Source of the DNA: Phallusia mammillata
Taxonomy: Eukaryota
Direction of reading: 5' to 3'
Assembly: GCA_965637545.1 (NCBI GenBank)
Contig: OZ281497.1
Span: forward strand, 25,544,001 to 25,608,000
Length of the DNA: 64,000 nucleotides
Shown here: positions 1 through 64,000 of the stretch, in pieces
How the letters are laid out: the number at the start of each line of letters is the position of its first letter
How positions within the stretch are numbered: the stretch's first letter is position 1
The notes under the pieces: generated by a model
What the model saw: only the letters and a program-made list of their open reading frames with translations
Databases searched by the model: none
Told to the model about the DNA's origin: nothing
Made by a program: the position numbers and the translations under genes

Positions 1-312
1 GGTGTTGAGGCCCTACAGCAGACAGGGCAACTCAATTATGCGTAATCGAAACAGTTAACAAAATCCCGCATTAAAAACTTGTTGATCCCGCATAAAACAA
101 AATCGTGGTGCCGCAACGAGTCTGTTAAGAAAGCAAATCGAGAGCAATCAAATTGCAGCAATAACTTGGATTTTCACACGAAAAGAAGTCCGACCATAGG
201 TTTCATTTGTTACTGGATATTTACGTTCGGTTGTTTTTTTCGCAGAAATTGCAGTTCAAATTTAAAATAGGCTTTGCATTTGTCATATAAATAAATATAT
301 ATTTCAATAGCA

Positions 313-1725
313 ATGGATGTGACCCAAGATCAATTTAAGTTGTACAAACGAAGGTGGGCATTTCTTTTTGGAATATTTCTTCTACAATTTTGTGCCGGAA
401 TATCATTTTCCAGTTACGGACAAATCAACTGGTTTTATGTTGAGTTCTTCAAATCAACTCCAGCAACAGTGGATTGGATCACCAACGCAAGAAATATCAG
501 TGCTATAGTCATAACATTCCCCCTTGCCTTTCTCATTTTCAAGGATAAAATTGGGCTAAGAGGACTCGTACTTGTCATCGGCGGCAGCTCTACCGTTGGT
601 CTTCTGTTTGTTACTTTGTCTCTGATCGATCGTTCTCTGATTGCTCTGATAGTAATCGGACAAATCTTTTGCGGACTTTCAGAAACAGTTGCAGTCGGTG
701 CCCCATCAACTTTTGCTGTGCTTTGGTTTCCAGAAAATCAAGTCGGAACGGCGATTGCTTTAAATGTTGTCGGTCTGTATGTGGGAACTGAAGTTGGATA
801 CACATTGCCTTCATATCTTGTGACACCTTCGAACGATACCGTGGAATACAAAGGAATGTTAAGCCTTAAACATTTAGCAGCAGGACAACGTCAATTGCGT
901 TACTTGTATGGGGCATTTCTGGCAATTTCTACAACTGTAACTTGCTTGTTTGTGATTTTCTTAACCGACAAACCTCCAACGCCACCAACTCATGCCCAAG
1001 ATTTGAAGAATAAGGAATTGAAACCTGAAAAGTTTGCGAAGGAGTTTTTTAATGAAACTAAACAACTTTTTTTAATGCCCTCTTATGCTTTAATCTGCAT
1101 AGTCATCGGATTTATATTTCAACTTGAACTAATTGAAAATATGATGATGTCTGAAATCATAGCTGATCTTCACATTGCGAAAAATGTTGAGCCATCTACA
1201 TTAAGCGGTTATATCATGTGTACATTCGGCGTTGGCGCTATTGTTGGCCTCACTTCTGGTGGCAAAGTAGTCGACCGTTTCAAAAGATACAAGCTTATGG
1301 CGTTATGCGGGGGTACTGCAGACTTCCTCTCGATTCTGGGAATTGCCATCAGCGCAATATGCAAAAACCCTTCAGGTTTGTATGCATGTAACGTATTGTT
1401 TGGATTCTTGACTGGCTTTACTATCGTAGTTCTATTTGAAATGGCTACACAACTGACTTATCCGATTGACGAGACGCTGGTGAACAATTGGATGACCGGA
1501 ATTCAAACTTTAATCGCTTTGCTGATGGGCATTCTCGCAAGGGTCATGTTTCATCATTGGAAGAGTATTGGGGTGCTTGCCTTTCAATGTGCTTGTGTGT
1601 TGATGGCTCTATTGATGCTAACCTTAGTTTCTTCGAGGAATCGTAGATTGGAAGTTGATGACCAAAGAGTGACAGATGAAAAACCAGAAGATGCTGAAAC
1701 ACCATTACTCAGCGCTCAAAAATAA
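313..1725 (+). CDS. MFS transporter, FLVCR/SLC49-like, intact single-exon ORF (470 aa); copy A1
   Basis: About 12 hydrophobic segments. Motifs LYKRRW, WFPENQVGTA, TDKPPTPPT, VVDRFKRYK, FEMATQLTYP and SRNRRLEV parallel recalled FLVCR motifs (WFGxxEVSTA, KEKPxxPPS, ILDYTKTYK, FEFAVEITYP). Confidence 0.9.
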   Translation: MDVTQDQFKLYKRRWAFLFGIFLLQFCAGISFSSYGQINWFYVEFFKSTPATVDWITNARNISAIVITFPLAFLIFKDKIGLRGLVLVIGGSSTVGLLFVTLSLIDRSLIALIVIGQIFCGLSETVAVGAPSTFAVLWFPENQVGTAIALNVVGLYVGTEVGYTLPSYLVTPSNDTVEYKGMLSLKHLAAGQRQLRYLYGAFLAISTTVTCLFVIFLTDKPPTPPTHAQDLKNKELKPEKFAKEFFNETKQLFLMPSYALICIVIGFIFQLELIENMMMSEIIADLHIAKNVEPSTLSGYIMCTFGVGAIVGLTSGGKVVDRFKRYKLMALCGGTADFLSILGIAISAICKNPSGLYACNVLFGFLTGFTIVVLFEMATQLTYPIDETLVNNWMTGIQTLIALLMGILARVMFHHWKSIGVLAFQCACVLMALLMLTLVSSRNRRLEVDDQRVTDEKPEDAETPLLSAQK

Positions 1726-2948
1726 TATAAAACACACCGATCTCTAAAACTTGTCTTATAATTATGTAGAGCAAGTCGTCTTTGTACATATTTGTTGTTT
1801 TACCATGCTGTTTCAATGCGTTTTTTTGTGGTTAGGAACTTTTGTTGAAATAAGATGATGAAAATGCCTAATTTTTTGTATGTATCTTAAACGAACGGTG
1901 AAAAACTTCAGACTTATTAAAGTTTACAGTATGCTGATATACACGCGACTGTTGCGTTTGATGTCATACAGTTTATAATGGTAAATCGTGATTATACCAT
2001 ACCTCTATAAACTTGATATCATATACGTTAAAAGAGTACGCAATTGTGTGAAAAAAGTACAAAGTTTGTATTTAGGAAACGAAATATTTGAAATATAAAA
2101 CTTCATTGCTTGGAAGTCACGATATGTACATATTGTTTATCAAATGACTTTCCCATGTCGCCATAACCGGATACCATTTGGTATATGTGCAATATACGTT
2201 TAAAGATCTAAAAAATGTTCGTGATAGCTTTGCTCATACATCGGAGCAGAATACCACAACTTAACGTTTCAAATACCAGATTTTTTATGTCTGATTGTGA
2301 AAGTTACTTTCGAGGTCCAATATGTTGGCTTTTCTAATAAACAACATGACATGCTAAAGTTCGGTAGCGATTGCATTACTGTATATTAGGGAATGATAAC
2401 GCTTTTTTCAAAACTTTTTCAACCTCATAACAGTTCTGGTTAGTTTAAGTTAAATTGGTTGCCCTTTATATGCACAAACTCAACTTGATAAGAAATTTCT
2501 CCCAGATGGTACGAACGAACAGTATTTTGTATTTTAGGGTTATTGCGCTATTCGGATAAATATAACCATTATCAGGTGCCAGTTTGGAATTTTTGAACAG
2601 TGTCATTCATTTACGGTATATCGAGCGCCAGAATGTTGTTCATTAGGGCAATTTAAAACTTTTTTAAAAGAATACAACAGTTACAATAAAAAAACATTTT
2701 CGTTACTCTAGCTTGGCTAGGAATAACAATGAAGGTCTCTCGTGCCACAAGAAACGTTCTGAGGAACGACGATTAAGCGGCTTTCATTTGGCCATCAGAA
2801 CCTGTGAGTTCAACCCCCCGTCATATGCAATCGTCTGTACCCGTGCATGTTCGTGTGGTCGGTTGTGATCCTACCGTAGAACATTCCCAAAATACAGAAA
2901 TCAATCATGACTCAAATAGCAGGACACTTAACTTATTAGCCCATTTTT

Positions 2949-3167
2949 TTAGTATCCTTGCTGTTTCGTGAAACTGTTCAACGATGACCATGTGAGGAAA
3001 TGGTCTGGCTTTACATTCTGTGACAGTATTTTTTTAATAAATGTAACCATCCAAGTAGCCAGTTGCTGGACTAACCTAATGCCCAGCAGTCCCAAACCGC
3101 CATGTTTAAGACTATTGTCTATTGTGTTTGTTTTCCGGAGAAATCTTTGTAATGGTCTGTCAATCAA
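2949..3167 (-). mobile_element. Possible small L1/Tx1-type ORF2 remnant
   Basis: Minus-strand translation ...KHGGLGLLGIRLVQQLATWMVTFIKKIL resembles the GGLGL motif C-terminal to the RT of L1/Tx1 LINEs. Short and degenerate. Confidence 0.35.
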
Positions 3168-3322
3168 ACTTTCAGGCCTAAACCTGATTCTGAAAATTCG
3201 GGTTCGAGCTCGAATTTCAGGCCCGTTTACTACTCTAGACTACTGCATTTAATTGCGCATGTCATTGATCAATGGCAACTCGATCATTCAAGTTTCCTAA
3301 ATTTAATTTTCTTTCCTTATAT

Positions 3323-4493
3323 CTAATTCATTGACGAGATTGGAAATAGCAGCAGTATGCTAATAAACAAACACGCACATTGACAGGCAAGCACTCCAAT
3401 GCCTCGCCAGTGCTGTAACATGACCCCTGCGAGTAGGCCTACGAGAAAAACGATCGCTGATTGGATCCCGGTCATCCAAGTGTTGACCAGTGTTTCGTCG
3501 TACAGAATCCAAACAATGCGTTGCATGCGTATATACCTGAAGTGCTTCTGTATATTACACTAATGGCAATTCCTAAGTTTAAAAAAAGGTCCATGATACT
3601 TCCACATATTGTCAGAAGTTTGTATCTTTTGCACCAGTCAACGAATTTGCCTCCAAATCCAAAGCCCACGATAGCACCAAAACTGGACATGCACATAAAG
3701 TAACTGCCCAAACGTACTTGTTGTGAAATGTGTATGTCAACAATGATTTCAGACATCATCATATTTTGAAACATGCCTACATGGAACAAAACATATGATA
3801 GCATGGAAAAAAGACCTTTGTTTGACGAAAGAAAACCTTTGCAGTTTTCTCAACTTTTACATCCTTATTCTTTACATCTTGTGCAACTGTTGGTGGTGCG
3901 GGAGGCTTATCGGTCAAGAAAATCACAAACAAAATGGTTACAGCTACAGATATGGCCAGAAATCTGCCATAGGTGTAACGCAATTGACGTTGTCCTGCTG
4001 CTAAAGCTCCAAGGCTTGAAATTCCTTTGTGTTTTAATGTATGGTTTGAATGTAACACAAGATATGAAGGCAATGTGTATCCAACTTCATTTTCCACATA
4101 GACTTACAACATTTAAAGCAATTGCTGTTCCGACTTGATTTTCTGGAAACCAAAGCACAGCAAAAGAGGAAGGCACCCCCAAACCTACAGCTGCTGACAG
4201 TCCGCAAAAAATTTGTCCAATTACTATCATAGGAGACCGATTGTCGAACTGCCGGCGCTGACTAGTATAAGCGTTTTAAGGCCAATTTTGTTCTTGAAAA
4301 TAAAAAAGGCAAGAGGAAATGTGATAAATATGACGCTGATATTTCTTGCGTTGGTGATCCAATCCACTTGTGCTGGAGTTGCATTGAAGAACTGAACGTA
4401 AAAACTATTTAGTTGCCCGTACCTGGAGAACTATATTCCGACAAAACACTGTAGAACAAATAGTCCGAACAGAAACCGCTGGTATAATTTCAT
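3323..4493 (-). pseudogene. Decayed FLVCR-like MFS pseudogene (P-type), convergent with copy A1
   Basis: Minus strand reads MKLYQR..., has an in-frame TAG at 4431-4433, then DWITNARN. Later segments (ENEVGYTLPSYLV, MMSEII, DETLVNTWMTGIQ) are spread over three frames. Confidence 0.9.
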
Positions 4494-4617
4494 GTCCTAT
4501 GTAATTTCCATCTTTGTTCCAAATCTTATATTTTCTTGATTGTCCAATATTATATTCCGATTTTTTGCGATTTCTAAAAATGCTTTGGAAGATAATAGAG
4601 TCTATTATCTATTAAAT

Positions 4618-4832
4618 CAGTGGTTCTCAAACTGTGCGTCGCGACGCCCTGGTGCGTTGCTTCAATTTTCCAAGGGCGTCGCCGAAAAGTTCTGTTTCGT
4701 GACTTTTTGTTGTTGTGTCGATCAACCCAACTTTAAAAATGAGTTTCCTCATTAACATTTATTTACTGGTGCGTCGCAAGTCCAGAAAAACTTGTCCAGG
4801 GGTGTCGCAACAAAAAAGTTTGAGAACCACTG
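4618..4832. mobile_element. hAT-type MITE (215 bp)
   Basis: TIRs cagtggttctcaaac / gtttgagaaccactg. 8-bp flanks tattaaat / tattaaac (7/8 match, central TA). Confidence 0.85.
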
Positions 4833-4839
4833 TATTAAA

Positions 4840-5815
4840 CAGACGACAAACGCTCTTGGAAACACGTTGCATACCTTGCGGCAAAACTAGCCTCCGGTTC
4901 TGGTATGCTGTTTACACTTCAAAAATATTTGCCATCATCTTCGGTGAAGCCTGTTTGCAGTCGCAAGTCATTTGACTTTCGGCATTCTGATCTGGGGCAC
5001 TGCTTCATCCCAAACTCTACATCATCTGAATGTTCTTCACAATAAGGCTGTCCGTAATTTAGACAACTTATCAAACATAGAAATCGTAAATCATGTATAT
5101 TCTAAAAGTCAAACTCTTAAAATTCCTTACATGTGCAATTTTGAACTAAGAAAATGTATGTTCAAAGTCCACAATAAGCTTTTGGCTCTCTCTACATCTC
5201 TGCCTATACTTACATTAGTTTAATTAATAATCACCTAGCACGTCAATCTGCCATTAACAACTTTTTCATCAAACGAATGTCTCAACAAAATCCCAGGCAG
5301 CATCAATTTACCAAGGCCCAAAATTATGGAATTCCATTCCTTTGTACAGTATATCAAAAGCAACCCTCTTCACTTGTTCTGCAAATTATACTAAAAAAAA
5401 CTTTTGGATCATTATATATAAACCCTGTAAGTTTTTGCATGTGTGCCATGCTGTTTATCCGCATTATTTCCGCACCTTCACGTTACTTTTCAATGTGGTG
5501 AAGATTGCGCTTGCTACCCTCCCGCCAGTTCCCTAGCAACCACTTGTTATGTGTATTTACATTTACACCACCAATGGCGTATATCAATTCCGTTATTGCA
5601 ACTTGCGTACACTGACTAGTTTCAATTATCCAATGACTCCAGTTTTGTGACTATTGTTTTTTTCCTTTTTGCCGATTTATATTTATTTTTGTGTACGGGT
5701 GGCGGACTTGATGACCGATATGATACCTTCGCCATGCGCCAGTTACTTGGGCATTGTATTTCATTTGCATGTAATAACCGTATATACGCAATTGAAAATA
5801 AATATGATGATGATC
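4840..5815 (+). mobile_element. CR1/L2(Crack)-like LINE 3' remnant
   Basis: Translation FGILIWGTASSQTLHHLNVLHNKAVRNL...FELRKCMFKVHNKLL matches the C-terminus of CR1/L2-clade ORF2. It ends in aaataaatatgatgatgat, a simple-repeat tail. Confidence 0.6.
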
Positions 5816-6114
5816 ATGTATAATCACGATTTACTACATAGATAGACGGTATGACAATGAAGACAACAGTCGCGTGTATATTAACGCACTGTAAACTTCG
5901 GTAAATCTAAAATCATCCACCATTTGTTTATGATATATAAAACATTTCTCCGAATCCATCTTCAGTACACAATTTAAATAGAAGTACCTGACTACATAAA
6001 TACAAAAAAGAACGTTAAAAATGTCGTGCACTAAAACGACAAGAATTGTACAAACACAGCCTGTTCTGTTATAAGTTACTGTAAGCCAAGTTCTAGGGAT
6101 TGGTGTGTTTTATG

Positions 6115-7527
6115 TTATTGTTGAGAGCCGAGTAATGGTGTTTTAGCATCTTCAGGTTTTTCATCTGTCACTTTTTCGTCACGAACTTCCAATCTACGAT
6201 TCCTCGAAGAAACTAAGGTTAGCATCAGTAGAGCCATCAACACACAAGCACATTGAAATACAAGCACCCCAATACTCTTCCAATGTTGAAACATGATCCT
6301 TGCAAGAATGCCCATCAGCAAACCTATTAAAGTTTGAATTCCGGTCATCCAATTGTTAACCAGCGTCTCGTCGATCGGATAAGTCAACTGTGTGGCCATT
6401 TCAAACAGAACTACGATAGTAAAGCCAGTCAAGAATCCAAACAGTGCGTTACATGCATATAAGCCTGAAGGGTTTTTGCATATTGCGCTGATGGCAATTC
6501 CCAGAACCGAAAGGAAGTATGCAGTACTCCCGCATAACGCCATAAGCTTGTATCTTTTGAAACGGTCGACTACTTTGCCACCAGAAGTGAGGCCAACAAT
6601 AGCGCCAACGCCGAATGTACACATGATATAACCGCTTAATGTAGATGGCTCAACATTTTTCGCAATGTGAAGATCAGCTATGATTTCAGACATCATCATA
6701 TTTTCAATTAGGACAAGTTGAAATATAAATCCGATGACTATACAGATTAGAGCATAAGAGGGCATTAAAAAAAGTTGTTTAGTTTCATTAAAAAACTCCT
6801 TCGCAAACTTTTCAGGTTTTTCTTCCCCATTCTTCAAATCTTGGGCATGAGTTGGTGGTGTTGGAGGTTTGTCGGTTAAGAAAATCACAAACAAGCAAGT
6901 TACAGTTGTAGAAATTGCTAGAAATGCCCCATACATGTAACGCAAATGACGTTGTCCTGCTGCTAAATCTTTAAGACTTAACATTCCTTTGTGTTCCACG
7001 GTATCGTTCGAAGGTGTCGCAAGATATGAAGGCAATGTGCATCCAACTTCATTTCCTACATACAGACCGACAACATTTAAAGCAATTGCTGTTCCAACTT
7101 GGTTTTCTGGAAACCAAAGCACTGCAAAAGTTGATGGGGCACCGACTGCTACCGTTTCTGAAAGTCCGCAAAAGATTTGTCCGATTACGATCAGAGCAAT
7201 CAGAGAACGATCGATCAGAGACAAAGTAACAAACAGAAGACCAATGGTAGAGCTGCCGGCAATCACAAGTACGAGTCCTCTTAGTCCTATTTTATCCTTA
7301 AAAATGAGAAAGGCAAGGGGAAATGTTATGAATATAGCACTAATATTTCTTGCGTTGGTGATCCAATCCACTGTTGCTGGAGTTGATTTGAAGAAATCAA
7401 CATAAAACTAGTTGATTTGTCCGTAACTGGAAAATGATATTCCGGCACAAAATTGTAGAAGAAATATTCCAAAAAGAAATGCCCACCTTCGTTTGTACAA
7501 CTTAAATTGATCTTGGGTCACATCCAT
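6115..7527 (-). pseudogene. Full-length FLVCR-like MFS copy A2 with one nonsense codon (W>stop) early in the ORF
   Basis: Same length as A1 (1413 bp), with ATG at 7527. The codon that is TGG in A1 (INW) is TAG here (plus-strand cta 7408-7410). The rest is open (418-aa ORF in the track). Confidence 0.85.
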
Positions 7528-7639
7528 TGCTATTGAAATATATATTTATTTATATGACAAATGCAAAGCCTATTTTAAATTTGAACTGCAATTTCTACTG
7601 AAAAACAACGCAACGTAAATATTTAGTAACAAATAAAAC

Positions 7640-8200
7640 GTATCGTTTTTGCCTTTACTGGAATCGCGCAAACGCTCATAAATTTTGTTCTCATAAACCC
7701 TGCGTTTGCAATAAGAGTAAATATACCTTTGCTCGTCGGTAGAATGTTGATCATATGTCTTTAAGATATGTTATTGCACTACGCTCAAATGCTGTAAGTT
7801 TACAGCAAGAATTGCCCCTGCGAGTCTTAATAAAATTTACGAGCTTGCTCTGTATTAACGTTTTGACATGCATAGGCTGTGAATCTAGATAAACAGCTGA
7901 ATGTAAGCCTAAGCGGAATTCGTCCCCGAGAGCGTCCTGGGTTCTTACCCTGTGAAAAAACGTTATTTCTGTCTGCAATAGCTTATTTATACGTTTGTTT
8001 TAATGTCCTCGAAACTCGTTTATTTGTGATTTAGTTACTGGGTGAGCGCGGCCATGTTACTCCATAGAACTAAATCTTACTGTTGTGAAAGCAATGAGGT
8101 AAGGGTAGTTACATTGATAACACAAAAAAGACGCAGAAACTTTATAATACGTGGCACGAACCGGTAAGTATAAACAAGTCATCCGACGTTTGCAGACAAG
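7640..8200 (-). mobile_element. Penelope-like element 5' ORF remnant (PLE copy 0)
   Basis: Minus translation ...KLTAFERSAITYLKD resembles the PLE N-terminal NLTxxExxAxxxL...PADKG region. Homologous to 10700-12400, 18420-19190 and 33640-34430. Confidence 0.6.
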
Positions 8201-8329
8201 GTTGATAAAATACCAAAGGAGGGCGCAAAGAGCATTTAAGAATCTTTAAGAGCACAATTGTGAAAAAATACTGAGGGATAGGGCTATTAGGGTTGAGACG
8301 AGGTTTTATAATAAAAATAACAAGTTGAA

Positions 8330-8450
8330 ACCAGTTGATTTGTCCGTAACTGGCGAATGATATTCCGGCACAAAATTGCAAAAGAAATAATCCGAAAAGA
8401 AATGCCCACCTTCGTTTGTACAACTTAAATTGCTCTTAGATAACATCCAT
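8330..8450 (-). pseudogene. 5' fragment of an FLVCR-like copy (first ~40 codons only)
   Basis: Reverse complement encodes MDVI*EQFKLYKRRWAFLFGLFLLQFCAGISFASYGQINW, then runs into MITE sequence. Its upstream 8450-8590 matches the upstream of A1 (170-312). Confidence 0.85.
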
Positions 8451-8842
8451 TGCTATTGAAATACTTACTTTTATGGCAAATGCTATGTCTATTTTAAATT
8501 TTACCTGCAATTTCTTAAAAAAACAACCGAACGTAAATATCTTTTAACAAATAAAACCTATCGTCTGACTTTTCGTGTGAATATCTAATGTAGGTTTTGC
8601 GTTAGATAATCTAGCAGCTGTAATTACCTCAAGGATTAGCCTATTAAGACTACAATATCTGCTACCGACTAATTTCTGTTGAAATTACAGTTAAACTATT
8701 TTAGCAGGGCAATACTTTCTGATGCAAACCACCATTCACACACCACCATCCAATTTTAATAAATGAGTTACGAACACTCAGGTCAAAAATGGCAGATTGT
8801 CTGATTACATACATAATATGAAATCAATCCCTAGTATTGACA

Positions 8843-9168
8843 GGTAGAGCTACTAACACCATAGGTTTCTCCTGATCCAAAAGTGCTTAATTTTCGACAG
8901 GTGGCGCAAAGAGCACTTTTTTCATTTAAAACGGTATATCTCAAAAAATGCTAACGGTTAGGGCTATTAGGGTTGGGGTAAGGTATTAGTACTTAAAATT
9001 CAATAAAACTTTCCCAAAAAATTAGTTACTAATGCAAAAATTTTATATAAATATTTCCCAGCCCAACCCATTTATAGCCGCTAAATAAATAATTCAGCTC
9101 TTTACGCCACCTATCGAAAATTAAGCACTTTTGGATCAGGAGAAACGTATGGTGTTAGTAGCTCTACC
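8843..9168. mobile_element. MITE with GGTAGAGCTAC termini and 9-bp TSD (Merlin/Mutator-like signature)
   Basis: About 70-bp TIRs (ggtagagctactaacaccata...ggcgcaaagagc). Exact 9-bp direct repeat gtattgaca at 8834-8842 and 9169-9177. Confidence 0.85.
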
Positions 9169-9499
9169 GTATTGACAACACATAGATTATACAAACACAG
9201 GGCTTCAACAAAGTCCTAGCAAACTGTTAGCCTTTGCTTCGGTCTTAATACAACCACTCCCAACCCTGAACATAAAACTTCTGCCCCGACGCAGCTACGG
9301 CGAGGCGTTAACTTGTCTCTCCCCAGCTTGCGTCGTAGGTTTCTCTTTGACACTCTAAAAAGAGAATTAATGCAAATGAAAGAGATTATAATTGTCCATT
9401 TTTCAATGCATTGTTCTAGTTTGTTTAACAACGACAAGCCTAAACGTTTTTGTCATAGACCGAGAAAACCGAGCTGTTGCGTTTAAAACCAACATGTTT

Positions 9500-9870
9500 G
9501 ATTACAACAAACTATAATCGTTTTCCTTACAATCAGAAACAAGACGTCGTGCAATTCGCCCTCAGGACAGGTCAATTCACTGACCAACTCTATACACTCG
9601 GGAGAAATCTCTGTGACGCAAACGTTGCCAAATTAAGCTACAAATTGTTTCAAATGAACGAGAGACCACTAATTCTGTTTAATTGTGTAACTGTCATCAT
9701 TCTCTTGTATTGGCGCTTTTCATGTAATCGCCCTTTCTTGTGTTCGCATACCTACGACATAGTATTCTCCGGTCCCGTTACGAAAGGGAGTGTGTTATCC
9801 TCGGGGCAGTCGTCCAGCGTGTATGCTGGACTGATTGCCCTGTTGTTGCCCGCGCAGATGTACGCTTGTT
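9500..9870 (+). mobile_element. Degenerate LINE reverse-transcriptase remnant
   Basis: QFALRTGQFTDQLYTL resembles QxGFRxGRSTxDQxxTL, and GPVTKGSVLS resembles GVPQGSVLS. Confidence 0.4.
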
Positions 9871-11052
9871 GAATGCAGTTACTTCAGAACTGAATGCCAG
9901 ATTACTGTGGTTTTGGAAATTTGGCAGTTGTATGTATTAGCATTATGTCTTGTGTTTGGTTTATAGACAGGTTTTATCTTCATAATGTAATTTAACTTAG
10001 TTCTTACACAAAAAACAATAAGCGAATTAGTGAACTCACGCAATAATAGAATAAACTAGATAGTATAACCTACATTAACATAAGATTATACTCTAAATTA
10101 AGTGGCGTTTTTATGATAGTTCAAATAGTTAGTTTAGACTAAAAAGGCGAACTACAAACGTTACACGAGCAAAAAAACAGGACATTCTGCCTTCCTCCTG
10201 TGGCAAAACACACAGCGTGTAGCCAAATGCTAAATAGGCGTAGTTAGTCACGTCGCGTGCAATGAATGGTTGTAAATGCTTACAGATTCTGCTGTTAGTC
10301 TTTTTTCCACATGATGAATTGACTGCCAACAATTTCCTTGAAAATATCAATACTTGCTAGCGGACTTTAAGGATCGCTGTTTATTTGTTTTTGTGTTGAA
10401 ATTTTTTTTTATCCAAACATGTTAACTGAAACGTAGTGCTGTTGTTGCTTTACACAACTAAAATTTATGAAAAAATTGTCGAAGACCGACCAACTTTGTT
10501 ATAATTCTTTTTGCCCTCATGTGTTGGCAGGTCCCCGCCCAAAGGGTATTTCATTGTTATACTAAACTAAACGAACGGGTCGCACTTTGCAAGAAACATT
10601 GTAAGGACGACTAATTTTAAATCTCAAGCCCAAAATGTATGTCGTCATGACTCGTGAGTCCTTTACTTAACGCTGTAATCATCAAGTAATCTTGACTCGG
10701 TTATTTCCAATGCCAGATTATTGAGTACCTTGGTATAAAATGTAACCAACGTTTCGTCTTCTCACAATGACAGTGAATGCAAGTTGTGAAACAACGCATA
10801 TGAAATGAACTTTCGCTCTTTGTGCAAAACATCAACAAACTTGTTAAGTGCTTGCTCCATTTTTCGGGTGGTGGCAGTTTTTTGTACGTACTGGAATCGT
10901 GCAAAAGCGTATAAACTTTGTCTTCATAAACCTTGCGGTCTTGAAATAACAGCACTTGTTACTTTCGTCCGCCGGTAAAATGGTAGTCGTCATATGGGTT
11001 CAAGATCTGTTATTGCACGTCGCTCAAATGCTGTAAGATGACGTCAAGGATT

Positions 11053-11768
11053 CAGTGCCGGATTAACCATTAGGCAAAGTAGGCACGTGTCTACAGGCCA
11101 GTCAAAAATCCAGGCCACTTCAAAATCTGTAGAAATTTAGTCATGTTTTCAAAATAATTACTTTCGAAACTAATAAGTATTTACTATAATAGGTTTTTCC
11201 AGATGAATTAAACGTTGCAAAAATCGTTAAAAAAATACGAATTGAAACATGTTTTTGATGTTTTTTAAAAATTCGCATTTCTGTTGAGTGACGCAACGAA
11301 ACAAATGTGGCGTTGTTAACGTTGAGTCAATCTAAACATGGATGATTTTGTTAGCTGGGTATGACTTAGAGCAGGGGCGGACAACATACCCGCAGACAGT
11401 TTCAGGTCTTGTATGATAATGTGGCCCGCGGCCACAGTCTGCCGCAATCCCCCACTACTTGCTTACTGCGTCAAATTATAGTTATAAATGTAACGGACAG
11501 TGACGCTCCCCAATAGCAAAAAACTTTCCCGCCGTTGTCGCCATTGCACCATACGTCCATTGTTACGACATAACTGCCAACCATGTATGGCCTGCTTTCA
11601 CGGTTTCCTTTGTTTCCACACGTGTAGCCTAATTAGTGTTTCAGCAGTATCTAAGTCTGTGGTGAATAATTTTATGTTGTATCAGTCTAATTTTTTAGTT
11701 GGCAACCCTGATTTTCGGACCATTTATGAAATGTGCCTACAGGCCAGCAGACCCTTAATTCGGCACTG
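11053..11768. mobile_element. hAT-type MITE with a nested CAGGGG-family MITE fragment
   Basis: TIRs cagtgccggattaa / ttaattcggcactg. Exact 8-bp TSD caaggatt. Related to 62701-62896; the internal 11371-11660 matches 62062-62619. Confidence 0.85.
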
Positions 11769-12416
11769 CAAGGATTGCCCATGTGACTCTCAACACAATC
11801 AAACAGCTTGCTTAGTATTAACGTTTTGACATGCATAGGCAGCGAATCTAGATTAACAGCAGGAACTTAGCTGAACTTAAGCCTGCGCGGAATTCGTCCC
11901 CGAAAGCGTCCTGGGTTCTTACCCTGTGAAAAAACGTTATTCCTGGCTGCAATAGCTTATTTATACGTTTGTTTTATTGTCCTCGAAACTCGTTTATTTG
12001 TAATTTAGTTACTGGGTGAGCGCGGCCATGTTATTCCGGAGAACTAAATCTTAAAACGAAGTAAGGGTTACATTGATAACACGAAAATCGTAAAAGACGC
12101 AGAAGCACGAACATAAAAATAAATAAAACGTGGCACGAACATACTCATGATTCTGAAAAAATACCCCATATGTTACAGCGTTGGCAGAAACGATTGAATA
12201 CATCAATTTCCTGATACTAGTACAGGAAATGACAAACGGATAAATTCTCAACACTAACCAACATAAACAACTGTCATGAATGTTGACACAAAAGCCGAGC
12301 AGACCCAAATGATAATTATTTTGATTCCATCAAAAGTAAAAAATAAATAATCCTTAAATCCCGTTAACCACCCTAATGTAGAGACTTTTCTATATACATC
12401 GTGTAGATATAAACAA

Positions 12417-12468
12417 GTCATCCGACGTTTCGAAGTTCTATACGGGGCGTCTTCATCAGGGTAATGTC
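12417..12468 (-). ncRNA. Type I hammerhead ribozyme core (PLE-associated), stem II degraded
   Basis: Minus strand: ...accCTGATGAagacgccccgtatagaacttcGAAAcGTCggatg, directly after the PLE endonuclease C-terminus. Confidence 0.55.
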
Positions 12469-12794
12469 AGCTATACCCAACACAGTCGTTCCTATAACAG
12501 CAAGATGTTGAACACGAGAAAGATGCAGGCGCAAGAACGCAGATAAAGACGTACATAAAAAAACTACTCAACATTAGAAGTTCAGTTTTTATGTTTAAAG
12601 TGTTGCGCGCGAGTAAATTCCACGATTCTAAAAACACTCTTTTTCTGTAATCTGTCTCTTTGGCAATCACTGTAGCAGCTGCAAAGTTGATCACGTTATC
12701 GCACTCAGTTGCTTAGCTAGCCAAGATCGATTTCCCACGCGCCACTCCTTGCCCCCCGCTGCGGACGCCTATGAACACTAGCCAAGTTTAATTC

Positions 12795-13099
12795 GTTAGA
12801 GCTACTATCGTAAGACCCTATGGCAAACAAGGTTGACTAAATACCAAAGGAGGGCGCAAAGAGCATTTAAGAATATTTAAGAGCACAATTGTGAAAAAAT
12901 ACTGACGGATAAGGCTATTTGAGTTGGGGCGAGGTTTTATAATAATAATAACAATAAACCCAACTTATGAAACTGGTTTCTAACCCTTGCTATCTCAGCC
13001 TCACTCTTAATTTAAATTTAAATAAATGTGCTTTTTGCGCCATCTATCAGAATTTAGCAAACTGTGTCTGTTGTGAGTTTTTTTGTTAATATCTCTACC
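12795..13099. mobile_element. MITE related to the GGTAGAGC family (degenerate termini)
   Basis: Starts gttagagctacta and ends taatatctctacc, with inverted ggcgcaaagagc motifs inside. Copies at 19575-19875, 8198-8330 (partial) and 34436-36210 (LINE-interrupted). Confidence 0.6.
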
Positions 13100-13400
13100 C
13101 ACCATTTAGCAAACCATTAGGAAGCAATGGCGGACCACACTTTAGGAAACATCGCCCTACAGGACTAACTATCCAGAAAAAAACACTCTTATTTTCTGTT
13201 TGTTATAAGACAGGACGGGGTAAAATTATAAAACACTTTTTAAAGCTGTCAAAACAACATTTGCTAACAATGAATATATATATATACCCTAGATCAGTGG
13301 TGTGGTCTCCAACGTATTGGTCGCGTAAACTGCTTTTTTTTCAGGTAAATTTGACCGCTTATTTTCCAAGTAAACCTTAAATAAGTGCATTCATCGTGAA

Positions 13401-13500
13401 TTATCACGAGACTGTCGTAAACGCACACACCTTCAAGCGCTTACCTGTATTGACTGCCACGTTTAAGACGCGGTACACGGTTATATACGACACGTCCAGA
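13401..13500 (-). repeat. Truncated LTR of the Mag-type Gypsy element
   Basis: Matches 36321-36410 and 38919-39005, including the same atcacgagac flank as 36311-36320. Confidence 0.7.
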
Positions 13501-13587
13501 AATCGTAGATTGGAAGTTGGAGAAGAAAAAGGGATAAGTGCGAAACAAGAAAATGCTAAAACACCATTGCTTAACTCTCAACAATAA
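13495..13587 (+). pseudogene. 3'-terminal remnant of an FLVCR-like copy
   Basis: Encodes SRNRRLEVGEEKGISAKQENAKTPLLNSQQ*, the family C-terminus. Confidence 0.85.
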
Positions 13588-15044
13588 CGGAAAACCCGGT
13601 TTCAGTGTGAAACCTTGGACGCCGAAACTTGTCATTTTGTTTCTTATTTAACGAACCGTGTTTACCCACAATGCGACAACTTCTTTCTTGTGAGCCCCAG
13701 CACACAACGCTCTATAAAATTCGGTTTAGCTGCAGAACGTTTAGCAATGATCCACCAATGGTGCCCAACACAGTTTTGCTTCAATGACGTTTTCACGTTG
13801 CGCAGCCATTTTCGACTTGTGATTTGTTTTCGGCTAGTGATTGTTTTAGTGTCACTGTGTCGTTATGTTTTCTTTCACCAAGCGAAATAAACCCAACTCA
13901 AATAGCAATGTAGCTACACTGCGTTTAACCGAATCCATCAATTATGCTGTTTATTATTTTGTGTCCCATACGTTGTGCAATCATTGATTCTTGCTCTGCA
14001 ATTGCGTATAGCCATGCTATTTAACACGAATCGAAATAAACTTTACTCAACTCCTACAATGAGCTCGTTATGCCCTTTTCGTCATTTTTTGAATTTCACA
14101 AGCCTCCATCGGCCATTGAACTCATTGCAAAAGACATGCTATGCAAAAAATTGCAATCACTTCAGTAGTTTGGAGCTATCGTTTTTTTTTCTCATACAGA
14201 ATCATCAAATAAACTTCTGTATTGCACTTTTTTATTGATATGTGCGCATTGATGCGATCAATTAAGCTTTTATCACATACAACGGGATGCACGTTGTATA
14301 AAGAAGCTGATTAAGCTGACCTTGCATTATTTTAGCAAGCCCATAGAAGTCAAGCTACTAGTTGAAAGGGGGAAATAACCTCAATAACTTAATTTGAATG
14401 CATTGTTTCAGCAGGCCCTTGCCTGATTTTTCTGTGAATAAAGGGCCCAAATTCAGTCGTCAAGTTAGATTTACCAAGATGAATGTGGCCGGGGTGTGAA
14501 GTAATCCCATGTTGTTCCTACTTTGGCCGAACTAGAACAACTCAAATTAAAGGTTTGGTCCTAGCTAATGAATAGTCTAACCATTGAACAAAATCTTTCA
14601 ACTGCTGTTGCAAAGAAAGTACAGTTGCCCAGAAAAGAAAAATCAAGCAAAACTGACAACTCAAAAATTAAGGCCGACACTTTTATGGGGACAAGTCGAT
14701 GCGGTTATTTTAGTGTTTTGGTAGCCAAGTTTTGAAATCTATTCACTGTAAAGTTAAAATCAACTACAAAATAAATACAAACGGTGTCTATGAAACGCGC
14801 CGAAATGACAGACTTCTAGCGCTTAGGCGTCGTCGCGCGTTTTGTTGGAAAACAATGATCAGCTTTTAAGTTTAACAATGGATAGGAACGAAAGCAAAAA
14901 CAGAACATTAGTGCTCTGTTGCGGGAAAAGTTAATATTCAAACATCATGTGTTCTGTGCATGAACGGATAATATGTCTCTGATTTATAACATTATCATTT
15001 CAACCCCTTTTAATAGAAATATTTATGCTGTGCTGTACCATCGC

Positions 15045-16085
15045 TAATATAGTTTTTACATTCAGTTCTTTAACGAACAAGTGGATTGGATCACCAACGC
15101 AAAAAATACCAGCGCCATATTTATCACATTTCCCCTTGCCTTTTTCATTTTCAAGGACAAAATTGGCCTTAAAACGCTTATATTAGTCAGCGCCGGCAGT
15201 TCAACAATCGGTCTTCTGTTTGTTACTTTGTCTTTCATCAACCGTTCGTTGTTTGCTCTGATAGTAATTGGGCAAATCTTTTGCGGACTTTCACAAACTG
15301 TGGGTGTAGCAGCGCCATCAACTTTTGCTGTGCTTTGGTTTCCAGAAAATCAAGTCGGAACAGCAATAGCTTTAAATGTTGTCGGTCTGTATGTGGGAAA
15401 TGAAGTTGGATACACATTGCCTTCATATCTTGTGACACCATCAAACCATACATTGAAACACAAAGGAATTTCAAGCCTTGGAGCTTTAGCAGCAGGGCAA
15501 CGTCAATTGCGTTACACCTATGGCAGATTTCTGGCCATATCTGCCGCTTTAGCTATTTTGTTTCTGATTTTCTTGACTGATAAGCCTCTCACACGCCACA
15601 TTTGCACAAGATCTGAAGAATAAAGATATAAGAGTTGATAAGACTACAAAGTTTTTCATTTGTCAAACAAAGTTGCTGTTTTCCATGCTCTCATATGTTT
15701 TGTTATGTGTTGTCTTCGGAATTTTGTTCCATGCAGGTATGTTTGAAACTATGATGATGTCTGAAATCATTGCTGACTTACAGATTTCCCCCTCCGTTTT
15801 GGGTTACATCATGTGCACATCTAGTTTGGGTGCCATCGTGGGCTTTGGATTTGGCGGCAAATTTGTTGCCCGGTGCAAAAGATACAAACTTCTGGCAATA
15901 TGTGGAAGTATCATGGACTTTTTTCCAAATTTCATTAGTGTAATATACAGAAGCACTCCAGGTATATACGCATGTAACGCATTGTTTGGATTTTGTACAG
16001 GATTTATTAACGTTGCACTGTTTGAAATGGCCACGCAGCTGACCTATACGGTGGATGAGACGCTGGTCAACACTTGGGCCTATCT
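15045..16085 (+). pseudogene. Decayed FLVCR-like MFS pseudogene (P-type), unit 1
   Basis: TM1 is missing. Two ORF fragments (15081-15623, 15673-16092) are separated by a frameshift. Ends at DETLVNTW. Confidence 0.9.
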
Positions 16086-16877
16086 AGAGTAACAATTGTT
16101 ACAAAAATCTCTTCTAGAGTGTTTTTTATTTGAACGAATGTATTCTGTAAAAATGGCTTTAAATCGTCTAAATGATAAAAATTCTGGCGCTCTATATATC
16201 GTAAGTTAATGACCGTGCAAAAATTTCTAACTGGCACCTGATAATGGTTCAATTTTATCCGAATAGCGCGATTTCGCAATAACCTTAAAATACAACATAT
16301 TATTTGTTTGTATTGTCGGGCAGAAAAATGCCATCAAGTTGAGTTTGCGCGTACAAAGTGCCATCAATGTTAAAAGGTTTTGAAAAAACGTTTTCATTCA
16401 CTAATATAACGTTAAACTTTAGCATGTCGTGTTGTTAATTAGAAATGCCAACATATTGGACCTTGATAGTAACTTTCCCAATCAGACAAAAAGGAAACTG
16501 GTATTTGAACACTGTGTGGTGTCATTTTATACTCTGATGTAAACGCAAACCTACCACGAACTTTTTTTTAATCTTTTAAGGTATATTGCACATATACCAC
16601 ATGGTATCTGGTTATGGGAGATGGACAAGTCATTTGATAAACAATATACAAATATTTTGACCTACAAGCAATAACGTTTTCATATTTCCGTTCGATTAAA
16701 TTATTTACAAAAAAATATGCATTTTCATTTTCTTATTTCAACAGAAGTACCTAACTACATAACATACAAAACAGTACATAAAAACAGTAGCCTGTGTGGT
16801 GAATATACAAAAAAAGGACAAAGACGGCTTGCTGTACGAAATTGTAAGCCAAGTTTTAGAGACTCGTGTGTTTTATG

Positions 16878-18290
16878 TTATTGTTGAGAGCTGAGTAATG
16901 GTGTTTCAGCATCTTGAGGTTTTTCATCTGTCACTCTTTCGTCATCAACTTCCAATCTACGATTCCTCGAAGAAACTAAGGTTAGCATCAATAGAGCCAT
17001 CAACACACAAGCGCATTGAAAGGCAAGCACCCCAATACTCTTCCAATGTTGAAACATGACCCTTGCAAGAATGCCCATCAGCAAAGCGATTAAAGTTTGA
17101 ATTCCGGTCATCCAATTGTTCACCAGCGTCTCGTCAATCGGATAAGTCAGTTGTGTGGCCATTTCAAATAGAACCACAATAGTAAAGCCAGTCAAGAATC
17201 CAAACAGTGCGTTACATGCATATAAACCTGGAGGGTTTTTGCATATTGCGCTAATGGCAATTCCCAGAACCGAAAAGAAGTCTGCAGTACCCCCACATAA
17301 CGCCATAAGCTTGTATCTTTTGAAACGGTCGACTACTTTGCCACCGGATGTGAGGCCAACAATAGCGCCAACTCCGAATGTACACATGATATAACCGCTT
17401 AATGTAGATGGCTCAACATTTTTCGCAATGTGAAGATCAGCTATGATTTCAGACATCATCATATTTTCTATTAGGACAAGTTGAAATATAAATCCGATGG
17501 CTATGCAGATTAAAGCATAAGAGGGCATGGAAAAAAGTTGTTTAGTTACATTAAAAAACTCTTTTGCAGACTTTTCAGGTTTCAATTCCTTATTCTTCAA
17601 ATCTTGGGCATGAGTTGGTGGTGTTGGAGGTTTGTCGGTTAAGAAAATCACAAACAAGCAAGTTACAATTGTAGAAATTGCCAGAAATGCCCCATACATG
17701 TAACGCAACTGACGTTGTCCTTCTGTTAAATCTTCAAGGCTTAACATTCCTTCTTGTTCCACGGTATCGTTCGAAGGTGTCACAAGATATGAAGGCAATG
17801 TGTATCCAACTTCATTTCCCACATACAGACCTACAACATTTAAAGCAATCGCCGTTCCGACTTGATTTTCTGGAAACCAAAGCACTGCGAAAGTTGATGG
17901 GGCACCGACTGCTACAGTTTCTGAAAGTCCGCAAAAGATTTGTCCGATTACTATCAGAGCAATCAGAGAACGATCGATCAAAGACAAAGTAACAAACAGA
18001 AGACCAATGGTAGAGCTGCCGGCGATGATAAGCACGAGTCCTTTTAGTCCAATCTTATCCTTGAAAATGAGAAAGGCAAGGGGGAATGTTATGAATATAG
18101 CGCTGATATTTCTTGCGTTGGTGATCCAATCCACTGTTGCTGGAGTTGATTTGAAGAACTCAACATAAAACCAATTGATTTGTCCGTAACTGGCGAATGA
18201 TATTCCGGCACAAAATTGTAGAAGAAATAATCCCAAAAGAAATGCCCATCTTCGTTTGTACAACTTAAATTGCTCTTGGATAACATCCAT
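16878..18290 (-). CDS. FLVCR/SLC49-like MFS transporter, intact (470 aa from MDVIQEQ); copy A3
   Basis: Open ORF nearly identical to A1. ATG at 18290 by homology; an in-frame ATG also lies at 18299. The track's 18353 start is non-ATG. Confidence 0.9.
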   Translation of the reverse strand: MDVIQEQFKLYKRRWAFLLGLFLLQFCAGISFASYGQINWFYVEFFKSTPATVDWITNARNISAIFITFPLAFLIFKDKIGLKGLVLIIAGSSTIGLLFVTLSLIDRSLIALIVIGQIFCGLSETVAVGAPSTFAVLWFPENQVGTAIALNVVGLYVGNEVGYTLPSYLVTPSNDTVEQEGMLSLEDLTEGQRQLRYMYGAFLAISTIVTCLFVIFLTDKPPTPPTHAQDLKNKELKPEKSAKEFFNVTKQLFSMPSYALICIAIGFIFQLVLIENMMMSEIIADLHIAKNVEPSTLSGYIMCTFGVGAIVGLTSGGKVVDRFKRYKLMALCGGTADFFSVLGIAISAICKNPPGLYACNALFGFLTGFTIVVLFEMATQLTYPIDETLVNNWMTGIQTLIALLMGILARVMFQHWKSIGVLAFQCACVLMALLMLTLVSSRNRRLEVDDERVTDEKPQDAETPLLSSQQ

Positions 18291-18419
18291 TGCCAGCATT
18301 GAAATACTTACTTTTATGGCAAATGCTATGCCTACTTTAAATTTTACCTGCAATTTCTACGGAAAAACAACGCAACGTAAATATCTAGTAACAAATGAAA
18401 CCTATCGTTTTTGCACTTA

Positions 18420-19475
18420 CTGGAATCGCGCAAACGCTCATCAATTTTGTTCTCATAAACCCTGCGTTCACAATAACAGTAAATATACCTTTGCTCGTCG
18501 GTAGAATGTTGATCATATGTCTTTAAGATCTGTTATTGCACTACGCTCAAATGCTGTAAGGTTACAGCAAGAATTGCCCCTGCGAGTCTTAATAAAATTT
18601 ACGAGCTTGCTCTGTTTTGACATGCATAGGCAGCAAATCTAGATAAACAGCTGATTGTAAGTCTGATCGGAATTCGTCCCCGAGAGCATCCTGGGTTCTT
18701 ACGCTGTAAAAAAACGTTATTTCTGGCTGCAATAGCTTATTTATACGTTTATTTTATTGTCCTCGAAACTCGTTTATTTGTAATTTAGTTACTGGTTGAG
18801 CGCGGCCATGTTATTCCGGAGAACTAAATCTTAAAACGAAGTAAGGGTTACATTGATAACACGAAAATCGTAAAAGACGCAGAAGCACGAACATAAAAAT
18901 AAACAAAACGTGGCACGAACATACTCTTGATTCTGAAAAAATACCCCATATGTTACAGCGTTGGCAGAAACGATTGAATACATCAATTTCCTGATACTAG
19001 TACAGGAAATGACAAACGGATAAATTCTCAACACTAACCAACATAAACAACTGTCATGAATGTTGACACAAAAGCCGAGCAGACCCAAATGATAATTATT
19101 TTGATTCCATCAAAAGTAAAAAATAAATAATCCTTAAATCCCGTTAACCACCCTAATGTAGAGACTTTTCTATATACATCCTGTAGATATAAACAAGTCA
19201 TCCGACGTTTCGAAGTTCTATACGGGGCGTCTTCATCAGGGTAATGTCAGCTATACCCAACACAGTCGTTCCTATAACAGCAAGATGTTGAACACGAGAA
19301 AGATGCAGGCGCAAGAACGCAGATAAAGACGTACATAAAAAAACTACTCAACATTAGAAGTTCAGTTTTTATGTTTAAAGTGTTGCGCGCGAGTAAATTC
19401 CACGATTCTAAAAACACTCTTTTTCTGTAATCTGTCTCTTTGGCAATCACTGTAGCAGCTGCAAAGTTGATCACG
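18420..19475 (-). mobile_element. Penelope-like element remnant (PLE copy 2, hybrid of copies 1 and 3)
   Basis: The left part matches 33640-34020 and the right part matches 11950-12695. Includes the GIY-YIG C-terminal ORF 19247-19474. Confidence 0.7.
19197..19248 (-). ncRNA. Hammerhead ribozyme core, duplicate of 12417-12468
   Basis: Identical CTGATGA...GAAACGTC sequence. Confidence 0.55.
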
Positions 19476-20059
19476 TTATCGCACTCAGTTGCTTAGCTAG
19501 CCAAGATCGATTTCCCACGCGCCACTCCTTGCCCCCCGCTGCGGACGCCTATGAACACTAGCCAAGTTTAATTCGTTAGAGCTACTATCGTAAGACCCTA
19601 TGGCAAACAAGGTTGACTAAATACCAAAGGAGGGCGCAAAGAGCATTTAAGAATATTTAAGAGCACAATTGTGAAAAAATACTGACGGATAAGGCTATTT
19701 GAGTTGGGGCGAGGTTTTATAATAATAATAACAATAAACCCAACTTAAGTGGTTTCTAACCCTTGCTATCTCAGCCTCACTCTTAATTTAAATTTAAATA
19801 AATGTGCTTTTTGCGCCATCTATCAGAATTTAGCAAACTGTGTCTGTTGTGAGTTTTTTTGTTAATATCTCTACCCACCATTTAGCAAACCATTAGGAAG
19901 CAATGGCGGACCACACTTTAGGAAACATCGCCCTACAGGACTAACTATCCAGAAAAAAACACTCTTATTTTCTGTTTGTTATAAGACAGGACGGGGTAAA
20001 ATTATAAAACACTTTTTAAAGCTGTCAAAACAACATTTGCTAACAATGAATATATATAT

Positions 20060-20738
20060 TGTTACGGACAAAGTCACAATATTAAAATATGATTTCTATA
20101 TTTCCTTTCCCAAGTGCAACCATGCGTTACGTCTATTCCCAAGTGCATTGTCTTTGTTAGTTTTGGGCCAATCCTAACTTCTAAATGTGTCATGTGACTA
20201 AAATGTGCTTGGACTTAGCCACACTTTGTTCTAAAAGTGCAGTTTCTATGTATTAGTGCAGTAATCTGTTAGAATCGGCTTAGTTTAAATGTTTATGTGT
20301 TAACCAAATTTCAGCAAGTTTACAACTATGTTAATGTCTAGCTATGTGAAGTGTTTCTAGTAACTTTTCGTTTGTTATTGTTGTTTGAATGTTTAGACGA
20401 TAAAACCAACACCATAATGTCAAGCACCTAGGTACTGTGACTTTCAGAAATCTCAACTGTCTCAACTTGCTTGATTTGCTCCATTCGGTATAGTTTTGTC
20501 ATCTACTGTGGCGCAATTGAACTGTTTTGGATACGAACTGTATTTGTTGTCATTCGTGCACTGTTCTTGCACCTTCATCGCCATAATAGAACACTGAAAC
20601 CCACAGTTTGTGCAGTCTAGAGGGCAGTTGTGAATTTCTGACTCATTGTACCTGATGATGGTACCAACGAAGACATTAGCCTAGGTTTGCCTAAAGTGAG
20701 CTTAGGCCGTGACTAGTCCTCAAATTTTGGACGTCACA
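20060..20738 (+). repeat. BEL 5' LTR
   Basis: tgttacggac...gacgtcaca; 6 substitutions relative to the 3' LTR. Confidence 0.97.
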
Positions 20739-20822
20739 TCATTTCTGAAAAAGCCAGACCCCTTTCTATTAAGAAAAGGTGTCTGAAATCTGCTGTCTGG
20801 CATTAGTGGTGTTGCAAATACA

Positions 20823-21932
20823 ATGCCTGGATCAAATTCTAGCACATCCTCTCATGAGGATGTGGACGGAGTGCTTCAAGAAAAGTTGCATTGCTTGAAA
20901 TCATCTCGGAGTGGGCATTTGGGTGCTGTTACCAAAGCCGAAAATAATGTTTGTAACTTGATGCTAGATGTTTCTAATATCAAGGAAGTACCAGCTGCAA
21001 AGGAAGCTTTTGATAGTGCACTGACAAAGTGCTTGGACTGTTGCAAGGAATACCATTCTGTGATTCCAGATTCACTCTACTCTCAGAAACAAGAGGCAGT
21101 GGATAAGATCAAGTCCCTGGAGGAAAAAGGGGACAACATAAATTCTATGTATCAAACATTTCTACAAAATGCTGCTGTGGAGTTGGGTTCTACTGGTGGG
21201 CATTCGAAAAGCTCACATCACTCAACTGGGTCAAGATTGTCTTCTAAATCCAGTTCACATCGTTCTAGTAGAACAAGCTCAAGATCTTCACACCACTCAC
21301 ACCATTCCAAGGCTCCTAGTTTGAAATCATTCCGCTCTTCTTCTTCAATATCAAGCAGAAGCACTACATACTCAATGAGGGAGGTGCGGCGTGCTCAGCT
21401 AGAAAACAAGCTGACAGAGTCAGAAGCACAATTAACTCTCCAAGCATCGGCTGATGCTGTTAATGATGCACTGATGAAAGCTGAGGAGATAAAACGTAAG
21501 GCCAGAGAAGACGAGGAGGCCTTAAAGATGATGCTTGAAGATGAAAAGGAAGAAAATGCCCAGCGAAGAAGGGCAGAAGAAGAGGCAAATGCCATGCGTA
21601 AAAGGGCAGAAGAAGAGGCCATAGTCAAAAGAAGAAGGGAAGAAGCTGATGCAGAGAAAAGGGCGATCAGAAGAAAAATGGGACAGGCTGCAGCTCGACG
21701 GAAAAGAGAAGAGGAAAGGGCTGAAGCAATCTTAGCCAAGGCAAAAATGGAACATCGACAAAAATCTTACAATGCACAGTTGAAAGTGCAGCGCAAGAGG
21801 CATGCGGTTGACCTGGTTGTACTTGAGGCTGAACCAGTGGGATCCTGTGATTCTCGTCATGAATACAGGTTGGATATGCCCCCACTAAATCAGATAGATG
21901 ACGCCACGGTGGGAAGCTCTGCTTGTCTATAG
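20823..21932 (+). CDS. BEL polyprotein N-terminal segment (Ser/His-rich and Glu/Arg/Ala coiled-coil); ends at an in-frame TAG
   Basis: Same frame as the 21957 ORF, separated only by TAG at 21930-21932. Confidence 0.7.
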   Translation: MPGSNSSTSSHEDVDGVLQEKLHCLKSSRSGHLGAVTKAENNVCNLMLDVSNIKEVPAAKEAFDSALTKCLDCCKEYHSVIPDSLYSQKQEAVDKIKSLEEKGDNINSMYQTFLQNAAVELGSTGGHSKSSHHSTGSRLSSKSSSHRSSRTSSRSSHHSHHSKAPSLKSFRSSSSISSRSTTYSMREVRRAQLENKLTESEAQLTLQASADAVNDALMKAEEIKRKAREDEEALKMMLEDEKEENAQRRRAEEEANAMRKRAEEEAIVKRRREEADAEKRAIRRKMGQAAARRKREEERAEAILAKAKMEHRQKSYNAQLKVQRKRHAVDLVVLEAEPVGSCDSRHEYRLDMPPLNQIDDATVGSSACL

Positions 21933-21956
21933 CAGTCTGCCCATGACCTAGATCCG

Positions 21957-24900
21957 ATGGACTGTCCAATGCCTGGTGAAATGCAGACCATTTCTGGTTT
22001 CACCCCTGTAGCCACAGCAAAGCTGCCACAGCCTGAATATCCTGTCGCTCATCCAGCAGAACAGCTAAATGTTTCTGCCGATCCATACTTGCCTGTATGT
22101 CCACAGACTGACACAAAGCAGGAGACTCACAGTCCTTCTATGGGGCCGGTCTCCAAGTACAAACCTCAGCCAGATGAGAGCTTCACCAAAGATGACTTTC
22201 ACTATGGAAAGGCCATGGTGGATTTGGTGGAGAGTACGAAAACCATGCTGCATGGATTTACACTGCCCAAAAAGGGGCTCCCAAAGTTCTATGGGAATCC
22301 AATGCATTACCACAACTTTATGAAGAAATTTGATGAGATGATCACGAGGCATTTTCCTGATCCTGCTGTACAACTTCAATACCTTGTAGACATGTGTGAA
22401 GACAAAGACTATGATGTTGTCCATGGATGTTGTGCCACGAGCCCACCTGAATTGGGTCTTGCTACTGCTCGAGAGTTGCTGAGAGATAACTTCGGGCGCA
22501 TGGACTTGGTGGTAAATGCACATGTCAAAGAGTTGACCAAGGGTCCACCAATTAGGACTGGGGACAATGAAGGTCTTCGTTCTCTTGCTACAAGTATGAC
22601 AAATGCTTTAATGGTTTTTCAATCTTTGGGTTGTAAGTCGCAGTTGGACTATTCCCAATTCCTAGTGGACATATTTCAGCGACTACCCAAGCACATGCAA
22701 AATACATTTGTCACAGAGGCCAGTTCACTCTACCGAAGGAATGGGAATGTGACATTCAGCAATCTGACATCGTACCTTAACCAGAAGGTGATGGATTCCA
22801 ACAACATGTTTGCGGATGCATTGACAACAGTTAAGGAAAGGGATCCAAAGAAGGATAAGCCCCAGAAGAAGAAAGAACATGCTGTGTTTTCTGCACAAAC
22901 TGCTTCGGGCTCCACCTTGCATGAATATGTTGACAAACCTAAACCTCCAGACCAAACAAAGAAGAAGAAGCCACAACCATGTGTAGTTTGTAACAAACCT
23001 CATCCATTATGGGTATGTGATGAGTTCCAGAAAAAGAAACAGTTTGACCGTTGGACAACAGTAAAGAATAACAATTTATGCTATAACTGCTTTTCACCAG
23101 ACCACATGGCAAATGAGTGTGTTTGCTCCAGAAAGTGCAAGTCTTGTGAAAAACCACATCATACTCCACTTCATCGTGATGAACAGCAAAGTGTAGAAAA
23201 TACATCCACATCAACTGAGCAAAAGAAGAATGCTGAGAGTCCCAAGGAAAGCTCAAAGACATATGTAGCCACTGTTACTACACCCCCTGTAGGAAGGGAC
23301 CGGGTTAGACTAAAGGTGGTGCCAGTACATGTGTGGGGAAGTGATCCGAATCGTGTAGTGGAGACATATGCATTTCTGGATGAGGGATCTGACACTACAT
23401 TCTGCACATCGAATCTGAAACAGAGACTCAAGCTCGAAGGAAAACAAGTTTCCAGAAGACTTAATGGCATAAGTGGCAGTAAGGATCTGCATGGATATGA
23501 GGTTGGACTGTCCCTGCAGGGGATCCAAGAAACAGATTCAATCCGTATCGAGAATGTACTGACAGTAGATGCTCTACCAACACTAAAGAACAGTATACCT
23601 ACAATGGAAGATGTAAAGCATTATTCTCATCTGAGGGGATTGGACTTTCCAAAGTTACCTGATGCAGAAGTGGATATTCTCATTGGGGCCGGTACTCAGG
23701 AAGCCCGTTCCATTAAAGAAGTGCGATCCGGAAAGCCAAGACAACCAACAGCCATTCACACTGGACTTGGGTGGACCTTAGTTGGCACTGATGTATTAGC
23801 TGCGACAGAGGACAGTTGCAATGTTAACTTTGCCGCAATTGACAATAATGAACTGCATGACATGTTTCAGAAGATGTACAATCATGACTTTATGGATGAC
23901 AAGTGTTCAAATGATGTCTCCCTATCTATGGAGGACAAAAAGGCGCTCGCCATGATGAATTCAACTGTGCAAAGAAAAGGCAAACATTATCAGCTTGCAC
24001 TACCATGGAAGAATAATAATGTAAAGCTACCTTACAACCGTGGAACAGCCGAGAAACGCCTTCTTGGTTTAAAGCGACGATTCAAGACAGATCAGTCGCT
24101 GTTCCAGAAGTACAGCGAAAAGATCAATGAATCGCTGAAGAATGGGCATGCCAGGAAAGTACCAGATGGAAAGGATCCACATCCGAGAAAGACTTGGTAC
24201 ATTCCACATCACTGCTGCACTGGTGGGAAGTTTCGGGTTGTGTTTGACTGCGCTGCCAAGTACGCAGGCACATCCCTCAATGAAAATCTCTTACAAGGAC
24301 CTGATTTGACTAACAACCTTGTTGGTGTTCTTCGTTTTCGCCAGGAGAGGATTGCATTGATGGCTGACATTAAAGGAATGTTCCATCAGGTTTTTGTGGA
24401 CCCAGATGACGTTGATGCTCTGAGGTTTTTGTGGTGGCCAAATGATGACTTGTCCAAGCCACCCGAGGATTACCAGATGCTGGTGCATCTTTTTGGGGCA
24501 ACTTCTTCTCCAAGTTGTGCCAGCTTTGCATTGAGAAAGGTTGCTGAGGATAATGAGAGCAATGCAACAAAGAAAACAACGGATACTGTCCTGCGGAATT
24601 TTTATGTAGATGATTGCCTGAAGTCGGTCAAGACTTTAGAGGAAGGTTCCCAGCTAGTCAAGGAACTGGATGAGCTGCTCAAGTGTGGAGGATTTCACCT
24701 TACCAAGTACCTGAGTAACAGCAAAGAACTGCTAATGTCTATTAATGAAGATAACCTTGTTCCATCAGTGAAAGACATGGACTTGGATGGATTGCCAATC
24801 GAGAGAGCTTTGGGAGTGTACTGGAACACTGGTACAGACTGTTTCGAGGTCAAAGTGAAGTTGAAACCAAAGCCCTGCACAAGACGTGGAATTCTGTCAA

Positions 24901-25127
24901 CAATAAGTCAGTTGTTTGACCCCATGGGGTTTGTGCAACCCTTTATCTTGCCAATCAAAAAGCTTATGCAAGAATTATGCAAAAGAAACATCGGATGGGA
25001 TGAGGCTATTCCCACCGAGTTTGAAGTTGCCTGGAAAAAGTGGCTGGGTAATTTATCACTGCTGGAATCAATTACTATTCCTAGATGTTTAAAGACAACG
25101 GACCATACAAGTGCTGAGCTCCATTGA
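21957..25127 (+). CDS. BEL gag core, Zn knuckles, aspartic protease and RT; ends at a nonsense codon in RNase H
   Basis: LPKFYGNPMHY (gag), CVVCNKPHPLWVC / CYNCFSPDHMANEC / CKSCEKPHH knuckles, AFLDEGS protease, FYVDDCL RT, and ELH*FCDAS. Confidence 0.9.
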   Translation: MDCPMPGEMQTISGFTPVATAKLPQPEYPVAHPAEQLNVSADPYLPVCPQTDTKQETHSPSMGPVSKYKPQPDESFTKDDFHYGKAMVDLVESTKTMLHGFTLPKKGLPKFYGNPMHYHNFMKKFDEMITRHFPDPAVQLQYLVDMCEDKDYDVVHGCCATSPPELGLATARELLRDNFGRMDLVVNAHVKELTKGPPIRTGDNEGLRSLATSMTNALMVFQSLGCKSQLDYSQFLVDIFQRLPKHMQNTFVTEASSLYRRNGNVTFSNLTSYLNQKVMDSNNMFADALTTVKERDPKKDKPQKKKEHAVFSAQTASGSTLHEYVDKPKPPDQTKKKKPQPCVVCNKPHPLWVCDEFQKKKQFDRWTTVKNNNLCYNCFSPDHMANECVCSRKCKSCEKPHHTPLHRDEQQSVENTSTSTEQKKNAESPKESSKTYVATVTTPPVGRDRVRLKVVPVHVWGSDPNRVVETYAFLDEGSDTTFCTSNLKQRLKLEGKQVSRRLNGISGSKDLHGYEVGLSLQGIQETDSIRIENVLTVDALPTLKNSIPTMEDVKHYSHLRGLDFPKLPDAEVDILIGAGTQEARSIKEVRSGKPRQPTAIHTGLGWTLVGTDVLAATEDSCNVNFAAIDNNELHDMFQKMYNHDFMDDKCSNDVSLSMEDKKALAMMNSTVQRKGKHYQLALPWKNNNVKLPYNRGTAEKRLLGLKRRFKTDQSLFQKYSEKINESLKNGHARKVPDGKDPHPRKTWYIPHHCCTGGKFRVVFDCAAKYAGTSLNENLLQGPDLTNNLVGVLRFRQERIALMADIKGMFHQVFVDPDDVDALRFLWWPNDDLSKPPEDYQMLVHLFGATSSPSCASFALRKVAEDNESNATKKTTDTVLRNFYVDDCLKSVKTLEEGSQLVKELDELLKCGGFHLTKYLSNSKELLMSINEDNLVPSVKDMDLDGLPIERALGVYWNTGTDCFEVKVKLKPKPCTRRGILSTISQLFDPMGFVQPFILPIKKLMQELCKRNIGWDEAIPTEFEVAWKKWLGNLSLLESITIPRCLKTTDHTSAELH

Positions 25128-27197
25128 TTTTGTGATGCAAGCGAAACCGGTTATGGAGCTGTTTGCTACATTCGCCTGGTGAATGATGGTTCCTACCACT
25201 GCTCATTTGTGATGGGAAAGTCCAGAGTTTCCCCTTCAAAGGCAGTCACCATTCCCCGTCTTGAACTCACTGCTGCAGCGGTTGGTGTAAAACTAGCACA
25301 GTTTGTCATTTGTGAGTTGGATATTGAGTTGGAAAAGGTTGTGTACTGGACAGACTCCACTTCTGTGCTTCAGTACATCAGAAATACATCGCGCCGCTTT
25401 CCGAAATTTGTTGCCAATAGGCTGGCTGTGATTCAAACAGCTACAGAGCCAGAACACTGGAGACAAGTGGATACAAAGCAAAACCCTGCGGACATTGCAT
25501 CTAGGGGTTTTTATCCTGACCAGGTGGACAAGGCAAAGGCATGGTTCTCTGGTCCATCATTTTTGTGGAAAGAAGAAAGTTGCTGGCCCGAACAGCCAGC
25601 TGTGTTGCAATTGCCAGAAAACCATGAAGATATTGAAGTCAACACAATTGTAGTAGAAATTGTGCAAAATGGTTTGGATAACTTGCTAGACAGATACTCT
25701 TCGTACAATGCCTTACTCAAGGCCACTGGTTGGTTGCTGCGGTTCAAGCAGTACACGATGTGGAAGTTTTCAAAGAAATTACACAAACCTGCACCCAAGA
25801 CAGGTCTGTTGACGGCAGAGGAAATGGAAACAGCTGTCCATCAAGTGGTGAAGCTGGTTCAGCATCAAGCATTTGGATCTATGTCATCAGATCTAAAGGA
25901 ATACCAGAGCATTTCCCACTACTTGGAATCTCAACATTCGAATGGATCACATATTCGAAACCGGGCTCTTGGTAGACTTAGCCCTATGAAAATAAATGAC
26001 ATTTTGAGAGTTGGAGGTCGCCTACAACATGCAACTCTGCCAGAGGACATGAAACACCCTATGATTCTGCCTAGTCGTCACCATGTAACTGGGCTGATCA
26101 TACATCATTACCATCAGAGGGAAGGACATAGTGGAACTCAACACGTTCTAGCAGCCACCCGTGAGAGATACTGGATTCTCAAAGGCCAATCATCTGTTCG
26201 TCATTACTTGAAGGACTGCAGAAAATGTCGTTTTTGGAAGGCACAAGCTGGTAGGCAGTTGATGGCACCCTTGCCGGTTTGCCGTGTTGAGTCTGGGCAG
26301 TTACCCTTTACTCATGCAGGGGTTGACTACTTTGGCCCTCTAATGGTCAAAATTGGACGCAGTCATGTGAAACGATATGGCTGCATTTTGACTTGTATAG
26401 CTACAAGGGCTGTGCATTTGGAGCTAGCTGGCTCACTGGACACAAGTTCATTCATACAAGCACTTCGTAGATTTCTGCTGAGAAGAGGATCTACCACTAA
26501 ACACATGTATAGTGATAATGGAACCAACTTCATTGGAGCTGACAGAGAACTTCGTGAAGGGATTAAAGCATGGAATCAACAACAGATTCATGCAGAGCTA
26601 CTACAGACGGGAATTGAATGGCATTTCAATCCCCCAGCTGCCAGTCACCAAGGTGGTGTATGGGAGAGAATGATTCGCTCTGTGCGAAAAATTTTGCAGT
26701 CACTTGCTGGAGACAAGATATTATCTGAGGAATCGTTGAACACCTTCCTGATAGAAGTGGAATCAATCTTAAACAACAGACCACTGACACCAGTCAGTGA
26801 TGATCCAAAGGATGGGGCTGCTTTGAAGCCCACTACTTTGTTGGCTGGTGGAATCGAAGCTACATTGCCACCTGGAGAATTCATCAAAGCAGACGGCTAC
26901 AAGAAATCCTGGCGTGCAGTACAATGGTTGAGTGACCAGTTTTGGAAGCGCTGGGTGAAAGACTATTTGCCACTTTTGCAAAAACGCCAAAAGTGGTTGC
27001 AACCTGAGAAGAACTTCGAAGTTGGAGATGTTGTGTTGGTAATGGATGCCAATACAAAACGAGGAGTATGGCCCAAAGGACTGGTCGAGGAGGTCTTTCC
27101 AGATCATGATGGGATGGTGCGGAGAGTTCGAGTCAAAACCCATGACTCGACTTTGATGAGGGACATTCGAAAGCTGTGTTTACTTGAATGTGGCTAA
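25128..27197 (+). CDS. BEL RNase H and integrase (HHCC, DDE core, C-terminal domain)
   Basis: FCDASETGYGAVCYIR, IPRLELTAA, WTDSTSVL, HYH...H...CRKC, GVDYFGP, SDNGTNF, WERMIRSV, RDIRKLCLL. In frame with the previous ORF. Confidence 0.9.
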   Translation, partial: FCDASETGYGAVCYIRLVNDGSYHCSFVMGKSRVSPSKAVTIPRLELTAAAVGVKLAQFVICELDIELEKVVYWTDSTSVLQYIRNTSRRFPKFVANRLAVIQTATEPEHWRQVDTKQNPADIASRGFYPDQVDKAKAWFSGPSFLWKEESCWPEQPAVLQLPENHEDIEVNTIVVEIVQNGLDNLLDRYSSYNALLKATGWLLRFKQYTMWKFSKKLHKPAPKTGLLTAEEMETAVHQVVKLVQHQAFGSMSSDLKEYQSISHYLESQHSNGSHIRNRALGRLSPMKINDILRVGGRLQHATLPEDMKHPMILPSRHHVTGLIIHHYHQREGHSGTQHVLAATRERYWILKGQSSVRHYLKDCRKCRFWKAQAGRQLMAPLPVCRVESGQLPFTHAGVDYFGPLMVKIGRSHVKRYGCILTCIATRAVHLELAGSLDTSSFIQALRRFLLRRGSTTKHMYSDNGTNFIGADRELREGIKAWNQQQIHAELLQTGIEWHFNPPAASHQGGVWERMIRSVRKILQSLAGDKILSEESLNTFLIEVESILNNRPLTPVSDDPKDGAALKPTTLLAGGIEATLPPGEFIKADGYKKSWRAVQWLSDQFWKRWVKDYLPLLQKRQKWLQPEKNFEVGDVVLVMDANTKRGVWPKGLVEEVFPDHDGMVRRVRVKTHDSTLMRDIRKLCLLECG

Positions 27198-27794
27198 ATT
27201 TCAACTTTGTGTGCATGTTCTTTCATATTTGTAACCTTTTCATTCTTCATTACCAACATATATGCCTCTTCACATGTCATTCTTGCTAAGTCTGTACTAC
27301 CCATATGTCTTTCATCTTGCCTTATAGCCTTGTCATGCATGTCAGTGTTGTGTAGTGTGTTCTTCATAAAATGTCAACATTCCGAATACCTCTTCCACCT
27401 AACATTGTAATGTCTGTACTGATTGACAACCAAGTATTGTGAAAGTGTCTTGTTTTCTAAGCCTTTCTGTGTTTTTTACCTTGCCAAAACCTGTCATTGT
27501 TTTTTACCTCTTAGAACAATATTTGGTGCAAATTTTGTATTTAATTGTGAAGCATTTGAAACTGTGCATTTTATACCATTCCTGTCAGTATGTTTCACGT
27601 TCACTCAGTCATAGTTGTGTCTTTACTCTGTTTTAGCCCAGGATGGAAATGTTTGTTTGGGTACTTTGGTTTGGGTTAGTTGCCAAATTTGTTACCACGG
27701 CTCTCTCTGTGACTGACCATCCTGTGCCTTGTTCTTTGTCCGTTTTTGTTTTGAAAAATGTTTTCCATGCTGTCTGACATTTTTGGGGCCGGCA

Positions 27795-28473
27795 TGTTAC
27801 GGACAAAGTCACAATATTAAAATATGATTTCTATATTTCCTTTCCCAAGTGCAACCATGCGTTACGTCTATTCCCAAGTGCATTGTCTTTGTTAGTTTTG
27901 GGCCAATCCTAACTTCTAAATGTGTCATGTGACTAAAATGTGCTTGGACTTAGCCACACCTTGTTCTAAAAGTGCAGTTTCTATGTATTAGTGCAGTAAT
28001 CTGTTAGAATCGGCTTAGTTTAAATGTTTATGTGTTAACCAAATGTCAGCAATTTTACAACTATGTTAATGTCTAGCTATGTGAAGTGTTTCTAGTAACT
28101 TTTCGTTTGTTATTGTTGTTTGAATGTTTAGACGATAAAACCAACACCTTAATGTCAAGCACCTAGGTACTGTGACTTTCAGAAATCTCAACTGTCTCAA
28201 CTTGCTTGATTTGCTCCATTCTGTATAGTCTTGTCATCTACTGTGGCGCAATTGAACTGTTTTGGATACGAACTGTATTTGTTGTCATTCGTGCACTGTT
28301 CTTGCACCTTCATCGCCATAATAGAACACTGAAACCCACAGTTTGTGCAGTCTAGAGGGCAGTTGTGAATTTCTGACTCATTGTACCTGATGATGGTACC
28401 AACGAAGACATTAGCCTAGGTTTGCCTAAAGTGAGCTTAGGCCGTGACTAGTCCTCAAATTTTGGACGTCACA
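27795..28473 (+). repeat. BEL 3' LTR
   Basis: 679-bp direct repeat of 20060-20738. Confidence 0.97.
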
Positions 28474-28688
28474 TATATATACCCTAGATCAGTGGTGTGG
28501 TCTCCAACGTATTGGTCGCGTAAACTGCTTTTTTTCAGGTAAATTTGACCGCTTATTTTCCAAGTAAACCTTAAATAAGTGCATTCATCGTGAATTATCA
28601 CGAGACTGTCGTAAACGCACACACCTTCAAGCGCTTACCTGTATTGACTGCCACGTTTAAGACGCGGTACACGGTTATATACGACACG

Positions 28689-28781
28689 TCCAGAAATCGT
28701 AGATTGGAAGTTGGAGAAGAAAAAGGGATAAGTGCGAAACAAGAAAATGCTAAAACACCATTGCTTAACTCTCAACAATAA
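28689..28781 (+). pseudogene. 3'-terminal FLVCR-like remnant (duplicate of 13495-13587), preceded by a truncated Gypsy LTR
   Basis: SRNRRLEVGEEKG...TPLLNSQQ*. Confidence 0.85.
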
Positions 28782-30234
28782 CTGAAAACCCGGTTTCAGT
28801 GTGAAACCTTGGACGCCGAAACTTGTCATTTTGTTTCTTATTTAACGAACCGTGTTTACCCACAATGCGACAACTTCTTTCTTGTGAGCCCCAGCACACA
28901 ACGCTCTATAAAATTCGGTTTAGCTGCAGAACGTTTAGCAATGATACCCCAATGGTGCCGAACACAGTTTTGCTTCAATGACGTTTTCACGTAGCGCAGC
29001 CATTTTCGACTTGTGATTTGTTTTCGGCTAGTGATTGTTTTAGTGTCATTGTGTCGTTATGTTTTCTTTCACCAAGCGAAATAAACCCAACTCAAATAGC
29101 AATGTAGCTACACTGCGTTTAACCGAATCCATCAATTATGCTGTTTATTATTTTGTGTCCCATACGTTGTGCAATCATTGATTCTTGCTCTACAATTGCG
29201 TATAGCCATGCTATTTAACACGAATCGAAATAAACTTTACTCAACTCCTACAATGAGCTCGTTATGCCCTTTTCGTCATTTTTTGAATTTCACAAGCCTC
29301 CATCGGCCATTGAACTCATTGCAAAAGACATGCTATGCAAAAAATTGCAATCACTTCAGTAGTTTGGAGCTATCGTTTTTTTTTCTCATACAGAATCATC
29401 AAATAAACTTCTGTATTGCACTTTTTTATTGATATGTGCGCATTGATGCGATCAATTAAGCTTTTATCACATACAACGGGATGCACGTTGTATAAAGAAG
29501 CTGATTAAGCTGACCTTGCATTATTTTAGCAAGCCCATAGAAGTCAAGCTACTAGTTGAAAGGGGGAAATAACCTCAATAACTTAATTTGAATTCATTGT
29601 TTCAGCAGGCCCTTGCCTGATTTTTCTGTGAAGAAAGGGCCCGAGTTCAGTCGTCAAGTTAGATTTACCAAGATGAATGTGGCCGGGGTGTGAAGTAATC
29701 CCATTTTGTTTTACTTTGGCCGAACTAGAACAACTCAAATTAAAGGTTTGGTCCTAGCTAATGAATAGTCTAACCATTGAACAAAATCTTTCAACTGCTG
29801 TTGCAAATATAGTACAGTTGCCCAGAAAAGAGAAATCAAGCAAAACTGGCAACTCAAAAATTAAGACCGACACTTTTATGGGGACAAGTCGATGCGGTTA
29901 TTTTAGTGTTTTGGTGGCCAAATTTTTGAAATCTAATCACTGTAAAATTAAAATCAACTACAAAATAAATACAAACGGTGTCTATGAAACGCGCCGAAAT
30001 GACAGACTTCTAGCGCTTAGGCGTCGTCGTGCGTTTTGTTGGAAAACAATGATGAGCTTTTAAGTTTAACAATGGAAAGGAACGAAAGCAAAAACAGAAC
30101 ATTAGTTCTCTTTTGCGGGAAAAGTTGATATTCAAACATCATGTGTTCTGTGCACGAACGGATAATATGTCTCTGATTTATAACATTATCATTTCAATCC
30201 CTTTTAATAGAAATATTTATGCTGTGCTGTACCA

Positions 30235-31310
30235 TCGCTAATATAGTTTTTACATTCAGTTCTTTAACGCAACCCCAGGACAAGTGGATTGGATCACCAA
30301 CGCAAAAAATACCAGCGCCATATTTATCACATTTCCCCTTGCCTTTTTCATTTTCAAGGACAAAATTGGCCTCAAAACGCTTATATTAGTCAGCGCCGGC
30401 AGTTCAACAATCGGTCTTCTGTTTTTTACTTTGTCTTTCATCAACCGTTCGTTGTTTGCTCTGATAGTAATTGGGCAGACTTTTTGTGGACTGTCAGCAA
30501 CTGTAGGTTTGGGGGTGCCTTCCTCTTCTGCTGTGCTTTGGTTTCCAGAAAATCAATTCGGAACAGCAATTGCTTTAAATGTTGTAGGTGTATATGTAGG
30601 AAATGAAGTTGGATACACATTACCTTCATACCTTGTGACACCATCAAACCATACATTGAAACACAAAGGAATTTCAAGCCTTGGAGCTTTAGCAGTAGGG
30701 CAACGTCAATTGCGTTACATGTATGGAGTATTTCTAGCCATATCTGCCGCTGTAGCTATTTTGTTTCTGATTTTCTTGACTGATAAGCCTCTCACACGCC
30801 ACATTTGCACAAGATCTGAAGAATAAGGATATAAGAGTTGATAAGACTACAAAGTTTTTCATTTGTCAAACAGTTGCTGTTTTCCATGCTCTCATATGTT
30901 TTGTTATGTGTTGTCTTCGGAATTTTGTTCCATGCAGGTATGTTTGAAACTATTATGATGTCTGAAATCACTGCTGACTTACAGATTTCACACAAAGTTT
31001 CCCCCTCCGTTTTGGGCAGTTACATCATGTGCACATCTAGTTTGGGTGCCATCGTGGGCTTTGGATTTGGCGGCAAATTTGTTGACCGGTGCAAAAGATA
31101 CAAACTTCTGACAATATGTGGAAGTATCATGGACCTTTTTTTAAACTTAGGAATTGTCATTAGTGTAATATACGGAAGCACTCCAGGTATATACGCATGT
31201 AACGCATTGTTTGGATTTTGTACCGGATTTATTAACTTTGCACTGTTTGAAATGGCCACGCAGCTGACCTATACGGTGGATGAGACGCTGGTCAACACTT
31301 GGGCCTATAG
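30235..31310 (+). pseudogene. Decayed FLVCR-like MFS pseudogene (P-type), unit 2
   Basis: Fragments 30284-30826 and 30838-31398 with the same frameshift as the unit-1 pseudogene. TM1 and the C-terminus are missing. Confidence 0.9.
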
Positions 31311-32095
31311 AGTAACAATTGTTACAAAAATCTCTTCTAGAGTGTTTTTTATTGCAACGAATGTATTCTGTAAAAATGGCTTTAAATCGTCTAAATGAAT
31401 TCTGGCGCTCTATATATCGTAAGTTAATGACACCGTGCAAAAATTTCTAACTGGCACCTGATAATGGTTCAATTTTATCCGAATAGCGCGATTTCGCAAT
31501 AACCTTAAAATACAACATATTATTTGTTTGTATTGTCTGGCAGAAATTTGCCATCAAGTTGAGTTTGCGCGTACAAAGTGCCATCAATGTAAAAGTTTTG
31601 AAAAAACGTTATCATTCACTAATATAACGTTAAACTTTAGCATGTCGTGTTGTTAATTGAAAATGCCAACATATTGGACCTTGATAGTAACTTTCCCAAT
31701 CAGACAAAAAGGAAACTGGTATTTGAACATTGTGTGGTGTCATTTTATACTCTGATGTAAACGCAAACCTACCACGAACTTTTTTTTAATCTTTTAAGGT
31801 ATATTTCACATATACCACATGGTATCTGGTTATGGGAGATGGACAAGTCATTTGATAAACAATATACAAATATTTTGACCTACAAGCAATAACGTTTTCA
31901 TATTTCCGTTCGATTAAATTATTTACCAAAAAATATGCATTTTCATTATCTTATTTCAACAAAAATACCTAACTACATAACATACAAAACAGTACATCAA
32001 AACAGTAGCCTGTGTGGTGAAAATATAAAAAATGTACAAAGACGGCTTGCTGTACGAAATTGTAAGCCAAGTTTTAGAGACTCGTGTGTTTTATG

Positions 32096-33508
32096 TTATT
32101 GTTGAGAGCTGAGTAATGGTGTTTCAGCATCTTGAGGTTTTTCATCTGTCACTCTTTCGTCATCAACTTCCAATCTACGATTCCTCGAAGAAACTAAGGT
32201 TAGCATCAATAGAGCCATCAATACACAAGCGCATTGAAAGGCAAGCACCCCAATACTCTTCCACTGTTGAAACATGACCCTTGCAAGAATGCCCATCAGC
32301 AAAGCGATTAAAGTTTGAATTCCGGTCATCCAATTGTTCACCAGCGTCTCGTCAATCGGATAAGTCAGTTGTGTGGCCATTTCAAATAGAACCACAATAG
32401 TAAAGCCAGTCAAGAATCCAAACAGTGCGTTACATGCATATAAACCTGGAGTGTTTTTGCATATTGCGCTAATGGCAATTCCCAGAACCGAAAAGAAATC
32501 TGCAGTACCCCCACATAACGCCATAAGCTTGTATCTTTTGAAACGGTCGACTACTTTGCCACCGGATGTGAGGCCAATAATAGCGCCAACTCCGAATGTA
32601 CACATGATATATCCGCTTAATGTAGATGGCTCAACATTTTTCGCAATGTGAAGATCAGCTATGATTTCAGACATCATCATATTTTCAATTAGGACAAGTT
32701 GAAATATAAATCCGATGGTTATGCAGATTAAAGCATAAGAGGGCATGGAAAAAAGTTGTTTAGTTACATTAAAAAACTCTTTTGCAGACTTTTCAGGTTT
32801 CAATTCCTTATTCTTCAAATCTTGGGCTTGAGTTGGTGGTGTTGGAGGTTTGTCGGTTAAGAAAATCACAAACAAGCAAGTTACAATTGTAGAAATTGCC
32901 AGAAATGCCCCATACATGTAACGCAACTGACGTTGTCCTTCTGTTAAATCTTCAAGGCTTAACATTCCTTCTTGTTCCACGGTATCGTTCGAAGGTGTCA
33001 CAAGATATGAAGGCAATGTGTATCCAACTTCATTTCCCACATACAGACCTACAACATTTAAAGCAATCGCCGTTCCGACTTGATTTTCTGGAAACCAAAG
33101 CACTGCGAAAGTTGATGGGGCACCTACTGCAACAGTTTCTGAAAGTCCGCAAAAGATTTGTCCGATTACGATCAGAGCAATCAGAGAACGATCGATCAAA
33201 GACAATGTAACAAACAGAAGACCAACGGTAGAGCTGCCGGCGATGACAAGCACGAGTCCTTTTAGTCCAATCTTATCCTTGAAAATGAGAAAGGCAAGGG
33301 GGAATGTTATGAATATAGCACTGATATTTCTTGCGTTGGTGATCCAATCCACTGTTGTTGGAGTTGATTTGAAGAACTCAACATAAAACCAATTGATTTG
33401 TCCGTAACTGGCGAATGATATTCCGGCACAAAATTGTAGAAGAAATAATCCCAAAAGAAATGCCCATCTTCGTTTGTACAACTTAAATTGCTCTTGGATA
33501 ACATCCAT
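32096..33508 (-). CDS. FLVCR/SLC49-like MFS transporter, intact (470 aa); copy A4
   Basis: Duplicate of A3 with a few substitutions. ATG at 33508. Confidence 0.9.
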   Translation of the reverse strand: MDVIQEQFKLYKRRWAFLLGLFLLQFCAGISFASYGQINWFYVEFFKSTPTTVDWITNARNISAIFITFPLAFLIFKDKIGLKGLVLVIAGSSTVGLLFVTLSLIDRSLIALIVIGQIFCGLSETVAVGAPSTFAVLWFPENQVGTAIALNVVGLYVGNEVGYTLPSYLVTPSNDTVEQEGMLSLEDLTEGQRQLRYMYGAFLAISTIVTCLFVIFLTDKPPTPPTQAQDLKNKELKPEKSAKEFFNVTKQLFSMPSYALICITIGFIFQLVLIENMMMSEIIADLHIAKNVEPSTLSGYIMCTFGVGAIIGLTSGGKVVDRFKRYKLMALCGGTADFFSVLGIAISAICKNTPGLYACNALFGFLTGFTIVVLFEMATQLTYPIDETLVNNWMTGIQTLIALLMGILARVMFQQWKSIGVLAFQCACVLMALLMLTLVSSRNRRLEVDDERVTDEKPQDAETPLLSSQQ

Positions 33509-33639
33509 TGCCAGCATTGAAATACTTACTTTTATGGCAAATGCTATGCCTACTTTAAATTTTACCTGCAATTTCTACGGAAAAACAACGCAACGTAAAT
33601 ATCTAGTAACAAATGAAACCTATCGTTTTTGCACTTACT

Positions 33640-34430
33640 GGAATCGCGCAAACGCTCATCAATTTTGTTCTCATAAACCCTGCGTTCACAATAACAGTAA
33701 ATATACCTTTGCTCGTCGGTAGAATGTTGATCATATGTCTTTAAGATCTGTTATTGCACTACGCTCAAATGCTGTAAGGTTACAGCAAGAATTGCCCCTG
33801 CGAGTCTTAATAAAATTTACGAGCTTGCTCTGTTTTGACATGCATAGGCAGCAAATCTAGATAAACAGCTGATTGTAAGTCTGATCGGAATTCGTCCCCG
33901 AGAGCATCCTGGGTTCTTACCCTGTAAAAAAACGTTATTTCTGGCTGCAATAGCTTATTTATACGTTTGTTTTATTGTCCTCGAAACTCGTTTATTTGTA
34001 ATTTAGTTACTGGGTGAGCGCGACCATGTTACTCCATGTAACTAAATCTTACCGTTGTGATAGTAACGAAGTAAGGGTTGTTACATTGATAAAACGAGAA
34101 TCGCAAAAGACGCAGACATTATATAATACGTGGCACGAACATACTCACGATTCTTAAAAAATACCACATATGTTACAGCGTTGACAGAAACGATTGAATA
34201 CATCAATTTCCTAACACTAGTACAGGAAATGATAAACAAGCGGATAAATTCTCAACACTAACCAACACAAACAACTGTCATGAATGTTGACACAAAAGCC
34301 GAGCAGACCCAAATGATAATTATTTTGATTCCATCAAAAGTACAATTTAATCCTTAAATCCTGTTAACCACCTTAATGTATAGACTTTTCTTTGTTCACT
34401 CGGTAAGTATAAACAAGTCATCCGACGTTT
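33640..34430 (-). mobile_element. Penelope-like element remnant (PLE copy 3), hammerhead truncated
   Basis: Homologous to 7640-8200. Only the GAAACGTC half of the core remains (plus-strand ccgacgttt|gcagac junction, also at ~8182). Confidence 0.6.
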
Positions 34431-34511
34431 GCAGACAAGGTTGACTAAATACCAAAGGAGGGCGCAAAGAGCATTTAAGAATATTTAAGAGCACAATTGT
34501 GAAAAAATACT

Positions 34512-36032
34512 TCGTTACTTAGGAATTAACTTTCCCATTACCGGCTCCCCAAAAGAACTGCTTGATTTAAACTTTGCAGGATTAATTGATAAAACTAAAA
34601 CTATACTAAACATTTGGTCAGGGAGAGGATTAACCCTAATTGGGCGGGTTTGCATTTTAAAAACTTTGATTATTCCCACCTTGACCTACAAGGTCAATGT
34701 TGTACCAATTGAATTACCAGAAGCATTCGTCAAAAACCTTAAAAGAATTTTTTTTAAGTTTATTTGGAACTCAAAATGGGAAAAAGTAAAACGAGCAAAG
34801 CTCTGTTGTAATATTGAGGATGGGGGAATCAATATGTTTGACTTGGACGCATATCTGGTGTGATTAGATATCAAATGGGTCAATCGATTATTTAACAATT
34901 CGTATGCATCTCCATGGAAAGATCTCGAAACCTCGATCGGGAACCCCAGAGAATTCAACTCGTGGTTAAACAGCAGTCCTTCAATCAATCCCCTTACGAA
35001 CATTAAGAAAGGCAGTCTCTGCCTGCAAAAAATTCGCAAAACTTACAAATCTCCCCGCTAATGTTTATAGACTCCTTTGATTAAATAGAGAAGTCCGATC
35101 ACGCCTAAAACCCTTTTACATGCCACCTCTAATTCGCGCTGGTATTTTCAGTCACCTTGATCTACTTAACAACGATGGTGATTACTATACATACGACGAA
35201 CTTACCCTCAAATTTAACTTTAAGCCAACAAATCAAGATTTCACCAATTTTATCAAATTAGTCGCCGCAATCCCAGAGAATTGGGATACAAACGACCGAC
35301 AAATCAACAGAGTACCCACTGAAACTGAACCAACTTGGTTGCATACCATAGCCCTGCGCGGCACAGTCAAAGAAACTTACACCTTCGTAAAAGATCACAC
35401 ATCAGAACCGCCAACAGAAGAACAGAAAAAATGGGAAACCGACATTGGGATTAGTACAGAAAAGCCAAACTGGAGGGAAGTGTACAGGAACACGTATAAC
35501 TGTACCTTAGAAACAAAATTAAGGGCGTTTCAAATCAAATTAAACTTAAAAGCGGTAATAACAAATAATAAACTATACAATTTTGGCATAGTAACTTCAG
35601 AAAAGTGCGTTTTCTGTCAAAGTTTCCCTGAAACCATTTTTCATTTGTTTTACACTTGTAAAGTTGTCGCCCTATATTGGGAAAATGTTAATTCTTGGAT
35701 CTCTCGCAAACTATTACTGAATATTAAACCGAATGTAGCGTTATGTTTATTTGGAACCCATTCGTACAGTTCTGTTACACCATTGTTAAATTGTATATTT
35801 CTATGTGCCCGGTTTGTAATATACCAATGTAAATATGCACAAAACAAACCTACTGTGAACAGATTTATTAACGCATTAAAAATAACGAAACAGTCCGAAC
35901 TAATTATTGCTACTAAAAGAAAAAGAAACGTGCAGAGTGCTTAGTCAAGTGATACTTAGCGTTTGTCTGCTTGTTCTGTTGTACTTCCATGTATCTGCCT
36001 TTCTTCGTGTCTTAGTTATCGCAATAAAAAAA
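34512..36032 (+). mobile_element. 5'-truncated L1/Tx1-clade LINE inserted into a MITE
   Basis: RYLGINF...WSGRGLTLIGRVCILKTL...FIW...GGINM, plus a zf-RVT-like CVFCQ...HLFYTC (35120-35944). A-rich tail. 17-bp TSD aattgtgaaaaaatact at 34495-34511 and 36033-36049. Confidence 0.9.
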
Positions 36033-36320
36033 AATTGTGAAAAAATACTGAGGGATAGGGTTGAGACGAGGTTTTATAATATGAAATTGATTTCTAACCC
36101 TATCTCAGCCTCACTCTCAATTTAAATTTAAATAAATATGCTCTTTGCGCCATCTATCAGAATTTAGCAAACTGTGTCTGTTGTGAGTTTTTTTGTTAAT
36201 ATCTCTACCCACCATTTAGCAAACCATTAGGAAGCAATGGCAGAACACACTTTAGGAAACATCGCCTTATTTTCCAAGTAAACCTTAAATAAGTGCATTT
36301 AGCGTGCATTATCACGAGAC

Positions 36321-39051
36321 TGTCATAAACGCACACACCTTTCAGCCCTTACCTGTATTGACTGCCACGTTTAAGACGCGGTATGCGGTTATTTACGACA
36401 CGTGACGTCATAACAAAGGGACGACATTTAGCAATAAATTGATACATCACAACTTCCTTTCGTTCAAATTGAACTTACGTCTGGAAGTGTAAGGATTTAA
36501 TGGACGTAAATTAACACGATTACGCCGGTAGAATACACCATGACTAACTTTTGTTTCCCAGATAAGACCAATGAGACTGTTTTTCGATAGCTCCTTATTG
36601 ATACCATAGTTTGTTTTGAGTATTGTACAGTTTTACAGGAGCGTCGACTTGTAATTGTAGCATGTTTCTTGTTCCCCTGTCATCTTCTTTTTTGTTGTTT
36701 TCTTTCTTTTTCAAACGGACGCCAAGTTGAATTTTTAACTTTTCAATATCCAGGGACATCGTGTGTCTGATTTGCCGACCCATAAGAAGCTGGTCTGGTG
36801 ACTTTCTGCAAAGGAGAGGAGCGCTCCTAAATATTAACAAACTTTTGTTAAAATTCTGTACACTGGCGTGAGCTTTTTTAAGTAGTTGCTTCGTTGTCTG
36901 GACACTCCTCTCAGCTAGCCGTTATAGATCGTGGATAAAGTGGACTCGAGGTTACGTGAACAAAACCACATTCCTCGGCGAATTTGCAGACTCTTCATTA
37001 GAAAACTGAGGACCGTTATCACTTATAACAGTTTCGGGAATTCCAAACCTGGAAAAAAATGTTTTTAAACCACTTATAACAGATGCTGCAGAAGTTGTAG
37101 TCAACGGGGTTACTTCTGGATATCTGGAGTAGCAGTCCACTGTTACCATAAATATTTTTCGGTTCAACCAGAACAGGTCACTAGCTTGGTGACGTTCTAA
37201 CGGTTGGCGTTGTATTTCATGTGTTCAAACATTATGTACACCAACATGTGAAACACTTCTGTCCCAGAACAAATGCCGAATGGCATACGCAAAAATCTGT
37301 AACGTCCAAACGGAGTGTTAAACGTACAAAGCCTACAACTATCTTCATCCAATTTTACTTGCCAAGACAGACAAAGCGTCGAGTTTAGCAAATACTTTTG
37401 AAAATTGACTAATGATTTCTTATCTAGTCGGAAGACAGAAATGCTCACGCAAAATTGCTTTATTTAAATCTGGCAGATCCAAACATAGTCTTAATTTTCC
37501 GTTTTTCTTTTCTGCTATTACAAGAGAGTTCACCCACTTAGTTGGTTCTTCTATACTTTGATTACTTGCATGCTTTCCATTCTTTGTAGCTCCTGTTGTA
37601 GTTTGTTCTTGAGTGCAAATTAATTTTTTCTGCTGGAACGGACTACATGACAAACTCTGCTATCGGTCTTTATTCGGTGACAACCTGAAACACAACCCAA
37701 CCCTTGAAATAAATCTGAAAAGCTGGACAGCAAATTTTGTTCGTCACTAACAATCGATTCAAGTCTATTTATTAGGCCAAGAGGTACTGCTCCATTCAAT
37801 CCTATAATAGGCAATGCATTAATCTCCACAACAACAAATGGTAGAGTAAATGATGGCCTTCTGTATTGAAGTGTTAAACTTGTGGTCCCACAAACTGCAA
37901 TATTGTGGCCAATATATGAGATCAATCGAATATTGGTGCAAGAAATATATGGGCATCCCTGTTTTATAAAATCATTTCGTGACAAAATATTTGCTAGGGC
38001 TCTCGTGCCTATCTTAAAACGAAGTGTACATGAAAGCACAAAAATGTCATTTAACCAATCTTTTGGTAAACTGGTAGTACTTACCGATTACATGTTGTAC
38101 ATCTGAATTGTAACCGCGCGTTGCGCTTGCGGGTGATTAGTTACACTGCAACATCGAGCGAAGTGGTTCCTTCGACCACACTTCAAGCGTCGCCTTCCCC
38201 AGGCAGGACGTCATGTCGCAAGACGCAGAATCTGCAAATTGACGTCATGTCGCAAGAGACTGACGTCATGTCGCAAGACGCAGAATCTGCAAATTCGAAG
38301 CGCTGGTAATTGATTGCCACGCGGTTGGCGTTGACTAACATCCAAGCAAAAACTCGTTAAACTTGTTGATCGGTGGTTTGTGTTCTTACTGTTTCATTTG
38401 TTATGCACATTTTAATAGCTTTTTAAGGGTTAATTATTCTTCCCGTAGCAAACTGGCGAAGTTGATCACACTCGATACAAATAATTTGTCTCGGATTGGT
38501 GAGGCACAAAGATCAACGAAATCACAGTTTTTAGAGAGTTTTTTTTAATCGGTTATAAAAACATCTCTTCTTTAACCACAGTTTTGATTTCTAGAAAAAA
38601 AAACTGTATCACTCGCTGGTGATGTTCTTTCTAGGACAACAGTAGTTTTTGAATACATTAATCACAGCTTCAAAGTACATTTCTTGTTCTTCTTCAAATT
38701 TAAATGTTGAGGAGATCGTTTGACCTTGCTCTCCACCACGTGCAGCAGCATCGACGTGTTACCTTTTGCAGCTGTTTCGTCATAACCAACAGCTGTTAAA
38801 AAAACCTAAATCCCCTAATAAACTTAATCCAGTTTTGTAACACATTGCCACTCCATCGCATAGCTTCCCGTAGTGAGAACGAACCCTCCATTTTATTTAA
38901 AAAACACTTCTGACACCATGTTAAATACGCACACACCTTCAAGCGGTTACCTGTATTGACTGCCACGTTTAAGACGCGGTATACGGTTATATACGACACG
39001 TGACGTCATATAACACAGGAGCGACATCTAACGATAAATACATACATCACA
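36321..39051 (-). mobile_element. Internally deleted Ty3/Gypsy (Mag-like) LTR retrotransposon
   Basis: About 130-bp TG...CA LTRs at 38919-39051 and 36321-36451. PBS TGGTGTCAGAAGTG (38905-38918). Remnants of RT (WVNSLVIAEKKNGKLRLCLD; FNTPFGRYRFLRMPFGI) and integrase (VDCYSRYPEV...SDNGPQF). Confidence 0.85.
38209..38296 (+). repeat. Short tandem repeat of gacgtcatgtcgcaaga (3 copies)
   Basis: Read directly; units 1 and 3 continue cgcagaatctgcaaatt. Confidence 0.8.
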
Positions 39052-39859
39052 CAAACAGTTTATTTATTCCTTGCAAAACTATTTCCCACATCAACATGCA
39101 TGGTGAATTGTGTTTAGTTTCGTCGGATTGTACTTCGCATGGGACTGGCTCAAAAAAGCATCAGCAGTTCCTTATTCAAATAGAATCGAGTCGAAACACT
39201 AATTTATCTGTCACATTTTTTGCTCATATAGTTGCAAGCTGTGGTGATATTACATACGATTTTATAAATCTTTTTTGCTCCAAATAATGATTATTGTTGT
39301 GTGGTGATACTGTGAGTCTCCACCTGGGCTACAAGGTGTTTGAAATGATTGAGTGGAGCTTGACAAATAAGACACACAGGTTTACTTCCATTATCAATGA
39401 ATGCAAACTGCTCCTCCCATTCTGTTTTAAATGTTATAGTTTCCTGTTTATCTTTTTTTGCAATTATTTCTCTGCTTCAATCTGACAATATATTTGACTA
39501 CAACCAATAAGCTAGCACGCTTCTACAATAACGTTCTTTTCGGTTTTCGGAATGTACATTGGTTATTACAAACAGTTAGTCTATTGTTAATACGTGATAG
39601 AATGTATTGTTGTGTAAACAGGTTAAACAACTCAACAAGATGGGGAAATGCATGTGCAACATTAAACAGCCGTAATCAAAAGCTCAAAGAGCCGCAGTTT
39701 GGCCACCCCTGCTATATGCAATCAAAGAAACGTTCAAGAAAACCAATTTACATGACAATAAAATAAATCCCTAAAAACATTTTTGATTTACCACATATTT
39801 GTAAACAAGTAATGTGTTACCGAAACTATACAAAACTTCAAAATAATATCAATCTTCTG

Positions 39860-41275
39860 TCATTGTTGAGAGACGAGCAACGTTTGTTGCGCTTCCTGTT
39901 CTGTTTCCTCTGTGTCATTGTTGTCCTCAACTTCCAATCTGTGATTCCTGGACGAGACTAGCAACAATAGTAGGATCCCCATCAACACGCAAGCACTTTG
40001 AAAAGCAAATACAGCGATAGTTCTCCAGTGTTGAAACATTACTCTTCCAAGAACGGCCATTAACAAAGCGACAGCCGATTGAATGCCGGCCATCACAGTG
40101 TTGACAAGCGTTTCGTCTGTCGGATAAGTCACCTGTGTGACCATTTCGAACAAAACGACAACCGTACATCCTGCAAAGAATCCAAATAGTGCATTACATG
40201 CGTACAACCCTGGAATTACGTTGTAAATTGCGTTAACAGCGACCCCCACGGTCGACATAAGTTCTAGAGTACTTCCACAGAGAGCGAGTATCTTGTATCG
40301 CTTGCAACGGTCAACGACTTTTCCACCAAGGGTTAGTCCTATAATGGCGCCGACACTGTATGTACTCATGATATAACCACTTAACGTAGAAGATGCAACG
40401 TGGTTTGCGATGCGAATATCTGTAATGACTTCAGACATCATAATGTTTTCAACAAAGACTGTGTCCAATATAAATCCGATGACAATACAGACCAAAACAT
40501 AAGAACGACTGGTAAAAAGTCCCTTCGACTGATGAAAGAATTCCTTTATTGGTTTTTGTACTTGTTCGCTTCTGTTCTTGAGCTCTTGTGCCACTGTTGG
40601 TGGTGTGGGAGGTTTATCAGTTAAGAAAATCAAAAACAAGATAGTTACAGCTGCCGATGTTGCCAGAAATGACCCGTACATGTAACGCAATTGGCGTTGT
40701 CCTGAAGCTAAGGCACCCTGGGTTAACACCTTATTGACTTGTAAAGTATGGTTTGAAGGTGTTACAAGGTATGAAGGCAATGTGTAACCGATTACATTGC
40801 CGGTGGATAGACCAAGAACGTTCAGTGCTATCGCCGTTCCAACTTGGCTTTCTGGAAACCAAAGCACAGCAAAAGTGGAAGGCATGGCCAAACCCAATGT
40901 ATCGGCAATCCCAGATACAGTTTGTCCAATTACTATTACAGCAAACAACGAACGATCGATGAAAGACAGAGTAACAAACAAAAGACCGATGGTCGAGCTG
41001 CAAGCAATTATTAGAACCAGCCCTTTAAATCCGATCTTGTTGGTAAAAATCATTAAAGCAATAGGAAATGTAATAAGTATAGCGCTGATATTTCTTGCAT
41101 TGGTGATCCAATCCACTGCTGCTGGAGTTGATTTGAAAAACTGAACGTAAAAATTGTTGATTTGTCCGTAACTGGCAAACGATATTCCGGCACAAAGTTC
41201 CAAAATAAAAAATCCCAATAGAAATGCCCATCTTCGTTTGTACAATATTATTTGGTTGGAAATTTCCAGAGACAT
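39860..41275 (-). CDS. FLVCR/SLC49-like MFS transporter, intact (471 aa); divergent copy B
   Basis: Open ORF with all family motifs. Confidence 0.9.
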   Translation of the reverse strand: MSLEISNQIILYKRRWAFLLGFFILELCAGISFASYGQINNFYVQFFKSTPAAVDWITNARNISAILITFPIALMIFTNKIGFKGLVLIIACSSTIGLLFVTLSFIDRSLFAVIVIGQTVSGIADTLGLAMPSTFAVLWFPESQVGTAIALNVLGLSTGNVIGYTLPSYLVTPSNHTLQVNKVLTQGALASGQRQLRYMYGSFLATSAAVTILFLIFLTDKPPTPPTVAQELKNRSEQVQKPIKEFFHQSKGLFTSRSYVLVCIVIGFILDTVFVENIMMSEVITDIRIANHVASSTLSGYIMSTYSVGAIIGLTLGGKVVDRCKRYKILALCGSTLELMSTVGVAVNAIYNVIPGLYACNALFGFFAGCTVVVLFEMVTQVTYPTDETLVNTVMAGIQSAVALLMAVLGRVMFQHWRTIAVFAFQSACVLMGILLLLLVSSRNHRLEVEDNNDTEETEQEAQQTLLVSQQ

Positions 41276-42880
41276 CAGAAATTCCTGTGGTAAATTTTGT
41301 AGAAAAGCGTTTCCAACGCAATATCTTGTATGGATTGTAATGATTTTCTATAAATAGTCTTTTCTGTAAAACAAAGAATATCAAATCCGAGTGTATTTGT
41401 TAAAAGTTTGACAAAACACAAACTGAACTGCAAATAATCAAACGACATATACCAGATTGCATTCTAAACCTGAAACCGAATAACGCCTGAAATCTGCAAG
41501 CAAACATGTGCCTTCCAAATGCCTACTCAATTTAAGATATGCGTTTAAATATATTTTTTAGGGCTGCGTTTAAATATATGAAAAACAACTTATTATACTG
41601 TAAAGCCAGCAGGCAACTGTTTTGCATTCCGTCAAATAAACAAAATTTCGTTTAAACCCAGTTTACGAAACATAAATAGCTGGCATTATCTGATTGTTGC
41701 TGCAGATTTTAATCTTCCAAATGTTTCGTTAGTCCTTTGCCAACATAAAACCTTTTTAACTGGCCTTTTTTATTATTTTACGTTTTGTTACGTCCGCTAG
41801 GCGCACATGTTGAAACAGTGACCTAAAAGTGAAGGCCTTGTTATCACCTATTCGAAATATGCCACATGAAAACCCACATGTAACTTGACTGTATTCAGTT
41901 TATAGTTGGCACACATTAACAGTTTAAATCCAGGATGAACATTGTATACTACAAAGTCAACTTTTAAGCTGCAAATTTACGCTGTTTTTAGTTTTAAAAA
42001 CGGTCCGCATTGCAAAAAAGTTTGCCGACCCCTGTTCTACAAGGTCTCATCAAAACAGCTAATGACAAGACATTGTCCGTATAGCATTAAGAACGCTGTA
42101 GATCAAAACAGATGACATTGGGTAAAGTGCAACTTGTCATGCCTTATTGCTGTTACATTAGCTTTCATGCACCGAAAACTATAATCATGTGTAAAATTGT
42201 GCACAAAATTATTGCTGCAATTGATTGCTCCAGATTTGCGTTCTTACCATTTTAGCGCAGGCCGCGACTTAGCCAACAACTGCTAAGTGCGGGCTTTTGT
42301 TAACTGTCTCGATCATTGCGCATAATTGCGTTGCCCTGTCTGCTGCAATGCCTCAACACCACCCATAAGATAACACTTTAAAAATAGTGCTTGCTATCAT
42401 GTATTTTCTAATCATGTTTTTCTTCTGTTCACTTCAACAACGACTTCTGCATGATAAATACGTTAAACTCAAGTTTATAAAATGCAAAGCGTTGCCCTTG
42501 ACACGCGCCGAACACACATTCATCACACGGGCCGATGTATTTCAAGTTCAATAAACGGACAGTCGCATTTGTCCCCAGAAACTTTCATTGGAAATCCCAA
42601 TCCACATGATACTTGAAAGAAGTCCGTCAAACATATTGAACGCGTTAAATAGGGTTGGACCGATACCCAGTTTTAATCCGATATCAGTATTAGTACTTCG
42701 GTACTTAAGTGACTACATGTAAAAATACGTTTTTCACTTTAAAAGTCTTTCTAAATATTAACTTAAAAAATATCATACACCATTTCACCTAGTTTACATA
42801 GTTGCCTCTATCTGACTCACTAAAATCGATATAATTGAAAGTCTTTGTACACATGTAAGTAATTATGTCTCCTGGTCCGT

Positions 42881-43907
42881 TTAGGCAAGTTTTGAAAGTA
42901 TATTCTGGCGCACATGTAAACAAATATTGTCGATTAGTTGTATTGCGTTTATCCCGTTTTCGTTGTTAACTTCCAATCTGCGATTTCTCGACGAAACTAA
43001 AGACAACAACAGAACACCTATCAACACACATGCGTATTGAAACGCAAGTACGCCGATGCTCTTCCAATGTAGAAACATGACCCTAAACGCCCAACAAGAA
43101 GGTGATCACCGTCTGAATACAAGCTAACCAAGTATTGACGAGGGTTTCATCAACAGGGTATGTCACTTGTGTGGTCATTTCAAACAGTACAACGGCACTA
43201 AACCCAACAAAGAATCCAAAGAATGCATTGCAAGCGTATATTCCAGGAATATTCCTGTATACCGCACTGATTGCAATTCCCAAGGTTGAAAGAAGTATTA
43301 GTAAACATCCGCTTATCGCTAGAAATTTGTAATTTTTGCAACGGTCAACAACTTTCCCTCCAACTCCAAGGCCAATAATTGCGCCAGAACTCAACAAGCA
43401 CATGATGTAACCGCTTAACGTTGAAGCTGAAACATGATGTGAGATTTGAAGGTCAGTAATGATTTCAGACATGAACATACTTTCAATTAATTCTAGTTGC
43501 AACACTAACCCACTAACAATACAGATTAAAGCAAAGGATGGAATAGTAGAAAGTTGCTTCGTTTGATAAAGAAATTCTTTTGCAGACCTTTGACTTCTAA
43601 CAGCTTTATTCTTCAGATCTTGAGCTAAAGTAGGTGGTGTGGGAGGAGAAGACCAATTGTCGAACTGCAGGAGATTGCAAGAACGAGTCTTTTGAGTCCA
43701 ATTTTATCCTTGAAAACCAATAAGGCAAGGGGAAATGTGATGAATATAGCACTAATGTTTCTTGCGTTGGTGATCCAATCCACGAGTTCCGGTGTGGTTT
43801 TAAAAAGCTGAACATAAAACCAGTTGATTTGAAAATTGTAAAACAAATAACCCGAAAAGAAACACCCGTCTTCGTTTGTACAACTTAAGTTGATTATTAA
43901 CATCCAT
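42881..43907 (-). pseudogene. FLVCR-like MFS pseudogene with internal deletions and frameshifts
   Basis: Starts MDVNNQLKLYKRR. TM3 (IGLL) is joined directly to the PPTPPT region at ~43650. Separate fragments 43083-43505 and 42881-43078. Confidence 0.88.
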
Positions 43908-44659
43908 TGCTTTCGTGTTTTTACTGCAAGTAAGCTACTTACAAAGTATGTTTGGTAAGTGAAAAAGAATTATATTTGTACAACAATTATGAACACTGGC
44001 CAAAATGAAACGTAAACGATACGTACTACTTACTGTTTTTCTTAGATATAAATAATGATTTAAACTATGCCAATACAAGAAAGCCAACTGTTTTAGTGTG
44101 GTGTTAACGAGCGACCCAAATGTCTTTTGTTTTTTATTAAATCAGTACATCCGGTGCAGTTTTACTGGAAACCAAACAATGAGTTAAAGTTTTAAGTTTT
44201 ACTGGGAGCTGTTAACTGAAGTCGATACTGGCGCGATTAGTAACAAAGCAAAACAAATTGTGTTACATTGAAGTGCGGGTGCGGTCTAATCGTGTTAATT
44301 GTATTTGATCTATCACTTAATAATGTTGCACGTACACCCCTGGTTTGCGACCTTGACCAAAAACTTGATTTTTGACGGGTTTCGGAAGGCATTCAATTGC
44401 TATATATCGCAAGATCAACACACACTTTAATGATCGCGAAGGGAAATAGGTTCGTTTACTACCAAATCAAATCAATGCCCTTGTAGCTAACCTCCCGGTT
44501 GGACAAGGCAAAAAAATCCTGCCCCATAGTTTCAAGCTCCCTAAGGAAATATGCATTTTACAATTACGACCCGACAGATTTACCAACACGGTTTACCCAT
44601 CTTTTTTTCCATTTTCTTGGCTTTGCGTACCTGGCCGGCTAATGTTAAACGCTTTATGG

Positions 44660-44985
44660 CGGGGGTGGGAAACCTACTTAGTACTGCGGGCCGCATGAAT
44701 TGCACAACATTTTCGGACGGGCCAAATATTTTCTTACATTCAAATTCCGTGTAAAAATACCCAAAGCACAGAAGTGGTTTTATATTTTATCGCTCCAGAT
44801 TTGATTTTTTCTTTGCTGCTCATGTTTGCAACAAACAAGGCATACAAGTTTATCACTTATTTTTACTAAAAAATAGTTTGTCTATTCTTTCTGGAAAACC
44901 TCTAGCTCCATTATATCTATCCGTCTTTTTTTTTTCAAAAATTAAAATTAAAACGGCAAGTGGGCCACATGCGGCCCCACCCCTG
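44660..44985. mobile_element. hAT-type MITE
   Basis: Ends cgggggtgggaaacc / cccacccctg. Exact 8-bp TSD ctttatgg. Confidence 0.75.
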
Positions 44986-45513
44986 CTTTATGGCGTGAGT
45001 GATAGAGGGTGTATGTGATAACTGATCCTATACGAATAGAGAACAACTATTAAATCTGTACGCAAAGTATCCTACATACGATTGTCACTTGGTAGTGCTA
45101 TAGAGTTAGAATAAACGTGAGTAAACTGAGTAAATAAAATTATCTTTGGTTTTATATCACAAAAAAATAACTTGTACTTTTAAATGAAGGATTGCTTTCT
45201 TTGGGGGATAGCCAAAAAGTGTAAAAGCAATTCTTACTAACAATCCTATTATGTTGAACAAAATGTATTGTGAATTGCGTACAACGGCTTTGTTGGCTCA
45301 AGCCTCTAACATCCTGGAAGTGAATTGTTGCAGAAAATGCAGCTGTGCATTCTGTGGCAGATGTTTGTTAAGTGGCGATAAACAAGATGTCACAGTTTTG
45401 GTAGTAGTTTTAGCATCCAAATCATGCTTTGATATGTTTTAAATCATGTCTCATATGAAACTTAGCTTAGATGATGGATTTTTTTAACTTGTAGGGTTAG
45501 GTAAAAAAATGCA

Positions 45514-46923
45514 ATGGACAACCAGAGGTGTTTGAAGTTGTATAAACGAAGATGGGCTTATCTATTTGGACTTTTCATATTGGAAATTTTTGCTGGAATA
45601 TCTTTTGCCAGTTACGGACAAATCTATAATTTTTACATGCAGTTTTTCAGTGCCACAAAGTCGCAGGTAGCTTGGGTTATCAGGTCAAGAAGCGTCAGTA
45701 CCTTTTTTATTACCTTACCATTGGCTTGGTTGATTGTTAAAGGCAAAATAGGACTAAGGGGAGTTATAATAATAGCGGCAGTGGCTTCGACTACTGGGCT
45801 GTTATTCGTGACTTTGTCTTTGGTAAATCGTGGACTGTTCGCCCTAATAATCATTGGACAAGCATTTTGTGGAATTGCAGACACTGTTGGTGTAGCAGTT
45901 CCATCAGCATTCGCTGTGTTTTGGTTCCCAGAAAACCAAGTGGGAACAGCTATAGCGCTCAATATTGTCGGATTATTCGTCGGTTACGGCGTGGGCTACA
46001 CCGTCCCACCCTTACTTGTGTTTACATTAAATCAGCACAGGACGCTGGAACAGTATTTGACTCTTAGTGAGTTAGCAATGGGACAAAGTAAATTACGATA
46101 CATGTACGGCTCATTTTTCGCCCTTTCTCTTGTCGTTACCATCTTATTTGGAATTTTTATCACTGATAAACCTCCCACACCACCAACACGTGCACAAGAA
46201 ATGAGAAACATAGATCCTTTGATGGAAGAAATGTCTTCAACAGACTTTTTTAAAAAGACAAAGCAACTGTTTACCAACAGGTCGTTTGTGTTGATCTGCA
46301 TTTCAATTGGACTTATCTTCCAATTGTCTTTGATAGAAAATCGAATGTTGCCTGATATTATTGCGAGCGGTCATATTGCTCAGGAGCTAAACCCAGCCAC
46401 GTTAGGTGGTTACATCATGAGTGTGTTCGCCCTGGGGTCAATAGCAGGCATTGTAGTAGGCGGTAAGCTTGTGGATTACTACAAAAAATATCGGATACTC
46501 GCAATAAGCGGTAGCACTTTTGTGTTTTTATCGACTGTTGCAATTGCTATCAGCTACGCCTGGAAGAGCACCACGGCTCTGTATGCAAGTCACGCGTTAT
46601 TCGGATTTTTTACTGGCTTCAGCGATGTAGCGTTGTTCGAAATGGCCACGCAGATGACATATCCAATCGATGAGACATTGGTCAACATTTGGATGACCGG
46701 AGCCCAAACGGCGATCAGTCTACTTTTGAGTATATTTGGAAGACTTGCGTTCAATGCATGGAGTGGCATAGGTGTGCTCTCGTTTCAAAGTGCAGCCGTG
46801 TTTTGGAGCATCATTCTATGTTGTCTGGTGTCTTCGTTTAATCGACGGTTAGAGTTGAACTATGAACAGATAATAGAAAACGACCAACAAAATCAAGAAT
46901 CACCGTTGATTGAAACACATTAG
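45514..46923 (+). CDS. FLVCR/SLC49-like MFS transporter, intact (469 aa); divergent copy C
   Basis: Open ORF. Family motifs present; TM2 is atypical. Confidence 0.9.
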   Translation: MDNQRCLKLYKRRWAYLFGLFILEIFAGISFASYGQIYNFYMQFFSATKSQVAWVIRSRSVSTFFITLPLAWLIVKGKIGLRGVIIIAAVASTTGLLFVTLSLVNRGLFALIIIGQAFCGIADTVGVAVPSAFAVFWFPENQVGTAIALNIVGLFVGYGVGYTVPPLLVFTLNQHRTLEQYLTLSELAMGQSKLRYMYGSFFALSLVVTILFGIFITDKPPTPPTRAQEMRNIDPLMEEMSSTDFFKKTKQLFTNRSFVLICISIGLIFQLSLIENRMLPDIIASGHIAQELNPATLGGYIMSVFALGSIAGIVVGGKLVDYYKKYRILAISGSTFVFLSTVAIAISYAWKSTTALYASHALFGFFTGFSDVALFEMATQMTYPIDETLVNIWMTGAQTAISLLLSIFGRLAFNAWSGIGVLSFQSAAVFWSIILCCLVSSFNRRLELNYEQIIENDQQNQESPLIETH

Positions 46924-47795
46924 CAATATTTTGAGGAATGATTGAAATCAAAACGGTGTCGAAAGTGACAATCATATCCTGGGCAACTTGGCGAACGTTA
47001 CACACCGATTACAGTGTGGCCGCCCTGTAAAATGCATTATACCGTGTATCCATGCGACAACGTGTTGGCTGGAAAGAGTCTCGTCTGCATTAGGACTAAA
47101 CATTAGTTTTTGACTGATGGATAACACTGCCAATTCCAAGAGGTATGCTGTTTTGTCAATCGCAATAAAAGACGAGCATTATTCGGTTTAGTAATACGCA
47201 AACATTGTAAAAATGTTGTTTCAGGCAAAACAAGTTGCCAATAGCCTAATGTTGAGTCTAAACACATTCTTCATTAAAAAAAAACAGTCGAATCCCGTGG
47301 CAGAAATCAGCTCAATAATGGAAAATACCGTGGGATTTTCTATGCGGGAGCAATAATCAATATCCTGAAATTCAACACCAGCAATGAATGCCGACATGTT
47401 AGAGCGTTAGTTTGAATAACGTCTCTTATGTACGGTCTTGCTTGTTGTACGTTTTGTGCACTTTTTAAATTATTCAGTTTGCAGCAGTATATGTAAGTAT
47501 AGTAAAACGAGAGTGAATTGAATGTAAAAAAATCAATCTCTTTGTTGAAATGTTGATATCATCCATCACATAATCACACAACGGTCATGTCATTCTGACT
47601 TTTGTAGGAATTTAGCCACGTTTCCAAAATATCAATAAATAATAGCGTGTCTAGTTTGCTGTAAAAAAGTTTGTACATCTTTTGTTTATGACTAACTTAT
47701 AACAAGCCCGCTTCGTGATGTTAGGTATTTGTTACTCTAGCGCCTGCTTAATTTTCCAAACTCCAAAAGAAAGCGCTACCAGCACGGTATAACAA

Positions 47796-47948
47796 GGTAG
47801 AGCTACTAACACAGGAACTCACAACATGCCGGTTTGGGAATTTCCGATAGGTGACGTACCGGAGCATAGGCGTTTGAGGTGATAATAATTGCTGAGTCAG
47901 CAATTTACAGACCGACGTGTTGCGAGTTTCTGTGTAAGTAGCTCTACC
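47796..47948. mobile_element. Short MITE with GGTAGAGCTAC termini
   Basis: TIR ggtagagctac / gtagctctacc. 9-bp flanks gtataacaa / gtataacag (8/9). Confidence 0.75.
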
Positions 47949-48116
47949 GTATAACAGCTTTTCTTAACGTGCCCAGGCATTGCACAAATGTTACAAAATA
48001 TTTGTTTTTGTTTGAGCATGAGTGTTATTTTTCTTGCTTGACCTAATATATTTTTTTATTTCCAGCTCTTCTAAAATACTTAAAAACTTTGAAACTTTGA
48101 AACACTTGCAGCATTA

Positions 48117-49514
48117 ATGGAATCTAGCGACAACGTGACTTTGTATACCCGCAGATGGGTCTTCCTTCTAGGGCTCTTCATCTTGCATTTCTTATCAGGA
48201 ATTTCCTTCGCAAGTTACGGTCAAATCAGCAGCTTTTACGTTCAGTTCTTCAAGGCCTCCCACGCACAAGTGGATTGGATCACCAACGCGAGAAACATCG
48301 GAGCTATATTTCTCACTGTTCCATTCGCTTGGATGATCTTCAACGGCAAAATGAAAATGCGGGCTGGAATTTTAATTATGGCAATCAGCTCAACAGTTGG
48401 ACTATTGTTAGTGACTGTTTCGTTTCTCGATCGTTCTTTTTTTGCTCTTATTATTGTTGGACAAATTTTCTGCGGGATTGCTGAAACTGTTAGTGTGATT
48501 ACCCCAACCACTTTCGCCCTGTTCTGGTTTCCAAAAAAGCAAGTTCGTCTGGCGATTTATCTGAACATGATGGGCCTGTATGTTGGGGATGACTTGGGGT
48601 ACACGATTCCGCCGAAGCTGGTACATACATTTAATCACACCAATGGAGACGATCATGATCTTAACCCTGAGGAAATGGCATCGGCGCAACGTTCACTTCG
48701 CAACATGTACGCGGTATACTTGGGCATATCTGCTATTGTGACCGTCTTGTTTGCAATCTTCCTGACTGATACACCTCCCACGCCACCTAGGGCTGCTGAA
48801 ATACAAAGTTACATTCACACACATATGGATAAAACGATGACAGAATTTTGGAAAAAGACCAAAACACTTTTCACAGACCCAGCTTTTGTATTGATCAGCA
48901 TAGTCATTGGGTTGATATTCCAGTTAGGCCTAATCGAAACGATGATGATGTCTGAAATCGTAGAACGGCTTGACATTTCTTACCACCAGAGCCCAGCATT
49001 GTTAAGTGGAGAAATCATGAGCATGTACGGCATAGGTGCAGTGGTGGGTCTCTTTGCAGGTGGAATGATTATCCACTACATCAAGAAATACAACTTGCTT
49101 TCAATAGTGGGAACTACAGCGGTTTTTCTGTCCACAGTTGCAATCATTATAAGCGTCCGTATGAGAAACACTCAGGCGATATTTGTAACCAACGTTTTGT
49201 TCGGGATTTTTACGGGGGCGGCAGAAGTCTGGCTCTTTGATATGGCTACAGAGTTGGCCTATCCAATTGACGAGTGTCTATCACATACGTGGATATCCGG
49301 TATTGAAACTGCAGTCGCCTTGTTGATTGGAATACTTGCTCGAGTCACGTTCAATGCCTGGGAGAGCATTGGAGTCCTGTCATTCCAATGCGCTTGCGTG
49401 TTTGTGAGCATCTTGTTGTGTTGCTTGGTTTTGTCATTTGGACGCAAACTAGAGACAGAGACGTCAACAAGCAGTGCATCTACCTCACAAACACCTTTGC
49501 TTAATCCTCAGTAA
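48117..49514 (+). CDS. FLVCR/SLC49-like MFS transporter, intact (465 aa); divergent copy D
   Basis: Open ORF with LYTRRW, WFPKKQV, TDTPPTPP and FDMATELAYP variants of the family motifs. Confidence 0.9.
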   Translation: MESSDNVTLYTRRWVFLLGLFILHFLSGISFASYGQISSFYVQFFKASHAQVDWITNARNIGAIFLTVPFAWMIFNGKMKMRAGILIMAISSTVGLLLVTVSFLDRSFFALIIVGQIFCGIAETVSVITPTTFALFWFPKKQVRLAIYLNMMGLYVGDDLGYTIPPKLVHTFNHTNGDDHDLNPEEMASAQRSLRNMYAVYLGISAIVTVLFAIFLTDTPPTPPRAAEIQSYIHTHMDKTMTEFWKKTKTLFTDPAFVLISIVIGLIFQLGLIETMMMSEIVERLDISYHQSPALLSGEIMSMYGIGAVVGLFAGGMIIHYIKKYNLLSIVGTTAVFLSTVAIIISVRMRNTQAIFVTNVLFGIFTGAAEVWLFDMATELAYPIDECLSHTWISGIETAVALLIGILARVTFNAWESIGVLSFQCACVFVSILLCCLVLSFGRKLETETSTSSASTSQTPLLNPQ

Positions 49515-52350
49515 TAAACAACTCAAGGCATATTTACATAGTTCTGTTTGGTTGTAAGTAAGTGGCTAACAAACAAATTTTATTTTGGACCGTTAGTGAA
49601 ATGCATAACCTGTGCAACTGTAATGTTCTATAAAACAACATTTGCGCACGTGTTTCACAGTACAAGGAGGTAATATGTGTCAACAACGCAAACACGGAGG
49701 AGAAAACAATAAATTTCAGAATAAAGCCTAAAATGAAATGATTGAAAAATCCTTCTCATACAACACCTTTTACTTTTTGCGTAGTTCTGATGCTTATGCA
49801 AAATCTCGCAAAACAATGAAATGCGCGAATTGTTGACCCTAAATCGTTGCATGATTTTGCTTTATTTGTGAAGAGATTTCATTAAAATATAAATCTTTAC
49901 CAGCATGAAGACTTTTTGGGAAAAATACTAAATTTTTGTTCTTTTATGTAACCATGTGTTAAAAGTATACCATATTTGAAATGTTATTTTGATTGCGCAG
50001 TATCGTTTATGGTCGACGTCACTAAGGGGCAGAAAACGAACCCATGTTTTATAAAGTCATCGGGACCTGTATAGGACGCCAAAACGTCGCCATAAAAATA
50101 CAATTGACAGAAGAGCTCTAAAAATATTATATTTATGTTACTGATTATTGCATTGCCTTGAGTAAAGAGCATGATCTAGGTATAATTTTGCACGTAGTAT
50201 AAGTTTCAATGTATTTTGATTTTATCAATGCGTCTGTTATTTCGTGTACTCGCCCAATAGTTCAAGGTGTAACGTTTTCTTGTACCCGGGTTCTTATAAA
50301 CCCTAAGACTGTTATTTTGGTGATCTGTCGACAATCGAAGAGATAGAAATAAAAGTTAATTTGTGGCGTGTGCCAAAAAGTTTCGAATTAAATTGAAAAG
50401 AGTTATCATAAGCATGTAACACACTACACTGACTACATTACAGAAAAATAGGCAGTAAAAAGGCTTAAATACTGATAGTCTATAGTAGAAGTTTGCAACC
50501 ATAAGTCATGGACCAAACGTGACCCTTTAATTAGAAGTTGTGCGCCACCCTAAGAGAGGTTGGATAGATTTTAAATGGATTGTTGCTTGCGAAACTATCT
50601 CAGACCAGTGCTTGCGAGCAATAGCAAAAGTTTTTCTGAGCACATGTTACCACACTAACCAAACCAATATAGACCAACATTTTTCTTCGAAGATTGTGTA
50701 AAACGACTTGAATTTTACTGTATACGGCACTAGCTAATCAGGTGAGTTATTTGCCCCACCATGAATAAATGTGGCACGTTATATAGGTTCATTTCAGTAA
50801 ACATCAGAAAAACATATGCAATCGCTTTAGCCGTTGCATTTCCCAGAAACAAGTTGCAAACGAAGTGATTTTTCTCTACAGTCAGTAAACCGATGCCGGT
50901 AAACCGTCTCGCACGAGTTGACATCGTGTCTCTGACGTGCTAATACGTCACACAGAATTGCGAAATAAGCCGGCGGTCGCGTAAAGACAAGGGCCAATAT
51001 TTGAACAGAGACCGGTATTATTCGCCGCTCAAGCACGTGTACAAGACTTAAGGATTGCGCAACCCGAATGACTGAGGTTTAAAGGGCCTTGAGGCACGGA
51101 AAAACTTGACAGTTGCAGACAACCTGGATTGATAAAGGTTTAGACGAGGTTCCAAAGTATCAGCAGACTAAACAGAATTTTAGCGACCATAGGGTTTCGG
51201 CGTCGATAGTTTAGTACATCTAGGTTGATGAGTTGAGTTTAATTCGCTTGGTGAAAGACAATATAGCGACACAATTGCACTAAACAATCATCAAGCTGGA
51301 AATAGCTGCGCAATGTTAAAACGTTATGGAGCGCTAAACAATCAAGTGCACAATTGGTGGACAATGGCTAAACGCGCTGCAGCTACACCGCAATTTGAAC
51401 ATCATAACACACACTTGAGACTTGGCTTAATTAAAAAATCTTGCGAATTACTTGTAGTGATTACAATGTAATTATACAGACGTTTGAACTTCAGTGCAGT
51501 GTTAAGTGAGCTGCAATGTATTTACGTCCTACAAACTACCGAGCAGTTTTAATTTCGAAGTTCGTTGCAATTAAATAATAACTTTGCAGGATTGAAAATT
51601 AGGGAAATCTTAACTAAACTTACTGCTCAGAGCTGCGGTTTTAAAGCAAAAGAACGAATGCAAAATTCGCGATACTATAATGCAATAAAATGTTTTAAAC
51701 CTGTTCGTAAGTGCCTTGTTCGATGGTGTGCATATTGGTAGTGCTTGCGTATTAAGTCTGTATAGTTTATTTGTATTGAACTCAGATTAAACACAAGAAA
51801 TTTAAAATCGTTGAAATTACTACTCAGTATATAATGCGTTTCTTGTTGGTTGTTAAACCTATTGCTCCAGCAGAAAAGAACAAAACCACGCATTGTCTCA
51901 GAGACCTGAGCAAAATCGCTTGTGCAAACGTCTTTCGCAATCATGTGTAAAAAGCCTTGAGAGCTCTGATTCGGGGATTACCCCTTTGTGCAAACATCGT
52001 GAAATGGTCGCTTGTTTGCACAGGGAGTCAATGTGGGTTATTTAAACGACCGCAGAGGGAAAGGAATTTTCAGTAAATTTTAGTCGGTGAAATGGTTTTA
52101 CTAATGCAAAACAAACTTTGTCGCGAAATTACCTTCATTTCGCAGTTTTCAAAATATTGTAGTGCATTTACCTTACAAATCACGCAGGACCGCCCATTTT
52201 AACGAGAAGCGTTTATAGTTTGTCAAATACTAACTAACACGAAACAAACTTATTTAAAAGCAAATAATTATTGGCCACAGCTTACGTGAAAACATGTGTT
52301 GCATCGGTGGGCTTCGCAATAACGCTGTACCCCCTGTTTATCGTTGAAAT

Positions 52351-52669
52351 CAGGGGCGGGCAACCTTTGTTACTGTGGGGCCAATTACAAAAGCCAAAAT
52401 TAGCTCGCGGGCCGCACCTGTGTATAACACCAGGTGATTTTACTTCGTTGCTTGCCAAATATGCTTAACTACAAGCATAATTCGTATTTGATTCTAGCTT
52501 TATAATGCCAGGTCGCAGAAAAATAGCGTCGGGCGCATTAATCAGCTCAAAATTATTTAATAGTTGGACTCCTTTGCCAGCACATTTGAAATCCAAGCGT
52601 CTCTGCGGGCGGCACAACCTTTAAAGAAGGGCCGCATGTGGCCCGCGGGCCGCAGGTTGCCCACCCCTG
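52351..52669. mobile_element. hAT-type MITE (CAGGGG family)
   Basis: caggggcgggcaacc / ggttgcccacccctg termini; TSD degraded. Confidence 0.7.
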
Positions 52670-52958
52670 CTTTAAATAAGCAAACGTTGAATCGCTTTGG
52701 TGCAAAACAAACATTTAGAAGAGACAATAGAAAAGACAATTACAAGCCCACAGCACTAAATAACTTGGTGCCCCACACAGTGATGGCTCATGTGACTACA
52801 AACGCCATTCTAAACGCTAAAATTATTGTTGTTGATTTGCTGCAGTACGTGACAACGCAGTATGAAGTAAAAACATGCGCCTAGGTGTCATATTTGATAC
52901 CGAAACGCCATTGAAAATGAGAATACGAAATTATTTGATTGTCCTTGATGCCCTAAGC

Positions 52959-53305
52959 CAGGGGTATGCAACCTTTGTCACTGTGAGGCCAAATACAATT
53001 ACCATGATTAGATCGCGGGCCGTACCTTTTATATAACACAAGGCAAATTTTCTTTGTTGCATACCAAATACACTTATACGTATAAGTACTGAGTGAACAA
53101 CTACAAGTAGATTTGCATTTGATTGTAGCCGAATATTGTCAGGTCGCAGAAAGATAGCACTGGGTACATTAATCTGCTCAAAAAAATGTGATAATTGGAC
53201 TAGTTTGTTAGTACAATTGAAATTCAACTGTATATGCGGGCCGCACAATCTTTAATCAATGGGTCGCTTTAATTTGTTACGTGGGCCACAGGTTACACAC
53301 CCCTG
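52959..53305. mobile_element. hAT-type MITE (CAGGGG family), related to 52351-52669
   Basis: caggggtatgcaacc / ggttacacacccctg termini; shared internal sequence. Confidence 0.7.
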
Positions 53306-53760
53306 CATTAAACATGTGCTTTTTTGCCTGGTGGTTAATCGAACCCAGCTTGCCCATTTAAATCAGCATTATAAGCATTACTAGTTCGAACATGGAAATT
53401 CCAAATAGCTACACGAATAGTAACACTTGTTAAAACCCCGCAAAGTCATGTTCTGTCTGGCAATGGTTTGAGATTTCGAAATCGATTGCGAAACCCGTAA
53501 GGTCGTTACGGTTCGTCTCACCCGCCGTTGAATGTTCGCGAGTGACCTCGTTTCGTGTAAACAGCTAATGTTTTTCGAGCTCATCACAGCGCACCATTAA
53601 ATCTGTCACGTGATTCTACAGCGCTTTAACTATCTTACATACGTCTTATTGTGTGATTTTTACAGGTCATTTACCACCTGTACCTTTTAGTTTGGTGTCC
53701 TTCCATACACCTAGAATATCAACAAAATTTTTAGCTCTTCCGGCAGTTTTTTTATTTTAA

Positions 53761-53812
53761 TATGCCAACGTTTCGATGTCCCATACGAAACACCTTCATC
53801 AGGGTAATGACA
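53761..53812 (-). ncRNA. Type I hammerhead ribozyme core (inverted copy)
   Basis: Reverse complement of 54371-54425. Confidence 0.65.
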
Positions 53813-54370
53813 TACATTGCAAACACAAGTTATTATAAAGCGAAAAGGGCGGCGAAACACACACAAAAAAAGGGCGGTAGAAAAAACTCCAGGAAAGTTT
53901 TTTTCACGACTCCACGACTCCAGGAAACCTCGCTTGTGAAAATCGGTTTCTCTCGCTAACACCTGGTGTACGCAATCCCATGTCAATAGTGCAAGGAGAT
54001 TTACATTGGCGAAACGGGAAGATCTCTGAATACGCGCCGTAAAGAACATGAAAGGGATGTAGCCAAGAAAGATGCTAAAAAATTGGCATTAGCACAACAT
54101 GCCACTGTCCTCGGTCACGCCATAAACTTCTCTGCTGCCCAGGTGTTAGCGAGAGAAACCGATTTTCACAAGCTTATTTCATACATTCTCACGCCAACAC
54201 GATGAACGTTAGAACGGACGTTCTAATGCCGATAACTTATCGGTCGCTTTTGCACCATTGAGCCAGGTGTTATCACTCGACCATTGGTGCGCACTGCGTT
54301 TTTTCTACCGCCCTTTTTTTGTGTGTGTTTCGCCGCCCTTTTCGCTTTATAAAAACTTGTGTTTGCAATG

Positions 54371-54425
54371 TATGTCATTACCCTGATGAAGGTGTTTCGT
54401 ATGGGACATCGAAACGTTGGCATAT
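54371..54425 (+). ncRNA. Type I hammerhead ribozyme core with an intact stem II
   Basis: accCTGATGAa-ggtgtttc-gtat-gggacatc-GAAAcGTTggcat. Stem II forms 8 pairs including G-U. Confidence 0.7.
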
Positions 54426-54953
54426 TAAAATAAAAAAAACTGCCGGAAGAGCTAAAAATTTTGTTGATACGTTATGTCTGGCAGCAACAGTGTATTCATA
54501 CACCTAGAATATTCACAAACATTTGTAAATGCATTACACTTGGTAAAAATTTTTTGCAACGTTGCGAAATTTTGCAATCCATAAACTGAAGTGAAGGATT
54601 TTAAATTGCTAACATCCGGCACATCACTTAAAAAGATTATGCTAAAAATTACAATATACGCCACTGAAAACAACATGGCTAAAGGATTGTGCATTGTTTC
54701 TGGCAGTTTTATTTTACAAACTGTCAACGAGAATAAAAAGATGCGTTTGGATGACCCTGCAAAAAAACGCGTTAAATTGTAATGAGTGTTTTTGAAAATT
54801 GTTAGATGTTGAATCAAGAAAATGTCTTAATGTTACATTGTTTTGAAAAATACACTGTGCTTGATTTCTAAGTTACATTTTACAAACTACCTCATTTTCA
54901 ATTCTGCAGGTTTCATTGGAATCATTAGAAAAAAAGTTAAAATATTTTAAACA

Positions 54954-56393
54954 ATGAGCCCTAACGTTAAATACGAACCAATTGAAAGCACGTGGAAGTT
55001 GTACAAACGAAGATGGGTGTTTTTAATCGGACTTTTAATACTTCAATTCTTCGCTGGCATCTCGTTCAGCAGCTACGGTCAAATCAGTGACTTTTACGTT
55101 AAGTTCTTCAATGCGTCGCATGCACAAGTGGATTGGATCACCAACGCAAGAAATATCAGCGCTATATTCATCACATTTCCACTCGCATGGTTAGTGTTCA
55201 AAGGAGTCGTCCGTTTGAGGTGTCTTATACTTATTGTTGCTGTATGTTCCACGTCTGGGTTATTTCTTGTCACAATTTCACTGCTGAGTCCACACTTTTT
55301 CCCATTCATTGTCATCGGCCAAGTGCTATGTGGCCTTTCCGAGACCGTAGGGATTGCAGTGCCATCTATATTTGCTGTGCTTTGGTTTCCAGAATCACAA
55401 GTAGGAACCGCCATCGCTATTAACATCATGGGTGTATGTATTGGCGATGGAACAGGTTACCTATTGCCCCCAACTCTTGTATATACCAGCCACAAGTCAA
55501 TCAACGCTACAGGCATTATTGTGGAGTCTCAAGATGACAGTGACTTTATGGAAAAGAGTCAGCATTCACTTTTAATCATGTATGGTTCATTTTTAGCGAT
55601 ATCAGCAGTTGTTTCTGTTTTCTTCTTCATTTTTATCACCGACAAACCACCCAGTCCGCCAACTACAGCACAGTATGTGAAAAACACGGCGCTTTATGTT
55701 CATCGATCCTTCTACGAGTTCCTTCAAGAAACCAAGTCACTCATCCTAAACCGCTCATACATCCTTATCTGCATTGTCGTGGGATTTGTTTTCCAGATTG
55801 TTCTTCTGGAAAACCTAATGATGTCAGAAATTATCAAAACAAGCTCAGTGGTCGGCGATATAAATCCGGCAATTTTGAGTGGTTTTATAATGAGTTTGTA
55901 TAGTATTGGGAGCACCATAGGGCTCGGCGTCGGAGGAAAAATAGTGGACAAATGCAAACGTTACAAAATGTTAGCGATTGTAGGGACAACCATGCTTTTC
56001 CTTTCAACGGTTGGAATCGCTTTCGGTGTGCAGCATAAACACATGATAACCTTATTAGTCTCCAACGGACTGTTCGGATTTTTCTCGGGTTCTACAGAAG
56101 TCGTAATCTTCGAAATAGCAACGCAACAGACTTACCCGAAAGATGAAACTATGGTGAATACGTGGATGACGGGGATTCAAACTCTTATTGGATTTAGTTT
56201 AGGAATTTTTGGTCGTATCATTTTCACCGCATGGGGCAGTATTGGTGTGCTGGTATTTCAAAGCCTTTGTATTTTCGTTTGTATCATTCTCGTGTTTTGC
56301 GTTTCGTCGCGAAATCGCAGACTCGAAGTGAACGACAGCGACCTCGAGTGGTCAGTTGATAGCGATCCCACAACACCACTGATTACCAACTAA
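54954..56393 (+). CDS. FLVCR/SLC49-like MFS transporter, intact (479 aa); divergent copy E
   Basis: Open ORF with all family motifs; longer TM5-6 loop. Confidence 0.9.
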   Translation: MSPNVKYEPIESTWKLYKRRWVFLIGLLILQFFAGISFSSYGQISDFYVKFFNASHAQVDWITNARNISAIFITFPLAWLVFKGVVRLRCLILIVAVCSTSGLFLVTISLLSPHFFPFIVIGQVLCGLSETVGIAVPSIFAVLWFPESQVGTAIAINIMGVCIGDGTGYLLPPTLVYTSHKSINATGIIVESQDDSDFMEKSQHSLLIMYGSFLAISAVVSVFFFIFITDKPPSPPTTAQYVKNTALYVHRSFYEFLQETKSLILNRSYILICIVVGFVFQIVLLENLMMSEIIKTSSVVGDINPAILSGFIMSLYSIGSTIGLGVGGKIVDKCKRYKMLAIVGTTMLFLSTVGIAFGVQHKHMITLLVSNGLFGFFSGSTEVVIFEIATQQTYPKDETMVNTWMTGIQTLIGFSLGIFGRIIFTAWGSIGVLVFQSLCIFVCIILVFCVSSRNRRLEVNDSDLEWSVDSDPTTPLITN

Positions 56394-57466
56394 GTACTTA
56401 CGAATAATTTGTTATGTTTTACCGTCGTTTTCGTTAACATGTCGACGATGTGTTTTCCTAAACTTTTCGCTCTAAACGTTAAACGTTAACAGTATTATCT
56501 TTTTTGTTTTTGGAAAATATCTTAAATGCAAATACATCAGAAACAGAAAAGATCAACATAAATTCATAACTGGGATCAACCCTGAAACGTTCAAGCAGCC
56601 AAGCGATCACAGGACACGCATACATAAATATATACATCATAGTACGCCAGGCCTTTATTATACTGAACACCGAAAGCAGTTATTTTTGTCTTAACGATAC
56701 TGTGGCCAATGGAGTTACAATTTATATCTTTTATTCCGGGAATCACTAGTTTCTTATTGTAGCTTGAAACCAGGACAGTTTTAGTACAACTTTTGCTGCT
56801 CAGTAATATTATATAACTAAAGTAATAACAAAAGCAATACACAAAACCGATTGAAGATACCCCATGGCTGCAATGCGAAAGAGTTCAAAACAAACTGTAA
56901 CAACAATGCTGTGTTAAGCTACTATCCCGGATGTAACCTTTCGGTAAAAAGTTTTTTTTTATATAAGTGTTGAAAGAGTATAGAGGCTATTAGTCCAGCT
57001 GAGTGGATGGGTATAAAATGTAAAGTAATGGATAAGTTTTATTTTACAAAATCTGTAGTGTGGTATGCCTTAAAATTACATTTGTTAAGTCAAGGATCAT
57101 TGTGGCAATTTATTGAGATAAACTACAATTGTCTTAAAACATTAGCAACGAATGCGTAACTCAATTTCAACTAACGGTCCAAAACTATTTTACTTTACAC
57201 CCTGTATCGACAGAATGAAACGACGCCTGGAACAATTGATTTTTAGCGGAAAGCAAGTTATGCCGAACCAAAACTGTTTCCTTGTGGGTAGCTTTCTTGC
57301 TATTTGCTTCGATAAACTAATCTTTTTTTTTTCTTTGTGTATCCCAGTTTAAAGAATATTGTCTATAGTAAGTCTTGTATGTTTTACCGTATGTTGTTAA
57401 AACGTAACCTGGCTTGGTTAAAAATACATCAAAATGCCTTTTTTCGTCATGTCTTTTAGTCTAAGC

Positions 57467-57802
57467 CAGTGGTTCTCAACCTTTCGTGGACCGTGCCCCC
57501 CTAAAAGTAACTTTTGGGCCTCGTAGCCCCCTCCACTAACCCTGTAGGACCTGTGGCCCCTTCAAAAATGTAAATGGCAATCTCGTGTTGGAATTTGGTA
57601 CTAATTTCGAATTTGAACAGGTCTAATAGAGTAAACAAGAATCCGTAATTGTGAAAAACCTCAATATAGACAAATAGTATGTGAACTAGTCGATTAAATT
57701 AGGGAATAAAGTTAAAAAGGAAATGGCTTTTAGTGGGTGTTTTTGGTGAATCTACACCTATGGCCTCCCTGGGGGGCCATGGGCCCTGGTTGAGAACCAC
57801 TG
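57467..57802. mobile_element. hAT-type MITE
   Basis: TIRs cagtggttctcaacc / ggttgagaaccactg. Flanks gtctaagc / gtcttagc (7/8). Confidence 0.85.
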
Positions 57803-58776
57803 GTCTTAGCAAATGGCTTTGTTTGCTATTGCCGAGTTTAAGGCTGATCCCAGGATCCCAGGAGGAGATTGGATTTCTTTACTGGTGTGGAATTTCTAAC
57901 TTTTTGATCTAATTTTATTAAACATCAAGAAGTGTAAGAACTAAAATGTATGCAGTCATATAAACGGGTTTATTCAGAAGCATCGCACGCATAAAAGTTG
58001 CTTTGTAGGCATTGTGTGGATTTGGGGGTTACAAAACATGTGTTTATGAACGATTAAACACGTGAAACTCTTTTTAATTTTTTTAGGTCATGCTCGGGCT
58101 TGTGTTTTTTTAAATACGAATAAGGATTAAACTCGTACTATGCTACATTTGTCGGGTAAAATTTCTTTTTTCGTTTACCTTGTGTTTCAGGTTTGTTGAA
58201 AGGGTTATATTTCACTATGACATAAACTTACCTCACATTGTTGAAATTGAATTTTCCTGCTAATTGCAATCAACAATTATTAATCTTTGTTGTTTTGTGC
58301 AGTTCAATTAAACATATTAAACTTTGACCATGGGCCAAACGAGAATTGCTCTAGTTCAAAATGTAAATGGACCAGCTAATACTTTCAAAGTGTTACTAAG
58401 CTGTTTGTAGTTGTTTAGATCGCTATGTCACAAGTTATGCTGTTTCCGGATTAAAACTTTGCTTTCTATTGTTGTTTTCATCCTCCATTGACCCCTTTAA
58501 GCGGGCAGCAGCGCAGTCATGTGACGAAAATCGTTGGTATTAAAAACATTTTGTAAACACAAAACAAAGATCAAATGAGAAAAGGGCAAGTAAGGCAAAT
58601 GGTAGAATGCAAAACTGCTATATATAAGGTAACCGACAGAGTTGCTGAGTTAAAATAGAAGAATTAAATATTACTCGGTTGGTGAAAAGAAAAGTGGCAA
58701 ATATTATCTTCTTTGCAAAGGTTTGAAAACTCTAGCCAAGAGACATATAGCTTGACCAAAGGTTTAACTTAACAGA

Positions 58777-60208
58777 ATGGAAAATGAAATAGGAAATGGG
58801 AAAGTGAAAAGAGATGTCCAGGGCCCAATCTTGTACAAACGAAGATGGGCATTTCTTTTCGGGCTCTCCATTTATCAGTTTTTTGGCGGAATCTCATTTG
58901 CCAGTTACGGTCAAATAAGTAGCTTCTACGTTCAGTTCTTCAACGCCTCGCATGTAGAAGTGGATTGGATCACCAACGCAAGGAATATCAGCGCTATATT
59001 CATCACATTTCCTTTAGCTTGGATGATTTATCAAGGCAAGTTAGGATTAAGAAAACTGGTTCTAATAATTTCAGTGAGTTCAACGCTTGGACTTTTCCTG
59101 GTCACCCTGTCATTAGTAGATCGTTCTCTGTTTGTTCTAATTGTGGTCGGACAAATTCTATGCGGACTTTCGGAGTCTGTTGCAGTCGCTGCACCTTCCA
59201 CTTTTGCTGCTTTGTGGTTCCCAGAAAACCAAGTGGGGTCGGCAATAGCGTTTAACGTTATTGGGATTTGCTTTGGCGATGGGACAGGTTACACTTTGCC
59301 ATCCGTTCTCACAGCGCCGTCTAACCAAACTTTGACAGATGGAACTAATCTAACATTAAATGAACTGGCATCAGGGCAACTTGGATTGCGCAACATGTAC
59401 GGTACCTTTCTGGTTATATCCGCTGTTGTAACAATATTCTTGGCGATTTTTTTCACTGATAAACCTCCCACACCACCAACATTTGCTCAAGAGCTAAAGA
59501 ACTCGGACTCTCAGGAACCTAGAACGTTAAAATTGTTTATGCGAGACACAAAACTGCTTTTTACCAATCCATCTTATGTTATGATATGCGTGGTCATTGG
59601 GCTTATATTCCAATTGGCATTGATTGAAAATATGATGATGTCTGAAATTATTGCCACAACTGGATTGCCATTCAATGGTACTTCGGATCAACTCAGCGGT
59701 TACGTTATGGCTATGTTCAGTATAGGAGGAATCCCGGGAATGCTTATCGGCGGAAAACTCGTAGACCGATGCAAAAGATTCAAACTTCTTTCTATCTTCG
59801 GAAACACAACTGTACTTCTTTCAACAGCAGCACTTGCTGTAAGCGTTTTGTTGAAAAACTCTGTTGGAATGTTTGTAAGCAATGCATTGTTTGGTTTCTT
59901 TACCGGTACAGTAAGCCGTTGTTTTGTTCGAAATGGCCACACAGCTGACTTATCCAGTGGACGAGACACTGGTCAACACTTGGATGACCGGCATTCAAAT
60001 GACCATTGCTCTATTCCTTGGACTTTTCGGGAGGCTTACCTTTGATAACTGGGGAAGTGGAGGGGTGCTATTCTTTCAGTGCGCTTGTGTGGTGTTTGCT
60101 TTATTTTTATGCTGTTTGGTTTCCTCGAGAAATCGCAGACTGGAAGTTGGTTCCAGAGATGAGGAAAATCAACATACTATGCATTCACCTTTAATCCCTT
60201 CACATTGA
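58777..60208 (+). pseudogene. Full-length FLVCR-like copy F with a single +1 frameshift (or sequencing error)
   Basis: Removing one A at 59913/59914 (gtaagcc > gta gcc) joins ORFs 58777-60045 and 59924-60208 into ...GTVAVVLFEMATQLTYP...SPLIPSH*. Confidence 0.8.
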
Positions 60209-61109
60209 GAGTTCGCTTATTTCATCTCGATTAACGATTGTTAATTTGGAATATTTGTAAAATATAAATTGTAGGAAAATTATAACCCAAAACGACGAGA
60301 CATGATTTAATATTTAAATGTTCCGGCAAATCCTTATCCCATCATGAGTGATATGAGGCCCCATGTCAAAAGCGTTTAAAAACTATAATATCTCTTTATA
60401 AGTCTATTTGGGTCGTTATTTTCCTCATTAAAGTTATGATCAGAGCCGTGTATAATGTTTAAAAAATTATGTTATTATCAATAAAACGAAAACTAGTTTT
60501 AATTGATTGTTGTTTATTTTTTGTGTACATCAACGAATATTTGCAGTTATTTAGGTCTAAATCTAAGCTGTTTAACAGAATGGCTAACACATCAACAGAT
60601 TTTTGACCAGTGGTGATTAAACTTTTTAGGGGTACGCTACTTTAACAAAAACTTTGTCGTAAACTGCATGGTTGAATCCTTAATATTGAGTATTGAGTTA
60701 AATTCGGGTAATGAAATGTTGATTGCCTTTCTGCTATTAAACCCACACTAAAGACAAGGGGTGTCATATTAATTAGGCAAAAATGTTGTTTTAGGGATTT
60801 AACAACTGATACTAACTGACACTTATAAAGAGAAAAACGTAAATTATTTTACTACCGAAACCACAAGTGCTTAACATTGACTAGACTTTTTTGCCGTTAC
60901 AAACAAAGTTCTCATTGTGTTTGAAGTACTTTTAAAATAGTTAAAATAAGTCCATTGTGTTAAATTATGTACATAAGTCTGATCAAAAACATGCAACAAC
61001 CTACTAAAATGCCCCTTAAAAGTCAAGCACGGAACGATATCACAAACAAATCAAATACGAAAACTATAAATAAAATCACGGCGTAAGTAGGGGGTATGAT
61101 TACTGTTGA

Positions 61110-61870
61110 TTGCATTTTCTCCTTTCACCATTTCCAATCTTCGATTGTGAGTTTAAACAAAACAACTTAAAAACAATTTTGCGGTTGCGCATGCGCACTG
61201 AAAGGAAATGGCTTCCCCTAAGGCTTCCCCAAATGTTAAATACAAGCCTTCCCAACTAATTTGCAGCTTGAATCTCAAACATTAAAGTTGTAACCAGAGT
61301 TTCGTCAATTGTGTAAGTTATTTGGGTTATCATTTCAAAGAAACTTACACAAATAAAGTAAAACTAAAAGTCCAACATTGCGTTGTTAACAAAAATCCAT
61401 GCTGCGGTCTTGAAAAATAACGCTTATAGCAATAGCTATTGCCGTTACAAAAATTGATGCATTTCCAATGCAAGTTGTTTCTATCGTTTACAACGGTCCA
61501 CAACTTTGCCTCCAATGACGAGACCCGGTAAACCTCCTAAACTAAACATGCTCATATCCGCCCAATGTAACAAGTAACAAAGTTTGTGATAAATCAAAGT
61601 CAGTCATGATTTCAGACATCATTAAATTTTCTGGCATAAAAGTTAAAGCCCAAAAGAATACTAATTAATATGTGTGACGGATTAGTGAAAAGTTGTTTAA
61701 TCACTTTGTAAAACTTGTTTAATGTTCTATCCACTTGAAGATCTGTGCTCTTCCGCTCTTGAGCTGTCGTGGGTAGAGCTGCCGGTTTGTCAGTTAAAAA
61801 TATCATCGTCACTACAGCTGATACAGCAAAATACGAGTTGCTTATTTCGTACAAAACAATTACCAAACCA
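61110..61870 (-). pseudogene. Heavily decayed FLVCR-like pseudogene (C-terminal ~60%)
   Basis: Minus-strand segments FLTDKPAALPTTAQE, MSMFSLGGLPGLVIGGKVVDRCKR*, FEMITQITYTIDETLV and HNRRLE. Confidence 0.8.
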
Positions 61871-62061
61871 TGTTAGATTTCCCATCTCTGTTAAGTTAGC
61901 TTAAGTAGTGGTCACGTATTTTTGTTTCGGTAAACTCTTGCTTAACAAATTAAATCTAAATATGGAAACAGGTTTCAAAGAAGCAGAATCAGTCGATAAT
62001 ACTTAAGGAAATATATTTCGCCTATTGGGATCGTCAGTTTCAGTAAAACCATGCATTAAAC

Positions 62062-62619
62062 CAGGGGCGGGCAACATACGGCCCGCGGGCCGGACCTGGC
62101 CCGCGACGGGATTTTGAGCGGCCCGCAGACAGTTTCTGGTCTTACATGATAATGTGGCCCGCGGCCACAGTCTGCCGCAATCCCCCACTACTTGTTTACT
62201 ACGTCAAAATATAGTTGTAACGGACAGTAACGCTACCCAATAGCAAAAAAAAACTTTCCCGCCGTTGTTACCATTGCACGATACATCCATTGTTACGACA
62301 TAACTGCCAACCTTGTGTGTGGCCTGCTTTCACGGTTTCCTTTGTTTCCACACGTGTAGCCTAGTTAGTATTTCTGCAGTATCTAAGTCTGTGGTTTATG
62401 CATTAAATTTGCTGTGGCGAATAATTTTATGTTATAGTTAGATTGTTTGGACTGTATTGTAATTGTGACGTTCTTGATTGTATTTGGTTTAAGTGGTCAA
62501 AAATCCGCTTTGAATCACTGGATAAATACGCGATTAATGTATCGATTCAGGAATACGGCCCGCCAAGTACTTCATTTTCCTATATCAGGCCCGCCGACTG
62601 GAGAAGTTGCCCGCCCCTG
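62062..62619. mobile_element. hAT-type MITE (CAGGGG family, 558 bp)
   Basis: caggggcgggcaac / gttgcccgcccctg. Exact 8-bp TSD cattaaac. Confidence 0.88.
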
Positions 62620-62700
62620 CATTAAACCAACAATAAAATGAAGATAAAACAACAATTAGCTAAAACCACGACACAGAACCCAAACCATTTCACAGGTGGA

Positions 62701-62896
62701 CAGTGCCGGATTAAGGGTCTGTTGGCCTGTAGGCACATTTTATAAATGGTCCGAAAATCAGGGTTGACAACTAAAAAAATTATAATTATCAGTGTTGCCA
62801 AATCATTGTCACAAAGATTGTTGTTGTAAAGTGGCCTGGTTTTTTGACTGGCCTGTAGGCACGTGCCTACTTTGCCTAATGGTTAATCCGGCACTG
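62701..62896. mobile_element. hAT-type MITE (196 bp), same family as 11053-11768
   Basis: cagtgccggattaa / ttaatccggcactg. Exact 8-bp TSD caggtgga. Confidence 0.88.
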
Positions 62897-64000
62897 CAGG
62901 TGGAGAAGCGCTGACTGTGCGCGTATGGGTCTAGCAAGCAACGTTGCCAGAAACCAGCACACAAATCGAGTGTTATCAAACAGACGGTTGAAACGTGATG
63001 AAATCTTTGTTGTTGTTTTGTTGTGCTGAGTTTTGTTCCTGCAGAATGTTTTTGCGTTGTGCCTTCCGCCGCTAATTCTTATCTTTTGTTCCGCACGCAC
63101 GTTGTCTTAGGTTTGTCGTTTTTATGCCATCATTCTATTGTTGTTTTAATGCATGGTTTTAGAGAAACTGACGAGGCCAACAGGCGAAATATACATTTTC
63201 TTAAGTATTATCGACTGATTCTGCTTCTTTGGAAACTTGTTTTCATATTTAGAGTTATACTTGAAAAAAGACAGTGATCGTCAAGTATGCTGCCTGTCAG
63301 AGGGTCAGATGCCGCGCAATCAAAAGATTCTAAATTATAAATTAAAAACCTTCAACATAAAATTATCGACTAGGCATTCTTACAGTGAAACTATATGTTG
63401 TATTTGTTTTAACCTTTGGCTTTTTGTTTTTCTATCTGTTTTACGTTTGTTAATTTTCATTACTACCCCGTTTCTATTTAATCAAGTTCGTTTCGATCGC
63501 AACCACTGACTAAGCGCGTAGCCTTAATTATAGACACCTACACCTTTTCTTTAGGCATAATTTAAAATCAGGCGTGGCTTTTTTTCCTTGGCGATTGCCT
63601 AACGAGAGAGCGGTGTTAATCTTGTTTGGTTGGCACTTCAGCGACTTGTTCCGTTTTGTGGAAACCTTGTTTCCAGTTGGTCACGTTTTTATTAGTTTAA
63701 TAAGTGCAAGCTGCGCAAAACTCTGTTACTTGTATCGCGCCTTTCAGATTGCTTTCAGGAAAAGTACAAAAGTTCAGATCTGCTTATCAGCCTCTGTTTC
63801 TGCGAAAACATTAAGGGCAGCACGAGGCCTATTAGAGCAGTGCCCTTTACGCAAACATTAGCGCTACATGTTTCTTGGAAAAGATTAAAAAAACATGTTA
63901 GGTTTCCAGCTGATTTCTGACATATTAAAAATCCATCTCCTATGCAACATTGTCGGCAAAACAATTTTGCAATGTAACAGTAACAATGTTTTGTTGTTGC

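What the first reader, a model, noticed from the sequence alone, without database searches (positions are those of the whole stretch)
313..60208. Putative substrate cavity rewired: aromatic choline cage lost, paralog-specific acidic residues gained
A by-eye alignment to recalled human FLVCR1 puts F at the TM1 Trp (ISFSSY vs FQWIQY) and Leu at both the TM5 Asn and the TM7 Tyr. The TM4 Gln is E (A copies, D, E, F) or D (B, C). Other helix positions toggle between paralogs (seen). TM1: Q/E/E/H/Q/Q in A/B/C/D/E/F. TM5: GTEVG or GNEVG (A), GNVIG (B), GYGVG (C), GDDLG (D), GDGTG (E, F). TM7: QLEL/QLVL (A), DTVF (B), QLSL, QLGL, QIVL, QLAL before a conserved E. TM10: FTIV, CTVV, FSDV, AAEV, STEV. TM11: Q, but E in D. 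Inference: these are not choline uniporters. They may carry different cationic substrates (amines, polyamines, alkaloids or metal complexes), possibly proton-coupled.
Basis: partly seen in the sequence, partly recalled or inferred. Interest (0 to 1): 0.75.

Follow-up and report, generated by a model that had tools for sequence, protein, structure and literature searches.

The report
Ascidian FLVCR-like transporters with rewired pocket
This sea-squirt (Phallusia mammillata) window holds part of a large tandem array of intronless FLVCR-like membrane transporters that have replaced the choline-binding residues of their vertebrate relatives with charged, copy-specific ones, so they very probably carry something other than choline, although databases name them choline transporters.

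Summary
HMMER and MAFFT alignments to solved FLVCR1/2 place F at the TM1 Trp, Leu at the TM5 Asn and the TM7 Tyr, and E/D at the TM4 Gln. The paralog-specific toggles are as listed.

- The TM2 cage Tyr is an invariant Arg.
- Copy A2 carries a stop codon, and copy F is frameshifted exactly in TM10.
- The TM11 Gln lies one residue off the FLVCR Gln.
- The window is a slice of an array of about 27 loci, within a family of at least 70 intact intronless genes.
- Two multi-exon canonical FLVCR genes with the full choline cage lie elsewhere in the genome.

The family forms an ascidian-only clade beside canonical FLVCR. Across that clade the choline-contact positions are among the most variable transmembrane sites. 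This window's subclade has the most acidic pockets.

The genes are under purifying selection (omega about 0.2), and paralog D appears transcribed. A site-wise omega test found no significant positive selection.

Best reading: these are functional transporters of non-choline substrates with diversified specificity. Cationic substrates and proton coupling are plausible but untested. This is a new variant of a known kind, of moderate interest.

The parts
313..1725 (+). Copy A1, intact intronless FLVCR-like MFS gene (470 aa). Pocket: F32, R60, N61, E124, L155, T159, E160, E272, L273, E275, Q398.
   Evidence: ORF; Pfam MFS_1 E=1.8e-24; PDB FLVCR2 E=1e-27
3326..4511 (-). Degraded pseudogene copy with many stop codons
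   Evidence: tblastn pieces at 42-60% identity; 9 stops reported in the own-genome search
6115..7527 (-). Copy A2. It is 94% identical to A1 but has TAG at codon 40 (W40). It is otherwise under constraint (omega 0.25 vs A1), so the inactivation is recent or is an allele or assembly artefact.
8301..8450 (-). N-terminal fragment of a copy (residues 1-50)
15054..16077 (+). Frameshifted, truncated pseudogene copy
16878..18290 (-). Copy A3, intact. Essentially the UniRef Phallusia mammillata 'FLVCR2-like' protein P0001. N159, V272.
30248..31302 (+). Frameshifted pseudogene copy, the duplicate of 15054-16077
32096..33508 (-). Copy A4, intact. dS 0.028 to A3, inside a 6.8-kb tandem duplication.
39860..41275 (-). 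Copy B, intact (471 aa). E25, D124, N159/V160, D270, V272, F273.
42903..43861 (-). Pseudogene copy in two frames with stop codons
45514..46923 (+). Copy C, intact (469 aa). E25, D124, Y159, S272, D371. One small contig in one probable-RNA run.
48117..49514 (+). Copy D, intact (465 aa), the most acidic pocket of the clade: H25, E124, D159, D160, E275, E371, E398, against R60. AF2 model available. Contigs from four probable-RNA runs cover 48066-49676 only.
54954..56393 (+). Copy E, intact (479 aa). E124, V155, D159, E371.
58777..60208 (+). Copy F. The reading frame shifts near 59907-59918 inside TM10, so it is a pseudogene or carries an assembly indel.
61129..61839 (-). Degraded pseudogene fragments (residues about 200-448)

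Best explanation
The window is the middle of a 112-kb tandem array on contig C4 (25.515-25.627 Mb). The array holds about 18 intact and at least 9 broken copies. It belongs to a family of at least 70 intact intronless genes in the Phallusia mammillata genome. All named members of that clade are ascidian, and the clade branches beside, not within, the canonical FLVCR1/2 group.

The proteins keep the FLVCR/MFS fold and the loop motifs needed for rocker-switch cycling. The residues that bind choline in FLVCR1/2 are replaced. In this subclade there is a conserved core (F32, R60, N61, E/D124, Q270, E275, Q398). Around it lie copy-specific positions (25, 128, 155, 159, 160, 272, 371), several of which switch between acidic and neutral.

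The most likely reading is that these are functional secondary transporters whose substrate is no longer choline or ethanolamine. The shared charged core would recognise a common chemical group. The variable positions, three of them direct homologues of choline contacts, would tune specificity between paralogs.

For this acidic subclade, small organic cations or zwitterions are the best guess. The buried carboxylates, possibly paired with R60, would allow proton coupling.

Shown here: homology, fold, residue replacements, family size, purifying selection, retention of canonical orthologues, and probable transcription of D. Inferred: loss of choline transport, cavity orientation of positions 25, 160, 275, 371 and 398, substrate charge, and proton coupling.
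For: - Homology and fold.
- Pocket map: it agrees between HMMER and MAFFT. The contacts come from solved structures: PMC11168923, bioRxiv 10.1101/2023.10.05.561059 and PMC13160678.
- Mutant data: cage mutants abolish uptake in FLVCR1 (PMC10557757).
- Family size: at least 92 matches and 63 full-length uninterrupted ORFs in one own-genome search, with 8 more in a second search.
- Clade: 107 representatives at 50% identity form a clade with 100% SH-like support. All 7 named members are Styela, Ciona, Clavelina or Phallusia.
- Pocket variability across the clade: all 12 pocket sites lie at the 87th-99th percentile of TM entropy (Mann-Whitney p=1.5e-8) but are conserved in canonical FLVCR. Phylogeny-aware site rates are 1.24 vs 0.92, p=0.0015.
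- Selection: pairwise dN/dS is 0.18-0.31 and the codon-model omega is 0.216.
- Canonical orthologues: multi-exon FLVCR genes with W/Y-M/Q/N/F-Y/Q intact lie at C8:12.072-12.077 Mb and C1:11.731-11.738 Mb.
- Charge: TM-core acidic residues at appreciable frequency sit almost only in TM4, 5, 7 and 10. The subclade has the most acidic pocket charge in the clade.
- Expression: perfect contigs from four probable-RNA runs cover gene D plus about 50 nt upstream and 160 nt downstream, with none in the flanking intergenic DNA.
Against: - No transport data exist for any member.
- F32 is still aromatic, and other aromatics (Y35, F267, F269) are nearby, so a modified cation-pi site cannot be excluded.
- The invariant R60 in the pocket argues against a simple 'cation' reading.
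- Within the 28 local paralogs, pocket sites as a class do not evolve faster than other TM sites (p=0.48), and no site has omega significantly above 1. Copy-specific residues could therefore partly reflect relaxed constraint.
- Side-chain orientation could not be measured, because model coordinates are not returned.
- The TM7 and TM11 alignments are anchored by few conserved residues, and Q398 is offset by one from Q447.
- The runs used for expression are only guessed to be RNA.
Confidence: 0.6

Rival explanations
1. The copies are still choline/ethanolamine (or close analogue) facilitators with a remodelled site. F32 would supply the cation-pi contact, and E/D124 would replace the Gln as partner of the amine.
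For: The closest solved relatives are the choline transporters FLVCR2 and FLVCR1. Phe can make cation-pi contacts. In FLVCR1, Gln214 contacts the ethanolamine amine, and a carboxylate there could strengthen amine binding. NCBI names clade members as choline/ethanolamine transporters, but only by automatic transfer.
Against: Two of the three cage aromatics are lost, to Arg and Leu. Y153A and Y349A each greatly reduce uptake in FLVCR1. An Arg at the cage position should repel a quaternary ammonium. The genome already has two canonical FLVCR genes with the full site. Seventy or more copies with different pockets are hard to reconcile with one substrate.
Confidence: 0.12
2. The substrates of this subclade are zwitterions or anions (for example amino-acid-like, sulfonate or phosphate-bearing small molecules). 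R60 would bind the acidic group. The carboxylates would serve charge balance or proton coupling rather than cation binding.
For: R60 is invariant in the subclade at a position that directly contacts substrate in FLVCR. Other subclades of the family carry basic residues at pocket positions 29 and 368, with net charge up to +3, so the family as a whole is not cation-specific.
Against: Net pocket charge in the window copies is -1 to -5. Acidic residues recur at three homologues of choline contacts (124, 159, 272) and at 371. R60 may simply be salt-bridged to E124 or E275.
Confidence: 0.18
3. The array is mostly evolutionary debris: recently duplicated copies drifting toward pseudogenes, so the pocket differences carry no functional meaning.
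For: At least 8 of about 15 loci in the window are broken. No site shows omega significantly above 1, and the most variable pocket sites have omega 0.7-0.8, which is compatible with near-neutrality at those sites.
Against: Seven window copies and at least 70 genome copies keep full-length ORFs despite dS above 1 between them. Gene-wide omega is 0.18-0.31. A core of pocket residues is invariant across 28 paralogs. Gene D appears transcribed.
Confidence: 0.05

Closest known systems
FLVCR2 (SLC49A2) and FLVCR1 (SLC49A1), vertebrate choline/ethanolamine uniporters (PDB 8QCX, 8QCT, 8UBW, 8VZN, 9QU4)
   Same: 12-TM MFS fold, with TM-score 0.83/0.92 and rmsd 2.6-2.7 A for the model of copy D. They are the best sequence matches among solved structures (E 1e-27). 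The RRW start of TM1, the DW of TM2, the GQ of TM4, WFP, the PPxPP linker and the E...TYP..E loop motifs are conserved.
   Different: About 20-25% identity. No N-terminal extension, and intronless. Cage W/Y/Y becomes F/R/L. Q191 becomes E/D, N222 becomes L, and I226 and F324 are variable and sometimes acidic. The cavity is charged instead of neutral. The TM2-TM7b gate pair D124-R333 becomes D54-E281, and a new clade-wide Arg (R410) appears in TM11. They form a separate ascidian-only clade.
The canonical FLVCR orthologues of the same genome (multi-exon genes at C8:12.072-12.077 Mb and C1:11.731-11.738 Mb)
   Same: Same superfamily branch and the same organism.
   Different: They have introns. 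They keep NAFQWIQY, YM in TM2, AQVF in TM4, FGNQ in TM5, FY/YY in TM7 and SAQ in TM11, which is the full choline site. They are the likely true choline transporters of the animal.
SLC49A3 (MFSD7) and SLC49A4 (DIRC2)
   Same: Same SLC49 family. Some clade members were once auto-named SLC49A3-like.
   Different: SLC49A3-like proteins keep the TM1 Trp, TM4 Gln and TM5 Asn (rows P0011-P0014). They branch outside the FLVCR plus ascidian group. Two SLC49A3-like genes exist separately at C1:12.36-12.37 Mb.
Proton-coupled MFS transporters of cationic substrates with buried carboxylates (e.g. MdfA, VMAT2)
   Same: Membrane-embedded Asp/Glu in the cavity-forming helices. They appear as distant structural hits (MdfA 4ZOW, VMAT2 8XO9; E about 1e-8).
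   Different: Only the general fold is shared, with 13-14% identity. The positions of the carboxylates are not homologous. The resemblance is to a mechanism, recalled from general knowledge, and was not tested here.

Membership tests
Major facilitator superfamily | 12-TM fold of two six-helix bundles with a match to the MFS_1 profile | tested here: met
   Pfam PF07690 E 1e-23 to 3e-30 for all six copies. The AF2 model has 12 long helices, pLDDT 91.7 and pTM 0.90.
SLC49 / FLVCR family (broad sense) | Closest homologues by sequence and structure are FLVCR1/2 | tested here: met
   PDB phmmer hits are only FLVCR2/1, E 4e-28 to 7e-21. Foldseek ranks 1-12 are all FLVCR1/2, and the next hit is at E 5e-9.
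FLVCR1/2 orthologue group (choline/ethanolamine transporters) | Phylogenetic placement inside the canonical FLVCR clade | tested here: not met
   The window copies fall in a 107-representative clade (SH-like 100) that is separate from the 27-row canonical clade (FastTree only). Canonical orthologues are found elsewhere in the genome.
FLVCR1/2 orthologue group (choline/ethanolamine transporters) | Aromatic cage: TM1 Trp, TM2 Tyr, TM7 Tyr (FLVCR1 W125, Y153, Y349) | tested here: not met
   F32, R60 and L273 in the window copies. This holds in the HMMER and MAFFT alignments.
FLVCR1/2 orthologue group (choline/ethanolamine transporters) | Neutral polar contacts: TM4 Gln, TM5 Asn, TM11 Gln | tested here: not met
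   E/D124 and L155. FLVCR2 Q447 aligns to T399, with a Gln at 398, one residue off.
FLVCR1/2 orthologue group (choline/ethanolamine transporters) | Uncharged central cavity | tested here: inconclusive
   Charged residues occupy homologues of the cavity residues: R60, E124, D159, E272. Side-chain orientation could not be measured because no coordinates are available.
FLVCR1/2 orthologue group (choline/ethanolamine transporters) | Na+- and pH-independent uniport of choline/ethanolamine | not testable with these tools
   Needs uptake assays.
Proton-coupled MFS transporters | Buried titratable carboxylate, often paired with Arg, that is essential for coupling | tested here: inconclusive
   E/D124 is in 23 of 28 local paralogs, E275 in 24 of 28 and R60 in 27 of 28. 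E275 is in 50% of the whole clade and 0% of canonical FLVCR. Their role is not testable here.

The most novel reading that the evidence does not exclude
Ascidians evolved, probably from a retrocopy of FLVCR, a large and fast-diversifying repertoire of SLC49-derived transporters. The substrate pocket behaves like the ligand site of a chemoreceptor or detoxification family: conserved within subclades and different between them. The acidic-pocket array in this window would then be a set of proton-coupled carriers for polycationic or metal-complex substrates, tied to ascidian-specific chemistry such as blood-cell metal or amine accumulation.
Probability: 0.12. Interest if true: 0.8.

Novelty: new variant of a known kind. 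Interest (0 to 1): 0.5.

Why it matters
FLVCR1/2 were established as the main choline/ethanolamine transporters of animals only in 2023-2024, and annotation pipelines now spread that name.

In ascidians the name lands on at least 70 genes per genome that lack the experimentally essential cage residues. The true orthologues are two separate multi-exon genes. Recognising this prevents wrong functional transfer.

It also exposes a chordate lineage in which one SLC scaffold was multiplied and its pocket re-used for many chemistries. That gives a natural series of pocket variants on a fold with solved structures.

Finally, it provides candidates for the still poorly known small-molecule and metal handling of ascidians. 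I found no paper on this expansion in the searchable library.

Tried and rejected
I used minimum-change counts from treekit and a site-wise omega likelihood that sums over ancestors.
- The site-wise test gave 10 sites with omega above 1, all in loops or termini and none significant (largest LRT 2.4). Positive selection at cavity residues is not supported by this test.
- Within the 28 local paralogs, pocket-homologous sites as a class do not differ from other TM sites (mean changes 5.62 vs 5.64; omega p=0.48).
- I looked in three FLVCR structure papers for statements on the TM10 residue homologous to position 371 (FLVCR2 L419), and on S95, A227 and L327. I found none.
- The genomic context of one unnamed clade member (P0064) gave nothing useful.
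- Searches of earlier findings by place returned nothing. A search by word found three unverified first-reader notes on the same arrays.
- Literature searches for FLVCR or SLC49 together with ascidian, Ciona or tunicate found no relevant paper. One search call failed on phrase length.
- I considered a link to vanadium accumulation in Phallusia and did not adopt it. The clade is also expanded in Styela, Ciona and Clavelina, and nothing ties these genes to blood cells.

Full report
**What is in the window.** The window is G000:C4:25544001-25608000 of a 240-Mb assembly. Copy A3 is essentially identical to a UniRef protein of the ascidian Phallusia mammillata named 'FLVCR2-like' (P0001).

A tblastn scan with copy A1 finds 15-16 loci of one gene family on both strands, all without introns.
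- Seven copies are intact: A1 313-1725(+), A3 18290-16878(-), A4 33508-32096(-), B 41275-39860(-), C 45514-46923(+), D 48117-49514(+), E 54954-56393(+).
- A2 (7527-6115, minus strand) has TAG at codon 40.
- F (58777-60208) changes frame near 59907-59918, inside TM10.
- Six further loci are fragments or multiply broken copies.

**Checking the observation.** phmmer of A1 against all PDB chains returns only FLVCR2 (E 4e-28 to 6e-26) and FLVCR1 (E 7e-21), aligned over nearly the whole length. All copies match Pfam MFS_1.

An AlphaFold2 model of copy D, built with a 102-sequence alignment, has mean pLDDT 91.7 and pTM 0.90. Its twelve best Foldseek matches are the FLVCR1/2 structures (TM 0.83/0.92, rmsd 2.6-2.7 A, 20% identity). 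The next hits (SPNS2, DgoT, FucP, MdfA) are ten orders of magnitude weaker.

The choline contacts come from the structure papers:
- TM1 Trp, TM2 Tyr and TM7 Tyr form the aromatic cage.
- TM2 Met, TM4 Gln and TM11 Gln contact the hydroxyl end.
- TM1 Asn/Ala, TM4 Leu, TM5 Asn and Ile, and TM7 Phe line the pocket.

Using the native numbering of 8QCX in the HMMER alignment, and independently a 142-sequence MAFFT alignment, the map from FLVCR2 to A1 is:

| FLVCR2 | A1 |
|---|---|
| N98 | A28 |
| S99 | G29 |
| W102 | F32 |
| Y130 | R60 |
| M131 | N61 |
| Q191 | E124 |
| L195 | V128 |
| N222 | L155 |
| I226 | T159 |
| F324 | E272 |
| Y325 | L273 |
| Q447 | T399 |

Three points need qualification:
- The TM10 motif of F cannot be read, because the frame breaks there.

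**The wider picture.** Searching the whole assembly with A1 gives at least 92 matches, of which 63 are full-length and uninterrupted. A second search with a canonical-FLVCR profile adds eight more.
- The window sits in an array from 25.515 to 25.627 Mb with about 18 intact and at least 9 broken copies.
- Other arrays lie on C2 (14.89-14.92 Mb), C4 (7.2-7.8, 9.7-9.8, 20.98 and 21.43-21.47 Mb), C8 (15.33 and 15.58-15.67 Mb), C6, C5 and C1.

An exhaustive profile search of 1.84 billion representatives finds 201 clusters at E<1e-30. In a FastTree of 142 sequences, 107 of them form one clade with a long stem and SH-like support 100. A 27-row clade next to it holds the canonical FLVCR proteins, and SLC49A3- and SLC49A4-like proteins lie outside both.

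Every member of the large clade that carries a name is from an ascidian: Phallusia, Styela clava, Ciona intestinalis or savignyi, Clavelina lepadiformis. That is seven of seven. The current NCBI names are 'choline/ethanolamine transporter FLVCR1-like' or 'flvcr2a-like'.

The same genome also has two multi-exon genes whose exons read NAFQWIQY, DWLSMVYML, AQVFILGMPS, FGNQLGVAIGF, GSFYAISTLLNQ and SSGLLNASAQ. This is the complete choline site. They lie at C8:12.072-12.077 Mb and C1:11.731-11.738 Mb. Two SLC49A3-like genes are also present.

The window genes are therefore not the animal's FLVCR orthologues. They belong to an extra, lineage-specific family. Its lack of introns suggests descent from a retrocopy, which is an inference.

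**How the pocket evolves.** Across the 93-member core of the ascidian clade, all twelve pocket-homologous positions have 3.3-3.8 bits of entropy. That puts them at the 87th-99th percentile of all transmembrane positions (Mann-Whitney p=1.5e-8). In canonical FLVCR the same positions are more conserved than average.

Phylogeny-aware site rates show the same direction less strongly (1.24 vs 0.92, p=0.0015). The gap between the two measures means many pocket positions are fixed within subclades but differ between them. That is the behaviour of specificity-determining positions.

The 28 Phallusia paralogs closest to the window copies show this directly:
- G29, F32, R60, N61, Q270, E275, V372 and mostly E124 and Q398 are constant.
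- Positions 28, 128, 155, 159, 160, 272 and 371 change repeatedly.

Positions 272 (the F324 homologue) and 371 (TM10) are among the fastest-evolving mid-helix sites in both data sets.

Summing charges over 20 candidate pocket positions gives -5 to +3 across the clade, centred on 0 to +1. The window subclade is the acidic extreme (-1 to -5), and copy D is the most acidic of all. Acidic residues that recur in helix cores are confined almost entirely to TM4, TM5, TM7 and TM10, the helices that build the cavity.

**Selection.** Pairwise dN/dS among near paralogs is 0.18-0.31. A GY94 fit on 28 paralogs gives omega 0.216. These are constrained, functional genes. Even A2 has omega 0.25 against A1, so its stop codon is recent.

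Branch lengths, kappa and codon frequencies were fixed from the global fit. My likelihood at omega 0.2 was -27171, against IQ-TREE's -27162 at 0.216, which validates the code.

No site is significantly above 1. Pocket estimates run from 0.005 (G29) to 0.8 (272), and position 371 is at 0.7. As a class, pocket sites do not differ from other transmembrane sites within this subclade. Synonymous saturation (tree length 25.7 substitutions per codon) limits the power of this test.

**Expression.** Four runs of one study, guessed to be RNA, hold contigs with no mismatches that tile 48066-49676. That span is gene D plus about 50 nt upstream and 160 nt downstream. There are no joints and no contigs in the flanking intergenic DNA, and only one small contig lies in gene C. 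This fits an unspliced transcript of D, though contigs cannot prove RNA origin.

Words of A1 are held at 13-30% in probable-RNA runs of five studies. That is the share expected for a transcript a few percent different, such as an allele or A3/A4. I could not lay reads a second time.

**Mechanism.**
- Shown: the fold and the cytoplasmic loop motifs of a working MFS are kept (KIGLRG after TM2, GGKVVDRxKRYK after TM8, E376 and TYPxDE after TM10).
- Shown: the three cage aromatics, each required for choline and ethanolamine uptake in FLVCR1, are F, R and L here.
- Shown: the neutral cavity described for FLVCR1/2 now holds R60, E/D124 and E275, plus copy-specific D159, E160, E272, D/E371 and E398.
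- Inferred: choline uniport is lost.
- Inferred: the conserved charged core binds a group common to the substrates of this subclade, and the variable ring sets specificity.
- Inferred: the substrates are small cations or zwitterions, and the buried carboxylates permit proton coupling.

I give 0.6 to 'functional, non-choline, diversified specificity'. Within that, cationic is somewhat more likely than zwitterionic or anionic.

**Limits.**
Positions 124, 159 and 272 are homologues of residues that touch choline in solved structures.
- The orientation of positions 25, 160, 275, 371 and 398 is inferred from helix periodicity and from the rarity of lipid-facing carboxylates.
- The tree is FastTree only.
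- The TM7 alignment is anchored mainly by G266.

**Verdict.** This is a new variant of a known kind: an ascidian-specific, greatly expanded, intronless branch of the SLC49/FLVCR family with a rewired and diversified pocket. It is currently mis-named as choline transporters, and I found no description of it in the searchable literature.

Noticed in passing
window 20060-28474: A BEL/Pao-type LTR retroelement. Its 680-bp LTRs (20060-20739 and 27795-28474) are 99.1% identical. Three consecutive ORFs in the same frame (20823-21932, 21957-25127, 25179-27197) carry DUF1759, RVT_1, Peptidase_A17, integrase and DUF5641 domains. It is a young insertion, and I only describe it.
   Followed up: partly
window 11823-20059 and 28475-34430: A tandem segmental duplication with a period of about 6.8 kb (96-98% identity). 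Each unit holds one broken copy and one intact A copy (A3, A4). The LTR element sits inside the second unit, so it inserted after the duplication.
   Followed up: partly
window 35120-35944: An ORF with a zf-RVT domain (zinc-binding region of reverse transcriptases), probably a remnant of a non-LTR retrotransposon.
   Followed up: no
window 44662-44841: A short repeat held at very high depth (up to about 180) in the probable-RNA runs. The contigs run on into unrelated sequence on both sides, so it is a dispersed, transcribed repeat and not part of gene C.
   Followed up: no
A1 residues D54, E281, R410 (window about 472-474, 1153-1155, 1540-1542): The extracellular gate salt bridge of FLVCR2 (D124 in TM2 with R333 in TM7b) seems rewired. 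The Asp is kept (95% of the clade). The Arg position is E, Q or D. A new Arg at the outer end of TM11 is present in 97% of the ascidian clade and in about 6% of canonical FLVCR. A D54-R410 pair is a guess that needs coordinates.
   Followed up: partly
G000:C8:12072001-12077500 (L024) and G000:C1:11731001-11738500 (L025): Two multi-exon canonical FLVCR genes with the complete choline-binding residues. They are the likely true choline/ethanolamine transporters of this animal.
   Followed up: partly
window 250-1800: The two DNA runs that hold 95-97% of the words of the C-D region hold only 65-70% of the words of A1. This suggests haplotype divergence or collapsed or mis-assigned near-identical A copies in this part of the assembly.
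   Followed up: no
public annotation of clade members (P0128, P0039, P0163, P0177): NCBI's pipeline names these ascidian proteins 'choline/ethanolamine transporter FLVCR1-like/flvcr2a-like' although they lack the cage residues. This is a likely systematic over-annotation.
   Followed up: partly

What the first reader, a model, noticed from the sequence alone, without database searches (positions are those of the whole stretch)
313..61870. Array of about 17 intronless FLVCR/SLC49-like transporter copies undergoing birth-and-death evolution
Seen: 7 intact ORFs, 2 single-lesion copies, 5 pseudogenes and 3 fragments of one family in 64 kb, on both strands, none with a coding intron. Established: vertebrate FLVCR1/2 are multi-exon, low-copy genes that transport choline and ethanolamine (earlier linked to heme). 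Inference: a retroposed or intron-stripped founder expanded into a lineage-specific transporter repertoire. This turnover pattern is typical of detoxification, defence or chemosensory families, not of housekeeping transporters. The array may extend beyond both window edges.
Basis: partly seen in the sequence, partly recalled or inferred. Interest (0 to 1): 0.8.

Follow-up and report, generated by a model that had tools for sequence, protein, structure and literature searches.

The report
Sea-squirt array of FLVCR-like transporter genes
A sea squirt (Phallusia mammillata) carries a 112-kb cluster of 31 single-exon copies of a transporter gene related to the human choline carrier FLVCR; the copies keep duplicating and decaying and have lost the choline-binding residues, which is a solid but fairly ordinary case of gene-family expansion.

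Summary
The window holds 17 loci of one MFS family: 7 intact, 2 with a single lesion, 5 multiply broken and 3 fragments. They lie on both strands and none has a coding intron.

The genome is Phallusia mammillata. The array runs past both window edges and totals 31 loci (18 intact) in 112 kb. The whole genome has at least 85 single-frame, near-full-length relatives in several clusters.

Sequence and a confident predicted fold both place the proteins nearest FLVCR1/2, but they are not FLVCR orthologues. A canonical FLVCR gene of at least 10 exons sits on another chromosome and keeps all five choline-site residues. The array copies have replaced all five and carry two acidic pocket residues.

Intact paralogues show dN/dS of 0.13-0.34, and dS runs from 0.03 to saturation, which fits birth-and-death under purifying selection. 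The 32-gene clade containing the array has no member outside Phallusia in the library searched.

The single-exon state is older than this array, because two relatives in the ascidian Clavelina are single-exon too. I found no retroposition hallmarks; recent copies arose at the DNA level. Evidence for expression is thin. An earlier scan note (s1-394875) flagged the upstream part of this array. FLVCR-like expansions are already reported in a mite. Substrate is unknown.

The parts
313..1725 (+). Intact single-exon FLVCR-like MFS gene (copy A, 470 aa)
   Evidence: ORF. Pfam MFS_1 at E 1.8e-24. 92-94% DNA identity to copies at 6082-7643, 16688-18405 and 31906-33623.
3287..4514 (-). Pseudogene with several stops and frameshifts
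   Evidence: Three HSPs in three frames, with 8 and 4 stops inside them.
6118..7533 (-). Single-lesion copy B, with one in-frame stop just upstream of 7371
   Evidence: One HSP covers query 1-470 at 94% identity to copy A, with one stop and no frameshift. One search reports the stop as a TAG.
8301..8510 (-). N-terminal fragment (about 50-70 codons)
11823..18613 (.). Unit 1 of a 6.8-kb tandem duplication; it carries one fragment, one pseudogene and intact copy C
   Evidence: Self-blastn: 11823-13283 matches 18614-20059 at 97.8%, and 13278-19210 matches 28473-34430 at 96.1%.
13381..13584 (+). C-terminal fragment
15036..16077 (+). N-truncated pseudogene with one stop and one frameshift
   Evidence: Its 180-aa ORF hits MFS_1.
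16878..18299 (-). Intact copy C (473 aa), matching a public Phallusia mammillata protein record
   Evidence: P0001 is 470/473 identical to it. MFS_1 at E 1.5e-25.
18360..18516 (-). 5' leader of copy C: exon at 18421-18516 and a 61-nt GT-AG intron at 18360-18420
   Evidence: Residues 1-32 of P0001 map to 18516-18421 and resume at 18359. The skipped stretch begins GTAAGT and ends TAG. The leader is shared by copies B, C and D only.
18614..33831 (.). Unit 2 of the tandem duplication, split by the LTR retrotransposon. A partial third unit follows at 33832-34430.
   Evidence: The uninterrupted paralogous site in unit 1 is at 13278-13283.
20060..28474 (+). BEL/Pao-type LTR retrotransposon inserted into unit 2 (context, not part of the family)
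   Evidence: 680-bp LTRs at 20060-20739 and 27795-28474 are 99.1% identical. Pfam finds Peptidase_A17, RVT_1, Integrase_H2C2 and DUF5641, and the Peptidase_A17 match is split between two ORFs around 25127-25179. The flanks fit an ATAT target-site duplication.
28575..28778 (+). C-terminal fragment, the duplicate of 13381-13584
30230..31302 (+). Pseudogene, the duplicate of 15036-16077
32096..33517 (-). Intact copy D (473 aa), the tandem duplicate of copy C
   Evidence: Against copy C: dS 0.028 and dN/dS 0.26. 98% identical to P0001.
39860..41275 (-). Intact copy E (471 aa), the copy used for the searches and the fold
   Evidence: MFS_1 at E 3e-30. FLVCR2 at E 9e-30. Model pLDDT 92 with FLVCR1/2 as best fold matches. 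Exact-match contigs from probable RNA runs lie at 39781-40097 and 40243-40405.
42903..43925 (-). Pseudogene with an internal deletion, frameshifts and stops
45514..46923 (+). Intact copy F (469 aa)
48117..49514 (+). Intact copy G (465 aa)
54954..56393 (+). Intact copy H (479 aa)
58777..60205 (+). Single-lesion copy with one frameshift near 59915
   Evidence: Two HSPs in frames 1 and 2 meet at 59915-59916 and contain no stops.
61084..61854 (-). Pseudogene covering the C-terminal two thirds, with many stops

Best explanation
The window is the middle of a 112-kb tandem array of 31 loci (18 intact) on chromosome-scale contig C4 of the ascidian Phallusia mammillata. The genes are single-exon and encode 12-helix MFS transporters of the FLVCR/SLC49 type.

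Shown:
- The array grew by repeated local DNA-level duplication, both direct and inverted, over a long period. The youngest event is a 6.8-kb unit present about 2.1 times, later split by an LTR retrotransposon.
- Intact copies are under purifying selection. Others have decayed to pseudogenes and fragments. This is birth-and-death evolution.
- The array belongs to a much larger single-exon family (at least 85 near-full-length loci) that is separate from the canonical multi-exon FLVCR gene. That gene is retained elsewhere with an intact choline site.

Inferred:
- The proteins are working solute carriers that use the usual MFS alternating-access cycle, but not for choline or ethanolamine. All five FLVCR ligand-contacting residues are replaced.
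- The array clade carries two conserved acidic residues at or beside positions equivalent to FLVCR ligand-contacting residues (E/D at the Q191 position, and E two residues after the Y325 position). This points to a cationic substrate, proton coupling, or both.
- A different subfamily has Arg at the Y325 position. This suggests that subfamilies handle different chemical classes.
For: Copy census and lesions. Array limits; no long ORFs lie in the 10 kb on either side.

Species: P0002 and P0003 are 100% identical, and P0001 99% identical, to array genes.

Family assignment: Pfam MFS_1. FLVCR1/2 are the only solved-structure sequence hits. The AlphaFold model has pLDDT 92 and pTM 0.90. Its twelve best fold matches are all FLVCR1/2, with TM 0.77-0.90 and E 1e-16 to 1e-18. 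The next MFS proteins score E 1e-9 or weaker.

Family size and single-frame structure.

Trees: a 32-gene clade with 100% support contains the array, and physical neighbours group together. With 117 outside representatives added, that clade still holds only Phallusia genes, and fish FLVCR1/2 fall outside all 73 Phallusia ORFs.

Canonical gene: at least 10 exon-like matches, 36-74% identical to fish FLVCR1/2, with the W, Q, F, Y and Q site residues present.

Pocket residues: their roles come from PMC11168923. Fish and mite FLVCR-type proteins keep all five. In the array clade they read F (30/32), E or D (26/32), variable, L (25/32) and T (23/32), and E276 is present in 27/32.

Selection and ages: dN/dS 0.13-0.34 and dS 0.03 to above 1.

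Duplication mechanism.

Independent DNA: a 3256-nt contig from a 2020 run spans 39687-42942 with 12 differences, at the same depth as its neighbours.
Against: - Transcription is barely documented. Only short exact-match contigs at depth 3-5, from runs merely guessed to be RNA, cover copy E. Only four family members appear in the public Phallusia protein set.
- The 96-98% tandem pair (copies C and D) could still be an assembly duplication of two alleles in a polymorphic species. I could not check read depth there.
- 'Lineage-specific' depends on what the library holds. Close relatives of Phallusia (Ascidia, Ascidiella) may be absent from it, and many near relatives are unnamed metagenome contigs.
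- The substrate inference rests on alignment to five known FLVCR residues and on no experiment. The Q447 column is the least securely aligned: HMMER and MAFFT place it slightly differently.
- Pocket positions are not more variable than average, apart from the F324 position at the 84th percentile.
Confidence: 0.85

Rival explanations
1. Assembly artefact: the copies are uncollapsed haplotigs or falsely duplicated segments rather than separate loci.
For: Unit 1 and unit 2 of the 6.8-kb tandem duplication are 96-98% identical. Copies C and D differ at dS 0.028. Ascidians are highly polymorphic (background knowledge). On C2, three copies spaced about 8.66 kb apart are identical or nearly so.
Against: Most paralogues differ by 6-55% in protein and lie in different orientations with different flanks. 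An independent DNA run differs from the window by only 0.37% over 3.3 kb, and its contig has ordinary depth. The duplicates are therefore about ten times more diverged than alleles at this locus. Unit 2 carries an LTR insertion with a target-site duplication, and unit 1 keeps the empty site. A partial third unit follows unit 2. P0001, from other data, matches C (99.4%) better than D (98.1%).
Confidence: 0.05
2. Retroposition burst: each copy is a processed retrocopy of a spliced parent mRNA, scattered and clustered by reverse transcription.
For: No copy has a coding intron. Reverse-transcriptase-bearing elements are present in the array. A multi-exon FLVCR gene exists that could in principle have been the ancient source.
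Against: Young copies share hundreds to thousands of bases of non-coding flank, including neighbouring pseudogenes. The dispersed C2 copy and copy A both start in the middle of the 5'-leader intron, and the C2 copy has no poly(A) tract at its 3' end. Physical neighbours are phylogenetic neighbours. An ancient retroposed founder remains possible, but it would pre-date the split from Clavelina, whose relatives are also single-exon.
Confidence: 0.05
3. Horizontal transfer: the single-exon family came from a bacterial MFS gene, as tunicate cellulose synthase did.
For: Single-exon structure. Many of the nearest database relatives come from metagenome assemblies.
Against: The only solved-structure hits and the best fold matches are animal FLVCR1/2. 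Bacterial NCBIfam models give only E 1e-4 to 1e-6, far below their cut-offs. Only 1027 of 1.84 billion representatives reach E 0.001, so the family is far from the mass of bacterial MFS proteins. The metagenome contigs inspected have sparse, short, Pfam-less gene calls around the MFS gene, which is typical of eukaryotic DNA. All named relatives are animal proteins.
Confidence: 0.02
4. A mostly dead array: the intact frames are young relics that are no longer expressed or used.
For: 13 of 31 loci are broken. RNA evidence is thin.
Against: dN/dS is 0.13-0.34 even for pairs with dS above 0.6, which requires long-term purifying selection on both members. 18 frames of 460-480 codons stay open across divergences up to saturation. 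Three array genes match public Phallusia protein records, one of which needs a spliced leader.
Confidence: 0.08

Closest known systems
Vertebrate FLVCR1 (SLC49A1) and FLVCR2 (SLC49A2), choline/ethanolamine uniporters
   Same: 12-helix MFS fold. They are the best, and the only strong, sequence and structure matches: E 1e-22 to 1e-29, and TM 0.77-0.90 to twelve FLVCR structures. Shared family motifs include RRW before TM1, DW, GQ, WF and YP.
   Different: Only 21-28% identical. The array genes fall outside the clade that holds fish FLVCR1/2. All five ligand-contacting residues (W102, Q191, F324, Y325, Q447) are replaced. The genes are single-exon and exist in dozens of copies, rather than about 10 exons and low copy number. 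The true Phallusia orthologue lies elsewhere (C8:12.07 Mb) and keeps those residues.
FLVCR-like expansions in the velvet mite Dinothrombium tinctorium (PMC6275457)
   Same: A lineage-specific expansion of MFS proteins about 25-30% identical to FLVCR1/2, in gene groups of 47, 27 and 21 members, with function unknown.
   Different: A different phylum and an independent event. The passages I read do not mention gene structure or tandem arrangement. The one mite protein in my alignment (from another mite species, Fragariocoptes setiger) keeps all five choline-site residues.
Ascidian proteins annotated 'putative MFS-type transporter C09D4.1' or 'FLVCR1-like' (Clavelina lepadiformis XP_076817489, XP_076816944)
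   Same: Same single-exon structure, with gene spans of 1479 and 1482 nt for 492 and 493 aa. They share the TM7 glutamate and belong to the same broad clade.
   Different: 30-33% identical. Both are singletons among unrelated genes within 10 kb either side, not array members. They carry E and R, not F and E/D, at the W102 and Q191 positions.
Birth-and-death multigene families in general (chemoreceptors, detoxification enzymes, immune receptors)
   Same: Tandem clusters, mixed orientations, graded paralogue ages, interspersed pseudogenes and species-restricted clades.
   Different: No evidence yet of diversifying selection at ligand-contacting sites. No expression or ligand data.

Membership tests
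Major facilitator superfamily (MFS) | Match to the MFS_1 profile above the curated cut-off | tested here: met
   All nine long ORFs score 75-106 bits against a cut-off of 33.4.
Major facilitator superfamily (MFS) | Fold of two six-helix bundles (12 transmembrane helices) | tested here: met
   The model (pLDDT 92.1, pTM 0.90) has long helices throughout. 435 PDB MFS chains match at E <= 0.001.
SLC49 / FLVCR-type subfamily | Closer to FLVCR1/2 than to any other solved MFS, by sequence and by fold | tested here: met
   FLVCR1/2 are the only PDB sequence hits. The top 12 fold hits are all FLVCR1/2 at E 1e-16 to 1e-18, against 1e-9 or weaker for the next family.
FLVCR1/2 orthologues (choline/ethanolamine transporters) | Placement inside the FLVCR1/2 clade in a gene tree | tested here: not met
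   Fish FLVCR1/2 and a mite homologue fall in a clade containing none of the 73 Phallusia single-exon ORFs. A separate multi-exon gene on C8 is 36-74% identical per exon to fish FLVCR1/2.
FLVCR1/2 orthologues (choline/ethanolamine transporters) | Conserved ligand site: W102, Q191, F324, Y325, Q447 (FLVCR2 numbering, PMC11168923) | tested here: not met
   The array clade reads F, E/D, variable, L, T. Fish FLVCR1/2, the mite protein and the C8 multi-exon gene keep all five. The Q447 column is the least secure.
FLVCR1/2 orthologues (choline/ethanolamine transporters) | Choline or ethanolamine transport activity | not testable with these tools
   This needs uptake assays.
SLC49A3 (MFSD7) / SLC49A4 (DIRC2) | Orthology to these two other SLC49 members | not tested
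   No tool gave me named SLC49A3 or SLC49A4 sequences, and neither appears among the PDB sequence hits.
Processed retrogenes | Homology limited to the mature mRNA, a 3' poly(A) tract and flanking target-site duplications | tested here: not met
   Young copies share non-coding flanks and part of the leader intron. There is no poly(A) at the 3' edge of the C2 copy. This is not testable for the ancient founder.
Birth-and-death multigene family | Graded paralogue ages, purifying selection on survivors, interspersed pseudogenes, lineage-restricted clades | tested here: met
   dS 0.03 to saturated and dN/dS 0.13-0.34. 13 of 31 loci are broken. The clade holds only Phallusia genes.

The most novel reading that the evidence does not exclude
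The family of over 85 single-exon genes, of which this array is the largest block, may be a tunicate-specific solute-carrier repertoire. Its subfamilies would have re-tuned the FLVCR pocket for different chemical classes: an acidic pair in the array clade suits cations, and an arginine in another clade suits anions. It could serve chemical defence or xenobiotic handling in a filter feeder. It could also serve the unusual metal (vanadium) and blood-cell chemistry for which Phallusia and its family are known. I found nothing describing such a system in the papers searched.
Probability: 0.12. Interest if true: 0.65.

Novelty: new member of a known kind. Interest (0 to 1): 0.4.

Why it matters
FLVCR1/2 were only recently shown to be choline/ethanolamine carriers, and little is known about their invertebrate relatives. 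One genome here holds both the conserved multi-exon FLVCR gene, with its intact ligand site, and dozens of single-exon relatives whose ligand site has been rebuilt. That gives a natural series for asking which pocket residues set substrate choice in this fold.

For tunicate genomics, it documents one of the larger tandem transporter families and a clean, datable example of array growth: a tandem unit, an LTR insertion and a preserved empty site. It also flags that automatic names such as 'FLVCR2-like' should not be read as 'choline transporter'.

It does not reveal a new kind of system. Lineage-specific tandem expansion of a transporter family is common, and an FLVCR-like expansion is already reported in a mite.

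Tried and rejected
- **Word-index protein search.** A single protein and a 12-sequence profile both returned only three Phallusia proteins and two irrelevant hits, because hydrophobic words swamp the candidate list. I used the exhaustive representative search instead.
- **Naming relatives.** Most of the 30 representatives looked up are unnamed metagenome proteins. I could not identify their source organisms, so how far the single-exon family spreads beyond ascidians stays open.
- **Literature.** Searches for FLVCR with ascidian or Ciona, and for tunicate MFS expansion, found nothing relevant. One search call failed on a term-length rule. A broader search turned up the mite precedent.
- **Bacterial origin.** Rejected; see the rival explanations.
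- **Retroposition of recent copies.** Rejected on shared flanks, intron remnants and the lack of poly(A).
- **Haplotig explanation for the whole array.** Rejected on divergence and on an independent DNA contig. It is not fully excluded for the C/D pair.
- **Pocket diversification.** Column entropy within the 32-gene clade puts the most variable positions in loops and termini. Four of the five pocket-equivalent positions are average or conserved, so there is no support for diversifying selection.
- **Hydropathy count of helices.** Too crude: it gave 16 overlapping peaks. The structure model replaced it.
- **Other genes in the window.** Ten further ORFs outside the family gave no Pfam hits except a reverse-transcriptase zinc-binding tail.
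- **Reads.** The single reads call returned assembled contigs only, so it gives no transcript levels, ends or strands.

Full report
**1. What is in the window**

The window is AT-rich eukaryotic DNA (GC 0.34-0.45) and contains no N. It is G000:C4:25,544,001-25,608,000 of a 240-Mb assembly.

Nine long ORFs hit Pfam MFS_1 at E 1e-21 to 1e-30. A six-frame protein search with these ORFs merges into exactly 17 loci. Comparing each broken locus with its closest intact relative gives this breakdown:
- 7 intact genes;
- 2 copies with one lesion each: 6118-7533 has a single in-frame stop, and 58777-60205 has a single frameshift near 59915;
- 5 copies with several stops and frameshifts;
- 3 short fragments.

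Every intact copy is one open frame of 465-479 codons. Each aligns to human FLVCR2 from just before helix 1 to after helix 12 (residues 79-496), so there is no coding intron and no missing exon.

**2. Which organism, and how far the array goes**

Three public Phallusia mammillata proteins named 'FLVCR2-like' match array genes. P0001 is 470/473 identical to the copy at 16878-18299. P0002 and P0003 are 100% identical to two copies just downstream of the window. The genome is therefore P. mammillata, an ascidian.

I fetched 40 kb upstream and 30 kb downstream of the window. The array runs from 29.3 kb upstream to 18.7 kb downstream. In all there are 31 loci in 112 kb: 18 intact, 2 with one lesion, 7 pseudogenes and 4 fragments. 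The outermost 10 kb on each side hold no family member and no long ORF. An earlier first-stage note (s1-394875) recorded eight intact copies in the overlapping upstream window. I found seven intact copies upstream plus copy A, which agrees.

**3. How the array grew**

Self-alignment shows a 6.8-kb unit (11823-18613) repeated in tandem at 96-98% identity, followed by about 600 bp of a third unit. Unit 2 is interrupted by an 8.4-kb BEL/Pao-type LTR retrotransposon at 20060-28474. Its 680-bp LTRs are 99.1% identical. The flanks fit an ATAT target-site duplication, and unit 1 preserves the uninterrupted site. The order of events is therefore duplication first, insertion second.

Older copies of part of the same unit lie at 196-1898 and 5972-8161, at 91-94% identity.

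In the gene tree, physical neighbours are phylogenetic neighbours. The copies from -9 kb to +41 kb form one clade, and the far-upstream and downstream copies form another.

A copy on another chromosome (C2:11.8 Mb) nests inside the youngest group. It shares only a 1.55-kb segment, which begins in the middle of the 5'-leader intron and ends 25 nt after the stop codon. It has no poly(A) tract. Copy A starts at the same point.

So recent growth and dispersal went through DNA segments, not processed mRNA.

**4. Are the copies alive?**

Pairwise dN/dS among intact paralogues is 0.13-0.34. dS ranges from 0.028 (the tandem pair C/D) through 0.1, 0.25, 0.65 and 1.05 up to saturation. Two conclusions follow: duplication has been continuous, and survivors are under purifying selection.

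Direct evidence of transcription is weak. No listed run holding the locus is recorded as RNA. Three runs guessed to be RNA contain short exact-match contigs over the 3' part of copy E (39781-40097 and 40243-40405), at depth 3-5. They also contain a much deeper contig from some other paralogue.

P0001 provides indirect evidence. It carries an N-terminal extension that maps to the genome only after removal of a 61-nt GT-AG intron at 18360-18420. It also differs from this assembly at 3 of 473 residues. It therefore comes from a spliced transcript or a splice-aware model built on other data. The extension is not shared by other paralogues, so I read it as 5' leader. At least copies B, C and D thus have a non-coding intron.

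**5. Haplotigs?**

Most paralogues differ by 6-55% in protein, in orientation and in flanks, so they are separate loci. A contig from an independent 2020 DNA run spans 39687-42942 with 12 differences (0.37%), at the same depth as neighbouring single-copy contigs. The 2-4% divergence between the two tandem units is about ten times that allelic figure, and unit 2 has its own insertion. I could not measure depth over the tandem units, because only one reads call was allowed. A small doubt therefore remains for that pair alone.

**6. Family assignment**

Among solved structures, only FLVCR2 (E 9e-30) and FLVCR1 (E 5e-22) match by sequence. An AlphaFold model of copy E, built on a 61-sequence alignment, has pLDDT 92.1 and pTM 0.90. 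Its twelve best PDB matches are all FLVCR1/2 structures, with TM-scores of 0.77-0.81 by the model and 0.86-0.90 by the target, and E 1e-16 to 1e-18. Other MFS transporters follow only at E 1e-9 and TM about 0.6-0.7. Bacterial family models score far below their cut-offs. The proteins are FLVCR/SLC49-type MFS transporters.

**7. The array genes are not the FLVCR orthologues**

Searching the whole genome with copy E gave 92 matches. Nearly all are near-full-length and in a single open frame, and they lie in clusters on C1, C2, C4, C6 and C8. I extracted 73 ORFs of at least 300 aa. A search with fish FLVCR1 added about eleven more single-frame loci.

The fish FLVCR1 search also found two loci that match exon by exon with much higher identity:
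- C8:12,071,970-12,076,740 (-) has at least 10 exon-like pieces, 36-74% identical to fish FLVCR1/2.
- C1:11,731,800-11,736,830 (+) has at least 5 pieces.

In a tree with 117 outside representatives, fish FLVCR1/2 and a mite homologue sit in a clade with no Phallusia single-exon gene. The 32 genes that include the array form a 100%-supported clade containing only Phallusia sequences.

The exhaustive search found only 1027 representatives at E <= 0.001 among 1.84 billion. Beyond P0002, a Phallusia array gene (51%), the best hit is 36% identical.

**8. The ligand site is rebuilt**

The cryo-EM study of human FLVCR1/2 (PMC11168923) describes how choline is held. W102 and Y325 make cation-pi contacts. 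F324 lines the site. Q191 and Q447 bind the hydroxyl group (FLVCR2 numbering).

In my alignment, fish FLVCR1, fish FLVCR2 and the mite protein keep all five residues. So does the multi-exon C8 gene, and the C1 gene keeps at least W and Q.

The array clade differs at every position:

| FLVCR2 position | Array clade (32 genes) |
|---|---|
| W102 | F in 30 |
| Q191 | E or D in 26 |
| F324 | seven different residues |
| Y325 | L in 25 |
| Q447 | T in 23 |

In addition, E is conserved two residues after the Y325 position in 27 of 32, where canonical proteins have V or I. Another Phallusia subfamily (17 genes on C1, C6, C7 and C8) has R at the Y325 position in 16 of 17.

I infer a changed substrate. 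For the array clade this is probably a cation, or transport coupled to protons through the buried acids, as in other MFS carriers (background knowledge). Within the array clade, the most variable columns lie in loops and termini. Only the F324 position is clearly variable (84th percentile), so I see no evidence for pocket diversification among array members.

**9. Age of the single-exon state**

Two Clavelina lepadiformis relatives (30-33% identical) have gene spans of 1479 and 1482 nt for 492 and 493 residues, so they are single-exon. Each sits among unrelated genes.

Many other relatives are complete 470-520-aa gene calls on metagenome contigs. These contigs have sparse, short, unannotated neighbours and look eukaryotic; one carries a transposase fragment. 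One 800-kb contig carries several cluster members.

The single-exon founder is therefore at least as old as the common ancestor of these two ascidian orders. Whether it arose by retroposition from the multi-exon gene can no longer be read from the sequence.

**10. Comparison with what is known**

I found no paper on FLVCR-like expansions in tunicates. A comparable expansion, in gene groups of 47, 27 and 21 members about 25-30% identical to FLVCR1/2, is reported for the velvet mite Dinothrombium tinctorium (PMC6275457). Lineage-specific tandem expansion with pseudogene turnover is a familiar pattern.

What this case adds:
- a canonical, site-intact FLVCR gene alongside a very large single-exon family with a rebuilt site;
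- a well-resolved record of how the array grew.

**11. Verdict**

I class it as a new member of a known kind, of moderate interest.

Noticed in passing
window 20060-28474 (+): A young BEL/Pao-type LTR retrotransposon. Its 680-bp LTRs are 99.1% identical and the flanks fit an ATAT target-site duplication. The ORFs carry DUF1759, RVT_1, Peptidase_A17, Integrase_H2C2 and DUF5641. The Peptidase_A17 match is split between two ORFs around 25127-25179, so pol is interrupted there. I describe it only.
   Followed up: partly
window 35081-35941 (+): A 287-aa open frame with a zf-RVT domain (E 5e-9). It is probably the tail of a non-LTR retrotransposon reverse transcriptase, lying between array members.
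   Followed up: no
window 39500-39700, 41900-42100, 44500-44900: Short stretches where contigs of an independent DNA run pile up to summed depths of roughly 1700-6500, against about 25 elsewhere. These are high-copy interspersed repeats between the genes, and they also appear in the probable RNA runs.
   Followed up: no
G000:C8:12071970-12076740 (-) (L066/L067): The canonical FLVCR orthologue of Phallusia: at least 10 exon-like matches, 36-74% identical to fish FLVCR1/2, with all five choline-site residues conserved.
   Followed up: partly
G000:C1:11731800-11736830 (+) (L068): A second multi-exon FLVCR-type gene (at least 5 exon-like matches at 29-56% identity). It keeps the W and Q site residues and has YY in place of FY.
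   Followed up: partly
G000:C2:14890039-14908724 (L010-L012): Three family genes spaced about 8.66 kb apart. Two encode identical proteins and the third is nearly identical. This is either a very recent tandem triplication or an assembly duplication. A near-identical pair also lies at C6:9.812 and 9.820 Mb.
   Followed up: no
G000:C8:15.58-15.66 Mb; C4:21.43-21.47 Mb; C4:9.71-9.83 Mb: Further tandem clusters of single-exon family members (roughly 9-14 loci each), belonging to other subfamilies. The C8 cluster's subfamily has Arg at the position of FLVCR2 Y325.
   Followed up: partly
window 18408 (and 193-298, 8457-8564; L072:7514): Copy A, the fragment at 8301-8510 and the dispersed C2 copy all lose homology with copy C at the same point, in the middle of the 61-nt leader intron. 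This recurrent segment boundary is unexplained.
   Followed up: partly
L074 (ENA metagenome contig, 800 kb) and cluster of P0044: An unidentified, eukaryote-like metagenome contig carries several near-identical single-exon family members. Multi-copy arrangements therefore also exist in at least one other organism.
   Followed up: no
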